A stretch of 64,000 nt of DNA. Source: Candidatus Cloacimonadales bacterium (lineage in GTDB: Bacteria > Cloacimonadota > Cloacimonadia > Cloacimonadales > JAIOQZ01). A model generated the notes under the pieces. It was given only the letters and a program-made list of their open reading frames with translations. It ran no database searches and had not been told where the DNA came from. The position numbers and the translations under genes were made by a program. The stretch is from NCBI GenBank assembly GCA_963662655.2, contig CAXXTU010000002.1, forward strand, positions 1,600,001-1,664,000, in the 5' to 3' direction. Below are positions 1-64,000 of the stretch, in pieces (position 1 is the stretch's first letter; each line of letters begins with the position of its first letter).

Positions 1-342
1 GCGCTCGATGAAGTCAGTCTCGACGACATCGATATTCTGTTCGTCGAGAACATCGGGAACCTGGTGTGCCCCGCCGAGTTCGATATCGGAGCACACCATG
101 GCGTGCTCCTCCTCAGCGTGACGGAGGGCGAAGACAAACCACTGAAATACCCCCTGGCCTTCCAGGTAACGCACACATGCGTCATCACGAAAACGGACCT
201 CCTGCCCTATCTCGATATCGATATCAAGAGAATTCGCGAGAACATCAAGAAGGTCAATCCCGACATGAGGATCATCGAGTGTTCAACGAAAACTGGAGCA
301 GGATTGGACCCTTGGCTTCGGCTCCTGAATGAAATAGGGTAA
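1..342 (+). CDS. hypB: Hydrogenase nickel-incorporation GTPase HypB, 3' part (5' end outside window)
   Basis: Frame open from base 1: ILFVENIGNLVCPAEFDIG, LSVTEGEDKPLKYP and ITKTDL are HypB motifs. Confidence 0.92.
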   Translation, partial: ALDEVSLDDIDILFVENIGNLVCPAEFDIGAHHGVLLLSVTEGEDKPLKYPLAFQVTHTCVITKTDLLPYLDIDIKRIRENIKKVNPDMRIIECSTKTGAGLDPWLRLLNEIG

Positions 343-706
343 CGCTCATCGGTTCCCTTCATCAATGTTTCTTCCAATATATTCTCGTAGCCAGTTCTCG
401 TCTTGTAGAAAAGCTATCGTTCTCGTATAGTCAAACCATTCGTAGCATGAAAAGGCATTTTTTTTACGAGAATCCCCGCATGGAATTGCGTTAACCATTG
501 CTCATTTTTAGCGACGACCCATTGAACATGATTCTGCGTTGACGCATACATATTCAGAAATCATTCCCAGTGATTTCACCTTACGACAAACGCTATTTAT
601 TGAGCCGTGCTCACTATCTTTCACAAAAGCCCCAGTCAAACTTTTTTGATTGACACGATTCATACAACGACCTCATGTATGGTTATTTACACCAGCTGGA
701 GGTACT

Positions 707-2890
707 ATGGATTCGATTAACCAATCATCGAACAAGTCACGATTGTTCTCTTGGCTATCTCTGGTCGTTATGCTCCTGATGTTCATCCTGGGAATCACCG
801 CTATCGTTCAAACAGGCTCACAAAGCGGCGTTACAGGCTCATTCTCGTCCTCCTTTTCCTGGCTCACACTCTACATTGTCGCTTGCTTAATTGGCCTGGG
901 AATCAACTTCTATTTCATTTTATCGGCATTCGGGAAACAGAAATGCCAGATCAAAACGCTTCACGACGAAGCCTGCGCAATGGCAAAAGCAATAGAATCC
1001 GGCAATCTCTCCTATCGAGCAAATACGCAGAATGTCTGTAGGGAATACCAGGCGATCCTCGAATGCTGCAATATTATCCTCGATACCTACAACGAACCCC
1101 TGAAGCTCATGCAGAGCCACATCGAGAGCATCGCCTCCGGTGAGATTCCGCCCATCATCGAGAAGAAGTACGAAGGCGAACTCGATCTCATCCGGCTCAG
1201 CATCAATAAAGCGACGCGCGTCACGGAGAATCTCCTTTCCGAGGCAAGGCTGCTTATCATCGCTATCAAGGCCGGCAAGCTCGATGTTCGCGGCGACTGG
1301 TCTAAATTCGAGAATCGCTGGGCGAAGCTGATCTACGGCATCAACGAAGTAGTCGAGAACTTCGTTGCGCCGATACAGATCACCTCCGAGAAGATTCTGG
1401 CGATCAGCAAAGGTGAAATCCCCGCGAAGGTGGATCAAGCGTTCGAGGGTGATTTCAATATCCTCATCACCAGCATCAATACCGCTATTGACGGCCTGCA
1501 AGCGCTCAAGAACGCCAAACAAATCCTTCAAAAGGTAGCCGTGAACGATCTCACATCACGGGCTTCAGAGAACTATCATGGGATATTCAACGATATCTCA
1601 CAGGCGGTGAACGAGGTCATCACGAATCTTGTAAGCATTCAACACGTGGCCGAGAACATCTCCGCCGGCAACCTGAAAGACCTCAAGGAATTCAAGAGCA
1701 TCAAGAAGCTGTCCCCAAACGATAAAATTACGCCCTCTTTCCAGGCAATGATCGCCGCGATAAATTCAATGGTCGAAGAGGCCCGTGCGCTCATGCGTGC
1801 AGCCCTGGAAGGAAACCTGAACGAACGTGCCGACCTCGAGCTGTATCAGGGAGAGTTCCGCACGGTCATCAGCGGTATCAACCAGATCATGAACGCAATC
1901 CTCAAGCCCATCGAGGAAGTGATGGAGGTGATGGAACGCATGGCGGAAAAAGAGCTCACATGCCGCGTCGAGGGAAATTATCGCGGAGAGCTCGCGGAGT
2001 TCAAGGACAACGTGAATTTCGCGGCGGAGAATCTCAGGCTTGCCCTTGAGCAGGTTGGAGCATCCGTAATGCAGATCGATTCGGCTTCCATCCAGATATC
2101 CGACGGCGCGCAGAGCCTCGCCCAGGGTGCATCCCAGCAAGCCGAGTCGCTTCATACGGTTACATCCAACGTCAAAGAGATGGATCGCCTTACCCGGCAT
2201 AACAGCGAAAACGCGGACGTGGGCGCAAAACTCTCCCAGGAGACCATCGATAAAGTCGAATCAGGAGCCGAGGCGATGACCCGGATGAACCAGGCCATTT
2301 CGGCAATCGCGCTTTCCTCGGAGGAAACCGGTAAGATACTGAAAACCATCGATGAAATCGCGTTTCAAACCAATCTCTTAGCGCTGAACGCAGCCGTCGA
2401 AGCCGCGCGAGCGGGAACGGCGGGAAAGGGATTCGCCGTTGTCGCGGAAGAGGTTAAGAATCTGGCGCAGCGCAGCGCGGCGGCAGCGCGAGACACCGGT
2501 AAGTTGATCGAGGAATCCAAAATAAACGCGCAGCACGGTGTATCGATTGTGCAGGCGGCGACGGAACAGTTTGTGGAGATCAAAACGAGCATCGAGAAGG
2601 TGAACGGGATCATCCAGCAGGTGAGCGAGATTTCAAAGGCGCAGACAAGCGAGCTGGGCACGATCAACGCTGCGATCAGCGAGCTGAATCAGGTTACCCA
2701 AACCAACGCGGCCAACGCAGAGGAATCTTCCAGCGCTTCGGAGGAATTGCGCAGCCAGGCTCACGAACTCAAGGCGATGGTCGGGCAATTCGACATCCGC
2801 AACTGCAACAAGGAACAAGTCGAAGTAAGAAGACTCCCAGAGCCCGTAAAGAGGTTCTCGAACTACGAGCTCATCGAGCAGGATGAGTAA
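707..2890 (+). CDS. Methyl-accepting chemotaxis protein with 2 TM segments and poly-HAMP linker
   Basis: [38 protein letters not shown] signalling hairpin; GGAGG RBS before ATG 707. Confidence 0.92.
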
Positions 2891-2896
2891 GAAGCG

Positions 2897-4564
2897 TTAC
2901 TGATAGTTTCTCAGCGCTTCGGCGATATTCAGGGAGTGATCCCCGATGTGTTCGAGATGCCTGAGGAGATCGATATAAAGCAATTCAGCCCGTACATCAG
3001 CGCCTTCGTGGATGCGATTACGGGCTCCTTTTTTCAGCTTGTTCCGGGACTGATCGACCTTCTTCTCAAGCTCCTGCGCGAGGCAGAGTTCATCCTCGCT
3101 AAGGTGGCGAATCATGCGCTCCTGAACGAAGGAGAGGAATCTCACGACGATCTCGGAGAAAGCCCTGATCTCCTCATCCGCTTTCGGATGAAGCTGAATC
3201 TTTTTATGGCGCTTCTTCTCGATGAGTAGTATCAGCCGGAACGCGCTGTCCGCGATGTTTTCCAGCTCATGTACCATACGCAGCATACTGTTGACGTTGT
3301 TCATCGTCTTCTCGCCGCCACCCTCTTCCATACAATGCACAAGGAAGAGCGATATCTGCTCCTGCATCTGGTCGGTATAATCTTCCCGTTGCTTGATCTC
3401 GTCGACCACCTCGCCCATGCGCTTGTCCGGATTATGGAACACTTCCAGGGCGTCGAGAACCATCTTGCCGCTGATTTGAGCCATCTTTTTGATCTCGGAT
3501 TGGGCTTTGAAGAGGTTCATTTGCACGGTGTCCTGCAAACCGGAAGATAGGTAAACCAGCTTGTAGACTCGCGATGCCTCCTCTTTCTTCTCCTTCACCA
3601 GTCGCTTGACGAGTGCGGCGAACGGAGGGATGAACGGGAGGAATATCAATGTATTCGTAATATTGAAAACTGTGTGGAACAGCGAAAGGTTTAGCGGGAG
3701 ATTCTCTTGAAGCGTGGAATCCCACGGCGCGAGCCATGTGACGAACCGGAGAAACGGAAGGAACAGCACCGTCATCCAGAGGACTCCGAACACGTTGAAC
3801 AAGAAGTGCGCTCTAGCTGCTCTCCGGGCGTGCACGTTCGTTCCGATCGACGCCAGATAAGCCGTAATGGTTGTTCCGATGTTCTCGCCCAGGACAATCG
3901 CGGCCGCCGTCGGGAAATCGATCCAGCCCTTGAACGCCATCGTGACCGTCACCGCCATCGCCGCGCTGGACGACTGAACAATGACCGTCAGTACCGTTCC
4001 GACAGCGACAAAAATAACGTACGACCAGAATCCCATGCTCGCGTAGTCCTTCAGGAATTCCAGAACTTCAGGATGATTCTTGATATCCGGCACCGAATCT
4101 TTCAGGAAGGTGAGTCCGAGGAAGAGCAGACCAAAACCAACCAGGATCATTCCGAGATCCTTGCGGCTGTGCTTCTTCGAAAGGATGAATGGGAATCCGA
4201 TACCGATGATGGGGATGGCGATCGCGCTGATCTTGAACTTGAACCCGAAGAAAGAAACGATCCAGGTGGTAACGGTCGTACCGATATTCGCGCCCATGAT
4301 CACGCCGATTGCCTGCTCGAGATTCAACAGCATGGCGTTGACGAAGCTGACGACCATCACCGTCGTTGCTGATGACGATTGCACCAGCGCGGTTATAATG
4401 AAGCCGGTGAACACCGCGACCATGCGATTGCGCGTCATGAAATTCATGATGGACTGCATCCGCTCGCCGGCAAGCTTTTGGATGCCGTCGCTCATGATGC
4501 GCATTCCATAAAGGAATACCCCTAAAGAACCTAACAGATGCAACAACGATACGATAAAACTCAT
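2897..4564 (-). CDS. Na+/phosphate cotransporter with C-terminal PhoU-like domain
   Basis: Two QSSSA repeats (ALVQSSSATTV, IVQSSSAAMA), GANIGTT/GENIGTT, C-terminal HLEHIGDH. Confidence 0.9.
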   Translation of the reverse strand: MSFIVSLLHLLGSLGVFLYGMRIMSDGIQKLAGERMQSIMNFMTRNRMVAVFTGFIITALVQSSSATTVMVVSFVNAMLLNLEQAIGVIMGANIGTTVTTWIVSFFGFKFKISAIAIPIIGIGFPFILSKKHSRKDLGMILVGFGLLFLGLTFLKDSVPDIKNHPEVLEFLKDYASMGFWSYVIFVAVGTVLTVIVQSSSAAMAVTVTMAFKGWIDFPTAAAIVLGENIGTTITAYLASIGTNVHARRAARAHFLFNVFGVLWMTVLFLPFLRFVTWLAPWDSTLQENLPLNLSLFHTVFNITNTLIFLPFIPPFAALVKRLVKEKKEEASRVYKLVYLSSGLQDTVQMNLFKAQSEIKKMAQISGKMVLDALEVFHNPDKRMGEVVDEIKQREDYTDQMQEQISLFLVHCMEEGGGEKTMNNVNSMLRMVHELENIADSAFRLILLIEKKRHKKIQLHPKADEEIRAFSEIVVRFLSFVQERMIRHLSEDELCLAQELEKKVDQSRNKLKKGARNRIHEGADVRAELLYIDLLRHLEHIGDHSLNIAEALRNYQ

Positions 4565-4726
4565 TTCACTCTCCCGAAGCCAAACTTATGTGCTTTGTGT
4601 TAGGAAGCAAACACAACGTCAACAAGAAAATCGTGAAAGGTAGAATGGACTCGACAAGAACTACAGATAAACGCAGGTATAAGTTTATATAAGGGAATCG
4701 TTTTTTTCTGAACAACCCTCGTGAAT

Positions 4727-5407
4727 CTACTCGAACGCGATCAGTTTCCCGGTTGGAATTATAAGATGTCCTAAATGATCCGCAATCTTATGTGCGTCCC
4801 GTTCAAGAAGTTCCCACTCCGATTTCGAATAATCGTCCCGAACCGCGAAGACCTTCATCCCCGCATTGATAGCAGCCAGCACGCCCGCATGAACATCCTC
4901 GAAAACCAGGCAACGCTCCGGCTCCACATTCATGTGGTTCGCGGCGGCCAGGAAGATATCGGGGAACGGTTTCCCACGGAGATCGCCCTCTCCGGCGATA
5001 ATAACATCGAAGAAGTTCAGGATGCCGTTTGCCTTGAGAACCGTTTCCGCCAGAAACTTCGAATTGCTGGTCCCCACCGACATACGGATGTCGTTGTCGT
5101 CGAGAAGCGCCAGCAGCTCCAGCGCGCCGGGCTTCAAGCCAACGTCGTGCTTGTAGTGATGCGCAACCATGTCGGTCCACTCAGCGATGATCTCCTCCGG
5201 CGTCTCCGGGAGTCCGAACTTCGCCTTGAAATAGATCGCGACTTCATAGAAGCTGTTCCCGTCTTCCATATCCTTGAAAAGGTTGTCCGGCACCGCGATA
5301 CCGCGCTTTTCGAGGAACTCCACATCGACCTGCGTCCAGATCCCCATCGAGTCGATGAGCGTTCCGTCCAGATCGAAGATTACCGCGTCGATTATTCTTT
5401 TCATCAT
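4727..5407 (-). CDS. HAD-family phosphatase (beta-PGM/CbbY-like)
   Basis: IFDLDGTLIDS, GKPFPDIF, VFEDVHAG motifs; start overlaps phnE stop. Confidence 0.88.
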   Translation of the reverse strand: MMKRIIDAVIFDLDGTLIDSMGIWTQVDVEFLEKRGIAVPDNLFKDMEDGNSFYEVAIYFKAKFGLPETPEEIIAEWTDMVAHHYKHDVGLKPGALELLALLDDNDIRMSVGTSNSKFLAETVLKANGILNFFDVIIAGEGDLRGKPFPDIFLAAANHMNVEPERCLVFEDVHAGVLAAINAGMKVFAVRDDYSKSEWELLERDAHKIADHLGHLIIPTGKLIAFE

Positions 5408-6396
5408 ATATCCAGTAGTTTTGCTCTGACCTTCCCACTCACCAGGTCCATGAGCCACACGGTGAGAGCAATTAGCCAGATGATTACGCCGACATTGCGC
5501 CAGGCGAGCATTTGCTGCTGCTGCTGAAGCGCGAGTCCGATACCGCCACCGCCAACGAAACCGACGATGGTCGCCATGCGGACGTTGATATCCCAGCGAT
5601 AGATTGTGAATGCCAGAAATGGGGACAGTATCTGCGGGATCACCGCGTACCACCATACCCAGAATCCGCCCGATCCCGTGGCCTTGATCGCCTCGACCGG
5701 TCCTGGATCGATGTTCTCGATCTGCTCGGAATAGAGCTTCGTCAGCGCCGCTACAGAGTGGATCATCAGGGCCAGCATACCGGCGAATGGTCCGATTCCT
5801 ACCCACACGGAGAAAATGATCGCCCATACGATTGCCTCCACCGACCGGAACACCGTGGCGATGGTGCGCACCAGAAGATATACACTATTTCCAAGCCAGG
5901 TGCGGGGCATGAGGTTGCGTGAGGCGAGAAAACTGAAGCCGAACGCGAACGGGATCGCGAATACCGTTGCCAGAAACGCGAGGTAGATGGTCTCCGCAAG
6001 CGCTTTGAGAAGCGGCATGAGCAGCGAAAGGTTCGGCTGGAAGATTCCAGACACGATATGCTGTGCGTTGCCGGCCCGGGTGAAAAACTTGTACGGATCG
6101 ATCTCCACCAGCACCCAGCCAACCACGAACGTCAGCACGACGGAGAGAATGATCGTCCACGAACCGATGCTGCGGAACCAGGAGAGCTCCTTCCTGCCCA
6201 TGATCGTGCGTGTACCCGGGCTGTCGCCAATCGCGTTGAAAACAACCGCCGGAATCCACCCGAACAAAGCGTAATACCATATATCGCCCGAAGGCTGAAA
6301 CCATTTCTGCACGAGGTACGTGATACATCCGCCCAGATAGATCCACAAGAGGATGTCCAGGCCCATTGCCTGGGTTCGTTTCTTCTGACCCTTCAT
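5404..6396 (-). CDS. phnE: Phosphonate/phosphite-type ABC transporter permease
   Basis: KLYSEQIENIDPGPVEAIKATG, YRWDINVRMATIVGFVGGGGIG. Confidence 0.88.
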   Translation of the reverse strand: MKGQKKRTQAMGLDILLWIYLGGCITYLVQKWFQPSGDIWYYALFGWIPAVVFNAIGDSPGTRTIMGRKELSWFRSIGSWTIILSVVLTFVVGWVLVEIDPYKFFTRAGNAQHIVSGIFQPNLSLLMPLLKALAETIYLAFLATVFAIPFAFGFSFLASRNLMPRTWLGNSVYLLVRTIATVFRSVEAIVWAIIFSVWVGIGPFAGMLALMIHSVAALTKLYSEQIENIDPGPVEAIKATGSGGFWVWWYAVIPQILSPFLAFTIYRWDINVRMATIVGFVGGGGIGLALQQQQQMLAWRNVGVIIWLIALTVWLMDLVSGKVRAKLLDI

Positions 6397-7154
6397 CGGA
6401 TTTCCACCTCCTCGGCATCCTCCCCGTATATCGACCGGAACCGCTCGTTATCGACGGTCTTCGGATCGCCGTCGTAAACAATCTGGCCATCCTTGAGCGC
6501 GACAACCCGCGAACCGTACTTACGCGCCAGGCTCAGAAAGTGCAGCGAGCATATCACGGTAATTCCGTCATTCCTGTTCAGCTCGCCCAAGTAGCGCATG
6601 ACCGTATCCGCCGTGGCCGGATCGAGGCTTGCTACCGGCTCGTCCGCCAGAATCAATTGCGGCTCCTGCATCAGCGCTCTAGCTATCGCCACGCGCTGCT
6701 GTTGCCCGCCACTGAGGTTACGCACCTGACGCCTGGCGTAATCGGATAAACCCACGCGCTTCAGCGCTGTTTGCGCTCGTTCGACTTCCGCTCGCTTCCA
6801 TGGAAGAAACAGAGCCCCGAGTCCATCCTGATAACCCAACCGGCCCGTCAGGACGTTGGTCAGAACGCTCAGATTCCGAATCAGATTGAACTGCTGGAAG
6901 ATCATACCGATGCGGTGGCGGATTCTACGCAACTCCTTGCTCCTGGCGGTCTCGACATGCTGGTCGTTGAAAACGATCTCACCGCTGGACGGTTCGATCA
7001 GCCGATTCAAGCAACGGAGCAGTGTTGATTTCCCCGAGCCGGAGAGTCCCAGCAAGATCACAAACTCCCCCGCTTTCACATCGAGGTCGATCCCCTTGAG
7101 GGCGTGCGTGCCATCCGCGTAGTATTTATGTAACGACTTGATTTTTAGCATCAT
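6393..7154 (-). CDS. phnC: Phosphonate-type ABC transporter ATP-binding protein
   Basis: [36 protein letters not shown]. Confidence 0.9.
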
Positions 7155-7157
7155 CAG

Positions 7158-8060
7158 CTACTTGATGAAGGATTCCGCCGACAATTGCAACGTTTCGAGC
7201 GTGTTGCGCACAACATCGTAATCGCTGTCGTCAGCAGGCACGAAGCCGTCGATCTCGTACAGGGTCTTGAGAATCTCGTGTCCCTTTTCGTCCTCTGCAA
7301 TCTTTAAAAGCGCCTGAACGATCTGCTGCTTCATCTCTTCCGGGAAATCCACACGGAACGTTACGGTGTCGTTGGGAATCCAATCGGTGAATCCGATGGG
7401 AACAACCTTCTCCATCACGTCGGGACGCGTCTCGAGCACGTGAAGACGGGCATCCTGAGGTTCCCCGTCTTTCGGGGGCGACCAGTAAGTGCACCCGACA
7501 TCCGCGTTTCCTTCGTACACCGCGATGACAGCCTGCGGATGTCCGCCGGTGAAGAAGAATTTTGCCGGTTCGATGCCCTTCTGCTTCAAGAGCGCGGAAG
7601 GATAGATATGCCCGGAGGTCGATGCCGCATCCGTATACGCAACGACCTTACCCGCGATGTCCTCTATCGATTCGATGCCGCTGTCGGCCCGTGCCACAAA
7701 TTCACCCTTGTATTCCTTCAAGCCGTTCCGAACTACCGTCAGACCGACCTGCGCGTTATACTTCTGATTAGCCAGCACATAAGCAAAAGTCGCCAGCCAT
7801 GCCACGTCCGTCTCGCCCGTATTCATCGCTTCAATTACCGCCGCGTAACTGGTTGGAACGCCCACCTTGAAATGAAGACCCGTCTCGGCCTCGAGCAACT
7901 CCGCAATCGCATTCGCGCCCGTTATCACCCGTCCGGCTTCCATCGAAGGAACAAAGTACATCTTTATGGGGTTCCCCTCGGTTCCCAACGCGGCCTTCTC
8001 CCCACCGCATCCCGCGACAAGTAGAACACCCGCTATAATGATCCACGTGATAAATTTCAT
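7158..8060 (-). CDS. phnD: Phosphate/phosphite/phosphonate ABC substrate-binding lipoprotein
   Basis: Lipobox VAGC, SYAAVIEAM, STSGHIYP motif; first gene of phnDCE. Confidence 0.85.
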   Translation of the reverse strand: MKFITWIIIAGVLLVAGCGGEKAALGTEGNPIKMYFVPSMEAGRVITGANAIAELLEAETGLHFKVGVPTSYAAVIEAMNTGETDVAWLATFAYVLANQKYNAQVGLTVVRNGLKEYKGEFVARADSGIESIEDIAGKVVAYTDAASTSGHIYPSALLKQKGIEPAKFFFTGGHPQAVIAVYEGNADVGCTYWSPPKDGEPQDARLHVLETRPDVMEKVVPIGFTDWIPNDTVTFRVDFPEEMKQQIVQALLKIAEDEKGHEILKTLYEIDGFVPADDSDYDVVRNTLETLQLSAESFIK

Positions 8061-8155
8061 GATAACTCCACAAAAAAAATTTCATGACAACAAAACCAAT
8101 CTACACCCAAGCAAGCAAGTTATTTTCTCGTGAATCAAATCCGGGTAATCTACGA

Positions 8156-8289
8156 GGCGCGAGCGGATTTGTTCGATCTCCCTTTTCGCCGTGGTGTTTC
8201 ACGACGGAGTAGTTCTTCATATCATTTTTTGTTTACGGAGTCGTGGTATATCCACGGCGAAAAGGGAGATCGGGCAAAGATGCCGCGCC
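8156..8289 (+). repeat. Family-1 structured hairpin element, copy A
   Basis: GGCGCG-A-GC-GGA-TTTGTTCGAT-CTCCCTTTTCGCC-GTGG-TGTTT-CACGAC...GTCGTG-GTATAT-CCAC-GGCGAAAAGGGAG-ATCGGGCAAA-GAT-GC-CGCGCC. Confidence 0.9.
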
Positions 8290-8445
8290 GGTCGGACACA
8301 GCAAGTAACATAGCTCGCTCTTCTCCCCGTCCTGCTAATCTCGCTAATCCCGTAAATTCTGATTCAAACAATCTCTCCTCGAAACAGAGTAGCGCCTATT
8401 ACGTTTACCCGTTATACTATATTGATATTCACAGGAATCAATAGA

Positions 8446-9177
8446 ATGAAGCACACATTGTATCTATTCACATTATCACTTCTCTCATTCTCGTTTCTCG
8501 CCGGAGAAACGACAGATCGGGATTCGACCAAATCAAGTAACTTCCTGCAAAGCTACGAGGCAACGTACATCATTCCGCTGGCTCTGATTGGCTATGGATT
8601 TATCGCTGTCGAGAGTGAGCAACTGAAGTTTTACAACTACGAGACACGTGAAGAGTTGCAGGAGAACATCGATAGAAAGTTCACCATCGACGATGTATCG
8701 CAGTACGTACCCTTTCTCTCGGTCTACGCGCTGAACGCAATAGGAATCGAGGGGAAAAACCGCTTCAAGAAACGAACCTGCGTCCTCGGCACAGCCTACG
8801 CCATGATGGGCGCAACCGTCCTCAGTCTCAAGAAAATGACCAGCGTCAAGCGGCCCGACGGCTCCTCGCGAAATTCATTTCCATCAGGACACACGGCAAC
8901 CGCTTTCATGGGGGCGGAGTTCGTCTATCAGGAGTACAAAGACGAATCCATCTGGTACGGTGTCTCCGCCTACTTGATTGCTGCGGGAACCGGATTCTTC
9001 AGAATGTACAACAACCGTCATTGGCTTTCGGATGTCTCTGCGGGGGCCGGTATCGGTATGATCTGCACCAAGCTCGCTTACTTGATACACGATGAGATGA
9101 AACTCAGCTCGTACTGCATGGTTGTGCCATACTATGATGCCCGGCACCTGGGCTTCGCGTTCAATATCGGGTATTGA
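8446..9177 (+). CDS. PAP2-family phosphatase
   Basis: KRPDG..SFPSGHTA..RMYNNRHWLSDV motifs; N-terminal signal peptide. Confidence 0.88.
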   Translation: MKHTLYLFTLSLLSFSFLAGETTDRDSTKSSNFLQSYEATYIIPLALIGYGFIAVESEQLKFYNYETREELQENIDRKFTIDDVSQYVPFLSVYALNAIGIEGKNRFKKRTCVLGTAYAMMGATVLSLKKMTSVKRPDGSSRNSFPSGHTATAFMGAEFVYQEYKDESIWYGVSAYLIAAGTGFFRMYNNRHWLSDVSAGAGIGMICTKLAYLIHDEMKLSSYCMVVPYYDARHLGFAFNIGY

Positions 9178-9184
9178 CTTTCTG

Positions 9185-9213
9185 CCTGGGTACGCGGACG
9201 TCCAAGTCTGCAT
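9185..9213 (+). repeat. REP-like palindromic repeat, left copy
   Basis: CCTGGGTACGCGGACGTCCAAGTCTGCAT; 25/29 identical to reverse complement of 9979-10007. Confidence 0.75.
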
Positions 9214-9243
9214 CACTCGGATCGCCAAGCCTTTGTTTGATAA

Positions 9244-9873
9244 TCACTTATTGCTATTACTTTTGCTCTTCTTTGTTTCTGCGGTGTTAGGGAGGGTGAT
9301 TTGCTGAGAGATGTTGAGTTTGCTGATGGTATCGATTATAGTCTTTATATCTTTCTCGATGCTCTTTACTTTAGTAAATACATCGTCTTCTAGCTTTGGA
9401 TGGCGGACTTGATAAACTTGAGTCGCATCTTTGAATGCACCAGATTGTTTGTTAGAACCAGGATTCACTACAGCAATAATAATTGCTTCAAGTTGAGTAA
9501 GGGCTAGATGTGCATCTACATTGTCAATTTCATCCTCATTGGACTTACGCCCAAACCATGAGAATGAGTCCCAGCTATTCGCTAACGGTCCTGTTTTATG
9601 TGATCTCAGTCTCTTAAATATTGTTTGCTTTGTTTTCTTTCCGTTCCACTCTTTTACACCAGCTTGTCCTGCATAAATCAGTTCTCCATCCCGGAATAGA
9701 CAATAGACTCCGATATAATCTCCAAAATTTTCAGGAGTATTCTGCTCATTAATTCTTGGAGCGCCTGGGGTATCGAGTACTGCGCTGGTTTTTCCTAACA
9801 TTGCACCTGAATTTTTCTGCCGTCCCCAGAAAACATCTTTCTCTGACCAGAATAGCCCATAATGTGTAATCAT
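9244..9873 (-). CDS. GIY-YIG-like nuclease (visibly AT-rich gene)
   Basis: GVYCLF...IYAGQAG...IFKRLRSH...LEA...N matches the GIY-YIG/Arg/Glu/Asn layout. Confidence 0.7.
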   Translation of the reverse strand: MITHYGLFWSEKDVFWGRQKNSGAMLGKTSAVLDTPGAPRINEQNTPENFGDYIGVYCLFRDGELIYAGQAGVKEWNGKKTKQTIFKRLRSHKTGPLANSWDSFSWFGRKSNEDEIDNVDAHLALTQLEAIIIAVVNPGSNKQSGAFKDATQVYQVRHPKLEDDVFTKVKSIEKDIKTIIDTISKLNISQQITLPNTAETKKSKSNSNK

Positions 9874-9978
9874 GATGTGCTCCTTTTAGTTTGATAAATG
9901 TATATGTGAATGAATTACCATGATTGTCAATCGAAATATAATTCTATTCATTGAAGCAAACATAGCGAGGCATTGAAA

Positions 9979-10007
9979 ATGCGGACGAGGACGTCCGCGT
10001 TCCCAGG
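9979..10007 (-). repeat. REP-like palindromic repeat, right copy
   Basis: Minus strand CCTGGGAAC-GCGGAC-GTCCTC-GTCCGC-AT hairpin. Confidence 0.75.
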
Positions 10008-10014
10008 GGGATAG

Positions 10015-10047
10015 AAAAAGCCCCCGCTTCGTTTGAAGAGGGGGCTT
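10015..10047 (-). terminator. Intrinsic terminator after rnfB
   Basis: AAGCCCCC.CTTC/GAAG.GGGGGCTT stem followed by T-run on minus strand. Confidence 0.7.
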
Positions 10048-10062
10048 GTGGGAGGTTTATCC

Positions 10063-10956
10063 TTAAGCTTCTTGTTTCTGTTTTTCTTCCAGCGCTTTCT
10101 TGGCTGCCTCTGCCTTGGCCTTGGCCGCAGCTTTCTTCTCGGCACGGATTTCCTTGAGCGGATCGAAGATCGCCCCCGTCGGGCAAACATCCGCGCACAT
10201 ACCGCAGTTGATACACTTGTCGTAGTCGATAACGGCCACATTGTCCACGATGGTAATCGCTTCCTTCGGGCACTTCTTCACGCAGAGCGAACAGCCGATA
10301 CATGCGGTGCCGTTACCGCAGTTCTTCTTCGCCACCGCGCCTTTATCGTGCGACATACACAGCACGTGAACACGCTTCTTCTTGTCGACCAGCTCGATCA
10401 GGTTGCGCGGGCAAGCTTTGACGCAAGCGCCGCAGCCGGTACACTTATCCTTGTCGATAACGCGCATTCCGTTCTCGTCCAGTGAGATCGCGTCGAAGAG
10501 ACATGCCTCGATACAATCGTTCTGGAAGACGCAGCCGAAATCGCAAAGATTCGGGCCGTTCGAGAGCGCGATAGCTGCTTTACAGGTCTTGATGCCTTCG
10601 TATTCGTAGCGGAAGAACGTGTTGTTCTTGCCGCCGCTCTGGCAGTGGATCACCGCAATCTTGGGATCGGCAGCGTCGGCTGTCATTCCCATAATCTGAG
10701 CGATTTTCTCCACCACGTCAGCTCCGCCCGGCGCACACCGATTGATCGCGACACCTTCGCTCACGATCGCTTCGGCGTACCCACCGCAGCCGGGAAGGCC
10801 GCAAGCGCCGCAGTTCGCGCCCGGAAGCGCTTCATTGATTTGTTCGATTTTCGGATCCACTTCAACGTGAAACACACGTGAAGCAAACGCCAGGACCAAT
10901 CCGAAGATCAGACCCAGGCCACCGATGATTGCGATTGGAATGAGTATCATTATCAT
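10063..10956 (-). CDS. rnfB: Rnf complex subunit B (polyferredoxin)
   Basis: [14 protein letters not shown] plus several CxxCxxCxxxCP motifs. Confidence 0.93.
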
Positions 10957-10974
10957 ATCTTCACCTCATTTCCA

Positions 10975-11562
10975 TCAGATTTTGAATCCGGCAAATCCGC
11001 CGAACGCCAGCGCCATACAGCCGGCAACGATCAATGCGATCGGCATTCCCTTCATCGCCACAGGCACTTCCGCCTGCTCCAGGCGTTCGCGAATACCCGC
11101 CATCAGAACCAGCACGAGCGTGAAGCCCACACCCGAGAAGAATCCGTTCATGACGGAACCGATAAATGTATATTCTTCCGTGATATTCAGAATGGACACA
11201 CCCAGCACGGCACAGTTTGTCGTGATGAGCGGAAGGAACACGCCCAGCGATTTGTAAAGCGCCGGCGCGACTTTCTGAATCACCATTTCCACAAACTGAA
11301 CCAGCGCCGCGATCGTGAGGATAAATGCGATGGTCTGCAAATACCCGAGATTGTTCGGCACCAGCAGGTAATACTGAATCAGCCAGGTGATTGTCGATGC
11401 GAGCGTCATGACGAAGATCACCGCCATGCCCATTCCGATCGCCGAATCCAGCTTCTTCGACACGCCGATGTAGGGACAGAGTCCCAAAAAGCGTGCCAGC
11501 ACAAAGTTGCTGACGAAGATCGACATGATCGCCAATGTAAACATACTTCCAATAAATTGCAT
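10975..11562 (-). CDS. rnfA: Rnf complex subunit A
   Basis: [24 protein letters not shown]. Confidence 0.93.
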
Positions 11563-11591
11563 GCGTTACTCCTTGTTTATCCGAAGTTCGC

Positions 11592-12188
11592 TCAATGCTT
11601 CTTCTTGAAGATTTCCATCAAGCCCATCAAAAGACCGAGCGTGAGGAATGCACCCGGAGCCAGAATCGCGGCAAGCATCGGCAGGCTGCGATAAGCTTCG
11701 GTAAGAACGTTCATACCGAGGAATTGGCCGGCGCCAAGGACTTCGCGGATTCCACCCAGCACCACAAGCGCCAGGGTGAATCCCAATCCCATGCCGATAC
11801 CGTCGAACATCGATTTGAGGACATTGTTCTTACTTGCGAACGCCTCCGCGCGACCGAGGATGATACAGTTCACCACAATCAGCGGAATGAACAGCCCCAA
11901 GCTCTTGTGCAGAGCCGGAACATACGCGTGCATCGCCATATCGACGATGGTCACGAAGGACGCGATCACCACGATGTAACAGGGGATACGAATCTTGCTC
12001 GGAATCAGATTCTTGATCAACGATATGATAATGTTCGAACAAACAAGCACGAACGTCGCCGCCAGCCCCATGCCAATCGCGTTGGCCACCGAGGTGGTAA
12101 CGGCGAGGGTCGGGCACATGCCAAGCGCCATCACGAATACGGGGTTTTCCTTGATGAAACCTTTTGTCATTTCTTTCATCGCGCTCAT
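11592..12188 (-). CDS. rnfE: Rnf complex subunit E
   Basis: ENPVFVMALGMCPTLAVT, IPLIVVNCIILGRAEAFA. Confidence 0.93.
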   Translation of the reverse strand: MSAMKEMTKGFIKENPVFVMALGMCPTLAVTTSVANAIGMGLAATFVLVCSNIIISLIKNLIPSKIRIPCYIVVIASFVTIVDMAMHAYVPALHKSLGLFIPLIVVNCIILGRAEAFASKNNVLKSMFDGIGMGLGFTLALVVLGGIREVLGAGQFLGMNVLTEAYRSLPMLAAILAPGAFLTLGLLMGLMEIFKKKH

Positions 12189-12796
12189 GATTGTGCTCCT
12201 TCGGTAGCGGTTTTCAGGTACTCGATACCCAGCTTGATGGAGTTTGTCACTGCGCGGGACGTGATGGTCGCACCGGTGATACTGGTCACCTTGCCGCCAT
12301 CTTTATCTACCGCGAGGGTCGCAGGGGTCTGCCCCGCGAACTGCGACATGAAGTTATCCGAGGTACAGTTTGCACCAAGACCTGGAGTCTCCGACTGATA
12401 GGTGATCTTGATCTTATTGACCTCGAAATCACCCGCCGGATTGAGCTTCACGCCCACCATGGTCTGCACGGTACTGCTGTAGCCCTTTCCAAAGGCTTTG
12501 AATACGTAACCGACGGCGTTGCCTTCGGCGTCCATCGCCTTGTAATAATAGAACATGCCGCCTGCTCCACCCGCGCTCAGCTTGAGCGGGTCTTCCTCCA
12601 CCGCAACTTCCACTGCGAGGGAGTCCAGCACGAACTGGCTGGCGTCCGGCAATACTTCCATGCGCGCGCTGCTCTCTTCGAGCTCCGCGTTTTTCTGTAT
12701 GATCGGCTCGGTCTTGCCGTTGACAAACGCCAGAATACCGCTGGCGATGCCGGAGATGACCAGGAGCACGAGTCCGAGTTTTATGTAGTACATCAT
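12185..12796 (-). CDS. rnfG: Rnf complex subunit G
   Basis: N-terminal TM, ETPGLG, ITGATITSRAV FMN-attachment motif; ATG overlaps rnfD stop. Confidence 0.9.
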   Translation of the reverse strand: MMYYIKLGLVLLVISGIASGILAFVNGKTEPIIQKNAELEESSARMEVLPDASQFVLDSLAVEVAVEEDPLKLSAGGAGGMFYYYKAMDAEGNAVGYVFKAFGKGYSSTVQTMVGVKLNPAGDFEVNKIKITYQSETPGLGANCTSDNFMSQFAGQTPATLAVDKDGGKVTSITGATITSRAVTNSIKLGIEYLKTATEGAQS

Positions 12797-13872
12797 TTTT
12801 TCACCTCCCCGAACGCTTTGGGAACGGTGTAGCGATCGATGAGCGGCACCGCGATGTTCATCAGCAGGATGGAGTAGGAAACACCTTCGGGGTAGCCGCC
12901 GACAAGGCGAATCACCACCGTCAGCACGCCGCAGCCGATACCGAAGATCAGTCGACCGCGCTTGGTTACCGGCGATGTCACCATGTCCGTGGCCATGAAG
13001 AACGCGCCCAGCATCAAACCACCGGAGAGGACGTGGAAAACGCCCAGGGTGTAAGGTCCGCTGGCGAATCCGTTCAGGCCGCCGAAAAGGTAGCTGAGAA
13101 CAAAGACTGTTCCGATATACGATACCGGAATGTGCCATTCGATGATATGTTTGTAAACCAGATAAGCCGCACCGATCAGAAGCGCTGCAGCAGATACTTC
13201 ACCGATCACACCGCCGATGTTGCCCCAGAATAGGTTGGAGATGGTCTCCCAGCGGGTGAGTTCGAACATCACCTTCTCGGCGATGTCGGGGCTGACCTGC
13301 GACGCGTCGCGAAGGGCCTTGATCGCTGTGAGCGGCGTCGCGCCCGTGATAGAATCGAGGTTGCCCAGGGAAGCCAGGTTTCGCAGGCTTTCCCTGCCCA
13401 ATCCACTGATGGACGGGCCGGCGATTCCGCGAATCGTGGGTGTGAATTGTGCAGTTGTAAGCGTTGGCCAGGATGCCACCAAAAATGCCCTTGCCAGAAG
13501 CGCGGGGTTGAAAGGATTGTGTCCCAGGCCACCGAATAATTGCTTGCCGATCGCGATCGCGAACACGGACCCGACTACCGGCAACCACCATGGGGAGGCA
13601 ACGTTCAGGTTGAACGAGACCAGCATGCCGGTCACCACGGCGCTACCGTCGGCAATGGATACTTCCTGCTTGCGCAGCTTCTGGATCGCGGCCTCCGTCA
13701 CCACCGCGGCGATCACGCCGTAAACGGTGAGAAGAAGCGCTTGGATCCCGAAGAAATACACACTGGCTATCAGTGCCGGTACCAGCGCGATGACAACTTT
13801 CCACATCACCGAACTGACCGAAATCCGATCGTGAAGATGAGGGGACGCCGATACTGCGTATGTGTTATTCAT
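12793..13872 (-). CDS. rnfD: Rnf complex subunit D
   Basis: KQLFGGLGHNPFNPAL, DSITGATPL FMN motif, FFMATDMVTSP. Confidence 0.93.
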   Translation of the reverse strand: MNNTYAVSASPHLHDRISVSSVMWKVVIALVPALIASVYFFGIQALLLTVYGVIAAVVTEAAIQKLRKQEVSIADGSAVVTGMLVSFNLNVASPWWLPVVGSVFAIAIGKQLFGGLGHNPFNPALLARAFLVASWPTLTTAQFTPTIRGIAGPSISGLGRESLRNLASLGNLDSITGATPLTAIKALRDASQVSPDIAEKVMFELTRWETISNLFWGNIGGVIGEVSAAALLIGAAYLVYKHIIEWHIPVSYIGTVFVLSYLFGGLNGFASGPYTLGVFHVLSGGLMLGAFFMATDMVTSPVTKRGRLIFGIGCGVLTVVIRLVGGYPEGVSYSILLMNIAVPLIDRYTVPKAFGEVKK

Positions 13873-13888
13873 AGTTCCTCCAGCGTCT

Positions 13889-15214
13889 CTACTTTTTCGC
13901 TTTTCTAAGTTCAAAGATTTTCGCCTTGCCGATGTCGATCCACTGGATCAACTTGATGTGCGAGGGACATACGAACGCGCAACTGCCGCATTTCATACAG
14001 TCCATCACGCCGGCTTTCTCGGCGGTTTCCCAGTCAGAATATTTTACACTTCGTGCAATCATGCTCGGGATCAGGTTCAGGGGACAGATATCCACGCAGC
14101 GTCCGCAACGCAGACAGGTGTGCTCCGCATCCTTCTTCGCTTCTTTTTGATCGAACAGAAGCAAACCTGAGCTGCCCTTGCCCATGGGAGATTCCAGCGT
14201 TGGAATCGAGATTCCCATCATCGGGCCGCCCGAGATGATCTTTCCTATATCTTCCTTGACCCCACCGGCGAAATCGAGGAGCTCCTGGAACTGCGTTCCG
14301 ATGCGAGCCTTGATGTTCTTGGGATTCTGGACGATACGCCCGGAAACGGTGATAATTCTCTCGATCAGCGGTCTTTTATAGCGAACCGCTTCGTAGGCCG
14401 CAATGGCGGTTCCCACATTCTGAACCACCACGCCTACTGCCATCGGCAAGCCACCCTTGTTCGGCACTTTCCGCTTCGTGGCCGCGTAGATCAGTTGCTT
14501 TTCCGCGCCTTGCGGGTACTTGATTTTGAGGCCCTCCACCTTGATGTTGGATTCACCCTTCACCGCGTCTCGCATGATCTTGATCGCGTCGGGTTTGTTG
14601 GCCTCGATCCCGATGATACCCTGCTTCGCGTTCACAACCTTCATGAACAGCTTCAGTCCGGCAACGATGTCCGAGGGGCGTTCGAGCATCAGGCGGTAGT
14701 CGGCTGTCAGATAAGGTTCGCATTCCACACCGTTGATCAGAACGGTGTCGATCGGGTTGTCCTTCGGGGGGGATAGTTTGACGTGCGTCGGGAAGCCAGC
14801 GCCACCCATACCGCAGATACCTGCGTCGGCGATGCGCTGCTTGATTTCTTCCGGGGGAAGTGACGCGTAGTTCTGATCGTCGATCAGGTCGATCCACTTC
14901 TCTTCATCGCTACCGGTTATCTCGATGGCCATTTGCATCGTGCCGGTGGGATGCGGGAATTTTGCGATTTTCGTTACCTTGCCAGTGATACTGGCGTGCA
15001 TGGGAATCGATACGAATCCGCCCGGCTCTGCGATCTTCTGGCCAGTGACAACCTCGTCACCAACATTCACGATCGGCTTTGCCGGCGCTCCGATATGCTG
15101 GGAAAGCGGAATAACCACCTTCTTCGGGATCGGAAGCTCCTCGATGGATGCGCCTTTCGAATATTCCTTGCTGTCGTGCGGATGGACTCCGCCCGGAAAC
15201 GTTTTCAGTCCCAT
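13889..15214 (-). CDS. rnfC: Rnf complex subunit C
   Basis: GMGGAGFPTHVKL, NGVECEPYLTAD, YPQGAEKQL, two 4Fe-4S motifs. Confidence 0.95.
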   Translation of the reverse strand: MGLKTFPGGVHPHDSKEYSKGASIEELPIPKKVVIPLSQHIGAPAKPIVNVGDEVVTGQKIAEPGGFVSIPMHASITGKVTKIAKFPHPTGTMQMAIEITGSDEEKWIDLIDDQNYASLPPEEIKQRIADAGICGMGGAGFPTHVKLSPPKDNPIDTVLINGVECEPYLTADYRLMLERPSDIVAGLKLFMKVVNAKQGIIGIEANKPDAIKIMRDAVKGESNIKVEGLKIKYPQGAEKQLIYAATKRKVPNKGGLPMAVGVVVQNVGTAIAAYEAVRYKRPLIERIITVSGRIVQNPKNIKARIGTQFQELLDFAGGVKEDIGKIISGGPMMGISIPTLESPMGKGSSGLLLFDQKEAKKDAEHTCLRCGRCVDICPLNLIPSMIARSVKYSDWETAEKAGVMDCMKCGSCAFVCPSHIKLIQWIDIGKAKIFELRKAKK

Positions 15215-15454
15215 ATTTACTCCTGCAGAACGTTTTCCTGAAAGCAGAAACCCGGGTCATGCCCGGTAATACGTTGTATTATAATGTGTTATGCCTGATT
15301 GTGAGATGTGACACATCTCGCGGCACTATAAAGTGTCAGTTATAAGACCCACTTTGATTTGTCAAAGGATTCTTGTTTTTTCAGAGTTTTCTTTGGGATT
15401 GTGCTGTGTCCCGTCCTGAAATAGGTTGACCGTTGGGTCGAAGGAGGCTCAGGT

Positions 15455-15862
15455 ATGGGAGAAAATGTGAAACGACGGGCGAAGCGTTGCGAGGTGAAGG
15501 CGCGTGTTCTGCATCACGTGCTGACGAGCGACTACTGCGTGGCGGAGCTCGCGGAGCAGTACGACATATCCGTTCGCACGCTGTATCGCTGGATCAAAGA
15601 GGACGCCGTGAAGCCGGCGCGACGCAAGGGAGCTCAAAAGCGAGGTCGCATGGCGAAAGAAGATTACAAGGACAAGACAATCGCGGAGCTGGAGAAGAAG
15701 GTGCAGGATTTGCAGGCTGCGTTGAGCGAGAAAGTGCTGGAGAACTGCGCGTTGCAGGCGATCGTGAACGTGACCGAGCGCAAGTACGGCATCAGCGCAA
15801 AAAAAAAGACTGGTTCGCTGTTATCACCGAATGTCGAGCTGTCGCGAAAGAAAGAGAAGTAG
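15455..15862 (+). CDS. IS3 OrfA (HTH plus coiled coil)
   Basis: VAELAEQYDISVRTLYRW helix-turn-helix followed by a leucine-zipper-like segment. Confidence 0.85.
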   Translation: MGENVKRRAKRCEVKARVLHHVLTSDYCVAELAEQYDISVRTLYRWIKEDAVKPARRKGAQKRGRMAKEDYKDKTIAELEKKVQDLQAALSEKVLENCALQAIVNVTERKYGISAKKKTGSLLSPNVELSRKKEK

Positions 15863-16680
15863 CCGCGAACATGCAGGTGATTTGCGGCTTGTTCGGTCGC
15901 AGCAAGCAGAGCTACTACCAGCACAGGAAGCGGCTCCATCGGCTCCAGGCGGAGGTGGAGGAGATCGTATCCGCCGTGCGCGAGATTCGCGTGAAACAGC
16001 CACGCGTCGGGGCGCGGAAGCTGCAATACATGCTGAAGGCGCACGGGCTCGAGGTTGGTCGCGACCGGCTGTTCGGCATCCTGCGCGACTACGGGCTGCT
16101 GTCGACGGCGTACCGCTCATACCTCCGCACGAGCCTGGGCAGCCGCAGTCGACACCCGAACCTGGTGAAGGACATCATCGCTCGCCGCGTCGGCCAGATC
16201 ATCGCGAGCGACATCACCTACATCCGGTTGCAACGCGGATTCGCCTACCTTTCGCTGACCTCGGATCAGTACTCGGACGCGATCCTGGGATATTCGCTGC
16301 AGCCCGACCTGCGCACGCATGGTCCAGCGCTCTCTCTGAAACGGGCGATGAGGTCGTTGCGCAATGCCGGAGCCGTGGATATCAAAGGCTGCATCCACCA
16401 CTTCGATCATGGTACGCAATTCACCAGCGCCTGCTTCCAGAACGCGCTGCGACGCTACTGCTATCGCACCAGCATGACCGGTCCGGGCAAGTGCTACGAC
16501 AACGCCAAGGCGGAGCGCATCAACGGGATTCTGAAGCACGAGTTGGGGCTGGAACGGAGATTCAGGGACTTCGACGACGCGCTGAAGTACGTAGAGGAAG
16601 CAGTTCGGATCTACAACGAAGAACGGCTCATCATCACGCAGGGCTACCGCACACCGAACGAGATATTGAACGCAGCGTAG
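15799..16680 (+). CDS. IS3 OrfB DDE integrase core, probably made as OrfAB via -1 frameshift
   Basis: SDITY, HHFDHGTQF, DNAKAERINGILKHE; A9G slippery run at 15799-15808. Confidence 0.88.
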   Translation, partial: KKKDWFAVITECRAVAKEREVAANMQVICGLFGRSKQSYYQHRKRLHRLQAEVEEIVSAVREIRVKQPRVGARKLQYMLKAHGLEVGRDRLFGILRDYGLLSTAYRSYLRTSLGSRSRHPNLVKDIIARRVGQIIASDITYIRLQRGFAYLSLTSDQYSDAILGYSLQPDLRTHGPALSLKRAMRSLRNAGAVDIKGCIHHFDHGTQFTSACFQNALRRYCYRTSMTGPGKCYDNAKAERINGILKHELGLERRFRDFDDALKYVEEAVRIYNEERLIITQGYRTPNEILNAA

Positions 16681-16739
16681 GAAGCAATCGAAATGAAATC
16701 AAACACGAAAAAGCTGGTCAACTATTTTAGGACGGGACA

Positions 16740-17938
16740 TCCTGGAACGTCCTGAAAAACCGCTCGACCACCTTGGCGCGCGCGTTGTAAGCCTTGGCAA
16801 ACGCCACGCCGATGCCGAGTCGCGGGAAGATACCCTCCAACTCCTTGCTGAGGTCGTGCTTCTCCCAATGCTTGTTGAACAGTTTGCTCCGGAACGCTTT
16901 GCCATTATCGAGATACACGTACTTCGGCTTGCCGCCCCAGTGCATGATCGAGTTGCGTAACGCGAGCAACACATGCTGAGAATCTTCCGAGACCGCCAAC
17001 GATGCTCCCACCGGGTAACGGGAAGCCCAGTCGAAGAACATGATCATCGTCATGCGCCTGGGCTTTCCGGTAGCCGGATCGATGATGTCGAAAGCAAGTT
17101 TATGCCCGTCGGCAACCCAGACGTCGCCGACCTCGAGTTCGTCACTGCGAAGGATGCTGAGGATGCCGGTCTCCTTCAGCGACTTCTTGCCGTTACGAAG
17201 TAAGTTCCACTCAGGCTTGTGGCTGTCGCGCCACTCCTCACACCAGCGGCGTAGCGTCCTTTCGCTCGATGGTGACTCCAGCTTCTGCAAGGTTTCCATC
17301 TGCTTCAGCTTGCGGATGGCCGACCCGATGGATATGCGATTGGGGTTGAGCAGCAGGTGCAGCAGGAAGTTCTGTTCGGTCTCTGTCGCCTTACGTGTGG
17401 CTTCCGCGACCGTGTACTTGCGGATGAGCGACCTGGCGTCTCGTCCCGCTTTGACGTAGTTCCGCACCCAACGACGCAATGTCCGCTCGCCGCGATGTCC
17501 CTCGACCACGTACAGCTCCGGCATGAAGCGTCTGTCGTTGTAAGCTTCGACGATTGTCTTCCACGCATCCGTCTTGGAGTCAGCCCGACTCAGGACTTCA
17601 AGAATGGCGTCGCAGAGCTGCGCACGCAGATGCGCCTGCTCCTGAAAATGCATGGGTTCGGTGTGCCTGGGGCGCAGGTCGGGTATCGTCTCGTCCCGTA
17701 GAGCTGGTACCGAAATCGAGACTGACTCTTCTTGTTCGTCCTCTTCTGAATCGTGTGCTGTTTCTGGCTCTGTCGGCGTCTCAGTCCTCTCATCTGGGAC
17801 AGCATACAGCTTGCGACGCCCTCCCTGCGGCAAGGTCTCGTAGCGTGACTCCCATCCCTTCTCCCGCGCTATCTTGACTGCTGTCGGACGTGATACGTTC
17901 AACATGTCCTGCAATTCCGAGCATGTCATCCAATTCAT
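16740..17938 (-). pseudogene. Mu-like DDE transposase (MuA-type), truncated at C-terminus by the IS
   Basis: N-terminal HTH, WVADGH..FFDWASRYPVG, LDNGKAF, AKVVERFF; frame runs straight into the IS right IR. Confidence 0.82.
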
Positions 17939-18171
17939 CCGATCCTCCTTCTCGCGTCTCTCGCATTTATGCTAAATGCTTCTCCTGTAATCTGACTCAA
18001 TTCCGGTTCGAGAAGTTCGAGGAATGCGTCAGCTTTTCGCATATTCTTCTCGCCCCTCATATAATATTCAAGCATCCGCATCGAAATTCCTATGGTTTCA
18101 GAAATCTCGGAAATGCTGATTCCTTTATGCTTTATGGCAGCCTTGAATTCGTTTTGCGTGTACTTTTTCAA
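17935..18171 (-). CDS. Cro/Ner-like small HTH regulator
   Basis: GISISEISETIGISMRMLEYY HTH; divergent from the repressor and coupled to the transposase start. Confidence 0.72.
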   Translation of the reverse strand: MKKYTQNEFKAAIKHKGISISEISETIGISMRMLEYYMRGEKNMRKADAFLELLEPELSQITGEAFSINARDARRRIG

Positions 18172-18314
18172 TCCCTTCTCCCTTCCGCTGAAAATTTTCC
18201 ATTGACACCGGTTCGTGTTTGTGCAATTTCGAGTTCATGCATCAATAAAGAAGAATTGCGTGCGAAATGTCAACAGATTTCTCGCATAAACTGTAAGTCA
18301 TTGCAGGAGAAAGC

Positions 18315-19058
18315 ATGGAAGTAAAAGACAGATTGGCGGCTGTAGTTAAGTCGTTAGAAATGAAAAAGATGGATTTTGCGTCGTCTATCGGCGTGTCAAC
18401 CGGAAACCTCTCGGACTGGCTCTCTGACAAGAAAAAGAGCAAACCGTCCATCGATGCGCTGGTTCGTATTTGCGAAATGCATGCCGTGAACATGAACTGG
18501 CTGCTCACAGGACAGGGCTCGATGTTCATCGAACCCTTCCCCGAAGCGTTACTCGAGACCGAGGACGGCAAGAAGAAGCGGCTCGAAATGCTCAAGCACA
18601 CGGTCAAGACCATCGATGGCAGGCCGTATAACCCGTCCGACAACTACTTCAGCCGGACGGTGAGTCTGCCGGTGGAAGCGGAGATTGCTGCGGGGCCTCC
18701 CGTCAAAGCGAAGAAAGACAGCCTCGCGTATATCGAAATCCCGCGCGTGTTCCTTTCGAGCGATACGGTGAACTACTGCGTGTTTCGAGTGAACGGTCAC
18801 AGTATGGAGCCGAACATCCATCATGGCGACATCGTGGTCATTCATTACAACTACGACTGGATGAGTCTCGATGGTAAGGTCTGCGCTGTTCGAACCGATG
18901 ATGGCATCACGCTGAAGAAGGTCCAGCTCGTACCGAAGAACAAACAGGTACTCCTCCTCCCATTCAACAAAGACTACAATGTCATCGTGCTCGACGAGGA
19001 TTCACCAATGGACGTTCACCTCGTGGGTGTGGTGGTGATTCAGTTCAGGCTATATTAG
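18315..19058 (+). CDS. CI-like phage repressor (XRE HTH plus S24 peptidase)
   Basis: FASSIGVSTGNLSDW HTH, AG cleavage site (IAAG), VNGHSMEP and TLKK catalytic motifs. Confidence 0.9.
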   Translation: MEVKDRLAAVVKSLEMKKMDFASSIGVSTGNLSDWLSDKKKSKPSIDALVRICEMHAVNMNWLLTGQGSMFIEPFPEALLETEDGKKKRLEMLKHTVKTIDGRPYNPSDNYFSRTVSLPVEAEIAAGPPVKAKKDSLAYIEIPRVFLSSDTVNYCVFRVNGHSMEPNIHHGDIVVIHYNYDWMSLDGKVCAVRTDDGITLKKVQLVPKNKQVLLLPFNKDYNVIVLDEDSPMDVHLVGVVVIQFRLY

Positions 19059-19065
19059 AAGAATT

Positions 19066-19122
19066 GGCGAGCATCGGTTCGATCGGGTTCGTTTCACCCG
19101 GTCGTTTGACGCTCGCCTTTTT
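19066..19122 (+). terminator. Hairpin/terminator after repressor gene
   Basis: GGCGAGC...GCTCGCC closing stem with inner CGATCGGGT/ACCCGGTCG, then TTTTT. Confidence 0.6.
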
Positions 19123-19130
19123 CATTGCGT

Positions 19131-19406
19131 TTTACAAACGTTTTACAGTCGCTCTTTTACAAACGCCCTTTACACACGTTTACAGACGCCCCTTTTACAG
19201 TCGCTTTACAGACGATATCCCATGAGCTTACGCGAATCTCCACGGAAATAACGGCTTAACACGGCTGCGAGAGTGGAACCCATGTGCCAAACCGGTGGCA
19301 TCGAACGGGACGAAACGAACCGTTTCTGCCATTTCTTTACAAACGCTTGCAGACGTCTATCTCGCAAGTCCGTCGATGCTTGGGTGGAAAACCGAGCGTC
19401 TGTAAA
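19131..19406. repeat. Cluster of TTTACAVWCG decamers
   Basis: Direct copies at 19131, 19142, 19156, 19169, 19179, 19194, 19205, 19336; inverted copy at 19397-19406. Confidence 0.85.
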
Positions 19407-19492
19407 CTTCTGCCAAGGGGGTGTCATTTAATATGTGCAAATCCCACTCTTTTCCTAAAATAGTTCAGCAAAGAGATTCAGGTAGATGCCCC

Positions 19493-19555
19493 CAAAACCT
19501 CACGGGAGGATATTCGTTCATTTTCACGGGAGATATTAGTGTTTAACACCCTATT
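19493..19555 (+). repeat. Decayed left arm of family-1 element (direct repeat of 20334-20396)
   Basis: First 16 nt CAAAACCTCACGGGAG identical; 50/63 ungapped identity by manual alignment. Confidence 0.78.
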
Positions 19556-20243
19556 CGTCAAACTTACTGAGCTCTCGCTCCAGGCAATCGGGGCAAATGG
19601 AATGTGTAGGTTTTGCGCCGGAGATATCCTTGACGTATTTCTCGACAGATACCCATTCACCACTGTCCTCCCGCACTTTTTTACAATAGCTGCAAATCGG
19701 GTAAATTCTCGAAAGCTCATCCAGCAAATGATCACACTTCTTCACTTCTGCTTTTGCCATCACAACGCGAAGAGACAGCTCGATCATCCGCTTGACCTGC
19801 TTGATAATAACCAGATGCAGATCGTTGTGCTTATTGCTTTTGTTGTCCAGAAAGCAAACGGTACCGAAATTTTCCCCATCCGGACGATGAATCGGCATAC
19901 CCGCATAGCTAATGATTCCGAACTGGACCGCGGCGTCATTATTTCTCCAGGCTTTTTCTTTCAGCGCATTGGGTATCAGGTTGACGCCCCTGCTTTTCAA
20001 TGTATATTCACAATACCAGCCAGATTCGGGATATTGCGAAATGAAGTCAGCCGGATATGGATTGCCTTCTGTGTGGCTTGATAAAAGAATCTCGATTTCA
20101 TTCCCATCGACGCGCGTTATCAGTCCAGCTGGAACGCCAAGAAATTCTGCGGTTTCATCTAACAAAACCTGCCATTCATCAAGGATGTCCTGCGATAGTA
20201 GGTCTCGTGTTACTGGATTCTTCGGAAGCTTATTAGCGCTCAT
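19551..20243 (-). CDS. GAF-domain protein with C-terminal Cys-rich motif
   Basis: SYAGMPIHRPDGENFGTVCFLD GAF motif; PICSYCKKVR...THSICPDC tail. Confidence 0.82.
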   Translation of the reverse strand: MSANKLPKNPVTRDLLSQDILDEWQVLLDETAEFLGVPAGLITRVDGNEIEILLSSHTEGNPYPADFISQYPESGWYCEYTLKSRGVNLIPNALKEKAWRNNDAAVQFGIISYAGMPIHRPDGENFGTVCFLDNKSNKHNDLHLVIIKQVKRMIELSLRVVMAKAEVKKCDHLLDELSRIYPICSYCKKVREDSGEWVSVEKYVKDISGAKPTHSICPDCLERELSKFDE

Positions 20244-20340
20244 ACAGTTCCCTTGTGTTTCTATCAATATAAGCAATTTCATGGGGTTTGAAAAGCATTT
20301 ATGCAAACTGTTTTAAAATTTAAGGCAACTCATCAAAACC

Positions 20341-20559
20341 TCACGGGAGCAGATTCGTTTGATTTCCCGCGAAATTGTGGTGTTTCACACCCAATTTTCG
20401 GCTTTGGCGTAGTCGATTTTAGGTTTCGCGTAGCGATAACCTGGAATCCCAAAGACGAAATCATGAACGATGTGATTTCGTTCCTCGAAATCATGTTAGT
20501 GGATAATCGGGTGTGGTATATCCACATTTTGCGGGAAATCGGGCGAAGATGCCCCGTGA
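20341..20559 (+). repeat. Family-1 structured hairpin element, copy B (long loop)
   Basis: TCACGGG-A-GC-AGA-TTCGTTTGAT-TTCCCGCGAAATT-GTGG-TGTTT-CACACCC...GGGTGTG-GTATAT-CCAC-ATTTTGCGGGAA-ATCGGGCGAA-GAT-GC-CCCGTGA. Confidence 0.9.
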
Positions 20560-20613
20560 TGCAATCGGGAATCAGATCATCCCTGTCAGCATAAGCAAGC
20601 CGCTAACCACCCA

Positions 20614-21573
20614 TCACTTCAGCAGTAACGCTTTTGTGATCCGCTCCTCACCGCCGGCATTGATCCGTATCAGATACACGCTACTCGCAACAGCTCGCTC
20701 CCCGGAATCGCGTCCATCCCATACGATTGAATGAGTACCAGCCTCGAGGCGTTCATCGAGAAGCGTTCTCACTTTCTGCCCCCTGAGATTGTACACGACA
20801 ATCTTCACATCCGTACAAACCGGGATGTCGAAGGATACCGTTGTTTGCGGATTGAAGGGATTGGGATAACAGACAAGCTCGATGGCCGGTGGCTGGAGAA
20901 TCGGGTCATCCATCGCGAGAACGGTCGAGTCGCCATAGAAAACGCCGTTGATTTCGCAGGCAATGAGCTGAGCCCACCCATCTTCGATTTCCTCTTCAAT
21001 CGGACCGAAATCGTGTGTCCAGGTTTGAAAAACCTGCGTATAATCGAAGGCAAATTGCTTGCAAAAATGCGACTCACCACCGAAGAGATTTCTCTCGCTG
21101 GAACCCTCGAATCTCTGAATTGCGGGATATGGCGATCCGAAATGGAATGGAAAAACGCAGCATGCCTCGTTGTCCTCATCCAGAGCCCAGTTGAAGTAGA
21201 GCAGTTCGACGGTTTCCGGATTGTTATCGTAATCCCCGGTGTCGAGGACAAAGATCGAGTCCCCGCGATTGATCTCCCATATAGGCTGGTAATCTCCACC
21301 TCCGATGCCCACGACACCGTAATAAGTCTCGCCATTCACGAGCGTATCGGCAACAACCTCGCGACCGATGATTACCCACGGATCCTGACCCGGATTCCAA
21401 AGTGACTGGAGATAATACCACCATCTATCGCCAACATGTAGAAGATTGATGCAGGTACGATCTTGCCTCGCGGGGCCATCGGCATGAATCACAGAAGAAG
21501 TACGGACAAGAGGTTGAATCGAAAAAAGAAGAGACAAGGAAAGAAGCAAAAGCAGCAATACTTTTGTTCGCAC
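20614..21573 (-). CDS. Secreted protein with C-terminal FlgD-Ig/T9SS-type sorting domain
   Basis: Signal peptide; YPNPFNPQTT...YNLRGQKV...WDG...KALLLK. Confidence 0.82.
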   Translation of the reverse strand: MRTKVLLLLLLSLSLLFSIQPLVRTSSVIHADGPARQDRTCINLLHVGDRWWYYLQSLWNPGQDPWVIIGREVVADTLVNGETYYGVVGIGGGDYQPIWEINRGDSIFVLDTGDYDNNPETVELLYFNWALDEDNEACCVFPFHFGSPYPAIQRFEGSSERNLFGGESHFCKQFAFDYTQVFQTWTHDFGPIEEEIEDGWAQLIACEINGVFYGDSTVLAMDDPILQPPAIELVCYPNPFNPQTTVSFDIPVCTDVKIVVYNLRGQKVRTLLDERLEAGTHSIVWDGRDSGERAVASSVYLIRINAGGEERITKALLLK

Positions 21574-21630
21574 AAGACACCCCCATAAGTTAACAAGAAC
21601 CTACCAGAGAATCCATTGCTGTCAAGTACT

Positions 21631-22446
21631 TTATGCCCTTCGCTGACGAATGGCCTCATACAGAACAATCGAGGTCGCGCATGCGACATTCAGGGAACTC
21701 GCGCTACCATGAATCGGGATGTTAGCCACTGAGTCCGAAAACTCGGTCAATCGCTCGCTCATTCCCACCGACTCGTTGCCAATAATCAGGATTGTCGCCT
21801 TGCGAAAATCAATCTGCCCAATCTCTTTATCGCCACGAGCGCTTGTCCCGACAACCTGAACGTCCGTATTCATCCCCTGCAATCGTTCCTTCATCTCATG
21901 AATAATGCGGTACGACTCCGCCTGGATAACGAGCATAGTGAAGATCGTTCCGATACTCGCGCGAACCGTCTGCGGATCATACAAATCCGCTCCGTGACCC
22001 GTTGTAATCACCAAATCTACGCCCAAGGCATCGCAGCTTCGTATAATGCTACCTAAATTCCCGGGGCTCCCCGGCCGATCCAGAACTACGATCAACGGAC
22101 TCTCGCCGAAGGAAACCTCCTCCAGCTTCCGATTCCGGATATTCGCCACAAGAACAATCTCGGGAATCTCTTCCCGGTCGCACAGCTTCGTCATGAGCGC
22201 TTCAGATAAGGCATACTGCTCCGAATCGGTAAAGACTGCCAGCACATTCTGGGCCCAAGTTGAATGCTCGCCATCGCGATACAAAACGGCATGCACGGGC
22301 CAGTTCCGCTCAATGACCAGATTGATCGCCTTGACGCTCTCAACCAGAAACAAGCCCAACTTCGTCCGCTTCTTCCGATTTGTCCGTAGCGCTTGAAATT
22401 GCTGGAATGTGGCATTCTCCACAGTAATCTTACGTACATTTTCCAT
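21631..22446 (-). CDS. TrmH/SpoU-family RNA 2'-O-methyltransferase
   Basis: PGNLGSIIRS, IIGNESVG, SSLNVA motifs. Confidence 0.9.
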   Translation of the reverse strand: MENVRKITVENATFQQFQALRTNRKKRTKLGLFLVESVKAINLVIERNWPVHAVLYRDGEHSTWAQNVLAVFTDSEQYALSEALMTKLCDREEIPEIVLVANIRNRKLEEVSFGESPLIVVLDRPGSPGNLGSIIRSCDALGVDLVITTGHGADLYDPQTVRASIGTIFTMLVIQAESYRIIHEMKERLQGMNTDVQVVGTSARGDKEIGQIDFRKATILIIGNESVGMSERLTEFSDSVANIPIHGSASSLNVACATSIVLYEAIRQRRA

Positions 22447-22456
22447 AGTGAAATCT

Positions 22457-23554
22457 CTATTCCTGCGCCCGAATCAATTCAACCATCAGGTCATCGCCCA
22501 ACTGCTCGAAAGAGTCCATCTTCCAGCGGACGGCCTCGCCGATCGTTCCTGCTACCGGCTCCGGCGCAAAACCCTTGCCCCCCCCCAGAATACAGTTTCC
22601 GTAGAACATCGTAAGCTGATCCGCAAGTCCCTCTCTCAGAAATGATGCGACAACCTTCGGGCCGGCTTCTACCATGGCCATCATGATACCCCGCGAGTAT
22701 AATTCTTGCAGCACACCGTCCAGCGTTAGCCCCTCCGGTGTTGACCCGACAGACACCACTTCCACCCCAAGCTCATTGAGAGATCGAGCCTTGTCCGATT
22801 CAGCCTTTCCTTGCGTGGTGAACACCCAGACCTGTTGAGCATTGGCCGAGCGTACGATCCTGGACTCAAGCGGAATCCGCAGTTCCGAATCGAGGATCAC
22901 GCGAACCGGCGCACCGCAAGGCTCATCGAGCCGGACATTCAGCCTGGGATCGTCGCCGAGAACCGTCCCGATCCCCGTCAATATCGCGTCCGTGCGATTA
23001 CGCATCCGGTGCACCCTGTTTCGAGCAGCCTCCCCCGTTATCCACTGTGAAGTTCCATCCTCAGCCGCCAGCTTCCCGTCAAGCGACGCAGCGATCTTCA
23101 CCGTCACAAACGGTCGCCTCTCTTTCACAAAATGCAGATACGGCCTGAGTTGCCTGAGTATCGCTTCTTCCTCGATTCCGCTGTGGACTTCGATACCGTT
23201 CTCCTCCAGAATCCCACCGCTCAGGTTGCACACCTTTGGATTGGGATCGAGAACGCCTATATACACGCGCTTGATTCCGGCGCGAATGATCGCATCCGTG
23301 CAGGGAGGCGTTCTCCCCCAGTGGCAACACGGTTCCAGCGTGACATACATATCTGCGTCACGCGCTTGTTTCCCCGCATCCTTCAGCGCGACCACCTCCG
23401 CGTGATCCATCCCGCAAGGCTGCGTATAGCCCTCTCCCACAACGTGTTCGTGCTTAACGATAACCGCCCCCACAAAGGGATTGGGAGAAGTCCTGCCTTT
23501 CGCTTTTTCCGCTTGCTCGATGGCTTTTCTCATGTAAAATGAAGCATTGCTCAT
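22457..23554 (-). CDS. ribD: Riboflavin biosynthesis deaminase/reductase
   Basis: SPNPFVGAV, HAEV, TLEPCCHWGRTPPC, SQWITG. Confidence 0.95.
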   Translation of the reverse strand: MSNASFYMRKAIEQAEKAKGRTSPNPFVGAVIVKHEHVVGEGYTQPCGMDHAEVVALKDAGKQARDADMYVTLEPCCHWGRTPPCTDAIIRAGIKRVYIGVLDPNPKVCNLSGGILEENGIEVHSGIEEEAILRQLRPYLHFVKERRPFVTVKIAASLDGKLAAEDGTSQWITGEAARNRVHRMRNRTDAILTGIGTVLGDDPRLNVRLDEPCGAPVRVILDSELRIPLESRIVRSANAQQVWVFTTQGKAESDKARSLNELGVEVVSVGSTPEGLTLDGVLQELYSRGIMMAMVEAGPKVVASFLREGLADQLTMFYGNCILGGGKGFAPEPVAGTIGEAVRWKMDSFEQLGDDLMVELIRAQE

Positions 23555-23567
23555 ACGACCTCTCTTT

Positions 23568-24251
23568 CTATCCCCAATCGATTTCGATAGCGTATGGGTT
23601 GGGATCCTTTATTCCGGCGCGCTTGAAAGCCTGGATGCGTAAATGGCAGCTATCGCAGGTACCACAGGCAACATCGTTGTCGCGGTAGCAGCTCCAGCTC
23701 AGCTCGAACGGCGCACCCAGCTCCCTGCCGAGTCTGATAATCTCCGCCTTGTTCATGTGGATCACCGGCGTATGAATCTCGATGTGCGTATCGTCCCTCG
23801 TACCGGCGTCAATCGTCAGGCCGAAGCGCTTGTAAAACACGTCCCTGCAATCGGGATATCCGCTGGAGTCTTCCTCCACCGCTCCGATGTAGATCCGCTG
23901 CGCGCCGATCACTTCCGCCCAGCTAACCGCGATGCAGATCAGATGCGCGTTGCGGAACGGCACGTACGTATCGGGAATGCCGGATTCACCCTCCGAGTAA
24001 TCCTTCACGTCCATGGAGAGATCGGTCAGCGCGGAGCCCCCAATCTCGGCAAGATAGGAGATATCAACCGATCGACAACCCGCTGGCTTGAAGTGCGTGC
24101 AGAGTTTCTCGAAAAGCTCCGCTTCCTTCTTCTGCGTACGCTGCCCGTAGTTTGCGTGAAGGAAATGGACTTCGTCCGATTCCCTTCCGGCAATCGCAGC
24201 CGTTACCAGGCTGTCCATTCCACCGCTTACAAGTATGATTGATTTGATCAT
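23568..24251 (-). CDS. queC: 7-cyano-7-deazaguanine synthase
   Basis: SGGMDS, YVPFRN, GYPDCR, SWSCY...CGTCDSC. Confidence 0.95.
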   Translation of the reverse strand: MIKSIILVSGGMDSLVTAAIAGRESDEVHFLHANYGQRTQKKEAELFEKLCTHFKPAGCRSVDISYLAEIGGSALTDLSMDVKDYSEGESGIPDTYVPFRNAHLICIAVSWAEVIGAQRIYIGAVEEDSSGYPDCRDVFYKRFGLTIDAGTRDDTHIEIHTPVIHMNKAEIIRLGRELGAPFELSWSCYRDNDVACGTCDSCHLRIQAFKRAGIKDPNPYAIEIDWG

Positions 24252-24334
24252 CGCGTTCCTCTTCTTATCATCTGATAATTCTTTATATTCTTCGTACGGT
24301 ACGTGCGTCAAGTAAAGAGTAATCTCATAAAATG

Positions 24335-24364
24335 AAAAGCCGGCAGATTTCTCTACCGGCTTTT
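24335..24364. terminator. Intrinsic terminator
   Basis: AAAAGCCGG...CCGGCTTTT symmetric hairpin. Confidence 0.7.
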
Positions 24365-24381
24365 CTATTTCGGGTTGATGG

Positions 24382-25737
24382 CTATTTCAGCATCAGCATT
24401 TTGCGGGTGAACGTTGATTCGCCCACGGTAAGCTGATAGAAATAGATTCCGCTTGGTTGATCTTTTGGTTCCCAGCTAACCCTGTGTATCTGTCCACCGC
24501 TTCTCTGCTGATGGTCGATCAGGGTGTTGATCAGCTGACCCTTCATGTTGTAAACCTTGAGGGTGATTTCGCTCGATTCCGCGATGTAGAAGCTGATCTC
24601 CGTGCTTGGGTTGAAAGGATTCGGATGGTTCTGGTTGAGCTGAGCGAATACGTCCGTGCTCGGAACACTCTCGCCACCCTCTTCGCCATCCTCGAGAATC
24701 GTGATCTGAACTGGACCGTGGAATCTTGACTGTCCGCTCATTTCCTTTGCTTCCAGCCAGTAGTAGTAGGTCATTTCCGACTGGATATCTCCGTCGGTGA
24801 ACTGGTATACCTGTTCGGCTGAGATATTGTTCGCTTCCACGAATCCCATGTCGTATGCGTCAGCGATGTCGTCGTTTGCACTGCGATAGACCTGATAGCC
24901 CATCATATCGCTTTCGGACTGGGTTACCCATTCCAGAAGAACGTAGTTCTCGGAGGTGAGTACTGCTTCAAATGAAGAGAATTCGACAGGAAGTGAGCCG
25001 TCGTCGTCGTTGAAATAAACAATGTCCAGCACCATTGTCGGGATGGTGTCGTCAATTTCAAGCTGACGGTTGGCAATTGCACCTTCCCAGGTTGAGCCGT
25101 TAACGAATTTGTATTCGATATACGGAGTTGAACCGCCGGAGAAGAGGACATCGCCTGCGTAAATATTACCACCCTGGTCGGTCAAGGTGTTCGCACCAAC
25201 TGCCCAACCATTGAATGAGCCGGCAACAGAGATTGCGCCTTCGACACCGGCAACGCTCATATCGACTCGGAACGTGACCGTTACATCCTGTCCAAGAGGA
25301 TCACCGTAGAAGAATTCACCGGGAGCTGCTGCCGTGAAGGGCCCATGACCGTTCTGGTCTGTTCCGTATGAATAGGTTTCGTCGGTAGTATCATAGCCTT
25401 CACAGTAAAACTCTGCAATATCGCCAGCTATATAAGTACCACCGGGAATCGTAGCGGTATATTCGTCGTTGCTTCCGACATCTCCATTATAGGTCATTGC
25501 CACGGAATTGTATACCGTTTCACCGGAAAGCCGGTAATAGAATGTCGCCGTTATACCAGCGCCCTGGCCACCGCTGTTAGTAACACCATCTTTCCAAATC
25601 TGGTAATAAACATTGAGGTCATTACCAGGTACATGGAAGGTTTCCTCATTCGGCCAGATGTTTCCGCTCCAGCCTATCGATGCGTTCAAAACAAGCACAA
25701 CTGAAACAAGCATGAAAAGGATTGCAAAACGTTTCAT
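24382..25737 (-). CDS. Secreted protein with probable carbohydrate-binding Ig module and C-terminal sorting domain
   Basis: Signal peptide; VTFRVDM..VAGSFNGW..EYKFVNG..WE (CBM20/48-like); LPVEFSSF; HPNPFNPST...KMLMLK. Confidence 0.75.
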   Translation of the reverse strand: MKRFAILFMLVSVVLVLNASIGWSGNIWPNEETFHVPGNDLNVYYQIWKDGVTNSGGQGAGITATFYYRLSGETVYNSVAMTYNGDVGSNDEYTATIPGGTYIAGDIAEFYCEGYDTTDETYSYGTDQNGHGPFTAAAPGEFFYGDPLGQDVTVTFRVDMSVAGVEGAISVAGSFNGWAVGANTLTDQGGNIYAGDVLFSGGSTPYIEYKFVNGSTWEGAIANRQLEIDDTIPTMVLDIVYFNDDDGSLPVEFSSFEAVLTSENYVLLEWVTQSESDMMGYQVYRSANDDIADAYDMGFVEANNISAEQVYQFTDGDIQSEMTYYYWLEAKEMSGQSRFHGPVQITILEDGEEGGESVPSTDVFAQLNQNHPNPFNPSTEISFYIAESSEITLKVYNMKGQLINTLIDHQQRSGGQIHRVSWEPKDQPSGIYFYQLTVGESTFTRKMLMLK

Positions 25738-25890
25738 GTTGAACCTCCTCTATTTTTTTTCTTTGCACTCTTTCACAATACTAAGACAACCAAATGAATT
25801 TCTGCTTGTCAATATTTTTTTGTTTCAAACACATAATTTATTACAAAATGATTCCATACTTCTTCCGCTCGCAAATGATAAAAAAAGCAA

Positions 25891-26071
25891 CATCGTGAGC
25901 AGGTTCGTTCGATCGCCGCCTGTGCAGGGTGTTCCACAGCCGATTTTCGGCTTTCGTGCAACGAAAACCTACTCATGAACACTGTGATTTCGTTCTCCGA
26001 AATCATGTTACTGGATAATCGGGTGTGGTATATCCCTGTGCAGGCGGCGATCGGGCGAAGATGCCACGATG
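25891..26071 (+). repeat. Family-1 structured hairpin element, copy C
   Basis: CATCGTG-A-GC-AGG-TTCGTTCGAT-CGCCGCCTGTGC-AGGG-TGTTC-CACAGCCGATT...AATCGGGTGTG-GTATAT-CCCT-GTGCAGGCGGCG-ATCGGGCGAA-GAT-GC-CACGATG. Confidence 0.9.
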
Positions 26072-26160
26072 CTGAGATCACCGAGAACGTCTCTCCCCCT
26101 CCTTAGAACGAGAGAAGAGTAGGGGGAATTATTCCCCATCATGTAAATCCTGCTTCAAAC

Positions 26161-26188
26161 AAAAAAAGCCGGATCATCCGACCCGGCT
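26161..26188 (-). terminator. Intrinsic terminator after serA-like gene
   Basis: AGCCGG...CCGGCT stem with T7 run on minus strand. Confidence 0.65.
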
Positions 26189-26209
26189 CCAATTTTGTGA
26201 AAATTATAT

Positions 26210-27130
26210 TTACTTGTTCACCTTGAAGGTCACATCGCCCTTTTCAAAGAAGGCGACAATCTGGTTTGCAGCGGCAAGACCGGCATTGATGTTCGCTTCT
26301 TCTGTTTGCGCACCCATTTTCTTGGGCGTGAAGTAGCAGCGACCGGGGAATTTCTCGAGCATCTCGTCCGCCACGTTCGGTGCGATGTCGGAGGCATACT
26401 TGAAGTCTCCGCGCTTCTCCATGATCTTCAGCAGGTCTTCCTCGTTAACCACTTCCTTGCGGGCGGTATTCACGATGCAAGCGCCCTGCTTCATCATGCT
26501 CATAAGCTGGAAGTTCACCATGCCGCGAGTCGCTTCGATCAGAGGCAGATTCAGCGAGATATAATCGCAGGAAGAGTACAGCTCTTCAACCGTGGCAACC
26601 GGCTTCACACCGTCTTTTTCCATCACTTCCGGTTTTACGAACGGATCCAGCGCGCAAACGTCCATGTCGAATCCCTTTGCGATACGCGCAATATTCATCC
26701 CCACGTGACCGTACGCGTGGATACCGAGTCTCTTTCCTTTCAATTCCGTACCCGCTTTTCCGTTGAAAAGACCACGGGCAACGTAAACCATCATACCTAG
26801 CGCGAGTTCTGCAACCGCGTTCGAGTTCTGTCCCGGTGTGTTCATCACGGTTACACCCTTTTCGGTGGCTGCCGCGAGATCAACGTTGTCGTAACCTGCT
26901 CCCGCGCGCACAACAATCTTAAGGTTTTCTGCTGCGTCAATAACGTCCGCAGTCACTTTGTCACTGCGAATGATAACTGCGTCGACGTCCTTCACCGCAT
27001 TCAGCAGATCGGCTTTATCGGTGTATTTCTCAAGAAGTACAAGCTCGTATCCGGCTCCTTCGCATATCTCGCGAATACCGTTCACAGCTACCGGTGCAAA
27101 TGGCTTTTCGGTTGCAACTAATACTTTCAT
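26210..27130 (-). CDS. serA: D-3-phosphoglycerate dehydrogenase-like 2-hydroxyacid dehydrogenase
   Basis: RAGAGYDNVD, MNTPGQNSNAVAEL, VNTAR, GAQTEEA. Confidence 0.78.
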   Translation of the reverse strand: MKVLVATEKPFAPVAVNGIREICEGAGYELVLLEKYTDKADLLNAVKDVDAVIIRSDKVTADVIDAAENLKIVVRAGAGYDNVDLAAATEKGVTVMNTPGQNSNAVAELALGMMVYVARGLFNGKAGTELKGKRLGIHAYGHVGMNIARIAKGFDMDVCALDPFVKPEVMEKDGVKPVATVEELYSSCDYISLNLPLIEATRGMVNFQLMSMMKQGACIVNTARKEVVNEEDLLKIMEKRGDFKYASDIAPNVADEMLEKFPGRCYFTPKKMGAQTEEANINAGLAAANQIVAFFEKGDVTFKVNK

Positions 27131-27225
27131 GATTCCTCCATTTATCGTGTTTTGTGTTATTTCTCATGCCACGTCTTTTGTGGTCAAGTTTAATCCATAA
27201 CGAAAATTACAAAAATCATAAATCC

Positions 27226-27948
27226 TCAGGATTCAATCCACTGCGTAACGAGTTCAGGCAGAATTTCACCTGCTTTCCCCTGATGAAATTCGTCGATATA
27301 CCCGGCGTTCTGCGGTCGTTCGAGATTAATCCCAATCGTCATTGCGCCAACGCTTTTCGCGATCGCCAGGAACTGCGCGGCCGGATACACCACTCCGCTA
27401 GTGCCATCGACAATCAGATAATCGCAGCAGCGCAGGATATTTATAATCTCGTCCATTCGGTAAGGCATCTCGCCAAACCACACAATGTCCGGTCGCATGG
27501 CTGCCCCGCACCTTGCGCACACGGGAACGGCTTCGGCCAAATCAAGCTCGCCCGTCGCCTGGGGATTCCCGCAATTGCTGCAAAATGCTCGATGCAGCGA
27601 TCCGTGCATTTCCAAAACGCGATTGCTTCCGGCTGCCTGATGCAGTCCGTCCACATTTTGCGTGATGAGATGAAATTGATCGCCCGAAAACGCTTCCAGG
27701 CTCACAAGCGCATGATGCGCAGCGTTGGGCTTGCTGTCCAACGCGTTATCGTAACGGTATCGATAGAATCGCCAGACCATCGCCGGATCCCGACGGAAAG
27801 CCTCCGGTGTCGCCACATCCTCGAATCGATGCTGCTCCCAGAGACCGCCCCTGTCGCGGAAGGTCATGATGCCCGATTCAGCGCTGATCCCCGAGCCCGT
27901 AAGCACCGCGACTTGTTTATCTTTCCCGAACCTGAGGGATGTTCTCAA
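27226..27948 (-). CDS. cobB: NAD-dependent protein deacylase (Sir2 family)
   Basis: LTGSGISAESGIMTFR, TQNVDGLH, HGS, CxxC..CxxC, RPDIVWFGE; TTG start inferred. Confidence 0.88.
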   Translation of the reverse strand: MRTSLRFGKDKQVAVLTGSGISAESGIMTFRDRGGLWEQHRFEDVATPEAFRRDPAMVWRFYRYRYDNALDSKPNAAHHALVSLEAFSGDQFHLITQNVDGLHQAAGSNRVLEMHGSLHRAFCSNCGNPQATGELDLAEAVPVCARCGAAMRPDIVWFGEMPYRMDEIINILRCCDYLIVDGTSGVVYPAAQFLAIAKSVGAMTIGINLERPQNAGYIDEFHQGKAGEILPELVTQWIES

Positions 27949-28679
27949 CAATCCACCTTCTGAATCGTGCGGAACGTAATCACCTCGGGGATTCCGGATG
28001 ATTTGAATTCTTCGTGCGAGCCGTCGAACACGATCTTGCCGGCATGCAGCATGACGACACGCTCGGCCACCTGCTCGATGCAATAGAGGTCGTGCGTAAT
28101 CACGATGGACGTGATTTCCAGCGTCTTGTTGAGCTTGTGGATCAGCCCCACGATATCCGTCGCGATGATGGGATCGAGTCCCGTTGTCGGTTCGTCGTAG
28201 ATGATGTATTTCGGTTCGCGGATGATAGCCCGGGCAAGTCCCACGCGTTTTTTCATGCCTCCGCTGAGTTCGGAAGGCATCTTGTCGTTGACATCCGGGA
28301 GCCCCACAAGCGTAAGCTTCTCCTGAACCAGCGCTTCGATCTCTTCGCTCGATAGCTTGCTGTGCTCGACCATGGGCAAAGCGACATTCTGAAACACGTT
28401 CATCGAGTCGAGCAGCGCTGCTCCCTGAAACAGCATGGAAAGCTTTTGCCTTACGCGCTTCTTCCCTCTACGATCGAGCGTGAACAGATTCTCCCCATCG
28501 ATCAGGATTTCACCTTCCCATGGATGGAACAATCCTTCGATCGTCTTCATGAGAACCGTCTTCCCGCTTCCGCTCGAACCCACAACCACGGTGGTCTCGT
28601 TCTCGCGTATATCCAGATCGATTCCATCGAGGACAACCTGATCGCCAAACCCGACCTTGAGGTTGCGAATCCGAATCAC
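27945..28679 (-). CDS. ABC ATP-binding protein, MlaF/Mkl type
   Basis: GSSGSGKT, MLFQGAALLDS, PSELSGGMKKRVGLARA, YDEPTTGLDP. Confidence 0.88.
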   Translation of the reverse strand: MIRIRNLKVGFGDQVVLDGIDLDIRENETTVVVGSSGSGKTVLMKTIEGLFHPWEGEILIDGENLFTLDRRGKKRVRQKLSMLFQGAALLDSMNVFQNVALPMVEHSKLSSEEIEALVQEKLTLVGLPDVNDKMPSELSGGMKKRVGLARAIIREPKYIIYDEPTTGLDPIIATDIVGLIHKLNKTLEITSIVITHDLYCIEQVAERVVMLHAGKIVFDGSHEEFKSSGIPEVITFRTIQKVDC

Positions 28680-30340
28680 TTGAACGGTACTCCGGTCACC
28701 TTGATATCATCCAGCTCCCAGCTCGTTGCCTTGTCTTTGGCAGAGCAACGATACCGGAAAGCGATAAACACGTTCTTTCCACGGAAGCGGCTGATATCCA
28801 GATATCCCGAATGCTCCCACTCGTATTCGCCTTCTGAGAACTTCGCGGGAAGGTGATACCACTCGGTCGATTCAAGCTTCTCACCGGGGATGTATTCGCC
28901 ACTGATCATCACTTCAAGTCCTTCCATGATGTCGGTGTGGCTCTTTGCTGTCTCGAATTGCAGCGTGATCTTGCTATACGGCTCCAGATTCAGTGGCGGG
29001 GATATCAACCAGTCGTCGGAGGGTTCATCTCCACGGAATCCGCTGATTTTAATGAAATTGCGCCCACCGTATTCGGAATGATACCAGTTCTTGTTGCTGG
29101 CGACGCTTATGCGCTTCCAGTCGTGCTCGTTATCCTCAAAAGATTCTTCAAGAATGGTGACTTCACCCGGCTGAATGCCTCTTCCGTATAGTGGAAGGGT
29201 GGAAAGGAGATTGTCCCCGTAAAATATATCGAGCGAGTCCGCGTAAATCCTGTTTTCTTCCGGCATGAACCGCAAGTACAAGCCACGATTGAGCGCTCCG
29301 CCGTTGGGGTACATGATCATCCGGTCGGCAAAGGGCTTATCCTGCATGTGGGCCATCATGAAACCTTTCGGCGCCACGACCGTCACGGGCATCTCCAGAT
29401 TCCTGCCGCTTATGACGTAGAGCACCTCGGAGTAGGAGCTGTCCGTCGCGACATCGCCGAAGCGAATCTCGGGCATCGCCGGCATGATCCTCGGCTCCTT
29501 CGACGGTTCTCCCCAAATCATCTCCGCGTACTCGGGGTGATCCACAAACGGATTCCGGTTATGCTGGTACGTCTCGAATATCCCGTTGTTACGGGTTCTT
29601 TCGCGATCATCCACCGGATCGAGCGTATTCCACTCCAGCAGACTCGACAACCGGCCATAATACGGGCCGGATGTTCCGGTCTCATCCACGATCTCCAGAT
29701 CGGGGCTGTCATTTCCACCCTCGTAGCGAACCGCCATATAGAATATCATGCGTGCCACGTCGCCCTTGATCTCGTCGCGAGGCTCCCACGAATCGAAATC
29801 GGTGAAGGAGCCCTTCGCTTCCTCTTCGGGGTATCCTCCCCAATCAAAGTCCTTCGCGCCTTTCGCACCGTTGGTGGAACGGTCCACCGGACGCAGGTGA
29901 TGAATATCGGTGTAAGCCGTGTCCGACATCTCGGGGAATCCGTGGCTCTTCGCCCATATATGCTCACGATTCCAGGTATCCTCGATCGTGATTCCGTATT
30001 CGGCCATGTAATCGACTTTGTTGCCGTGGTCGGCGAATTTCTTGTTCTGCGAGCGTCCCGTGTAAAACAGGATCATGTTCTCCGGATTTTCGGGATCCTC
30101 GTCCAGGTCCATCATCATCTCGCCCACGCCGATTTCATCGCTGAAATACGGATACGCCGTATGATCCCTGATCAGACTGTGCAACCCGTGCTTGAGTTCA
30201 GCGCCCGTCATTCCTTCCACCGGAGCATAATACATCGTTACGACATCCACCGAGTCCTTTTCTCCCGCAGCTTGCGGGATGTTCGAGCATCCGCACAGCA
30301 CAAGGACGATTGTTAAAACAAAAAGTGCGTATTTTATCAT
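28676..30340 (-). CDS. Endonuclease I-family extracellular nuclease (lipoprotein) with C-terminal beta-sandwich domains
   Basis: Lipobox LCGC; WNREHIWAKSHG, TDIHHL, KGDVARMIFYM, NRNPFVDHP; DWLISP...W.LDD C-terminal domain. Confidence 0.87.
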   Translation of the reverse strand: MIKYALFVLTIVLVLCGCSNIPQAAGEKDSVDVVTMYYAPVEGMTGAELKHGLHSLIRDHTAYPYFSDEIGVGEMMMDLDEDPENPENMILFYTGRSQNKKFADHGNKVDYMAEYGITIEDTWNREHIWAKSHGFPEMSDTAYTDIHHLRPVDRSTNGAKGAKDFDWGGYPEEEAKGSFTDFDSWEPRDEIKGDVARMIFYMAVRYEGGNDSPDLEIVDETGTSGPYYGRLSSLLEWNTLDPVDDRERTRNNGIFETYQHNRNPFVDHPEYAEMIWGEPSKEPRIMPAMPEIRFGDVATDSSYSEVLYVISGRNLEMPVTVVAPKGFMMAHMQDKPFADRMIMYPNGGALNRGLYLRFMPEENRIYADSLDIFYGDNLLSTLPLYGRGIQPGEVTILEESFEDNEHDWKRISVASNKNWYHSEYGGRNFIKISGFRGDEPSDDWLISPPLNLEPYSKITLQFETAKSHTDIMEGLEVMISGEYIPGEKLESTEWYHLPAKFSEGEYEWEHSGYLDISRFRGKNVFIAFRYRCSAKDKATSWELDDIKVTGVPFK

Positions 30341-31149
30341 TGATCTCCCCTCTTCAATCGATCGGCGGTGTCTCGCATCCGCGTCAACCGATCGTGATCC
30401 AATGGATTTTCCCAATAGCCGTTCTCTTTCAGCCACGATCCGATGATGAAGCCATCGGCATATTCCCAGTATTCTTGCAGGTTGTCCGCCGTAATCCCCG
30501 AGCCGACCAGCACGGGAATATCGACCGCCTTCGCCACAGCGTCTATCTCGACCGCGTTCGCCGTCTCACCGGTCGCGGCTCCCGTGACGATCACACCGTC
30601 CGCGAGAAAGAATCTCGCTGCCTTGGCTGTCTCCACAATGTCCACGTCCGCCGTTATCGCGTGCGAGGAATGCTTCTTCTTGATGTCCGCAAAGACGGCT
30701 ATCCCTTCCGCGCCGATCGCTTTGCGATACCGCAGCAGCTCTCCGGCGCAGGCGTTCATCAACCCTTCGTCGGCCACGTGGGAAAACACAAATCCCTCCA
30801 CACGAATGAAGCTCAATCCCGCTGCAAGCGCGACGGCAATCGATTCCTTCCCGGCACCGGCAAGTATCTGAATCCCGCAGGGGATTTTTAACGTTTTAGC
30901 TACTTCGCAGGCAATCGCCGTCATCGCGGCGGTTATTTCCGGCCCTACCCGGCGGTTCATATATGGAACATCGTGCATGTTCTCCAGCATCACGGCATCG
31001 AAGCCGGCTTCCTCGATCATTCGCGCTTCCGCAACGGATTTTTCGATGATCTCGGACATGGAAAGCCTTTGCGCAGGCGTCCCCGGTAGCGCCGGCACGT
31101 GGACCATGCCAATCAGCGCTTTGGGAGGCAGTGAAAAAAGTGTGATCAT
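30337..31149 (-). CDS. BtpA/SgcQ-family TIM-barrel protein
   Basis: IGMVHVPALPG, ENMHDVPY, ADIKKKH, DGVIVTG. Confidence 0.88.
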   Translation of the reverse strand: MITLFSLPPKALIGMVHVPALPGTPAQRLSMSEIIEKSVAEARMIEEAGFDAVMLENMHDVPYMNRRVGPEITAAMTAIACEVAKTLKIPCGIQILAGAGKESIAVALAAGLSFIRVEGFVFSHVADEGLMNACAGELLRYRKAIGAEGIAVFADIKKKHSSHAITADVDIVETAKAARFFLADGVIVTGAATGETANAVEIDAVAKAVDIPVLVGSGITADNLQEYWEYADGFIIGSWLKENGYWENPLDHDRLTRMRDTADRLKRGDQ

Positions 31150-32123
31150 ACATGTTTCCTGTAATCGGGATTGACGACTTGCGGAGGGATAAAGCCCTCA
31201 ATGATGGCGATGGCGTTCTCCGCGCACATCAAGCCCATATTGTTTCTCGTATCGATTGTCGCGCTGCCTACGTGCGGCAGGAGAACGACGTTGTCCAGCT
31301 TCTCCAGCCCGGGATAGATATCTGGTTCATCTTCGTAGACGTCCAGACCCGCGGCTGCGATTTCGCCATCCTCGAGCGCGTGGTAAAGCGCCCGTTCGTC
31401 CACCACCGGTCCCCGTGCCGTGTTGATGAGGATCGCCGAGTTCTTCATTTTTACAAACTCTTTGATGCCGATCAAGTGGTTTGTCTGAGCAGTTAGCGGG
31501 ACGTGCAGACTCACGAAATCGGACATTTCCAGGAGAAGATCGAGCGGACAGAACTTCGCGTTGTAGTCCCGCTCGAGCAGAAAATTGGGCGAATTGCTGC
31601 AATAGATGATGTTCATGTCGAATCCAACAGCCCTCTTGGCCATCGCCGTGCCGATTCGCCCCGTCCCGACGATCCCCAGCGTCTTCCCGGTGATATCCGC
31701 TCCGAGAAAGAGAAGGGGCGACCATCCGTGGAACTTCCCCTCGCGGGTGAATCTATCGGCTTCCACAACGCGCCTCGCGCATGCGAACAGAAGCGCCCAG
31801 GCGACGTCCGCGGTGGCATCGGTGAGAACATCGGGGGTGTTGGTTACGGGAATGCTTTTCTGCGTGGCGTATGCGATATCGATGTTGTTGAATCCGACCG
31901 CGTAGTTCACGATCCCTTTCAGGTTGGGATTAGCGTCGATCACTTCGCGATCGATCTTTTCCGAAAGCATGCAGAGGAGAATATCGCACTCCTTCACGCC
32001 GGAGATCAGCTCCTCGCGCGGTACAGCTTCGTCGTAGGGGTTTTCGATTATCTCAAAACGTTGCGCGATTCTCTCCATCGCGATTTCAGGCAATTTGCGT
32101 GTGATGAAAATCACCGGTTTCAT
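31146..32123 (-). CDS. D-glycerate dehydrogenase/glyoxylate reductase
   Basis: NTPDVLTDATAD, GTGRIG, INTARG, GLDVYE, LPHVGSAT. Confidence 0.88.
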   Translation of the reverse strand: MKPVIFITRKLPEIAMERIAQRFEIIENPYDEAVPREELISGVKECDILLCMLSEKIDREVIDANPNLKGIVNYAVGFNNIDIAYATQKSIPVTNTPDVLTDATADVAWALLFACARRVVEADRFTREGKFHGWSPLLFLGADITGKTLGIVGTGRIGTAMAKRAVGFDMNIIYCSNSPNFLLERDYNAKFCPLDLLLEMSDFVSLHVPLTAQTNHLIGIKEFVKMKNSAILINTARGPVVDERALYHALEDGEIAAAGLDVYEDEPDIYPGLEKLDNVVLLPHVGSATIDTRNNMGLMCAENAIAIIEGFIPPQVVNPDYRKHV

Positions 32124-32278
32124 ATACATCTCCCAAGCAAAAGAGGTTCTCATGAGCGCTTCGCGCGAGCATCCATACTCTTTGGCGACGCGCCGCAAAT
32201 TTCACGCACCTGACGGCTATTTAAATAACGAACGTGTCCCGAATGAATTCACCCCATTGACTTCAAACGGACGAGAAA

Positions 32279-34351
32279 TTACTTCTTCTTCTTTATCGCT
32301 TTGTCCAGCAGATCCCCGAGGGTCTCGCCGAAATCTCCCGACTTCACGTTGTCGCTGTATTGCTGGATCATTCTCTTGTTCATGATATGCTCTTTCTTCG
32401 AGCGTTTCCCCGATCGCATCGCTCCCGGATCACTCTGGTCCGACCGGTAGCCACATCTTCCGTCCGAGCAGATCAGATGTCCACCATTTTTTCCCTGAAC
32501 CTTCATCAAGGGCTTTCCGCAGGTGGGGCACTTGTGGCCCGTGAGGTTGTCCGGCTTGTACTCGGCGGTGCTGTTCTTCACATCCCGGGTGAGTCGTATC
32601 GCGTTGGCGCGGATGTCCTCGATGAAGTCCTTCGCCCGTTCTTCGCCTTTCGCGATGCGATTCAACCGCATCTCCCACTGCGCGGTTAGCTCCGGCGATT
32701 TCAGCTCGTCCGGCACCAGATCGATGAGTTGGAATCCCTTCGGCGTGGGAACCATCGATTTACCCTGTCGCTCCACGTAGAACGTGGAAACCAGCTTCTC
32801 GATGATCTCCGCGCGCGTTGCAGGCGTCCCCAGTCCGCCCTGGGCAATCGACGCCTTGAGCGTCTTGTCGTCGATGAATTTCCCCGCGTTTTCCATCGCG
32901 GAGAGGAGAGTCGCTTCCGTGTACCTTGCCGGCGGCTTTGTACTGTGGCGAACCAGCCGAACTTGCGAAGCCTTGATCGCATCGCCCTTCTTCAGGCTGG
33001 TATTCGTGAACGCGGGAAGACTGTCGTCCTCATCCTCTTCATCGCCCTTTCCTTCAACGGATTTCCAGCCGCTATCGAGCGTGACCTTGCCCCGAGCGAT
33101 GAATTTCTCCTGCTCGATCTCCAGCACAACACTGGTAACTTTATACTGATAATCCCCATACAGCGCTACCAGGAAGCGGCGCACGATGAGGTCGTAAACT
33201 CTTTTTTCGTCAGTGGTTAGCTGCGTAAGATTCGCACGCTGCTCGGTGGGAATCAGCGCATGGTGATCGCTGACTTTGCTGTCGTTGACGATCCGCTTGG
33301 TAACGTGCAGATCGTTTTGCAGGATGGTAGACGCATAACCCGACCACGAGCCGGTTTGTACCGCCTTCAGGCGATCCTTGAGCGTCGAGACCATGTCGCC
33401 GGTGAGATAGCGTGAATCCGTGCGCGGATATGTCACTACTTTGTGACGTTCGTACAGACTCTGAACGATGGAAAGCGTGTGTTTCGCGGTGAAACCGAAA
33501 CGGTTGTTGGCAGCGCGCTGGAGCTCTGTGAGGTCGTAAAGTAGTGGCGGCTGCGTACGCTTCTTGCTGTCGCTGATCTCGACGATCTTCCCGCCCTTAC
33601 CGCTGACCTTGTTCACCAGGCTCTGGGCAAATTCGTGATCGAATATGCGGTCGTTGCCCTTGTCATTCTTCCAGACGCCTGTGAAACCGCCGAAATCGGC
33701 CTCGACCGTCCAGAACGGCTCCGGCTTGAAATTGCGAATCTCGTTCTCTCGATCGATGATCATCGCCAGCGTTGGCGATTGCACCCTTCCCGCCGAGAGC
33801 TGCGCATCGAACTTGCAGGTAAGCGCGCGGGTTACATTCAGGCCGATCAGCCAGTCGGCTTCCGCGCGACACTGCGCAGCGTGATAGAGGTTTTCGTATT
33901 CATTACCCGGCTTGAGCTTTGCAAATCCGTCTCGGATCGCCGCATCCGTCTGGGATGAAATCCAAAGACGCTTGATCGTCTTTTTCCAGCCGGAGAGCAC
34001 GAGAATCCAGCGAGCGACCAACTCGCCTTCGCGTCCGGCGTCCGTCGCAATGACAACCTGAGAAATATCGCCACGCTTCAGGAGTCCGCGCACTGTATTG
34101 AATTGCTTCCGCGAATTGGGAATCACCTTCAGCTTCATTTTGTCGGGAAGAATCGGGAGGTCCACCAGGTCCCAATGCTTGTATTTGCTGTCGTAGTCTC
34201 CCGGCTCCGCCAGGGTGACCAGATGCCCCAGCGCCCAGGTCACGATCGCCTGCTCGCCTTCAAAATATCCCTGATGTTTCGACCCGCACTTCAGCACTCG
34301 AGCCAGTTCTCTTCCCACGCTCGGTTTCTCGGCGATCACGATTGTTTTCAT
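32279..34351 (-). CDS. topB: DNA topoisomerase III
   Basis: IAEKPS, ATDAGREGE, SAGRVQSPT, TYPRTDS, GLGTPATRA. Confidence 0.92.
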   Translation of the reverse strand: MKTIVIAEKPSVGRELARVLKCGSKHQGYFEGEQAIVTWALGHLVTLAEPGDYDSKYKHWDLVDLPILPDKMKLKVIPNSRKQFNTVRGLLKRGDISQVVIATDAGREGELVARWILVLSGWKKTIKRLWISSQTDAAIRDGFAKLKPGNEYENLYHAAQCRAEADWLIGLNVTRALTCKFDAQLSAGRVQSPTLAMIIDRENEIRNFKPEPFWTVEADFGGFTGVWKNDKGNDRIFDHEFAQSLVNKVSGKGGKIVEISDSKKRTQPPLLYDLTELQRAANNRFGFTAKHTLSIVQSLYERHKVVTYPRTDSRYLTGDMVSTLKDRLKAVQTGSWSGYASTILQNDLHVTKRIVNDSKVSDHHALIPTEQRANLTQLTTDEKRVYDLIVRRFLVALYGDYQYKVTSVVLEIEQEKFIARGKVTLDSGWKSVEGKGDEEDEDDSLPAFTNTSLKKGDAIKASQVRLVRHSTKPPARYTEATLLSAMENAGKFIDDKTLKASIAQGGLGTPATRAEIIEKLVSTFYVERQGKSMVPTPKGFQLIDLVPDELKSPELTAQWEMRLNRIAKGEERAKDFIEDIRANAIRLTRDVKNSTAEYKPDNLTGHKCPTCGKPLMKVQGKNGGHLICSDGRCGYRSDQSDPGAMRSGKRSKKEHIMNKRMIQQYSDNVKSGDFGETLGDLLDKAIKKKK

Positions 34352-35646
34352 TGGTCTCCTCCCAAATTACCGGGACCAACAACTTCGATCCCGTCCAGAT
34401 ACTTTCCTCGCGCAATGCCCGAGAAATTCTCTCCGGGTTGTATGATTCTGTTATTGTCTTGCTTTCGATAAATTCGTATAAATCGATCCGAAAGACCTTC
34501 CGCCAGGCCGTCGTTATCCTTCTCCGCTATCGCGGCAATCATCCGGCCGGATGCGATGAGATCATTGATATATTGTTCCTTCTTCGTGGCGGAAAGTTGT
34601 TCGAGTTCGCCGCACCGGGTTTTGACGATGTTGCCGTGAATCTGGTTCTTCATCCGCGCTGCGGGTGTCCCGCTTCTTTTGGAAAAAGCGAACCCGTGCA
34701 GGTAGGTTACCGGCAATGACTCGAGAAAATCAACCGTTTGCCGGTGATGCTCGTCCGTCTCTCCCGGAAAACCGGCAATGACATCGAAACCGAATGCCGG
34801 CTGATCGAATATACCTGATAAACGATCGATCAACCTGCGAAACGTCGCGGTGTCGTATCGACGCCCCATCGCCTTCAAGACGGTATCGCAACCGGATTGC
34901 AGCGGAATGTGGAAATGCGGGGCGAGATGCTCCATTTCTGCGAACGCGTCGAGTAACTCCTCGCCGAACAATTGCGGCTCGATGGAGCTGAGGCGAATTC
35001 GCTCCACGCCAGGGATCCGGTCCAGTTCAAGGAGCAGTTTGTGGAACGGGTAACCGTGATCGATGCCGTAAAGGCCCATATTGATTCCGCCAAGGACAAA
35101 CTCATGGAAGCCGTTATCGACTAACGCTCGGATCTGTCTCTTCACGTTCTCGTGATCACGGCTGCGAGGGTTTCCCCGAGCGTCGGGAACCGCGCAATAG
35201 GCGCACCGAAAATTGCAACCATCCTGAATCTTCACGAACGCGCGCGAACGCTCCGCCATCTGCGTGGTGAATGTCTCCACATATTCTTCCGAGCCGTCCA
35301 GTGAGCGGAATTGAAGATCAGCGGTATCCAGAAGATCGTAGATGCGATGCTTGGAGGCGTTATCGACCACCAGAACGTCATCGTCGTGAAAAGCGTGCGG
35401 CGAGCGCATCACGTAACAGCCGGTCAGAACGACTTTTGCCTGCGGGTTCTTCAGCGCTCTGCGAACCGCGTTGCGGCTTTTGAAATCGGCGCGATTGGTT
35501 ACCGTGCATGAATTGACGATGTAGACGTCTGCATGTTCGCTGAACTCGACCTGCCGCCATCCGGCTGCGAGAAACGGCTCCAGGATGCATGCCGATTCAT
35601 ATTGATTCACCTTGCAACCGAGCGTCGTAATCGCGACCGCCGGCAT
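34348..35646 (-). CDS. mtaB: tRNA t6A37 methylthiotransferase
   Basis: TLGCKVNQYES, NSCTVT, KIQDGCNFRCAYC radical-SAM motif. Confidence 0.9.
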   Translation of the reverse strand: MPAVAITTLGCKVNQYESACILEPFLAAGWRQVEFSEHADVYIVNSCTVTNRADFKSRNAVRRALKNPQAKVVLTGCYVMRSPHAFHDDDVLVVDNASKHRIYDLLDTADLQFRSLDGSEEYVETFTTQMAERSRAFVKIQDGCNFRCAYCAVPDARGNPRSRDHENVKRQIRALVDNGFHEFVLGGINMGLYGIDHGYPFHKLLLELDRIPGVERIRLSSIEPQLFGEELLDAFAEMEHLAPHFHIPLQSGCDTVLKAMGRRYDTATFRRLIDRLSGIFDQPAFGFDVIAGFPGETDEHHRQTVDFLESLPVTYLHGFAFSKRSGTPAARMKNQIHGNIVKTRCGELEQLSATKKEQYINDLIASGRMIAAIAEKDNDGLAEGLSDRFIRIYRKQDNNRIIQPGENFSGIARGKYLDGIEVVGPGNLGGDQ

Positions 35647-35648
35647 GG

Positions 35649-36731
35649 TTAGAAAGCCTCCCGCACTACAAAGATGATATCGTAGTCTTCCCGGGAGAAT
35701 CCGAAATCGAGCCGGAAATTGAGTCGTTCCTTCGCGAAGAACACATAGCGGAGTCCCATACCGTAGGTGTAATGCGTTTTATCCATGCGGAAATCGGAGA
35801 CCTCATGCGCGACCTGCCCGTACTCGGCAAATGCAACCGCGCCCCAGCGACGAAGCAAACCGCTTTCGAACGGGAAGGTCCTGTACTCCAGCCGCGAAGT
35901 GAGCATATGATTGTCGATGTAGCGCTGCGAGTCGAAACCGCGCATCTGCCCGCCCAAACGGGATATCTCCTGATACGGCGCGTCATTGACCGTGAAAAGG
36001 GCCACGCCCTGCCATGCGACAACGTGGCCTCTGGCTATTTTGAAAAAGTGTGTAAGATTCGCCTTGTACTTGGCAAACGAGTAATCCGAGCCGAATTGCT
36101 TCTCGAAGATGCGAATATTGAGATCGTAGAAAAGACCTTCTTCAGCGGTGAAGGTGTTATCGCGTGTGTCGATCTGTGCAATGATGTCGATGCCGGAAAG
36201 GTTGTACTCCTCGCTGCCGGAAATGGTTCCGGCCTGTAGGTATCCCTCCGAATCGAAGTCGGTGAGCTTGTTGGTAAGATATTCCCAACCGCCGCCGAAA
36301 AGGAAGTATTTCCGAAATCGCTTCTTGATATACAACTCGCCTTTGAAGTGATTCACCGTACAGGTTTCTTTGTCGTCGGCGTCGGAATCGTTCCCGAGTC
36401 CGTAAAATGGCGTTGGCCAGTACTTGTACTGGAATTTGGCTCCCGCGGCGTACTTGCCGCCCCAAATGTTGTAGTAGGGCATCAGAAGCACCTGAACCTG
36501 CTTCTTGAAGCTGGCCATAACGTTCAGGGTAAGTGAATTGGGAGACACATACATCGGCAATTCCGGGGGGCGTTGCGTGTACATTACAGCGCCACCCAGA
36601 ACTGCGCTTGTTTCTCTTGCATACATCCCGATCGGGATGAACAGGTAATCGCTCGAGGTTGAATCAGGCGGCGTCTGCGCATCCAGTACAAACGTAAGTG
36701 AGAACAGGATCAGGATCAGGTATTTCTTCAT
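35649..36731 (-). CDS. Omp85/BamA-TamA-family outer-membrane beta-barrel
   Basis: Signal peptide, DTRDN, LGG..MRGF, G.GLRY, RLDFG, terminal Phe. Confidence 0.8.
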   Translation of the reverse strand: MKKYLILILFSLTFVLDAQTPPDSTSSDYLFIPIGMYARETSAVLGGAVMYTQRPPELPMYVSPNSLTLNVMASFKKQVQVLLMPYYNIWGGKYAAGAKFQYKYWPTPFYGLGNDSDADDKETCTVNHFKGELYIKKRFRKYFLFGGGWEYLTNKLTDFDSEGYLQAGTISGSEEYNLSGIDIIAQIDTRDNTFTAEEGLFYDLNIRIFEKQFGSDYSFAKYKANLTHFFKIARGHVVAWQGVALFTVNDAPYQEISRLGGQMRGFDSQRYIDNHMLTSRLEYRTFPFESGLLRRWGAVAFAEYGQVAHEVSDFRMDKTHYTYGMGLRYVFFAKERLNFRLDFGFSREDYDIIFVVREAF

Positions 36732-36734
36732 AAT

Positions 36735-37991
36735 TTACAGGATGATTGGCTGCTCCGGTTGCGACTCAGGCTGTTCGATTCCGAAAACGAGATCGTAGGC
36801 GTCGATAGCGATCTGAAGCTCCTCGTTGGTGGGAATCACCAGGATTGAGATTCTGGAGAAGTCCTTGGAGATGACCCCTTCCTTCGATCCGTTGGCGACG
36901 TTTTTCTGGTAATCGATCACGATACCGAGGTTTTCCAGGCGGTTACAGATCATCTTGCGTATATTGATGCCGTGCTGCCCGATACCGCCGGTGAAAACAA
37001 GGATATCAACGCGAACAAGGTTCGCGACATACGCTCCGATGTATTTACGGATACGATACGCGTACGCTTCCATCGCTTCCTGAGCGTTTTGGTTGCCCTG
37101 TGAAGCAGCATGATCGAGGTCGCGCATGTCGTTGGAAATGCCCGACAGTCCGAGGAGCCCGCTTTTCTTGTTGAGGATTTTATTAAGCTCCTGTGGCGTA
37201 TAGCCGCGCTCGAGGAGGTAGAAAACGATGGACGGATCGATATCGCCGGAGCGGGTACCCATCATGACGCCTTCAAGGGGGGTGAAGCCCATCGACGTAT
37301 CGACGGAGCGTCCGTTCTCGATGGCGGTGATCGATGCGCCGTTACCGAGATGGCAGGAGATGACGTTGGTGTTCTCCGGGGAGCGCTTCATCAATTTCAG
37401 CGCTTTGGCGGCGACGTAGCGGTGACTGGTTCCGTGGAATCCATACTTACGAATCTTGTATTTGTCGTACATCTCGCGCGGAAGTCCGTAAAGGTACGCC
37501 GGAGGCTCGAGTGTCTGGTGGAACGCGGTGTCGAATACCGCGACTTGCGGCACTTTCGGCAGTACTGCCGTTATTTCCTGAATACCCATGAGGTTTGCAG
37601 GATTGTGAAGTGGCGCGAGTTCGATATTCTCCTCGATCACCTTTTGCACGTCGTCATTGATGATCACGGATGACGAGTATTTCTCGCCGCCGTGTACGAC
37701 GCGGTGTCCGACCACCTCAATTTCCTTGATATCCGTGAGCATTCCCTTTTTATCATCTATCATTGCCCGAGTCATGAGCTCGATGGCCGCTCTGTGGTTG
37801 GGTACTTCCGTTTCTTGCTCGATCAATCCGCGCTTGGTGCGCTGTTCGAGGCGCCCGATCTGTTCCCCGATTCTCTCGATGACGCCCTTTCCGAGGCTCA
37901 CCTGAGACGGCATCTCGAATACTTCGTACTTCAGGGACGAGCTTCCGCAATTGATCGTAAGGACTTTCTTCGACTGTTCGCTGGTTTCCAT
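36735..37991 (-). CDS. ackA: Acetate kinase
   Basis: NCGSSSLK, GHRVVHGG, APLHNP, HLGNGAS, IPTNEE. Confidence 0.96.
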   Translation of the reverse strand: METSEQSKKVLTINCGSSSLKYEVFEMPSQVSLGKGVIERIGEQIGRLEQRTKRGLIEQETEVPNHRAAIELMTRAMIDDKKGMLTDIKEIEVVGHRVVHGGEKYSSSVIINDDVQKVIEENIELAPLHNPANLMGIQEITAVLPKVPQVAVFDTAFHQTLEPPAYLYGLPREMYDKYKIRKYGFHGTSHRYVAAKALKLMKRSPENTNVISCHLGNGASITAIENGRSVDTSMGFTPLEGVMMGTRSGDIDPSIVFYLLERGYTPQELNKILNKKSGLLGLSGISNDMRDLDHAASQGNQNAQEAMEAYAYRIRKYIGAYVANLVRVDILVFTGGIGQHGINIRKMICNRLENLGIVIDYQKNVANGSKEGVISKDFSRISILVIPTNEELQIAIDAYDLVFGIEQPESQPEQPIIL

Positions 37992-38180
37992 AATACCTCC
38001 AAAACTTATACGTTTATTGAATCATACATGAACCAAATCTATTGGGCTGATGTTTTTTCTTTTACCATATCTGTCAAACACTCTTTTGCGTAGAAGTTGC
38101 AATAATATTCATTCATTTTTTCGGTCATCATTTGTCATCGCCTGATTCGTCCCCGCAAGCACAGGAGAGCGCCAGCTCCC

Positions 38181-38286
38181 GCGGCGGGGCGGCGGCGGAA
38201 GTCTTTTAGACTTCCGGAATCTTCCCGGGGTTGCAAGCGCAGCCCCGGGGAGGTTCGTGCGCGAAGCGCACACGCCGCCCCGCCGC
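38181..38286 (+). repeat. Family-2 four-way-junction element, copy 1
   Basis: Perfect 14-bp closing stem enclosing GGAAGTCT/AGACTTCC, an 18-bp GAA..TTC arm and GTGCGC-GAA-GCGCAC. Confidence 0.8.
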
Positions 38287-38466
38287 TGATATGCGCGGAA
38301 AACTTCTGTGGTCATCGTGCATCGGCAAAGATATAGGATTGTGTGAATATCGTGTTCGGAAACAAAAAAATGACGTTTCAACGGGAATTATATCTTGACA
38401 ATTCACAATAGGGTTTCAGCATATTATTTAGTGAATAAAATGCGTAAAATCCAAGGAGGAATAACA

Positions 38467-39435
38467 ATGAAAAGAACTACATTATTCGTGGCTTTACTGG
38501 CAATCGTAGGATCGATGTTCGCATTGACCTGCTACGATGTACAGTACACAGAGGACGCAAACGGAACTTCACCTTATTTCGGTCAGACAGTTACCGTGCA
38601 AGGCATCGTTGTGGCAACCGAGTGGAGAGGTTATGTTGACTTCTATATTGCCGATCCGGAAGGCGGACCATGGCATGGCCTTTTCATCTACGACGACACC
38701 GAAGAATACGGCGACATGGTTTCCGTAGGCGACATGATTGAAATCACTGGTCTTATTGACGAGTATTACAACATGACCGAACTCAAGGAAATCGACGACA
38801 TGGAAATCCTCAGTTCCGGTAATGCTGTTCCTGAAGCCTATAGAGTAACATGCAGTGACCTTGCTTCCAACGAAGCGAACGAAGGTTGCCACGTTTACAT
38901 CACCGGCGAACTCACAGTGACCCAGGCTCAGAACAACTACGGTGAGTGGTACGTTTCCGACGGCGACGGCGAATGCCAGATCGACGATGGCTTCTTCTAC
39001 CTTGATAGCGTAGACCCTCCCATCGAAATCGAAGTAGACCAGGTTTGGGGAACGATCCGCGGTATGGTCGACTACTCGTACGACCTTTACGCAATCAATC
39101 CAATCACCCCGAGCGACATCAGCCCGAACGAAGGTTCAGACGATGAAACGGTCCCGGAAATGGGCATCACACTTGGCAACTACCCGAATCCCTTCAACCC
39201 TCAGACCACAATCGAATTCTCGATTCCTGAAGCTGCCAACACTACGCTCGATATCTACAACGTTCGCGGTCAGAAGATCAACACCCTGATCAACGATCGT
39301 CTTGACGCAGACACCCATCAGGTTGTCTGGAACGGCACAGACGCCAGCGGCAAGAACGTTACAAGCGGTATCTACTTCTACAAGCTCAATAGCGGTCGCT
39401 ACACATCGACCAAGAAAATGATTCTTCTGAAGTAA
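38467..39435 (+). CDS. Secreted OB-fold protein with C-terminal FlgD-Ig/T9SS-type sorting domain
   Basis: Signal peptide; SPYFGQTVTVQGIV..FYIAD..G.WHGLFIY; NYPNPFNPQTT...KMILLK; GGAGGA RBS. Confidence 0.8.
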   Translation: MKRTTLFVALLAIVGSMFALTCYDVQYTEDANGTSPYFGQTVTVQGIVVATEWRGYVDFYIADPEGGPWHGLFIYDDTEEYGDMVSVGDMIEITGLIDEYYNMTELKEIDDMEILSSGNAVPEAYRVTCSDLASNEANEGCHVYITGELTVTQAQNNYGEWYVSDGDGECQIDDGFFYLDSVDPPIEIEVDQVWGTIRGMVDYSYDLYAINPITPSDISPNEGSDDETVPEMGITLGNYPNPFNPQTTIEFSIPEAANTTLDIYNVRGQKINTLINDRLDADTHQVVWNGTDASGKNVTSGIYFYKLNSGRYTSTKKMILLK

Positions 39436-39453
39436 TAATCCAAAGAAAGCTAT

Positions 39454-39482
39454 AAGGCATGGACGATTGTTCATGCCTTTTT
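39454..39482 (+). terminator. Intrinsic terminator
   Basis: AAGGCATGGAC-GATT-GTTCATGCCTT followed by T-run. Confidence 0.7.
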
Positions 39483-39554
39483 CTTTGTCTCCGGCCTGCA
39501 AAGCTCCATCAAAGCCCCCCATCCCACCTTCAATCACCTGCAATATTCCATCGA

Positions 39555-39673
39555 GTGAGCAGATTCGTTCGATCCTTTTACCGCGTGGTGTTTCACGGCG
39601 GAGCTTTCAATATCCACTTCCGCTCGGAGCCGTGGTATATCCACGGGGTAAAAGGATCGGGCGAAGATGCCAC
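39555..39673 (+). repeat. Family-1 structured hairpin element, copy D
   Basis: GTG-A-GC-AGA-TTCGTTCGAT-CCTTTTACCGC-GTGG-TGTTT-CACGGC...GCCGTG-GTATAT-CCAC-GGGGTAAAAGG-ATCGGGCGAA-GAT-GC-CAC. Confidence 0.9.
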
Positions 39674-39754
39674 GAAACTGGAAAAGGGAACGAAGGCATC
39701 CTTGCCTGCATTCTCTCATCATCCCAGCCATTCTGAATATCCTGCTTCAGACAC

Positions 39755-39784
39755 AAAAAAAGGGCAATCTCGATGGATTGCCCT
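39755..39784 (-). terminator. Intrinsic terminator
   Basis: AGGGCAATC/GATTGCCCT stem plus T-run on minus strand. Confidence 0.72.
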
Positions 39785-39802
39785 AAAAGACTTCTCTTAG
39801 AA

Positions 39803-41317
39803 TTACTTGAGCAAAAGCATCTTCCCTGTTGATGCAACGCTCCCATTGCCATTCTTCTGCGAAACGCGACAGAGGTAGACGCCGGATGCCTGTGATTCAG
39901 CATTCCAGGTCACTTGATGCACGCCTTGCGTCATGTTGCCAAGCTCCCTGCGTTCCACACGTTGCCCCTTGACATTGTAAATCTCAAGCGTCACGTCGGC
40001 TTGTGCCGCCACGCTGAACCTGATCGTCGTTTGTGGATTAAATGGATTGGGATAAGCCGTAGGAGCTGAAACCATCAGATCGATGACCTCGTCATTAACT
40101 CCGGATGGGGTGATCACTTCATCGAGATTGAAAACGGTCGCCTCTTCTCCGTACGCAGGGTGACTCGCCTGTGCGGAAGCGAAACTCACTTCCCTGGTCA
40201 CGCTGTTGTAACGAATCGCATGGATGTTCGTGGAAATACCCGCCGCACCGGCCAGAAGATTCCAGCTCCTGGCATCGTTAATCACGGTCGATACTTCAAG
40301 AGAATCGACGATACCGTTGTAACGGTAGCATGTGATCGGATTGTAAAGCACGCGAAAATGGTTAGTCAACGCAAGGTTGTCGCCCTGAATAACCGTGTTG
40401 TCTTCCACGGACCGTGTCGCGACACCCATCTGATTGTTGTTTTCGATGATGATCGGAAGATCGTCGTTATCGTGCGTTACGTGAACCAGCGTTCCAACCG
40501 CGCGGTTGCGATCCTCTACGGCCTGAAGAATATCGTTGGTCGTCTGCTCGCCGTCGGCATCGTAATCGACCTTCTCGATTCCGTTGCGCAACGTGAGAAG
40601 TATCGGATAAAATCCACCGGTATCGGAACAGCTATGATTGTTGCCCATGTTAAGGAACGTGGTCAATCCGTTTTCGTTAATTGCGGAGAGTCCGCCAAAC
40701 AAACCCGGGAACGTGAAGGATATCCAGTTCTGTTCATCTTCTTCTTCCGGTTTCTGGATCAACACAACGGGATTTCTGAACAACGCCGCGTTCGTGCTCC
40801 AGTCCATGAAACGGGTGATCACGAGTCCGCCTTGCAGCGTCTCGTCGTCTTCCGTACTGGTTCCCCAGGATGAGATACTCGAACAGGCAAAGAGGTCCTC
40901 CGGTAAGCTTGCGAAATTGATGAGATCAATGAGCGCATTTGCCATCAGGACATCGTTCCCGTCGAGGTCTCTACCGAGTGCAGAGAAATAAACATCCGTT
41001 CCCGCGTCCGCAGCGCCGTCAATCATGGCCGAGGCTTCAGTGACATAGTCTTCTTCAATTACAAAAGCGTTCGTGAAGATCGAACGTGCCTGATTGTAAA
41101 CACTGGGATTTCCGTAACACGCATAATTGAACATGTAGTTCTCAAAAACGTCCATGAAAGCATCTCCAAGGAAATAACCCTGGGCATACCCACGGTCGTA
41201 GTGAGTTCCCCAAACGCGTAAGAAGGTTTTTCCATCCACTTCCCACATATCCCCATTCGCCTGAGCGAATAGTGAAAGCGTACCCACTAACAATGCTAAT
41301 AAAAGCACCTTTTTCAT
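39803..41317 (-). CDS. Secreted C45-family (Ntn) peptidase/acyltransferase with C-terminal sorting domain
   Basis: ACSSISSWG nucleophile Cys, TRFMDW, SAINENGL, TNHF; AYPNPFNPQTT...KMLLLK. Confidence 0.8.
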   Translation of the reverse strand: MKKVLLLALLVGTLSLFAQANGDMWEVDGKTFLRVWGTHYDRGYAQGYFLGDAFMDVFENYMFNYACYGNPSVYNQARSIFTNAFVIEEDYVTEASAMIDGAADAGTDVYFSALGRDLDGNDVLMANALIDLINFASLPEDLFACSSISSWGTSTEDDETLQGGLVITRFMDWSTNAALFRNPVVLIQKPEEEDEQNWISFTFPGLFGGLSAINENGLTTFLNMGNNHSCSDTGGFYPILLTLRNGIEKVDYDADGEQTTNDILQAVEDRNRAVGTLVHVTHDNDDLPIIIENNNQMGVATRSVEDNTVIQGDNLALTNHFRVLYNPITCYRYNGIVDSLEVSTVINDARSWNLLAGAAGISTNIHAIRYNSVTREVSFASAQASHPAYGEEATVFNLDEVITPSGVNDEVIDLMVSAPTAYPNPFNPQTTIRFSVAAQADVTLEIYNVKGQRVERRELGNMTQGVHQVTWNAESQASGVYLCRVSQKNGNGSVASTGKMLLLK

Positions 41318-41886
41318 GACAACTCCTTATGTACTTTATTTTTCCCCAGCTGTTGTTTGTCCATGACTCGATAATGAGGATGATAGAGGTCCCGATACCG
41401 CTGACTGTGATGAAACACAGGCTCTCCCAGCATGAAACCCTGCTCGATCTCACCCATCTGATCTTGATGGATTTCGAGTCCTTTATTGACTAATAATAAC
41501 AGGTCATAGATTTCTGTCCACATATTTCGCCATTGTGCAAGAGGAATCGTCACTTCCACTCTGGCGCTCGCAATGAACGCATCGAAAACATCGTCGAAGT
41601 TCAAGAGACCCTGATGAATCGCGTGAAGGTTTATCCTGCAATACGTTCCATGCCATCCGATGTCTTCGACAAAAGGAACTTCCCGCGTGCGTTCTTCTAA
41701 ACTCATATTATCCAGCTCTCTCTGCATATACTTTCGTGCAGAATCGATATCCTCGATGAGATGCGCCGGACCGTAGATTCCCTGGAAGAACATCTTGTAG
41801 TAGTCTATCAGCTCCGTATTGGGACGCAACGTCATCTCGTGCTGGATGAGTCGTAAAACTTTTTCTTCATCGAATAGCGTTATCAT
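41314..41886 (-). CDS. Conserved hypothetical protein
   Basis: Tightly coupled operon ORF; DYYK..FQG.YGPAHL and HHSQRYR..YHPHYRV look like conserved motifs. Confidence 0.7.
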   Translation of the reverse strand: MITLFDEEKVLRLIQHEMTLRPNTELIDYYKMFFQGIYGPAHLIEDIDSARKYMQRELDNMSLEERTREVPFVEDIGWHGTYCRINLHAIHQGLLNFDDVFDAFIASARVEVTIPLAQWRNMWTEIYDLLLLVNKGLEIHQDQMGEIEQGFMLGEPVFHHSQRYRDLYHPHYRVMDKQQLGKNKVHKELS

Positions 41887-43385
41887 CAGTCGTTATTGCT
41901 GTATACGATCTCGCTACGTTTGATAACCTGTAAGACATCGATCGAACTGATATCGATCGAGCCCTCGATCGCTTCGCCCAGGCACACCATGTCGACCTGC
42001 ATTCCGGCCTTCAGCATTCCCAACCGCTGATCCTCACCGATCATCTTCGCCGGATTGACGGTGAACAGCCGAACGGCCTCTTCAGCGCTCAAACGCTCAT
42101 CGGGATTGTTATGATGGATTGCGGAGTGGATTCCTCTGAGCATGTTCAGCTCGGTGATGTACCAGTCCGTAGAACCTGCCACAAGGATGCCGCGATCCAC
42201 CATCGATTTCAGCCGGTTGGTTCGCTTCGTCCGTACCTCACCAAGCACCTCTTCGTAGAGCTGATCCTTGCCGCCCCATAAGTGATCGAACACGGGCTGC
42301 ATGGCCGCGTGAATTCCGTACTCGGCCATGTCGTCCAGCATTCTGTCGCTGGTCAGCTCGCAGTGAATGATTGTGTGATGCAGCTCGTTCGCACGCGTCT
42401 TGCCCAGCATTTTCACCGCGTCCACAATCTGCTGAATGGCCGCGTCGCCAATCGCGTGGACGAACACCTGAAGATTGTTCTCGCTGGCTTCCCGATAGAA
42501 CGCCTGCCAGAATGTATCGGAGCGGTACAGCGTTCCGCGTTTCCCCGCTTGGTCAGCATACGGCTTCTTCAATCCCGCCGTATGAGAGCCGAAAGACCCG
42601 TCCACCAAGATGCAGCCTCCGATCCTCTTCGAACCCAATTCCACCGCCTTCTCGATATCGAACATCTGTGGGTACAGAATGAACTCGACCGGGAAGTCTT
42701 GCACATGAGAAGCGAGCAGGCTGTAATGAAGCGGATCCTGAAAACTGTCTCCGACCATCGTGTGAATCGATGTGCAGCCGGCCTTCAGAGCAATCTGCGA
42801 GGCTTGTTGATATGCGCGTAGAATGCCTTCCTCGTCCAAGTTTCGATGAAACCAGTGCGCCGCGAGGTCGTTCCAGTGCTTGCGAACGGGATTCTGCCAC
42901 TCTTCCGGCAGCTTTCCGCGCCATTCGATGCGCTCGAACGCGAGCGTATTGAGCGCACAGGAGTGCCCGTCGACACGCCGTAGCAAGATGGAATAATCCC
43001 TGGAAACGCGATCCAGCTCTTCAACCGCAGGGAATCGCTTCTCGGCGATCGAATTCTCGTCAAAGCCGGAGGCGAAGATCATACCGCTGACGGGCTTTGT
43101 CTCTGTAAGTAGCTGCAACACCTCATCCAGCGATGTCGCGTTGCTCAAATCAGCGCCGAGGCTATAAAGCCCGCCCTCGAACGAGTGCGTATGCGCATCC
43201 GTGAAACCGGGATAGACATGCGCTTTCGCGAGGTCAACCCATTGTGCGTCCTGGATGTCGGATTCCTGTGGAATTTCCTCGAGAATGTCGAGGATCGTGC
43301 CATTCTCCGTAAGGATGGCTTTCGCTACGGGCCTTGCCTCATCAAGCGTGTGGAAGGTAGCGTTATGGTATACTATTTTACTCAT
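41886..43385 (-). CDS. Amidohydrolase 3 (YtcJ-like)
   Basis: PGFTDAHTH, DGH, VDGSFGSHTA, HAIGD, GSTDW. Confidence 0.88.
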   Translation of the reverse strand: MSKIVYHNATFHTLDEARPVAKAILTENGTILDILEEIPQESDIQDAQWVDLAKAHVYPGFTDAHTHSFEGGLYSLGADLSNATSLDEVLQLLTETKPVSGMIFASGFDENSIAEKRFPAVEELDRVSRDYSILLRRVDGHSCALNTLAFERIEWRGKLPEEWQNPVRKHWNDLAAHWFHRNLDEEGILRAYQQASQIALKAGCTSIHTMVGDSFQDPLHYSLLASHVQDFPVEFILYPQMFDIEKAVELGSKRIGGCILVDGSFGSHTAGLKKPYADQAGKRGTLYRSDTFWQAFYREASENNLQVFVHAIGDAAIQQIVDAVKMLGKTRANELHHTIIHCELTSDRMLDDMAEYGIHAAMQPVFDHLWGGKDQLYEEVLGEVRTKRTNRLKSMVDRGILVAGSTDWYITELNMLRGIHSAIHHNNPDERLSAEEAVRLFTVNPAKMIGEDQRLGMLKAGMQVDMVCLGEAIEGSIDISSIDVLQVIKRSEIVYSNND

Positions 43386-43972
43386 TTGTGTGGCTCCAGC
43401 AATCGGTGCAGCATATCCTGAAACAGGCGTACGGGAAATCCCATCACGTTGAAATAGCAGCCATTCACCTTATCGATAAACTGGCTTCCATATCCCTGAA
43501 TGCCGTATGCTCCGGCTTTGTCGAACGGTTCTCCCGTTTTCAAATATTGATGTATTTCTTCTTCGCTCAATTCCTTGAACGTAACCTGCGTTTTCTCGCA
43601 ATCGTAGACTTCGCTCGCTCCGCGGATCACGCAAACGCCGGTGTATACCGAATGCGTCTTTCCCGAGAGTCGTTTCAGGTAATCGATCGCGTTTTTACTT
43701 GAACCAGGCTTCCCTAGTATCTCGCCGCCCAGATAGACGATGGTGTCCGATCCCACAACGATGCAATCGGGATCCATATTCTTCGCAACAACGGCAGCTT
43801 TCTCCCGTGCGTGGCCGATTGCCGACTTCCGGGGATGCTTGTAAACAATTGTCTCATCGATATGCGCCGGCTGGATCAGCGCTGTCACGCCGATCATTTC
43901 GAAGATCGACTTTCTGCGCGGAGACGCCGAGGCAAGCACGATCTTGTGATTTTCCAGTAGTTTGTGTATCAT
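43382..43972 (-). CDS. maf: Maf nucleotide pyrophosphatase
   Basis: LASASPRR, DTIV, LGKP, DKAGAYGIQG. Confidence 0.93.
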   Translation of the reverse strand: MIHKLLENHKIVLASASPRRKSIFEMIGVTALIQPAHIDETIVYKHPRKSAIGHAREKAAVVAKNMDPDCIVVGSDTIVYLGGEILGKPGSSKNAIDYLKRLSGKTHSVYTGVCVIRGASEVYDCEKTQVTFKELSEEEIHQYLKTGEPFDKAGAYGIQGYGSQFIDKVNGCYFNVMGFPVRLFQDMLHRLLEPHK

Positions 43973-43973
43973 A

Positions 43974-45272
43974 TTACAGTTTTAAGAGCTTGGCAAGCTT
44001 GTCCTTTACAATGTTGAGATTGATGAATTTTTGTTCGCGTACCGAAATGATGATCAGCACGATGCCGACGGCCCCGAGCACAACGTTGGCGATCCACATG
44101 GAGACCATCGGAGAAACGAAGCCGCGATCAGAAAGCTCCTCACCGCCAATGAGGGCAATGTAGTAGACCAGGAACACGAAGGAGCTGACGGAGAAAGACA
44201 TCCCCACGCCGCTCGTGCGGGTCATCATGCCAACCGGAGCTCCGACGAGCACGAAGATCAGACACGCGAACGCGATGGCGTATTTCTTGTGAATCTCCAC
44301 CTGATAGATGCGGATATCCTTCTTCATGTCCTCGATCTTGTTGAGCTTGATGTTGATCATGTTACGGGTTTTCTTCAGTTCTTTCTGGTTCGCACCTGTA
44401 CGTTCGGTGTCTTCGAGCGAGTTCGCACGGTCATTGAGGGATACAAGCTCTTCCTGGGTGTCGAAAATCTCCCGCTCCCACTGCACGATCAGCTTCTTCA
44501 TATCTTTCGTGCTGAGTTCGCGATCTCCCCGCATGTCGGTGCTGAGTTCCTCTTGGGAGAAGCCCAGATCGGGGATGTTGAGCACGAATCGTTTGAAGGT
44601 CCGAACCTCGTAGCGATCCGTATCGGTGGCGTCTATGACGTGCATCTCTCCGTTATACAGAGTGGCTTTCAGGCTATTGCCGCCATTGGTGAGGACGATC
44701 TGTCCGCGTTCTGCGGTGATGGTCTGCGGGAACTTCCTCTCTTCCTGATTGTATATGAGGATGCCGTGCATCTCTTCGCCAACATGCTCTTTGACGTATA
44801 TCGTGTAATTCTTCAGCTCGGTGAACACGCCGGGTTTAAGCTCGGATATGGGGCGTCTTGATCTCGCTTTGATGTACATCTTGCTGAGCTCGTGATTGGC
44901 CTCCGGTAGTACACGATCATTGAAGAATACCATGAAAATCGAGAGCAGCAACGCTGCGATAACCGTTGGCCTTAAAAGCGTATAGATATTGATCCCGCAT
45001 GACTTGAAGGCTACGAGTTCGTTATCCGTCGACAGCCGCCCGAACGACATGATCGACGCCGTCAACACCGACATCGGCACCGACAGCGCCATGATAAAGG
45101 GCAGACTCAGCGTGAATATCCATCCGACCGTAAGCAATCCCAAGTGCTTATCGATGATAAGATTGAGAAGATCGATCAGGTGATCGAGCAGCAACAGAAA
45201 TGTGATCACCAGAAGCGAAACCAGAAATGGTTTCAGATTTTCTTTTAAAATATATTTTTCCAGAATTTTCAT
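43974..45272 (-). CDS. LptF/LptG-family LPS export permease
   Basis: FGRLSTDNELVAFKSCG, EIHKKYAIAFAC; 3+3 TM layout. Confidence 0.87.
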   Translation of the reverse strand: MKILEKYILKENLKPFLVSLLVITFLLLLDHLIDLLNLIIDKHLGLLTVGWIFTLSLPFIMALSVPMSVLTASIMSFGRLSTDNELVAFKSCGINIYTLLRPTVIAALLLSIFMVFFNDRVLPEANHELSKMYIKARSRRPISELKPGVFTELKNYTIYVKEHVGEEMHGILIYNQEERKFPQTITAERGQIVLTNGGNSLKATLYNGEMHVIDATDTDRYEVRTFKRFVLNIPDLGFSQEELSTDMRGDRELSTKDMKKLIVQWEREIFDTQEELVSLNDRANSLEDTERTGANQKELKKTRNMINIKLNKIEDMKKDIRIYQVEIHKKYAIAFACLIFVLVGAPVGMMTRTSGVGMSFSVSSFVFLVYYIALIGGEELSDRGFVSPMVSMWIANVVLGAVGIVLIIISVREQKFINLNIVKDKLAKLLKL

Positions 45273-45501
45273 TATTATCTTACGTTTCCTTCTTACAGCC
45301 TGTTTACTGCACACGGCAATCGGCGTCAATAAAAAATGCGATTCAACCGGATCATGAAAGACACCAATGAGATGAACACATCGGATTCAGACATACGATT
45401 GGATATTCCCGAATCTTTCAGATAATTGGGAACATTTTATGCATGACATTGTTATGTTAGTGGTTCACAGAGAGTGTTAATACTGGAATGGAATAGTACA
45501 T

Positions 45502-46470
45502 ATGAAGAAAACACACAAGGGTTCGAGCATCCATATCTGGATGCAATACAACCCCGAAATCACATTGGAAGAATGGGACGCGCGTTTTCATCGCTTGAAA
45601 AACCTGAGGATTCAACGCGTGTTTATGTCGGGAACTTTTGGTAAGGATATTTTAAATTTAGCAAATAATTATCACATAGAGTTACACGCCTGGATACATA
45701 TTGTAAAAAATAGCGACACACATCTGATTAATTATCATAAAGATTGGTTCATGGTCAACCGGAACAGGGCATCCTCTGCCGGGCACTCCAACTGGCTTTG
45801 CATGAACAACCCCGTCGCCCTCGACTTCGTTCTGAAGAATATCGAAATGCTTTGCATGAACAGGCAGATCGACGGGATCCACATGGATTCCATCCGCTAC
45901 CCGCAGGTCGTTCAGCTGGATCAGCCACTCCTGGAATCAGAGTACCCCAATCATGCCGATACCGATGAGACGGATCACTGCTACTGCTCCTTCTGTCGCG
46001 AAAAGTTCAAGAGGAAGCACGGCGTCGATCCAATCGATCTGGCGGACCCGGACACCAACGAGAAGTGGCGAAATTTTCGCATCGAGACTATCAACAAAGT
46101 GGTCAGGCAGATTACGAACATCGCTCGTAAGTACCGTAAGTTCATCTCGGCAATGGTTTACCCGACTCCTGAGATCGCGCACAACGTTGCTTTCCAGGAG
46201 TGGGAGAAGTGGGACATCGACGCTATCTATCCGGCGTTGTTCAACGACCTCTTTCTCGAGGGAAGCCAGTGGCTTTCCCGCTGCATCCACGAAGGCATCG
46301 AGGCGGCCAACATACCCCTTTACGCAGGACTGCACTTACCGTCTTTCTCGGCTGAAATGCTCGATATCGCCCTCGATGCAGTGTGGGAGGCATCAGGAAG
46401 CGCGCTCTTCGCGTTCGAGAACCTCCGCCACGAGCATGACGACGTCTTGAGAAGAAGAAGATTTATGTGA
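45502..46470 (+). CDS. Glycoside-hydrolase-like TIM barrel (GHL10/DUF187 type)
   Basis: ELHAW, DGIHMDSIRYP, CYCSFCREKF, QEW..W. Confidence 0.7.
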   Translation: MKKTHKGSSIHIWMQYNPEITLEEWDARFHRLKNLRIQRVFMSGTFGKDILNLANNYHIELHAWIHIVKNSDTHLINYHKDWFMVNRNRASSAGHSNWLCMNNPVALDFVLKNIEMLCMNRQIDGIHMDSIRYPQVVQLDQPLLESEYPNHADTDETDHCYCSFCREKFKRKHGVDPIDLADPDTNEKWRNFRIETINKVVRQITNIARKYRKFISAMVYPTPEIAHNVAFQEWEKWDIDAIYPALFNDLFLEGSQWLSRCIHEGIEAANIPLYAGLHLPSFSAEMLDIALDAVWEASGSALFAFENLRHEHDDVLRRRRFM

Positions 46471-46612
46471 TTCTCCGACCGAAATGCGCTCGGGAGAGAA
46501 GCGGTCCCATCGAAGAATTGGCAGGGATTTTGCCCGGTTATTTAGCAAAATCCCTGCCATTTCTTCGATCGCCCACCCACCCATCAAACGAGCGCATTTC
46601 TCGTTAGCACTA

Positions 46613-46741
46613 GGCGGGAGCAGATTGGTTTGATGGCGCTATCCAATGTGGTGTTTCACAGTTCTGCCTCCTTACTTCTCTGATTTGCAGGACTGTGGTA
46701 TATCCACATTGGATGGCGCCATCGGGCGAAGATGCCCCGCC
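46613..46741 (+). repeat. Family-1 structured hairpin element, copy E
   Basis: GGCGGG-A-GC-AGA-TTGGTTTGAT-GGCGCTATCCAAT-GTGG-TGTTT-CACAGTTCTGC...GCAGGACTGTG-GTATAT-CCAC-ATTGGATGGCGCC-ATCGGGCGAA-GAT-GC-CCCGCC. Confidence 0.9.
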
Positions 46742-46831
46742 GGCAGCCCACGCGAAAAACTTTCTATTGACAGACATTCCCCCAAATCCTTAATGAGAAG
46801 AACATACCAATTGTAATCACAGGAGTAAGAT

Positions 46832-48268
46832 ATGTCGAACAAGGTACGGGTGAGATTCGCACCCAGTCCAACCGGAATGCTGCACCTGGGCGGCTTGCGA
46901 ACAGCGCTTTACGACTACGTATTCGCAGCCCATAATCAGGGTAACTTTATCCTCCGCATCGAGGACACGGATCGCACACGATTTGTCGAGGGAGCCTTTG
47001 AAAACCTCGTAGGCACCCTGGAAGACATGGGGTTGTTTTACGACGAAGGTCCCGGAAAAGGCGGTCCCTACGCGCCTTACATCCAGTCGGAGCGTCTCGA
47101 TAAATACAAACAGGTAGCCGACCAGTTGGTGGAACAGGGCGACGCGTATCCGTGCTTCTGTAGCAAGGAACGCCTGGATGAAATCCGCGCGGTTCAACAG
47201 CAGAACAAAGAGCCGATCAAATACGACGGCTTCTGCCGCAACATGTCGAAGGAAGAAGCCCAAAAGCGCATCGAAGCCGGTGAGCCGTATGTGATCCGCC
47301 TGAAAATGCCGGTAGAAGGCTCGTACAATTTCAGCGATCTGATTCGCGGCGACGTCTCCATCGAAGCATCGCAGATCGACGACCAGGTAATCATCAAGTC
47401 GGACGGATTCCCGACGTACCACCTTGCAGCCATCGTTGACGATCACCTCATGGAGATATCGCACGTACTGCGTGGCGAAGAGTGGCTCTCCAGTACTCCC
47501 AAGCATATCCAGATATACAAGGCGATGGGTTGGGAACAACCGATCTGGGTACACCTACCTCTCATACTCAACACGGACAAGAGTAAGCTTAGCAAGCGCC
47601 ACGGCGATTTCTCCGTTGGCGCGTTTATGAAGAAAGGCTTCCTGAAAGAAGCGTTGATCAACTTCGTCGCGCTCCTGGGCTGGCACCCATCCGAGGACAA
47701 GGAAATCTTCTCGTTGCAAGAGATGATCGAGGACTTCTCTTTCGAGAAAGTCAACAAGGCGGGTGCCGTGTTCGATATGACCAAGCTGGAGTGGATGAAC
47801 GGCATGTACATGCGTAGCATTCCGCTGGAAGAGCTCACGCAGCGCGCGAGAGAATGGTTCGAGGAAGCGGGTATCGATCCGGGAACGGACGAGAAGCTTG
47901 CCCGGGCGCTGGATACTGCTCGCGACTACGCAACGCTGATGCCCGAGCTTGTCGAACACTCGAAAATCTACTATGAACGGCCGGTGTTTGAGGACGAGCA
48001 GATTGAAATCCTGAGAAGCGACGCGTCTAAAACCGTCTGCCGCTATATCATCGAACAACTTTCGACAAAGACAGACTGGACGAAGGACGATGTCGGCGAG
48101 ATGGTCAAGCAGGGGATGAAGGCACTCGAGCTGAAGGGAAAACAGTACTACCCTCCTATCCGCCTCTCGCTTATCGGCAGGACGCAAGGACCGGATATTC
48201 CGCGGATCGTGTACAGCCTCGGAATCGAAGAGACCATCGAACGATTTACAAAAGCAATGGAATTATAA
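46832..48268 (+). CDS. gltX: Glutamate--tRNA ligase
   Basis: RFAPSPTG.LHLGG, LRIEDTD, KLSKR. Confidence 0.96.
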   Translation: MSNKVRVRFAPSPTGMLHLGGLRTALYDYVFAAHNQGNFILRIEDTDRTRFVEGAFENLVGTLEDMGLFYDEGPGKGGPYAPYIQSERLDKYKQVADQLVEQGDAYPCFCSKERLDEIRAVQQQNKEPIKYDGFCRNMSKEEAQKRIEAGEPYVIRLKMPVEGSYNFSDLIRGDVSIEASQIDDQVIIKSDGFPTYHLAAIVDDHLMEISHVLRGEEWLSSTPKHIQIYKAMGWEQPIWVHLPLILNTDKSKLSKRHGDFSVGAFMKKGFLKEALINFVALLGWHPSEDKEIFSLQEMIEDFSFEKVNKAGAVFDMTKLEWMNGMYMRSIPLEELTQRAREWFEEAGIDPGTDEKLARALDTARDYATLMPELVEHSKIYYERPVFEDEQIEILRSDASKTVCRYIIEQLSTKTDWTKDDVGEMVKQGMKALELKGKQYYPPIRLSLIGRTQGPDIPRIVYSLGIEETIERFTKAMEL

Positions 48269-48285
48269 ACAACAAAGGAGACATC

Positions 48286-48891
48286 ATGCATTTCAGAAGA
48301 CTCATCGGAAAAAAATGTTATCTCTCCCCACTCGATCCTGCGGATAGCGAAAAGTACACCGAATGGATCAACGATAGCGAGGTTCTTCAATACCTTGCAA
48401 TCAACCACAAGATTTACAACATGGGTGTTGAGCAAGACATTCTGGAAGAAAAGGCGATCAATCAGGAGCCGGCGTTCTCCATTGTCGACGCGCAAACCGA
48501 AAAGCTGATCGGAAGCTGCGATCTCCACAATATCGACTACATCAATGGCACCGGCGAAATGGGCATCATGATCGGCGACAAGAACTACTGGAATCGCGGT
48601 TTCGGCGTCGACGCCACCAGTCTCCTGCTCGACTATGCCTTCAACGTGCTGAATCTGAGCAACGTCATGCTGATGGTCGACAACTTCAACAAGCGCGCAA
48701 TCAAATGCTTCACCAAAGTTGGCTTCAAGGAAATCGGCTGCCGCCGTGCCGCGAAGAATCTCGCAGGCGAGAAACACGACGTGCTTTACATGGACCTGCT
48801 TTCCAGCGAGTTCGAGAGTCCTTTCATCGCCAACACGATCGCCAAGACCCTGAGCGAGCACACGAGCGAGAAGATTCAGATACTCAGCTAA
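48286..48891 (+). CDS. GNAT acetyltransferase (RimJ/RimL-type)
   Basis: IGDKNYWNRGFG, N.RAIKCF.KVGF. Confidence 0.85.
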   Translation: MHFRRLIGKKCYLSPLDPADSEKYTEWINDSEVLQYLAINHKIYNMGVEQDILEEKAINQEPAFSIVDAQTEKLIGSCDLHNIDYINGTGEMGIMIGDKNYWNRGFGVDATSLLLDYAFNVLNLSNVMLMVDNFNKRAIKCFTKVGFKEIGCRRAAKNLAGEKHDVLYMDLLSSEFESPFIANTIAKTLSEHTSEKIQILS

Positions 48892-48908
48892 GACAACGAC
48901 AGTTTAAC

Positions 48909-50033
48909 ATGTCACTTTACGAACACATCCACGGACAGGATCGACCAATCTCGATCCTGAAGCACGCCGTGCAGGAGAATCGCTTTGCGCAAAGCTACCT
49001 CTTCCACGGCCCCAAGGGCGTAGGAAAATTCTCCAGCGCACTATATTTCGGAATGGCGCTCAATTGCCATTCTGCGCGGGGGAATCGGCCTTGCGGCACT
49101 TGTTCGTCGTGCAAAAAGTTCCTTTCCTTCTCGCATCCGGATTTCATCTACATCTTCCCCACGCCAAATCTCAACATTACACCCGAGGGCGAAATCAAGA
49201 ACACGAAGCTGTTGGGGGAATACCAGTCGTACATCGAAAACCGCAGGACGACCCCCTGGAAAGCCTTCTTTTTTTCCAGCAACGTGGAAATTCGCAGGGA
49301 CATGATTCTCATGCTGCAACACCGCATCAGCATGTCTCCCAACGAAGGAAGATACAAGGTTTACATCATCGAGAATGCCGAGTTGCTGAACATCTCGGCG
49401 GCAAACACATTCCTGAAAACACTGGAAGAACCGCCCTCGGACACGGTCATTATCCTGACAACGACCAAAGCCGATTCGATGCTGCCAACAATACGCTCGA
49501 GATGCCAGAAAATAGCCTTCCAGGCTGTTCCGCGAACGAGCATCGAGCAGTTGTTGAGAAGCGAACGCGCTTTGGATGGAATCGAAGCGAAAACCTATGC
49601 CCGAATCGCCAATGGAGATGTCGAGAAAGCCTTGCAGCTCATTGAAGAAGGCGGAATCGAATTACGGAAGGTCTCCCTGGACTTCATGGAGATTCTCGCC
49701 GCTAACGACGATCCTGCAATGATCGATTTCCTGAGGCATCACCGGGGGAATCTCACTCAGAGCGCGCTTTCCGATTTCATCTCCTACGTGAACCTCTGGC
49801 TTGGTGACATCGCCAATTACAAGAACAATCCCTCGGATGTCGCAAACATCGATAAAACGGAGCTCTTCGATTTCTTTTATCGACGAAAGCACGATATCGA
49901 CGAGAACATCAACGTAATGGTTCAGTATCTGGACAATCTGAAGCGCAAGGTGGACGGTCATGTCAATCCGATGCTGATCCTGATCGAACTCTATCAGTAT
50001 CTCAGTGAACAGTTCGGATTTCATCAGAGGTAG
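48909..50033 (+). CDS. holB: DNA polymerase III delta' subunit
   Basis: YLFHGPKGVGK, PCGTCSSC, HPD, NTFLKTLEEPP, TIRSRCQ. Confidence 0.88.
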   Translation: MSLYEHIHGQDRPISILKHAVQENRFAQSYLFHGPKGVGKFSSALYFGMALNCHSARGNRPCGTCSSCKKFLSFSHPDFIYIFPTPNLNITPEGEIKNTKLLGEYQSYIENRRTTPWKAFFFSSNVEIRRDMILMLQHRISMSPNEGRYKVYIIENAELLNISAANTFLKTLEEPPSDTVIILTTTKADSMLPTIRSRCQKIAFQAVPRTSIEQLLRSERALDGIEAKTYARIANGDVEKALQLIEEGGIELRKVSLDFMEILAANDDPAMIDFLRHHRGNLTQSALSDFISYVNLWLGDIANYKNNPSDVANIDKTELFDFFYRRKHDIDENINVMVQYLDNLKRKVDGHVNPMLILIELYQYLSEQFGFHQR

Positions 50034-50038
50034 TAATC

Positions 50039-50434
50039 ATGAGAGAAGTGCGACTTGTAAATATTAAGGACGGCATGATCCTGGCGAAAGACATCTACAC
50101 GCCGAAAGGCAAGATTCTTCTGCGTCATGGCTCCCGTCTGGAAGAGTACAAAGAGATGCTGTCTTCGATGAACATCAAGAAGGTAATGGTTTTCGAAGAT
50201 GGCGACGACGACATTGCTGAAACAATACCGGAGGAGGAGCGGCAGCTTCTCGCCCGATCCGTGATTCACGATGTCGAAGAAATTTTTAAATTCTGCAAGT
50301 ACGATACATACATGGATAAGCTGATGGATGTTGTCATCGATCACCTTATCCAGGAAAGATGGGAGCATGGAGAGACAAGATTTATTGATCCGGTTGAACC
50401 AGATCCAGGAGCAGCAACAGGATTATTTGGCTAA
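50039..50434 (+). CDS. Hypothetical protein resembling the N-terminal module of HD-GYP/HDOD proteins
   Basis: DGMILAKDIYTPKGKILLRHG motif. Confidence 0.6.
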   Translation: MREVRLVNIKDGMILAKDIYTPKGKILLRHGSRLEEYKEMLSSMNIKKVMVFEDGDDDIAETIPEEERQLLARSVIHDVEEIFKFCKYDTYMDKLMDVVIDHLIQERWEHGETRFIDPVEPDPGAATGLFG

Positions 50435-51230
50435 GACAGCCGCTCTGATCGAGTTCAAACATTTGATACGCAAACCGACGGTCAACGCTGTCGAAATCGT
50501 AGAGGTTCTCGAGAAAGACACGTCTCTAGTTGCCGAGCTGTTGCGAAAGTCCAACTCCCCAATTTATGGGTTGGTTAAAAAGGTCAAGACGATCCAGCAG
50601 GCAATCGCCGTGATCGGTTTGGACCAGGTGGCGCAGATATTCACTCTCGATACCGTGCAAAAAATGCTTTTGCCTGAAGTTCCCTCCGGACAGGCTCAGG
50701 AGCTTTGGAAGCATTCGGTGGCTGTCGCGGTGGCTACACGGCACCTTGCATCTCTAACTATAAAGAAGCGTTACTGGGAGGAATATTTCCTCGCCGGATT
50801 GCTGCACGATATCGGCAAATTCATCATCATCAAGCATCTTCCGGACGTCAACATGGCGATTGAGAGGGAGATGAGGATGAATCCCGGTATGCGTCAGCTT
50901 GTTGCGGAGCAGTCGGTCATGTCCATGACTCATCAAGAGATCGGTGCATTCTTCACGGAGATGTGGAACTTCCCGGATTATTTGGTCTCTTCCATACGAC
51001 ATCACCACTTCTTCGAGCTCGCGAAATCCGACAAGGCTATCGTCGCTGCGGTTACTGCCGGCAACAATATCGCGAAGGCAATGATGATCGGGGACTCGGG
51101 AAACAAGTACGTCGAACCGCTTCCCAGATGGGTCTGGCAGCTTCTTGGAATACAGCCAAAGGATTTCGACATGGTCGTGAGGATGGTTTACAGGCAGTAC
51201 AATGGCGTTATGAATATGTTCGATTTCTGA
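50367..51230 (+). CDS. HDOD-domain signalling protein
   Basis: D..LVAELLRKSNSPIYG, LWKHS, AGLLHDIGK, WNFP..L...IRHHH. Confidence 0.88.
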   Translation: MERQDLLIRLNQIQEQQQDYLAKTAALIEFKHLIRKPTVNAVEIVEVLEKDTSLVAELLRKSNSPIYGLVKKVKTIQQAIAVIGLDQVAQIFTLDTVQKMLLPEVPSGQAQELWKHSVAVAVATRHLASLTIKKRYWEEYFLAGLLHDIGKFIIIKHLPDVNMAIEREMRMNPGMRQLVAEQSVMSMTHQEIGAFFTEMWNFPDYLVSSIRHHHFFELAKSDKAIVAAVTAGNNIAKAMMIGDSGNKYVEPLPRWVWQLLGIQPKDFDMVVRMVYRQYNGVMNMFDF

Positions 51231-51239
51231 CCACCACCC

Positions 51240-51412
51240 GCGCGCGGGACGGCGCGGAAGCCAATGAATCCCACAAGATATATCAGATGAGATCAAATCG
51301 AAGATGAAATATCTTGTGGGATTTTTTTTGGCTTCCTGGAAATGATTTATGCTGTTTGTTCTGACAGCATAAATCATTTCTGTGCGCGAAGCGCACGCGC
51401 CGTCCCCCGCGC
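51240..51412 (+). repeat. Family-2 four-way-junction element, copy 2
   Basis: 15/16-bp GC closing stem enclosing a GGAAG..CTTCC arm, an 18-bp GGAA..TTCT arm and GTGCGC-GAA-GCGCAC. Confidence 0.8.
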
Positions 51413-51459
51413 TGGCTTGCTGAGCGTATGCGAGTCGACAACGAGTGGAGCGAGCGGTT

Positions 51460-52755
51460 TTATTCTTCTCTGACGATGGGAATCATGGAGATGTCAACCG
51501 ATTCCCTCATCGGATTTCCGGCCGGATCGCAGGTCTTTTTACCAATGGTAAGGACGTAGGTATTGTAGTTGGTCAGTGTTGATTCCGGTCGGAGCACAAA
51601 CCGGCTCGAATTGCCCTCGACGATCTCGACCCCGATGCTTTCTCCGGTTTCCACGGATCGCATGGTGAGATCGATATTGTCGGATAGAATCATCTCGGAG
51701 AACTTGATCTCGATATCGGGCATGCGAGTTTCGATCGAGGTGCCGTTGCGGGGAACTGTGTACAGCACTCGCGGGGCAGTAGTATCCGCATGCGCAACGC
51801 CCTGATAGAAGATCGAGTCGATCTCGGAGTAGTTTTCTTTGAAATCTACCAGATTTCGGATATCGAGCTTGTATTTGAGCGTATCATGAACCGCGGTGAG
51901 TATGTGAAGCGTATCCTCGAAGACATTGTACTGGATAATCGGCAGCTCCGAATTCAGAGAATCCTGCGCCGTGATGCGAATCGATCCGATCGATTTCGGC
52001 ACTTCCGAGAAGAAGGCTATCAGTTGCGTACCGGAAAGCGTTTTCACATCTCGCAGTGAGGGAGCCAGGCTGTCCTCGTACGCCATTTGCCAAGTGAGTA
52101 CCTGATTCTTTTCAAGTTCGACCTCGCTGCGGAAATAGGGTTCCTCTCCGTAGTTGTAGGAGTTGTTACCGGTAAGGTCGATGTATGACTCGATGATGTA
52201 CTTGCCCGGATTCAGGTTATCGAGAATGTAGTTATCGCCGGTTATTACTTGCTTAAAAACGTTAACCGTATCGGCGTCGAAAAGCGAGAATTGAATATCT
52301 TTTCCCGCGTCGGCAGCAGATTCGTATTCGATGTCGCCGGAAAGTCGCATCCGCTGTAATTCACCGCTGGCAAAGGTGAACAGATAGTCCTTATCGAGTG
52401 TGTTACCGTGCATCCCCTTGATGTTCTGGCTGAACATTAAATAGTAGTTCGTGTTTTCTTCCAGGCGTTCGTAGATACGAATCTGGACGGTATTGTCGTC
52501 CGTCCACCTGTATTTCTTCTGAAGGATCGTAGGGTAGATATGGATTCCGGTCAGGATCGTTGCACGGTCGATGGGCTTGGAAAACGTCACTTCGATTCTG
52601 CCGCCGGAGATCGATTCGAACTCACCGGGATCAACGTTCACCAACTCCGGCTTCACGGTGTCCTTGGGGCCTCCGGAAGGCTCCTTCTCGCTCCCGCAAC
52701 AACACAGGAAAATCGCCATTGCAATAACAAGCAGCAGACTAAAAACCTTTCTCAA
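51460..52755 (-). CDS. Lipoprotein with bacterial Ig-like (Big_5-type) domains
   Basis: Lipoprotein signal then PSGGPKDTVKP, FSKPID, DT.AP...P.NG...FSE; TTG start inferred. Confidence 0.75.
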   Translation of the reverse strand: MRKVFSLLLVIAMAIFLCCCGSEKEPSGGPKDTVKPELVNVDPGEFESISGGRIEVTFSKPIDRATILTGIHIYPTILQKKYRWTDDNTVQIRIYERLEENTNYYLMFSQNIKGMHGNTLDKDYLFTFASGELQRMRLSGDIEYESAADAGKDIQFSLFDADTVNVFKQVITGDNYILDNLNPGKYIIESYIDLTGNNSYNYGEEPYFRSEVELEKNQVLTWQMAYEDSLAPSLRDVKTLSGTQLIAFFSEVPKSIGSIRITAQDSLNSELPIIQYNVFEDTLHILTAVHDTLKYKLDIRNLVDFKENYSEIDSIFYQGVAHADTTAPRVLYTVPRNGTSIETRMPDIEIKFSEMILSDNIDLTMRSVETGESIGVEIVEGNSSRFVLRPESTLTNYNTYVLTIGKKTCDPAGNPMRESVDISMIPIVREE

Positions 52756-53374
52756 GCAACCACTCCTCTGTAATTCCCGTAGACTTCCTCTCGAAATATC
52801 TCGCGATGTATTTCCCCAGGACATCGTACTCGACGTTGATCGAATCTCCCGTCTTCAAGCTGCGCAGATTGGTCGATTGCAGGGTGTGCCCGATCAGAGC
52901 GACCGTCAACGAATGCGTCGAGAGACGCGCGACGGTCAGGCTGACGCCGTTCAGCGCGACCGATCCCTGTGGAACAATCAGCTTCTGCGAGTCCTGCGGA
53001 AGCTCGACCTCCAGATAGAGGGTGTCCCCCTCGGTTCGCGTCGCAAGGACTCTGGATACGCCATCGACATGTCCCTGAACGATGTGACCGTCGAACCGTC
53101 CGCCTGCCTGCATGGCACGTTCAAGGTTGATCGGAGCGCCCTGTTTCCAGCCAATCGCCGTTGTCTTGAGCAGGGTTTCCTGCATCGCTTCCAGCGTGAT
53201 GCTGCGGTCGTCGAACCGGATCACCGTAAGGCATGCGCCGTTGCAAGCAACGCTGTCGCCAATCTTCAACTGCCGATTGACGAGCTTGCAGTCGATCGTA
53301 AAAAAACGTTTCGCACCGCGATTCTCTATACGAGCAATCGCGCCGGTCTCCTCGATGATCCCTGTAAACATCAA
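52739..53374 (-). CDS. ribE: Riboflavin synthase (alpha chain)
   Basis: MFTGIIEE, GDSVACNGACLTV, GHIVQGHVDG. Confidence 0.95.
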   Translation of the reverse strand: MMFTGIIEETGAIARIENRGAKRFFTIDCKLVNRQLKIGDSVACNGACLTVIRFDDRSITLEAMQETLLKTTAIGWKQGAPINLERAMQAGGRFDGHIVQGHVDGVSRVLATRTEGDTLYLEVELPQDSQKLIVPQGSVALNGVSLTVARLSTHSLTVALIGHTLQSTNLRSLKTGDSINVEYDVLGKYIARYFERKSTGITEEWLLEKGF

Positions 53375-53967
53375 TCCATCCTGAACCTGCGCTTGAACGC
53401 GTTGCTCAGCGTCACCGGACTGGTATACTCCAGATCGCCGCCGAACGGAATGCCGGTCGAAAGCCTCGTTATGCCGATGTCCCGGCTTTTGAGAATCGTC
53501 GCGATGTATTCCATGGTCGCCTCGCCCTCCGTGGAGGGATTCAGCGCGAGAATCACCTCATCCGGCTGCATCTGTTCAAGATAGCGCATCAGCCCGGGGA
53601 TATGAATCTCATCGGGCCCGATCCCCTCGATCGGCGAGAGAAGCTTGCCCAGGACGAAATACCTGCCCCGGAATTCATGCAATCGTTCGATCGCCAGCAC
53701 ATCCGCCGCTGTCTCGACAATGCACAAACGCGCGTCCTCCCGCGAGGGATCGGTGCAGTACGCGCACGGATCGCTCTGGGTGAGCATGTTACACCGGCTG
53801 CATGTGGTGATGGATTCAACCGCCTCGCGAATGCTTCCCGCTAGTTCCAACGCGTTTTCACGTGAACCGCTGACCAACTGCAACGCCATGCGCTGCGCGG
53901 TCCGGCTCCCGATTCCGGGTAATTTCTTGAGGTTGTCGACCAGTGATTTCAGGATGCTTTCGAGCAT
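53371..53967 (-). CDS. recR: Recombination mediator RecR
   Basis: LPGIGSRTAQR HhH, C4 zinc finger, CIVE, EGEAT Toprim. Confidence 0.95.
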   Translation of the reverse strand: MLESILKSLVDNLKKLPGIGSRTAQRMALQLVSGSRENALELAGSIREAVESITTCSRCNMLTQSDPCAYCTDPSREDARLCIVETAADVLAIERLHEFRGRYFVLGKLLSPIEGIGPDEIHIPGLMRYLEQMQPDEVILALNPSTEGEATMEYIATILKSRDIGITRLSTGIPFGGDLEYTSPVTLSNAFKRRFRMD

Positions 53968-53969
53968 GA

Positions 53970-54296
53970 TCAGAAGAGGCCAGGGATATTCATTCCGCCG
54001 GTGAGTTTTGACATCTCGCTTTCGCTGCTGCGGGAGATTTTTTCCACGCATTCGCGGAAAGCTGCGATAATAAGGTCCTCGAGCATCTCGACATCATCGG
54101 GATCAACGGCTTCCGGATCAATTTTCAGCGTCTTCAATTCGTATTTACCGTTCATCACGACGGTCACCATGCCGCCGCCGGATGTCGCCTCAACCTCGCG
54201 ATTCGCCAACTCTTCCTGCGCCTTCATGAGGTCTTGCTGCATCTTCTTCGCCTGCTTCATCAGGTCGTTCATACCTTTTTTTCCACCAGGAAACAT
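53970..54296 (-). CDS. ybaB: YbaB/EbfC nucleoid-associated protein
   Basis: MKQAKKMQ, SGGGMV, DVEMLEDLI; adjacent to recR. Confidence 0.92.
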   Translation of the reverse strand: MFPGGKKGMNDLMKQAKKMQQDLMKAQEELANREVEATSGGGMVTVVMNGKYELKTLKIDPEAVDPDDVEMLEDLIIAAFRECVEKISRSSESEMSKLTGGMNIPGLF

Positions 54297-54359
54297 GATT
54301 TTCTCCTTGTATAATGATGAGTTTAGATTGATTTATATAGAAATTCTGTCAACCGTTAT

Positions 54360-55019
54360 TCAATCCGACAAGTTCAGTATCTCGATAGCCCGATCTACGA
54401 TGATTTCGGCACCGGCCTGCCTCAGGGCGTCTTTCGTACAAAATCCCCATGACACGCCAACCGGCAGAATCCCAGCGTTCAGCGCCGTTTGGATATCCAC
54501 ATGCATATCACCCACATACGCCGCCTTCTCCCGTGATATCCCCATCTGCTCGATCATGTGAAGCGTGCTGGCGGGATCCGGCTTGGCAGGAAATCCCTTG
54601 TGGTGCCCCATCACGAATGTGAAGGGGTGCTCCGGGAAGAAATGTCGCACCATCTCACGGGTAAAATCGTCCGGCTTATTGGACAATACACAGGTCTTTA
54701 CGCCCCTTTCGCGGAGCTTTGCGAGAAGCTCTTCGATTCCGGGATAGATAACCGTCTCACCAGCCCAGCCTTTGGCGTAGTTCACGCGGAATTTCTCGAC
54801 GATCCGCGCCACATTCTCATCGTCTCGATTCGCCTGTGGCAGCGCGGCCCTCACCAATTCAAAAACACCATTTCCAACAAATCCGCGGAAGGCCTCCACC
54901 GAGTGGGTCTGTAAGCCTTCCTCGATAAACGCAAGGTTAAGGCTGTTCGCGATATCCGCAAGCGTGTCCAGCAGCGTCCCGTCCAGATCGAATAGCATTG
55001 CCTCGATGCTCATCGTCAA
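54360..55019 (-). CDS. HAD-family hydrolase (phosphoglycolate phosphatase-like)
   Basis: FDLDGTLLDT, LSNK, KPDP, VGD. Confidence 0.87.
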   Translation of the reverse strand: MTMSIEAMLFDLDGTLLDTLADIANSLNLAFIEEGLQTHSVEAFRGFVGNGVFELVRAALPQANRDDENVARIVEKFRVNYAKGWAGETVIYPGIEELLAKLRERGVKTCVLSNKPDDFTREMVRHFFPEHPFTFVMGHHKGFPAKPDPASTLHMIEQMGISREKAAYVGDMHVDIQTALNAGILPVGVSWGFCTKDALRQAGAEIIVDRAIEILNLSD

Positions 55020-56311
55020 ACCTCTTCTTTCGAGAACATCCCGGAAGCGAGTACCTCGGAAATAGTGTAAAGCGACCCGGTAATGATCACGATATCGTCG
55101 TCGCTTGCCTCGGTCAAAGCCATTTTCACGGCATTGAGAACCCCGTCGGCAACATCGAACGACGTCGCCTTTTCACGGGCAACGGCTGCCTGCTCCTCGA
55201 CATCCGCCGCGCGTTCCGACTGATTCTTCGTAATGATCAACCGGTCCGCAATAGTACATATATCCTCGATCATCCTGTCCAATTTCTTGTCGCGCAAGAT
55301 CGCCGTCACGAAGAGCAGTCGCTTGCCGGGGAACATCACTTTCACGTTCTCGACCAGGGCCTTCACGCCCTCTTCGTTATGTGCGCCGTCGATGATCACG
55401 GTGGGATCCCGGTGAAGAATCTGCATGCGCCCCATCCAGTTGACCTGCATCAGCGCCTGACGAATCTTCTCCGTATCAAACGCGAGCTCCCGCCGATTCA
55501 TGTACGTGATGAACGCTGTAATCGCCGTTGCCGCGTTATTCGCCTGATGCTGCCCCAAAAGATTCACGCAAACGTCCCGCAGCTCGATGCCAAGCTTGTC
55601 GCAACGATAGTCGAACCACGTTCCCGCAGAATCCATGCGGACGTTCCCGACCGTGAAATCCTCGCCAAATCGCAGAACAAGCGACTTCTTTTCTTCGGCA
55701 ACATCCAGGATGACCTTCGCCGCCTGCTCGGGCATGCGTCCCATTACGAGCGGGGTTCCTTCCTTCAGGATGCCGGCCTTCTCGTAGGCGATCTTCTCGA
55801 TGGAATCGCCCAGGCTCTTGGGATGATCAATCGATATACCGGTGATCACACTCACCGTACTCTGGAAAGGATTGGTTCCGTCCAGCCTGCCGCCCAGTCC
55901 GACTTCTATGACGGCGGTATCGAGGCTCAGTTGGTCGAACAGATTGAAGGCCATGGCAGTGCTGATCTCGAAGAACGAGGCTTCGGTCTCATCGAAATCC
56001 TTTTGCCATTTGAAATAGGTTTCCAATAACTGCTGATAGGGGATGTTCTCACCGTTAATGCGGAAGCGCTCACAGAAATCCACCAAATGCGGGGAGGTGT
56101 TCATGCCCGTTGTCTGGCCGTGCGCAAGGGCCATCGCCTCGCACATGGCGGAAACGGAGCCTTTGCCGTTCGTGCCGGCGACGTGGATGCCCTTGAGCCT
56201 CCCTTCCGGCGACCCCATCCTCTCCAGAATGGCATACATGCGGTCTAGCCCCAGCTTTACATTGCTGGAGTGCCGCTGGTATATGGTCTCGAGAAATGTT
56301 TTATAGTCCAT
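55016..56311 (-). CDS. folC: Folylpolyglutamate synthase/dihydrofolate synthase
   Basis: HVAGTNGKGS, TSPHL, EVGLGGRLD.TN, DGAHN. Confidence 0.95.
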   Translation of the reverse strand: MDYKTFLETIYQRHSSNVKLGLDRMYAILERMGSPEGRLKGIHVAGTNGKGSVSAMCEAMALAHGQTTGMNTSPHLVDFCERFRINGENIPYQQLLETYFKWQKDFDETEASFFEISTAMAFNLFDQLSLDTAVIEVGLGGRLDGTNPFQSTVSVITGISIDHPKSLGDSIEKIAYEKAGILKEGTPLVMGRMPEQAAKVILDVAEEKKSLVLRFGEDFTVGNVRMDSAGTWFDYRCDKLGIELRDVCVNLLGQHQANNAATAITAFITYMNRRELAFDTEKIRQALMQVNWMGRMQILHRDPTVIIDGAHNEEGVKALVENVKVMFPGKRLLFVTAILRDKKLDRMIEDICTIADRLIITKNQSERAADVEEQAAVAREKATSFDVADGVLNAVKMALTEASDDDIVIITGSLYTISEVLASGMFSKEEV

Positions 56312-56387
56312 CTTTCCTCTATGCTGTATGATAATAAAAAACCTCCAAGCAACGCCTGAAGGTTTTCAAAGATTTTTCCGGGACAAT

Positions 56388-56837
56388 TTATTTGAACTGC
56401 GGAGGAAGCTTGTGATCGGGAAATTCTTTTTCCCAGGGGCAAGTTACGGTGATCTCGATCAGGTTCTTCTTCTCTTCTTCCGGAAGGTATTTCCTTCTTT
56501 CCGGGTCCATGTTCCTGCCTTCTTCCGTCCAGAGTCCCTTAATGATGTATTTGTCGCCTGCTGCTTTTTCAGGGCATTCGAGAACTGCTTCAAGGTATCC
56601 CATACGCTTCAGGTCGGATGTGTCTTCGCTGCCGTCCGCGTTGAATTCGAGGTTGCGTTCGATCATATAACGTTGAACAGCAAAATAGATTTGTTCCATG
56701 TTCTTCACGCATTGTTCGGATTTCTCTTTCGCTTCGAGATCGTAAAACTGTGGTAGAGCAAGTACGAAGATCATTGCCAGGAACGAGACGATGCTGATCA
56801 CTTTATAGATGCTGAACCCATGGTTGTTATGTAACAT
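56388..56837 (-). CDS. Pilin/pseudopilin-like membrane-anchored protein
   Basis: G|FSIYK followed by a hydrophobic helix ending LPQF; C..NM..I and CP motifs. Confidence 0.5.
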   Translation of the reverse strand: MLHNNHGFSIYKVISIVSFLAMIFVLALPQFYDLEAKEKSEQCVKNMEQIYFAVQRYMIERNLEFNADGSEDTSDLKRMGYLEAVLECPEKAAGDKYIIKGLWTEEGRNMDPERRKYLPEEEKKNLIEITVTCPWEKEFPDHKLPPQFK

Positions 56838-56988
56838 GTTTTCTCCCGCATGATTTTTTCAAAAGTTTTGCCTGTGTGTGTTTCCCGTCAAGTTTTTTAT
56901 CGGGCGTTTTGGTCACAGTCACCATCTCCATTCGCGAACGTTACCGATTCGAGATTATTCTCTATTGGGATCACATTTATGAATCTCC

Positions 56989-57984
56989 CTATCGCAGATG
57001 CAGGATTCGTTTTACGGTTGTGTGATTACTGGTGCTAATTCTTACGAAATAAACACCGCTGGGATGATTCTGAAATTGGATGGTCTGCTGTTGCGTTCCG
57101 ATGTTGGATACATTCCGGCATATTTCTGCGACTTTTCTGCCCCTGACGTTGTAAATGCTGATTTCGACGGTTTGTGGTTTCGCGATTTGGTATTGTATTG
57201 TAGCCGTGTCGTGGGCCGGTTGTGGGAAAATGGCGATAGAAGGATGTTCCGGTTCTGTCTCATCGTCTATCGAGACCCCGTCCCAATAAGTGATTAACAA
57301 CTTAGGCTTGTCCCAATCTACTGCGCTATCAGACGTGATAAACGATACCATATCGGTCAATTCATCATAATCTGTATCGATCTCGAACGCGATCCGGTAC
57401 TGGCTGTTAGTGCGTCCTGATTCGTAATCCTGCAGTACGCAATCCGTAACATTGAGGTAACGATACCCGACTTCTCCATGACTATTGGGTTCACTCATGC
57501 CGGCAGCAGTGATCGTTCCCACATTGTGGGTGAAGGTGTGTTCGTTACCGATATCACCCTTCTCCCAGTCGTCGAACCAAAGTGTATCTCCGTAATCGAT
57601 ATGGCTTAGGATGCAACTGACCGTGTCACCATTTTCAACATTCCATTCGGGAAAAGTGAGTAACCCCGTTCCAGGGCCATAGCCCCAACTCAGCATTTGA
57701 TAAAATCTGATTTGAACATTCGTGATTCCATATCCGGTAGGAACATCAGGCAAAGGAAAGGATACAAAGGAGCGTTGTGCACTATTGGCTGGTAAAGATA
57801 TTGTCTCCTGAATATCTCCAATATGCATTTCGTACGTCCAATCGTTCATGGAGTAAGGATAGCCTTCAGAAGTGTATGCAATAGCACCATCCAGTTCAGG
57901 GTCTGCGTACACGCTATCGACGTAGGTGTGAGCGGAGAGTACTGAGAGGGCAAATATCAGGCTCAGCAGAATCGCGTATTTCAT
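56989..57984 (-). CDS. Secreted protein with C-terminal sorting domain
   Basis: Signal peptide; FPQP...IYNVRGRKV...SGVYFVRI...KRILHLR. Confidence 0.75.
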   Translation of the reverse strand: MKYAILLSLIFALSVLSAHTYVDSVYADPELDGAIAYTSEGYPYSMNDWTYEMHIGDIQETISLPANSAQRSFVSFPLPDVPTGYGITNVQIRFYQMLSWGYGPGTGLLTFPEWNVENGDTVSCILSHIDYGDTLWFDDWEKGDIGNEHTFTHNVGTITAAGMSEPNSHGEVGYRYLNVTDCVLQDYESGRTNSQYRIAFEIDTDYDELTDMVSFITSDSAVDWDKPKLLITYWDGVSIDDETEPEHPSIAIFPQPAHDTATIQYQIAKPQTVEISIYNVRGRKVAEICRNVSNIGTQQQTIQFQNHPSGVYFVRISTSNHTTVKRILHLR

Positions 57985-58188
57985 TTTCATCTCCATTTCG
58001 CAAGCGCCACTCTTGGGGTTTGTTTTGATTCTGTGACCAATCGAATGGGTAGAGACGGTCCTCAAATGTCGTGCTGAGTGATCGCAAAGCGATCGTATCG
58101 ATGTATTGACATCGTCCGATCCTTCGATACACCCCGATCAATCGGGCTCTCAGGGTGACATAAACATTCGCAATAAACCTGCATCTCA

Positions 58189-61100
58189 CTATTTCAGCAA
58201 CAGCGCTTTTCGCACCGTGTCGATCTGGCCTGTTTGCAACCGGATGAAGTAAACTCCGCTCGATACGGGCTTTTTCTCTTCATTCAATCCTTCCCAGGTA
58301 ATCTTGTGGGCTCCGGCCGGCAGCTTGTCATCCAGAAGTCTTGTCACCTTCTGCCCTTTGATGTTGTAGATATCGATTTTAACATGTCTTACGCCGCTGA
58401 GGGAGAACATGATGTTCGTCTCCGGGTTGAAGGGATTGGGGTAATTCCCGGTAAAGCGGTCCACCTTGGGCGCATCCTGCTCCGCAATACCCTCATCGAT
58501 TCCGGTAATATAATCGCCGGTGCCGAACGCTGGCGCCGACTGATATTCAACCGCGTTTCCCACATCGTCCACCGCGACAATCCTGATATCGACCATGCTG
58601 GAATCGGCCTCGACCATCTCGCTGATATCCGCCTCGAAGGCCTTGCCGAAGACGAAGCTCAGCTCGCTTATCTCCTGCAGGAACGTAATCGGGAATTCCG
58701 TCCAGTCCCCCGTCCCGTGTTCGCGAGCATAGAAGTGAACGTTCTCGTCCGGTACGGATTGGTATTCGTATGTATCGCCGTTTGGTTCGACATCGCATAC
58801 GTCAAACCGGGCGAGCAAGCGCTGCCCACTTTCCAGAATACCCTGCGGGGTGCCGTTTTCGTCCACGAGCGTTATCATGGGAATATATGGAGGCGTCGTG
58901 TCCTCGAGTCTGTTGTCGAACTGGAAGAACACATCGATGTTTCCGGGAACATCGCCGAGGCTGTAATCGCCGTATCTCATTTCCGCCTTGTAGTATCCTG
59001 AAGAGGGCAATTCAAGCTCCATGCCGCCATTGACGCCCGAATACAGAATCTCCCCCGTCTCGTTCGTGACGGTTATTTGAAGATGATTCGCTCCCCCATT
59101 GTATTGCATTCCGCTGCCGCACAATGGCGTACCGGTCAAAGTCATTTCGTTGTTTTTAATTCTGCACAGTGAAACTAGCGTTAAGGGGAAATGTCCAAAG
59201 TAAACGTGCTCGCCAACCGGGTAGCTGGGCTCCAGAGCGGAAATATAACCGTTATCGGCCAGCGACAACCGGTCGTCCAGCAGCTTGAACACAGGAGCCA
59301 GCGCGTAAAAAAAATGATCATTTTCGCTGTTTAAGCTAAAGGAGATCGATGCTCCGTGCTCGCCCGTATAGTCGCCCGTCATCATCACGCGTCCGTTGAA
59401 AACCCCGTTTACGCTGTGGTGGCCGTGATTCTGGCTCACTCCCATATAAAATCCATCGCCCAGGCCATGCCACGAAAACACGGCAGGTGAAACGGGGAAA
59501 TCGCCCCAACCGAAATCAGCGATTGTGAAGTCCCATGTCCGGAAATCCGCCGGATCGTTTACCAGCACCATGTCTCCCATTATCCCATACAGATTATCGA
59601 ATTTTACCATGTGGAAATCGTTTTGAGCATTCCAGTTGCATACACCCGTGTAGATCATGTCAGAAGCAGGGATATCATGCGTGTAAAAGGTTTGGACGTT
59701 GAATCCCGACATGGAATACGTGAAACGGCTGTTTCGCATATTGAATCCCAGGAGATACGATGTATCGCTTCCATATTCGATTGCATCCCCGTTGATATCT
59801 CTGCCATTCAAAACGATTTCATTCATGCCATCCGATTCGGATAACACGTAATGGTTGTATCCCGGATCAGCCTCGATGCCATCCCTGTAGTAAACTCTTG
59901 TGGGACTCCCCGCGATCCGGGCAAAGCTCGAATATTCTCCAGCCGGGACATCGAATTTAATACGGTAATTATCGATTTGAGTGGATTGAAACATGTCGAA
60001 AAGGAAATCGTCATTGAACAGATATAACGAGCCAGGGATTCTATCGAACTCCAGCACAAGCTCCGAAACCTTGGTAATCGTCCAGGGGATTTTCCAGCTT
60101 CGATCCTGGCCATCAACGTTGACCCACCCGGTGAAAAACTCCAGATCATCAACGCTCAACTGCGTGTTGTCGACGGTCAGCACGACCTCGATGTCCTGCG
60201 TTTCTCCCGCCAGAAGCGTCGCAGACGATGGGTCCAGCGATATCTGCAAGGCCGGATGCGGCGATTGAGTCGTGAAACTCACCGCAGCCGTTTCATCCGA
60301 GACATTCTCCACCTGGAGGTTTATCGAAAACTCCGCCTCGACTACAAATTCTCCGCCATAACTCGTCGTATCCGGCTCGAAATTCAGGCAGTCAGGGTTG
60401 AAAAGAATACCGGGATCGACGGCTGCCATAGCATCGACTCTGCCCCCGCCCTGCTGCATGATATCGAGACCGATATCCACCGCGTTGTTGATAAACGCCG
60501 AACGCATCTGATCCGGATTCCAATCCGGATGAAGTTGTTTGATCAACGCCGCGACACCCGCCACGTGCGGAGCAGCCATCGAGGTCCCGCTCATTTCCGC
60601 TACGGTATTTCCGGGATAGGATGAAATAATCCTGTATCCCGGGGCGCATATTTCCGGCTTGATTGCGAAGTCCACCAGATTGGGGCCTTCCGAACTGAAG
60701 TTTGCCAGACTGTCTTCCAGCGTGGTTGCACCTACGGCAACTGCGCTTCGGGCCGAAGCCGGGGATCCAATCGACAATGGATTCCATTGATTGCCTGCCG
60801 CCACGCAGAAAACAATACCCACCACGGAGCCGTGATTCACCGCTTCCGATGCCGGATCGTCAGGAGTACCCCCAGTCGATCCCAGACTCATGTTGACGAC
60901 ATCCACGTGATCAGAAGAGTCGTCATCTCCATCTGGATCCGAGCAGAATTCGATTCCGGCAATCACATCACTTTGATCACCGGAGCCATACTCATCCAAC
61001 ACTCTGACTGCAAGAATCGAAGCATCCGGGGCGACGCCGCGCAGGGTGTCCGAATTCGCGGCGATGATACCGGCCACGTGCGTCCCATGACCATTTTCGT

Positions 61101-61737
61101 CCATGGGATCGTCATTGAAATGATCGAAATTATACCCGCCGATGACTTTGTATGCTGGCCCGATGCCTCCGCCCAAAGCGGGGTGAGTGTAATCGACGCC
61201 CGAATCGATCACGCCCACAACGACGCCCTCGCCGGTTGCGCCGTAATCATCCCAAACCTGATCTGCTCCGATGAACGGAACGCTTTGGTCGAGGCTTGCT
61301 CGGACGGGTTTGTTGCGATGCACCTTCTTCACATAAGGCAAATCGTTGATTTGATTGATGGCCAGACGGGGCACTGTCAGCGACATACCGCAATAGAGCT
61401 TGTAGAAGCTTCTCCCGATCTCGATCGGGGGAACATTGCGGTACTGGCCCTGAATTTCCGATTCGATGATTCGCAGGTCGCTCTCGAACTGGCTGAAGAG
61501 GCTTTGGTAGTGTGCTCGCGAATGTCCTTTCTCACTTACGAACATCGGTTCTTCGGAAAACTCGATGATGATCGAATCGATCCGGGTGAAATCCTCGTAA
61601 TTCGTAAAAGTTGTTCCATTGAATTGCACGACTTCCACGCCGTGATTTTCAGGAAGTTGCAAAAAGTCTTTATCGCCAGTAAAACCGTTGAGCATGATAA
61701 TCGTCAGAATGAAAAGAATTGTAAGAATGCGCCTCAT
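58189..61737 (-). CDS. Secreted S8 (subtilisin-like) serine peptidase with C-terminal sorting domain
   Basis: Catalytic triad motifs VIDSG, HGTHVAG, GTSMAAPHVAG; NYPNPFNPET...KALLLK. Confidence 0.92.
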   Translation of the reverse strand: MRRILTILFILTIIMLNGFTGDKDFLQLPENHGVEVVQFNGTTFTNYEDFTRIDSIIIEFSEEPMFVSEKGHSRAHYQSLFSQFESDLRIIESEIQGQYRNVPPIEIGRSFYKLYCGMSLTVPRLAINQINDLPYVKKVHRNKPVRASLDQSVPFIGADQVWDDYGATGEGVVVGVIDSGVDYTHPALGGGIGPAYKVIGGYNFDHFNDDPMDENGHGTHVAGIIAANSDTLRGVAPDASILAVRVLDEYGSGDQSDVIAGIEFCSDPDGDDDSSDHVDVVNMSLGSTGGTPDDPASEAVNHGSVVGIVFCVAAGNQWNPLSIGSPASARSAVAVGATTLEDSLANFSSEGPNLVDFAIKPEICAPGYRIISSYPGNTVAEMSGTSMAAPHVAGVAALIKQLHPDWNPDQMRSAFINNAVDIGLDIMQQGGGRVDAMAAVDPGILFNPDCLNFEPDTTSYGGEFVVEAEFSINLQVENVSDETAAVSFTTQSPHPALQISLDPSSATLLAGETQDIEVVLTVDNTQLSVDDLEFFTGWVNVDGQDRSWKIPWTITKVSELVLEFDRIPGSLYLFNDDFLFDMFQSTQIDNYRIKFDVPAGEYSSFARIAGSPTRVYYRDGIEADPGYNHYVLSESDGMNEIVLNGRDINGDAIEYGSDTSYLLGFNMRNSRFTYSMSGFNVQTFYTHDIPASDMIYTGVCNWNAQNDFHMVKFDNLYGIMGDMVLVNDPADFRTWDFTIADFGWGDFPVSPAVFSWHGLGDGFYMGVSQNHGHHSVNGVFNGRVMMTGDYTGEHGASISFSLNSENDHFFYALAPVFKLLDDRLSLADNGYISALEPSYPVGEHVYFGHFPLTLVSLCRIKNNEMTLTGTPLCGSGMQYNGGANHLQITVTNETGEILYSGVNGGMELELPSSGYYKAEMRYGDYSLGDVPGNIDVFFQFDNRLEDTTPPYIPMITLVDENGTPQGILESGQRLLARFDVCDVEPNGDTYEYQSVPDENVHFYAREHGTGDWTEFPITFLQEISELSFVFGKAFEADISEMVEADSSMVDIRIVAVDDVGNAVEYQSAPAFGTGDYITGIDEGIAEQDAPKVDRFTGNYPNPFNPETNIMFSLSGVRHVKIDIYNIKGQKVTRLLDDKLPAGAHKITWEGLNEEKKPVSSGVYFIRLQTGQIDTVRKALLLK

Positions 61738-61772
61738 AGAATACCTCCCTGCAAAGCCCCGGGGCAAGTCAA

Positions 61773-62210
61773 TCATTCAAGAATTTCAACAAGAAACTCC
61801 TTCACTCCCGCTCCGATCAAGCCAATCTGTTTAGCCGCGGCGTATGAAAGGTCCAGATCCCTTCCTTCCACATGCGGCCCGCGGTCATTCACCTTCACTT
61901 CTACCGATTTTCCTGTCGCTTCGTCGGTTACACGCAGCATGGTTCCAAAAGGCAAAGACAGGTGGGCGCAGGTCATTTTGTGCATATCGAAAACTTCCCC
62001 GCTGGCAGTAGGCCTGCCGTGGAATTTCGAACCATAGTACGAGCAGACCATGTGCATCGTCTTTCCGGGCGTTGCCTCCAGCTTGACTTTCGGCTTGAGA
62101 ATCTTCACCTTTTTCTGCGTTACAAACGTAGGATTCGCCGTACAGCCTGCCATCAGTAAAACGTACGCGACCGCCAACAGGATTGGCCGTAAGATAGCTC
62201 TTTTATTCAT
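61773..62210 (-). CDS. rlpA: RlpA-family lytic transglycosylase lipoprotein
   Basis: Lipobox MAGC; SYYG..FHGRPTASGE, VNDRGP, DLSYAAA. Confidence 0.9.
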   Translation of the reverse strand: MNKRAILRPILLAVAYVLLMAGCTANPTFVTQKKVKILKPKVKLEATPGKTMHMVCSYYGSKFHGRPTASGEVFDMHKMTCAHLSLPFGTMLRVTDEATGKSVEVKVNDRGPHVEGRDLDLSYAAAKQIGLIGAGVKEFLVEILE

Positions 62211-62916
62211 CAAAGTCATCGTGAAACACCAGCATTTGCGTGAAATCCGTGTAGTCCCTGAATGTCATGGAAGTTGCCTGTTTGAAGCGGTCGAGGATAT
62301 CGACCATCCTCTGCGTCGCGTCTTCAATCTTCTTCATATAATGCTCAACCTTCGGATCGTTCTCGTTGCACTGCTTCTGAACGTGGAGCTTGAACAGCTC
62401 GAGATTCCCTTTAACGATCATGAGCGGCTGGTTGATCTCGTGATTGGCCGTGACCGCCATCGCCAGGGCAGTGTTCTTCTTCTCGTTCATTATGTTACGA
62501 TCGTGTAATTCCTTCAAGCGGAGGTAGGAACGAACGCGCATCTTTACGATGTAGTCCTCGACGGGCTTGGTCAGGATGTCGTCCGCACCTGCATTGAGCA
62601 TCCGTTCCCGCTCCTCGTCGTTACTTCGATCGATTGCCGTAATGAAAATCACCGGACAGAAGCCTTCGCGAGCCTTGATTGACTTGCATGCTTCGTATCC
62701 GTCCATTACAGGCATTCTTACGTCCAATAATACGATATCGGGATTAAAAATGTCAAATTTTTTAACACCCTCTTCGCCATTGGCCGCCGTCTCGATCTCG
62801 TACTTCTCCTCTTCCTCCAGAATCGCCTGCATATACTGGCGATTGATCTTATCGTTCTCAACGATCAGTATCTTGTTCGGCTGATGGTTGTCTTCATTGT
62901 CAAATCTAATCTGCAC
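62203..62916 (-). CDS. Response regulator receiver plus HisKA-like dimerisation helix
   Basis: ILIVEND, LLDVRMPVMDG, ITA, KP; HEINQPL H-box with no HATPase domain. Confidence 0.85.
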   Translation of the reverse strand: MQIRFDNEDNHQPNKILIVENDKINRQYMQAILEEEEKYEIETAANGEEGVKKFDIFNPDIVLLDVRMPVMDGYEACKSIKAREGFCPVIFITAIDRSNDEERERMLNAGADDILTKPVEDYIVKMRVRSYLRLKELHDRNIMNEKKNTALAMAVTANHEINQPLMIVKGNLELFKLHVQKQCNENDPKVEHYMKKIEDATQRMVDILDRFKQATSMTFRDYTDFTQMLVFHDDFDE

Positions 62917-62944
62917 GATATCCTCTCAATCAGCTTTCGTGAGT

Positions 62945-64000
62945 TTATTCCGTATTGCTCTCCATCAATTGCTGGCAAATGATCGCTGCGCTTATCATGG
63001 AAAAGCGCTTCGCATAACTCCCGACATTCACATAGCACACGATGGGGAAAGTCCACTCGAGCACCGCCAGCCGATAGGGCATCATATCTTCTTCGAAAAT
63101 CGTTACTTGCTTCGCGTAATTTCTCAAGCTGTAGATCACTTCCCACGCCTTCTTCAAACCGGGATCCTCGTCGTCGTTGCAGTACGGAAGCGGATCCCCC
63201 ATCCTTTGCTGTTTTTGCAGCTTGTATTCCAACCGCACAAGTCGCTCGAGATCCTCCTGTGATTCGAGATGCGTGAACTCCGTCTTCACAATGGGCTCCA
63301 GACGGGCGAAATCGGCAACAGCGTTTCGTATCCGGGTTTCTGAGAAATCGATAACGTAGATGTTCTCTTTTTCATCCAGCAGGATGTTCTGCATGTTCAG
63401 GTCGCCGTGGATCGGGCAGGTGTACCACTGGATCGTCTTAGCATGATCATATCGGTTCTTCAAATACCAGTATGGATTCACCAGCTTCTTCTGCAGTTCA
63501 GGAATAAAAATCTCCTTCTCGTCCGCGCTGATCCCAAATTGCTTTTCCGCCTCTTCGAAGATCGCCGTAAACATGCGTCGCGGATCGTGATCGCGATAGG
63601 GCTGAATCTCCTCCCAGCGCGGCTGACCGTACCAGGGTTTGAGTATTTTCGTAAACACCCTGTGCAAAATCTTGAGGCTCCTAACGATGTCGTCGTGACG
63701 GTAGATGTCGGTGAACATGCGCAACTGGCTTTCCGGCCCGTTGATCCCCAAAAAGTTGTATCGTAAGCCTGCCCAGTCTTCTTCGTAGTGTTCGCCCATA
63801 ATGGTGGTACTGTTGTTGTGGATGAACGGCTTCACAAACTTCGTGCAGCCAACCACCTCCGAGCGAGTGACTTCGGGAGAGCCCATCTTCAACACGGACG
63901 GCAGCAGCTTGCGGCCTTGTCTGTCGTAGCCCTCTACGCGATAGGTCTTCGAGGTGAAGCCTCCGGTGAGTCGCTTGAGCGAAACGCGGCTGCAACCCCG
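62945..64000 (-). CDS. APH/kinase-like phosphotransferase (TCAD9-like), 5' end outside window
   Basis: Frame open to window end (LTGGFTSKTY..VLKMG); IHGDLNMQNILL, IDFSET, DFARLE. Confidence 0.72.
   Translation of the reverse strand, partial: RGCSRVSLKRLTGGFTSKTYRVEGYDRQGRKLLPSVLKMGSPEVTRSEVVGCTKFVKPFIHNNSTTIMGEHYEEDWAGLRYNFLGINGPESQLRMFTDIYRHDDIVRSLKILHRVFTKILKPWYGQPRWEEIQPYRDHDPRRMFTAIFEEAEKQFGISADEKEIFIPELQKKLVNPYWYLKNRYDHAKTIQWYTCPIHGDLNMQNILLDEKENIYVIDFSETRIRNAVADFARLEPIVKTEFTHLESQEDLERLVRLEYKLQKQQRMGDPLPYCNDDEDPGLKKAWEVIYSLRNYAKQVTIFEEDMMPYRLAVLEWTFPIVCYVNVGSYAKRFSMISAAIICQQLMESNTE

Follow-up and report, generated by a model that had tools for sequence, protein, structure and literature searches.

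An undescribed, genus-restricted family of dispersed imperfect palindromes in Cloacimonadales that may act as folded single-stranded DNA

The genome of an uncultured Cloacimonadales bacterium (G000) contains an undescribed family of dispersed, intergenic imperfect palindromes of about 130 bases, which is restricted to one genus. The logic underlying these palindromes is already known, and it is the family that is new. There are 109 full copies in the genome and about 140 loci when variants are included, and a control search of the reversed genome returned 0 arms. The family is present in 4/4 genomes of the genus and in 0/97 other genomes searched in the order Cloacimonadales, and it is missing from the sister genera; the model search scores 21-32 candidates per genome, so that distant relatives could be missed. 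Pattern matches outside the genus, at 8 genome loci and 12 metagenome loci, had no model match and represent chance, and viral contigs gave 0 pattern matches. We give about an even chance to the explanation that the palindrome is a non-autonomous selfish element acting as a folded single DNA strand, with a logic like that of REPINs or attC sites. A sequence-only reading of the window, which is the whole 64-kb stretch of DNA analysed, had failed to recognise the family and had judged it unlike a recently copied MITE, and both views hold. Rfam gave 0 matches in the window at the gathering threshold, and nine copies searched separately gave sub-threshold microRNA-hairpin matches alone (37.6 vs 150 bits). 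Among the more than 100 copies, the left middle arm exists in 100 distinct versions.

All five hairpins that had been claimed in the window are present on the + strand, and no sixth copy was found there. Copy A (8156..8289) is flanked by divergent genes, encoding a phosphonate ABC substrate-binding protein (-) and a protein with a weak LpxE/PAP2-like match (+). It consists of an outer box (8163-8177/8269-8283), a middle stem (8178-8190/8256-8268) and an inner box (8191-8202/8243-8255), which encloses an inner stem-loop of 40 nt. Copy B (20341..20559) lies between two - strand genes, with its outer box at 20349-20363/20538-20552, middle stem at 20364-20376/20526-20537 and inner box at 20377-20388/20513-20525; its left middle arm has 13 nt (TTCCCGCGAAATT). 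The loop of copy B carries a cargo of 124 nt (20389..20512, +), built from units of another, REP/BIME-like repeat (family B), of which free tandem arrays exist at other places in the genome. Copy C (25891..26071), of an AGGG/CCCT subfamily, has its outer box at 25899-25913/26050-26064, middle stem at 25914-25925/26038-26049, inner box at 25926-25937/26025-26037 and 87 nt of family B cargo (25938..26024, +), and its arms recur in other copies with a 36-nt loop in place of that cargo. Copy D (39553..39675) has a short outer stem, convergent flanking genes and a 35-nt inner stem-loop, with the outer box at 39559-39573/39656-39670, middle stem at 39574-39584/39645-39655 and inner box at 39585-39596/39632-39644. 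Copy E (46613..46741), upstream of gltX, also has a 35-nt inner stem-loop, its outer box being at 46620-46634/46721-46735, middle stem at 46635-46647/46708-46720 and inner box at 46648-46659/46695-46707. In the congener G001, an oppositely oriented variant follows the ortholog of the gene upstream of copy E. Folded as DNA, the + strands of copies A, D and E have z scores of -9.6, -7.3 and -8.9, and 0/200 shuffles were as stable.

The family conserves a fold with two fixed motifs, 11-14 bp apart, and with significant covariation, as had been proposed. Stem covariation is seen in 35/43 pairs, and nearest copies differ by 12 double (paired) changes where 0.5 were expected. The outer motif, first described as near-invariant, does vary: copy A has GCGGA/GATGC with a compensatory TTTG/CAAA, copy C has GCAGG, and copy E has a G.G mismatch (TTGG). 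The middle stems are unrelated to each other within the window but not genome-wide, where those of copies A, C and D have relatives of 85-92% identity, that of B 77% and that of E 54%. What had been called a TGTTT/GTATAT loop is really a TGTT vs TATAT core plus one covarying pair. This core holds nine unpaired or non-canonical positions, each kept in 108-109/109 copies, and the nine persist between species in which orthologous proteins share about 76% identity; under RNA parameters the loop is partly paired.

The imperfections identify the folding strand. They are not mostly G.T genome-wide, as had been stated for the five copies, since G.A (142) exceeds G.T (81) and G.G (47), against T.C 16, A.C 36 and C.C 7, in counts that are not independent across copies because subfamilies have common ancestry. 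The excess of G.A, G.T and G.G still marks the + strand as the one that folds, and its fold is the stabler in 104/109 copies. Its stabilising mismatches are a tandem G.A, two T.G, the TGTT/TATAT motif and 5'GNA/5'GNA 3x3 loops, which occur in the middle stem of 46/109 copies on the + strand and 0 on the -. GNA/GNA zippers and cGNAg triloops have a DNA-specific stability, and most of the cGNAg triloops here fall in family B. The 5' foot bears the tetranucleotide GCAG in most copies and GTAG, GGAG or ACAG in others, and it lies within the paired stem. No sharp element ends were found, the consensus fading over 10-25 nt on both sides. There is no conserved target word at the flanks and no general target duplication, with one 7-bp direct repeat at C1:121400.

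The five copies do share one orientation, which belongs to a replication polarity seen across the genome. In 82/105 copies (82:23) the leading-strand template is the strand that folds, and the bias is seen in convergent gaps (35:11) and in divergent gaps (12:0). Within tandem gene gaps, 32/47 copies have a folding strand that is antisense to the genes. The direction of the element follows replication, not transcription. In G001 the same direction holds for 30/30 model matches, which lie on the C-rich strand (skew sampled), and other repeats have a weaker or opposite strand bias. Wrong-way copies are less stable (-33.9 vs -38.5 kcal/mol, p=0.003), a difference that is partly confounded with subfamily. 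A subfamily with loops of 31-33 nt is nearly unbiased (21:15) and is not younger by nearest-neighbour identity. A motif-based search did not locate a dif-like site.

Copies are also mosaic and mobile over time. Among 48 near-identical stem pairs, 20 enclose different inner parts, and copies differ in how outer stem, middle stem and inner stem-loop are combined, the switches falling at the two conserved boxes. The long loops consist of unrelated repeats that were captured, and internal-deletion derivatives and box-swapped subtypes occur among the copies. Near-identical copies are found at distant genomic sites, while orthologous sites may be occupied in one species and empty in another, or hold different subtypes within a common outer stem. 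The empty orthologous sites are too diverged for an insertion footprint to be visible. The DNA contigs from one sample are consistent with the assembly and gave no excision, and the joints seen in them match other genomic copies. Unpaired arms, closely spaced pairs and 40 congener stretches yielded no autonomous, gene-carrying copy; genes enclosed by paired copies are ordinary, such as those for a DUF58-like protein and umuC.

The strand-specific fold, gene-independent polarity, site turnover, mosaics and two copies with an overwritten arm speak for an element that acts as single-stranded DNA. Under this explanation the two boxes would be read by an ssDNA-cutting enzyme, most likely a RAYT/TnpA-type HUH tyrosine enzyme acting in trans, of a kind that the three congeners have and the host genome lacks. 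Through such an enzyme copies would spread and swap modules at the boxes, and copies losing the motifs would cease to spread. In our best reading, template switching at the fork accounts in part for the stems staying paired; it would copy changes from one arm to the other and let the stems drift freely. A folding strand on the exposed lagging-strand template would lead to faster cutting or deletion of the copy, and so to the observed polarity. This purge step is needed in the model because IS200/IS605 uses the lagging-strand template, opposite to that of the palindrome. This need for a purge step counts against the reading, as do the lack of a sharp end, target word or duplication and the near-unbiased, not younger subfamily.

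It counts against it, too, that the cognate enzyme was not found. Searches were run family by family on chosen families, and none among RAYT, integron integrase, RT, IS110, IS91 and TnpB tracks the element. Y1/RAYT has 0 matches in the host genome, which has the most copies; it is present in 3/3 congeners, where it is flanked by its own classical REPs and not by the palindrome, and in sister genera that lack the element, and both facts weigh against the reading. At the Y1 loci of five relatives, no significant match to the element model was seen in 17/18 searched, a set that leaves out L129 as a second copy of the gene of L124. In favour of the reading, at 2/4 compared HUH loci with flanks mapping to the host genome, the HUH gene is missing there and an element stands beside the orthologous neighbour. 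IS91 was found in 0/8 genomes, with no match in control genomes either, and TnpB in 0/8; IS110 occurs in 1/4 genomes of the genus and RT in 3/4, with unrelated types and none in G001. Repeats associated with Ssn, a small GIY-YIG protein, are dispersed ssDNA hairpins read by a nuclease; unlike them, the palindromes do not adjoin the small GIY-YIG genes of the genus, which have other repeats beside them or none.

Among known systems, REPIN/REP-BIME elements with RAYT are likewise intergenic and multicopy, with a long ssDNA hairpin, conserved ends and a variable spacer (PMC3116915; PMC8266576). The palindrome thus combines the long hairpin, compensatory changes and variable spacer of a REPIN. As compensatory changes are described as common in REPIN hairpins (PMC3116915), the logic of the fold is less unusual than had been claimed. 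Mismatch bulges are reported to be required for TnpA-REP binding (PMC3479197; PMC8266576), and the palindrome resembles REPs in bulges that may serve as recognition marks and in capturing other repeats, and perhaps in the GTAG-like tetranucleotide (mostly GCAG) at its 5' foot, which here is part of a paired stem. Unlike a REPIN, its arms are not two inverted short REP palindromes but pair over a long range, a local left-arm hairpin being possible in 9/109; its two motifs are nested at a fixed spacing, no RAYT has the element on its flanks, the replichore polarity is strong and modules are exchanged at the boxes. IS200/IS605 ends and their non-autonomous derivatives share a strand-specific imperfect hairpin and a replication-linked orientation, and their transposition is linked to the template of the lagging strand (PMC5027513). 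The palindrome differs in being one long hairpin without separate left and right ends, in having no fixed tetra- or pentanucleotide target, and in having its folding strand, for the most part, on the leading-strand template. The bcr1 repeat of the Bacillus cereus group is similarly clade-restricted, about 100-155 nt long and present in tens to 130 copies, with compensatory changes and, as far as the cited accounts describe it, a mobiliser that is not known; it differs from the palindrome, for which no general target duplication was seen, in its direct repeats of 5 bp (TTTAT) and its cruciform fold, and it is transcribed (PMC3184786; PMC6542083).

The leading alternative, in our view unlikely, is that the copies are relic palindromes without present function, left by an old single expansion, in which template switching and ectopic conversion pair the arms and mix the modules. 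The same joint claim ascribes the polarity to stable hairpins being deleted faster where they lie in the template of the lagging strand. In two copies (C2:2292353 and C2:2599708) one arm has been replaced by a reverse-complement copy of its partner, so that template switching can yield paired changes without selection, and the earlier argument from covariation to selection is weakened. Compensatory changes in a single template-switching step are described as possible (PMC8794818). The deletion derivatives and the failure to find an enzyme in the family searches also suit relics, as do the many positions common across species (29/103 flank ends vs an 11-13% background). A paralogous site at C1:~122060, considered as a pre-insertion site, keeps both element ends with a 7-bp microhomology and is therefore better read as a deletion-type scar, which again favours relics. 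Yet template switching should erase mismatches, whereas the nine core positions are kept in nearly every copy and across species, and the near-identical copies at distant sites also argue against this account.

It is quite improbable that the copies serve as scattered attC-like sites at which a tyrosine recombinase, perhaps the host's XerC/XerD working on folded DNA, reshuffles gene blocks. The cores of attC sites read RYYYAAC...GTTRRRY, and neither strand of the consensus ends contains them. The six tyrosine recombinase matches in the host genome are XerC, XerD, prophage or island types by eye, no IntI integrase was recognised by eye among them or among the three in G001, and those seen in all four genomes are XerC/XerD-like alone, by size and score. 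With no IntI and no attC core, the palindromes do not belong to the attC sites; they form no tandem single-gene cassette arrays either, being dispersed singly beside ordinary genes in mixed orientations. The likeness is to attC sites of sedentary chromosomal integrons, which conserve structure over sequence, fold better on one strand and have the same replication polarity in 25/30 cases (PMC5371416); assuming that the strand which folds better is active, it lies on the leading-strand template, as their recombinogenic strand does, in 82/105 copies. Permuted boxes hint that exchange takes place at the inner box, and some congener copies (L202, L101) join two genes that each have an adjacent element in the host genome. 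Element junctions are broken in synteny against G001 in 38/41 cases, and repeat-free junctions in 129/234 (p=1e-6), an association that was weak on the first 400 kb (19/146 vs 1/36) and strong on 1.2 Mb. Synteny is lost at junctions with other repeats nearly as frequently (51/60), the excess of the element over them is not significant (p=0.35), and with this control the breakpoint association is not specific to the element.

A multicopy structured RNA, a 3'-end mRNA element (RNase III site, stability, termination) or an element spread through RNA is improbable to a similar degree and is not supported by the orientation, which follows the replichore even in convergent and divergent gaps. As RNA, the + strand of copy E is far stabler than its complement (-84.9 vs -62.5 kcal/mol). 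RNA often contains tandem G.A, G.U and GGA/GGA loops, which count for this reading, as does the enrichment of copies in convergent gaps (47/109 vs 202/1042 of gaps overall). Against it, the folding strand is mostly antisense in tandem gaps, its transcript would meet the fork head-on, no conserved promoter-like upstream consensus was found, Rfam gave no match and G001 has no RT.

About as doubtful a proposal is chromosome-wide, array-free shuffling, in which two-motif ssDNA hairpins would be read by an unrecognised enzyme class or a co-opted host recombinase, exchanging stem-loop modules, capturing repeats and creating joints for the highly scrambled gene order of the genus. Very improbable is a domesticated polar chromosome-architecture site with a host protein binding a cruciform or ssDNA hairpin, which would suit the strong polarity, the fairly even spread (3-13 loci per 200 kb) and the presence throughout the genus, but not the severalfold density difference between species (9 in 1.2 Mb of G001 vs about 37 per Mb in the host genome), the absence from sister genera or the gain and loss of sites.

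The spread of REP/REPIN-type palindromes is, in the cited account, still an open question (PMC8266576). With more than 100 copies, the family represents a natural mutagenesis of such a palindrome, separating fixed positions from those that need pairing only, with nested modules exchanged at two boxes and a polarity readable in four genomes. It also carries a caution: a multicopy hairpin may covary strongly without being a structured RNA. The family offers a substrate and a few candidate enzymes for asking what maintains such elements, be it an HUH enzyme acting in trans, a recombinase of the host or nothing but replication errors.

The five hairpin copies of the window exist with the architecture first described from the sequence alone. 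The window occupies C2:1600001-1664000 of a 3.81-Mb genome (51% GC), in which a tolerant two-arm pattern (up to 4 mismatches per box) detects 109 full copies, counting both strands, and 0 in the reversed-genome control. Arm profiles add variants and fragments to give 140 merged loci, a tally including a few counted on both strands. All 109 full copies are intergenic with respect to long genes, overlapping only short or shadow ORFs. From the outside in, the element comprises an outer stem of 5-7 bp (GGCGTG/CACGCC here, CCGCNC/GYGYGG in congeners), an outer box GCAGATTCGTTCGAT/ATCGGGCGAAGATGC with a tandem G.A and two T.G, a middle stem of 11-14 bp, an inner box GTGGTGTTNCAC/GTGNTATATCCAC and finally the inner stem with its loop. 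Conservation at the TGTT and TATAT positions reaches 108-109 of 109 copies. The ends are diffuse: the left consensus fades over ~10 nt and the right over 15-25 nt. Target duplication is not a general feature. Folded as DNA, copies A, D and E far beat shuffles (z -7.3 to -9.6 on the + strand, -5.7 to -9.6 on the -).

The stems change in pairs. Across 45 copies, pairing holds in 92.5% of cells, and 35 of 43 pairs vary on both sides, matched by 0 of 500 shuffles; slid controls pair at 35-46%. Because relatedness can inflate such counts, nearest neighbours were compared using the 76 copies (of 109) whose two arms are equal in length, and 12 double Watson-Crick changes lie on 26 edges (null mean 0.49, maximum 4 in 5000). 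Arms pair at 85% with their own partner versus 57% across copies, and one orthologous element pair between species has T-A changed to A-T in place. However, compensatory changes can arise in one step via template switching (PMC8794818), and at C2:2292353 and C2:2599708 the left outer arm is overwritten by a perfect reverse complement of its right counterpart, so covariation alone is no proof of selection. Retained mismatches are the better evidence. The + strand carries G.A 142, G.T 81 and G.G 47 versus T.C 16, A.C 36 and C.C 7, and a 5'GNA/5'GNA loop occurs in middle stems of 46 of 109 copies on + and 0 on -, counts that are not independent across copies. The + strand is the more stable in 104 of 109. 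Stability and mismatch spectrum thus agree with folding of that strand, although genome-wide G.A, rather than G.T as the sequence-only reading had it, is the commonest mismatch.

No mobilising enzyme was found among the enzyme families searched, nor, among these, the anticipated gene tracking the element's presence. The genome gave no match to Y1/RAYT, IS91, IS110 or TnpB, and the tyrosine recombinases it encodes look like XerC, XerD and types belonging to islands or prophages. Its one reverse transcriptase, stand-alone, of retron or abortive-infection type and split by one stop (C2:981049-982608), has no counterpart in the congener G001. A broken small GIY-YIG (Ssn-like) gene (locus L002, 1501-1671, - strand) is flanked by TGTCATCCTGAGCG repeats, which occupy 43 loci on C2 with a bias toward the G-rich strand. 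Congener RAYTs are accompanied by classical REPs. At C1:~121400 and C2:3329169, RAYT/TnpA (HUH) genes conserved in congeners are absent from this genome, and the ortholog of the neighbouring gene has an element next to it, which is no more than a hint of an element-HUH connection; two other congener HUH loci lack this pattern. A RAYT-type REP remnant (GCAGGCATCC.TGCCTGC), as in congeners, lies directly behind copy D (window 39689-39712). That the element is a functionless relic is unlikely.

Among known systems, the element works like REPINs (PMC3116915, PMC8266576, PMC3479197) and is polarised as attC sites of sedentary integrons are (PMC5371416), yet it belongs to neither group. Nor is it an IS200/IS605 derivative (PMC5027513) or a bcr1-type repeat (PMC3184786, PMC6542083). 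In a full-text literature that lacks most subscription journals, no paper connects cloacimonads with REP or palindromic intergenic repeats. The family is real and undescribed, as had been supposed, though the kind of element is already known. For the attC-like logic once suggested, the shared polarity speaks in favour and the recombinase types against, and attC- or Xer-like shuffling sites are somewhat less probable than a functionless relic. A covariance-model scan, also proposed earlier, gave matches in 4 of 101 genomes from the order and in 3 of 151 sampled across the phylum, and every matching genome belongs to one genus.

Cumulative GC skew indicates an origin at about C2:2.77 Mb and a terminus at about 0.81 Mb. 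The C-rich strand is the leading-strand template by the standard skew rule, with which the orientation of rRNA-linked tRNA and tuf is consistent. It bears the folding strand in 82 of 105 copies. By gap type the ratio is 35:11 between convergent genes and 12:0 between divergent ones; between tandem genes it is 25:5 where they lie on the leading strand and 10:7 where they lie on the lagging strand. Locally G-rich DNA underlies 18 of the 23 exceptions, which are thus not recent inversions. In G001 the rule is obeyed by 30/30 model hits (skew sampled), with 9/9 checked locally, and violated by one further copy. For other repeats the ratios are 29:14 (opposite direction), 10:19 and 6:12. Among short copies, those with the minority orientation form weaker folds (p=0.003). 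A subfamily with 31-33-nt loops is nearly unbiased (21:15 vs 61:8, p=0.0009) and is not younger. Polarity set by replication rather than genes points to an element acting as DNA, and leaves a structured RNA unlikely, marginally more so than shuffling sites. An architectural site is very improbable.

The reading we favour, at about an even chance, is that an ssDNA enzyme acting in trans, probably of the HUH type, would recognise the two boxes, that one arm may template the other at the replication fork, and that copies exposing the folding strand on the lagging-strand template would be lost faster.

The elements also capture cargo: loops of 55-301 nt mostly hold two unrelated repeat families, also free-standing (30 matches outside elements). 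A second, REP/BIME-like family of TTTCGGCTTT...AAACGAAA units with GNA triloops sits in the loops of 25 elements (in the window at 20389-20512 and 25938-26024), forms free arrays at C2:184462, 606518-606882, 772302-772611, 862999, 2346981 and 3160192, and often follows directly on the stop codon where a gene has a T9SS/FlgD-type C-terminal domain. A third family, ~120 nt long with ends resembling the inner box (GTRTTAYAC), coincides in some copies with the position of that box, as though it had inserted at this very point. It lies inside an element at C2:1053828, free at C2:196485, 1181547, 1592691, 2050070, 2509229 and 2611829, and in G001 at loci L218 and L219. Also in the window, an IS3 copy (8 in the genome) adjoins a truncated Mu-like transposase and repressor (window 15433-19058), several related Mu-like prophage copies lying elsewhere. 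Of the 12 ISL3-like copies that were checked, three have an element no more than ~160 bp away (C2:1506285, 1950621, 3485010), and three elements or arms bracket and separate umuDC-like genes at C2:832800-836500.

Gene order relative to G001 is unusually scrambled for ~76% protein identity. Over 400 kb, 94 of 251 junctions are broken (~1 break per 4 kb). Over 1.2 Mb, restricted to gaps of 100-700 nt, breaks affect 38/41 junctions with an element, 51/60 with other repeats and 129/234 with none; the association is real, yet not specific to the element.

Modules mix as well. Among 48 pairs whose middle stems match at 90% or more, 20 differ in the type of their inner parts, and outer stems too vary between otherwise near-identical copies. 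Among 80 congener matches, which include a few overlapping calls, 48 keep the window's box order, 23 show a swapped order in which a TCATT partner stands on the left, 6 have TCATT at the right-hand side and the remaining 3 fit none of these classes. Sites are gained and lost: orthologous sites hold different subtypes inside a shared outer stem, or are empty, and for 29 of 103 congener flank ends this genome has an element, 20 in the same orientation (background 11-13%). The family is thus old, fixed in part and continuing to reassort, unlike a recently copied MITE, as was first argued.
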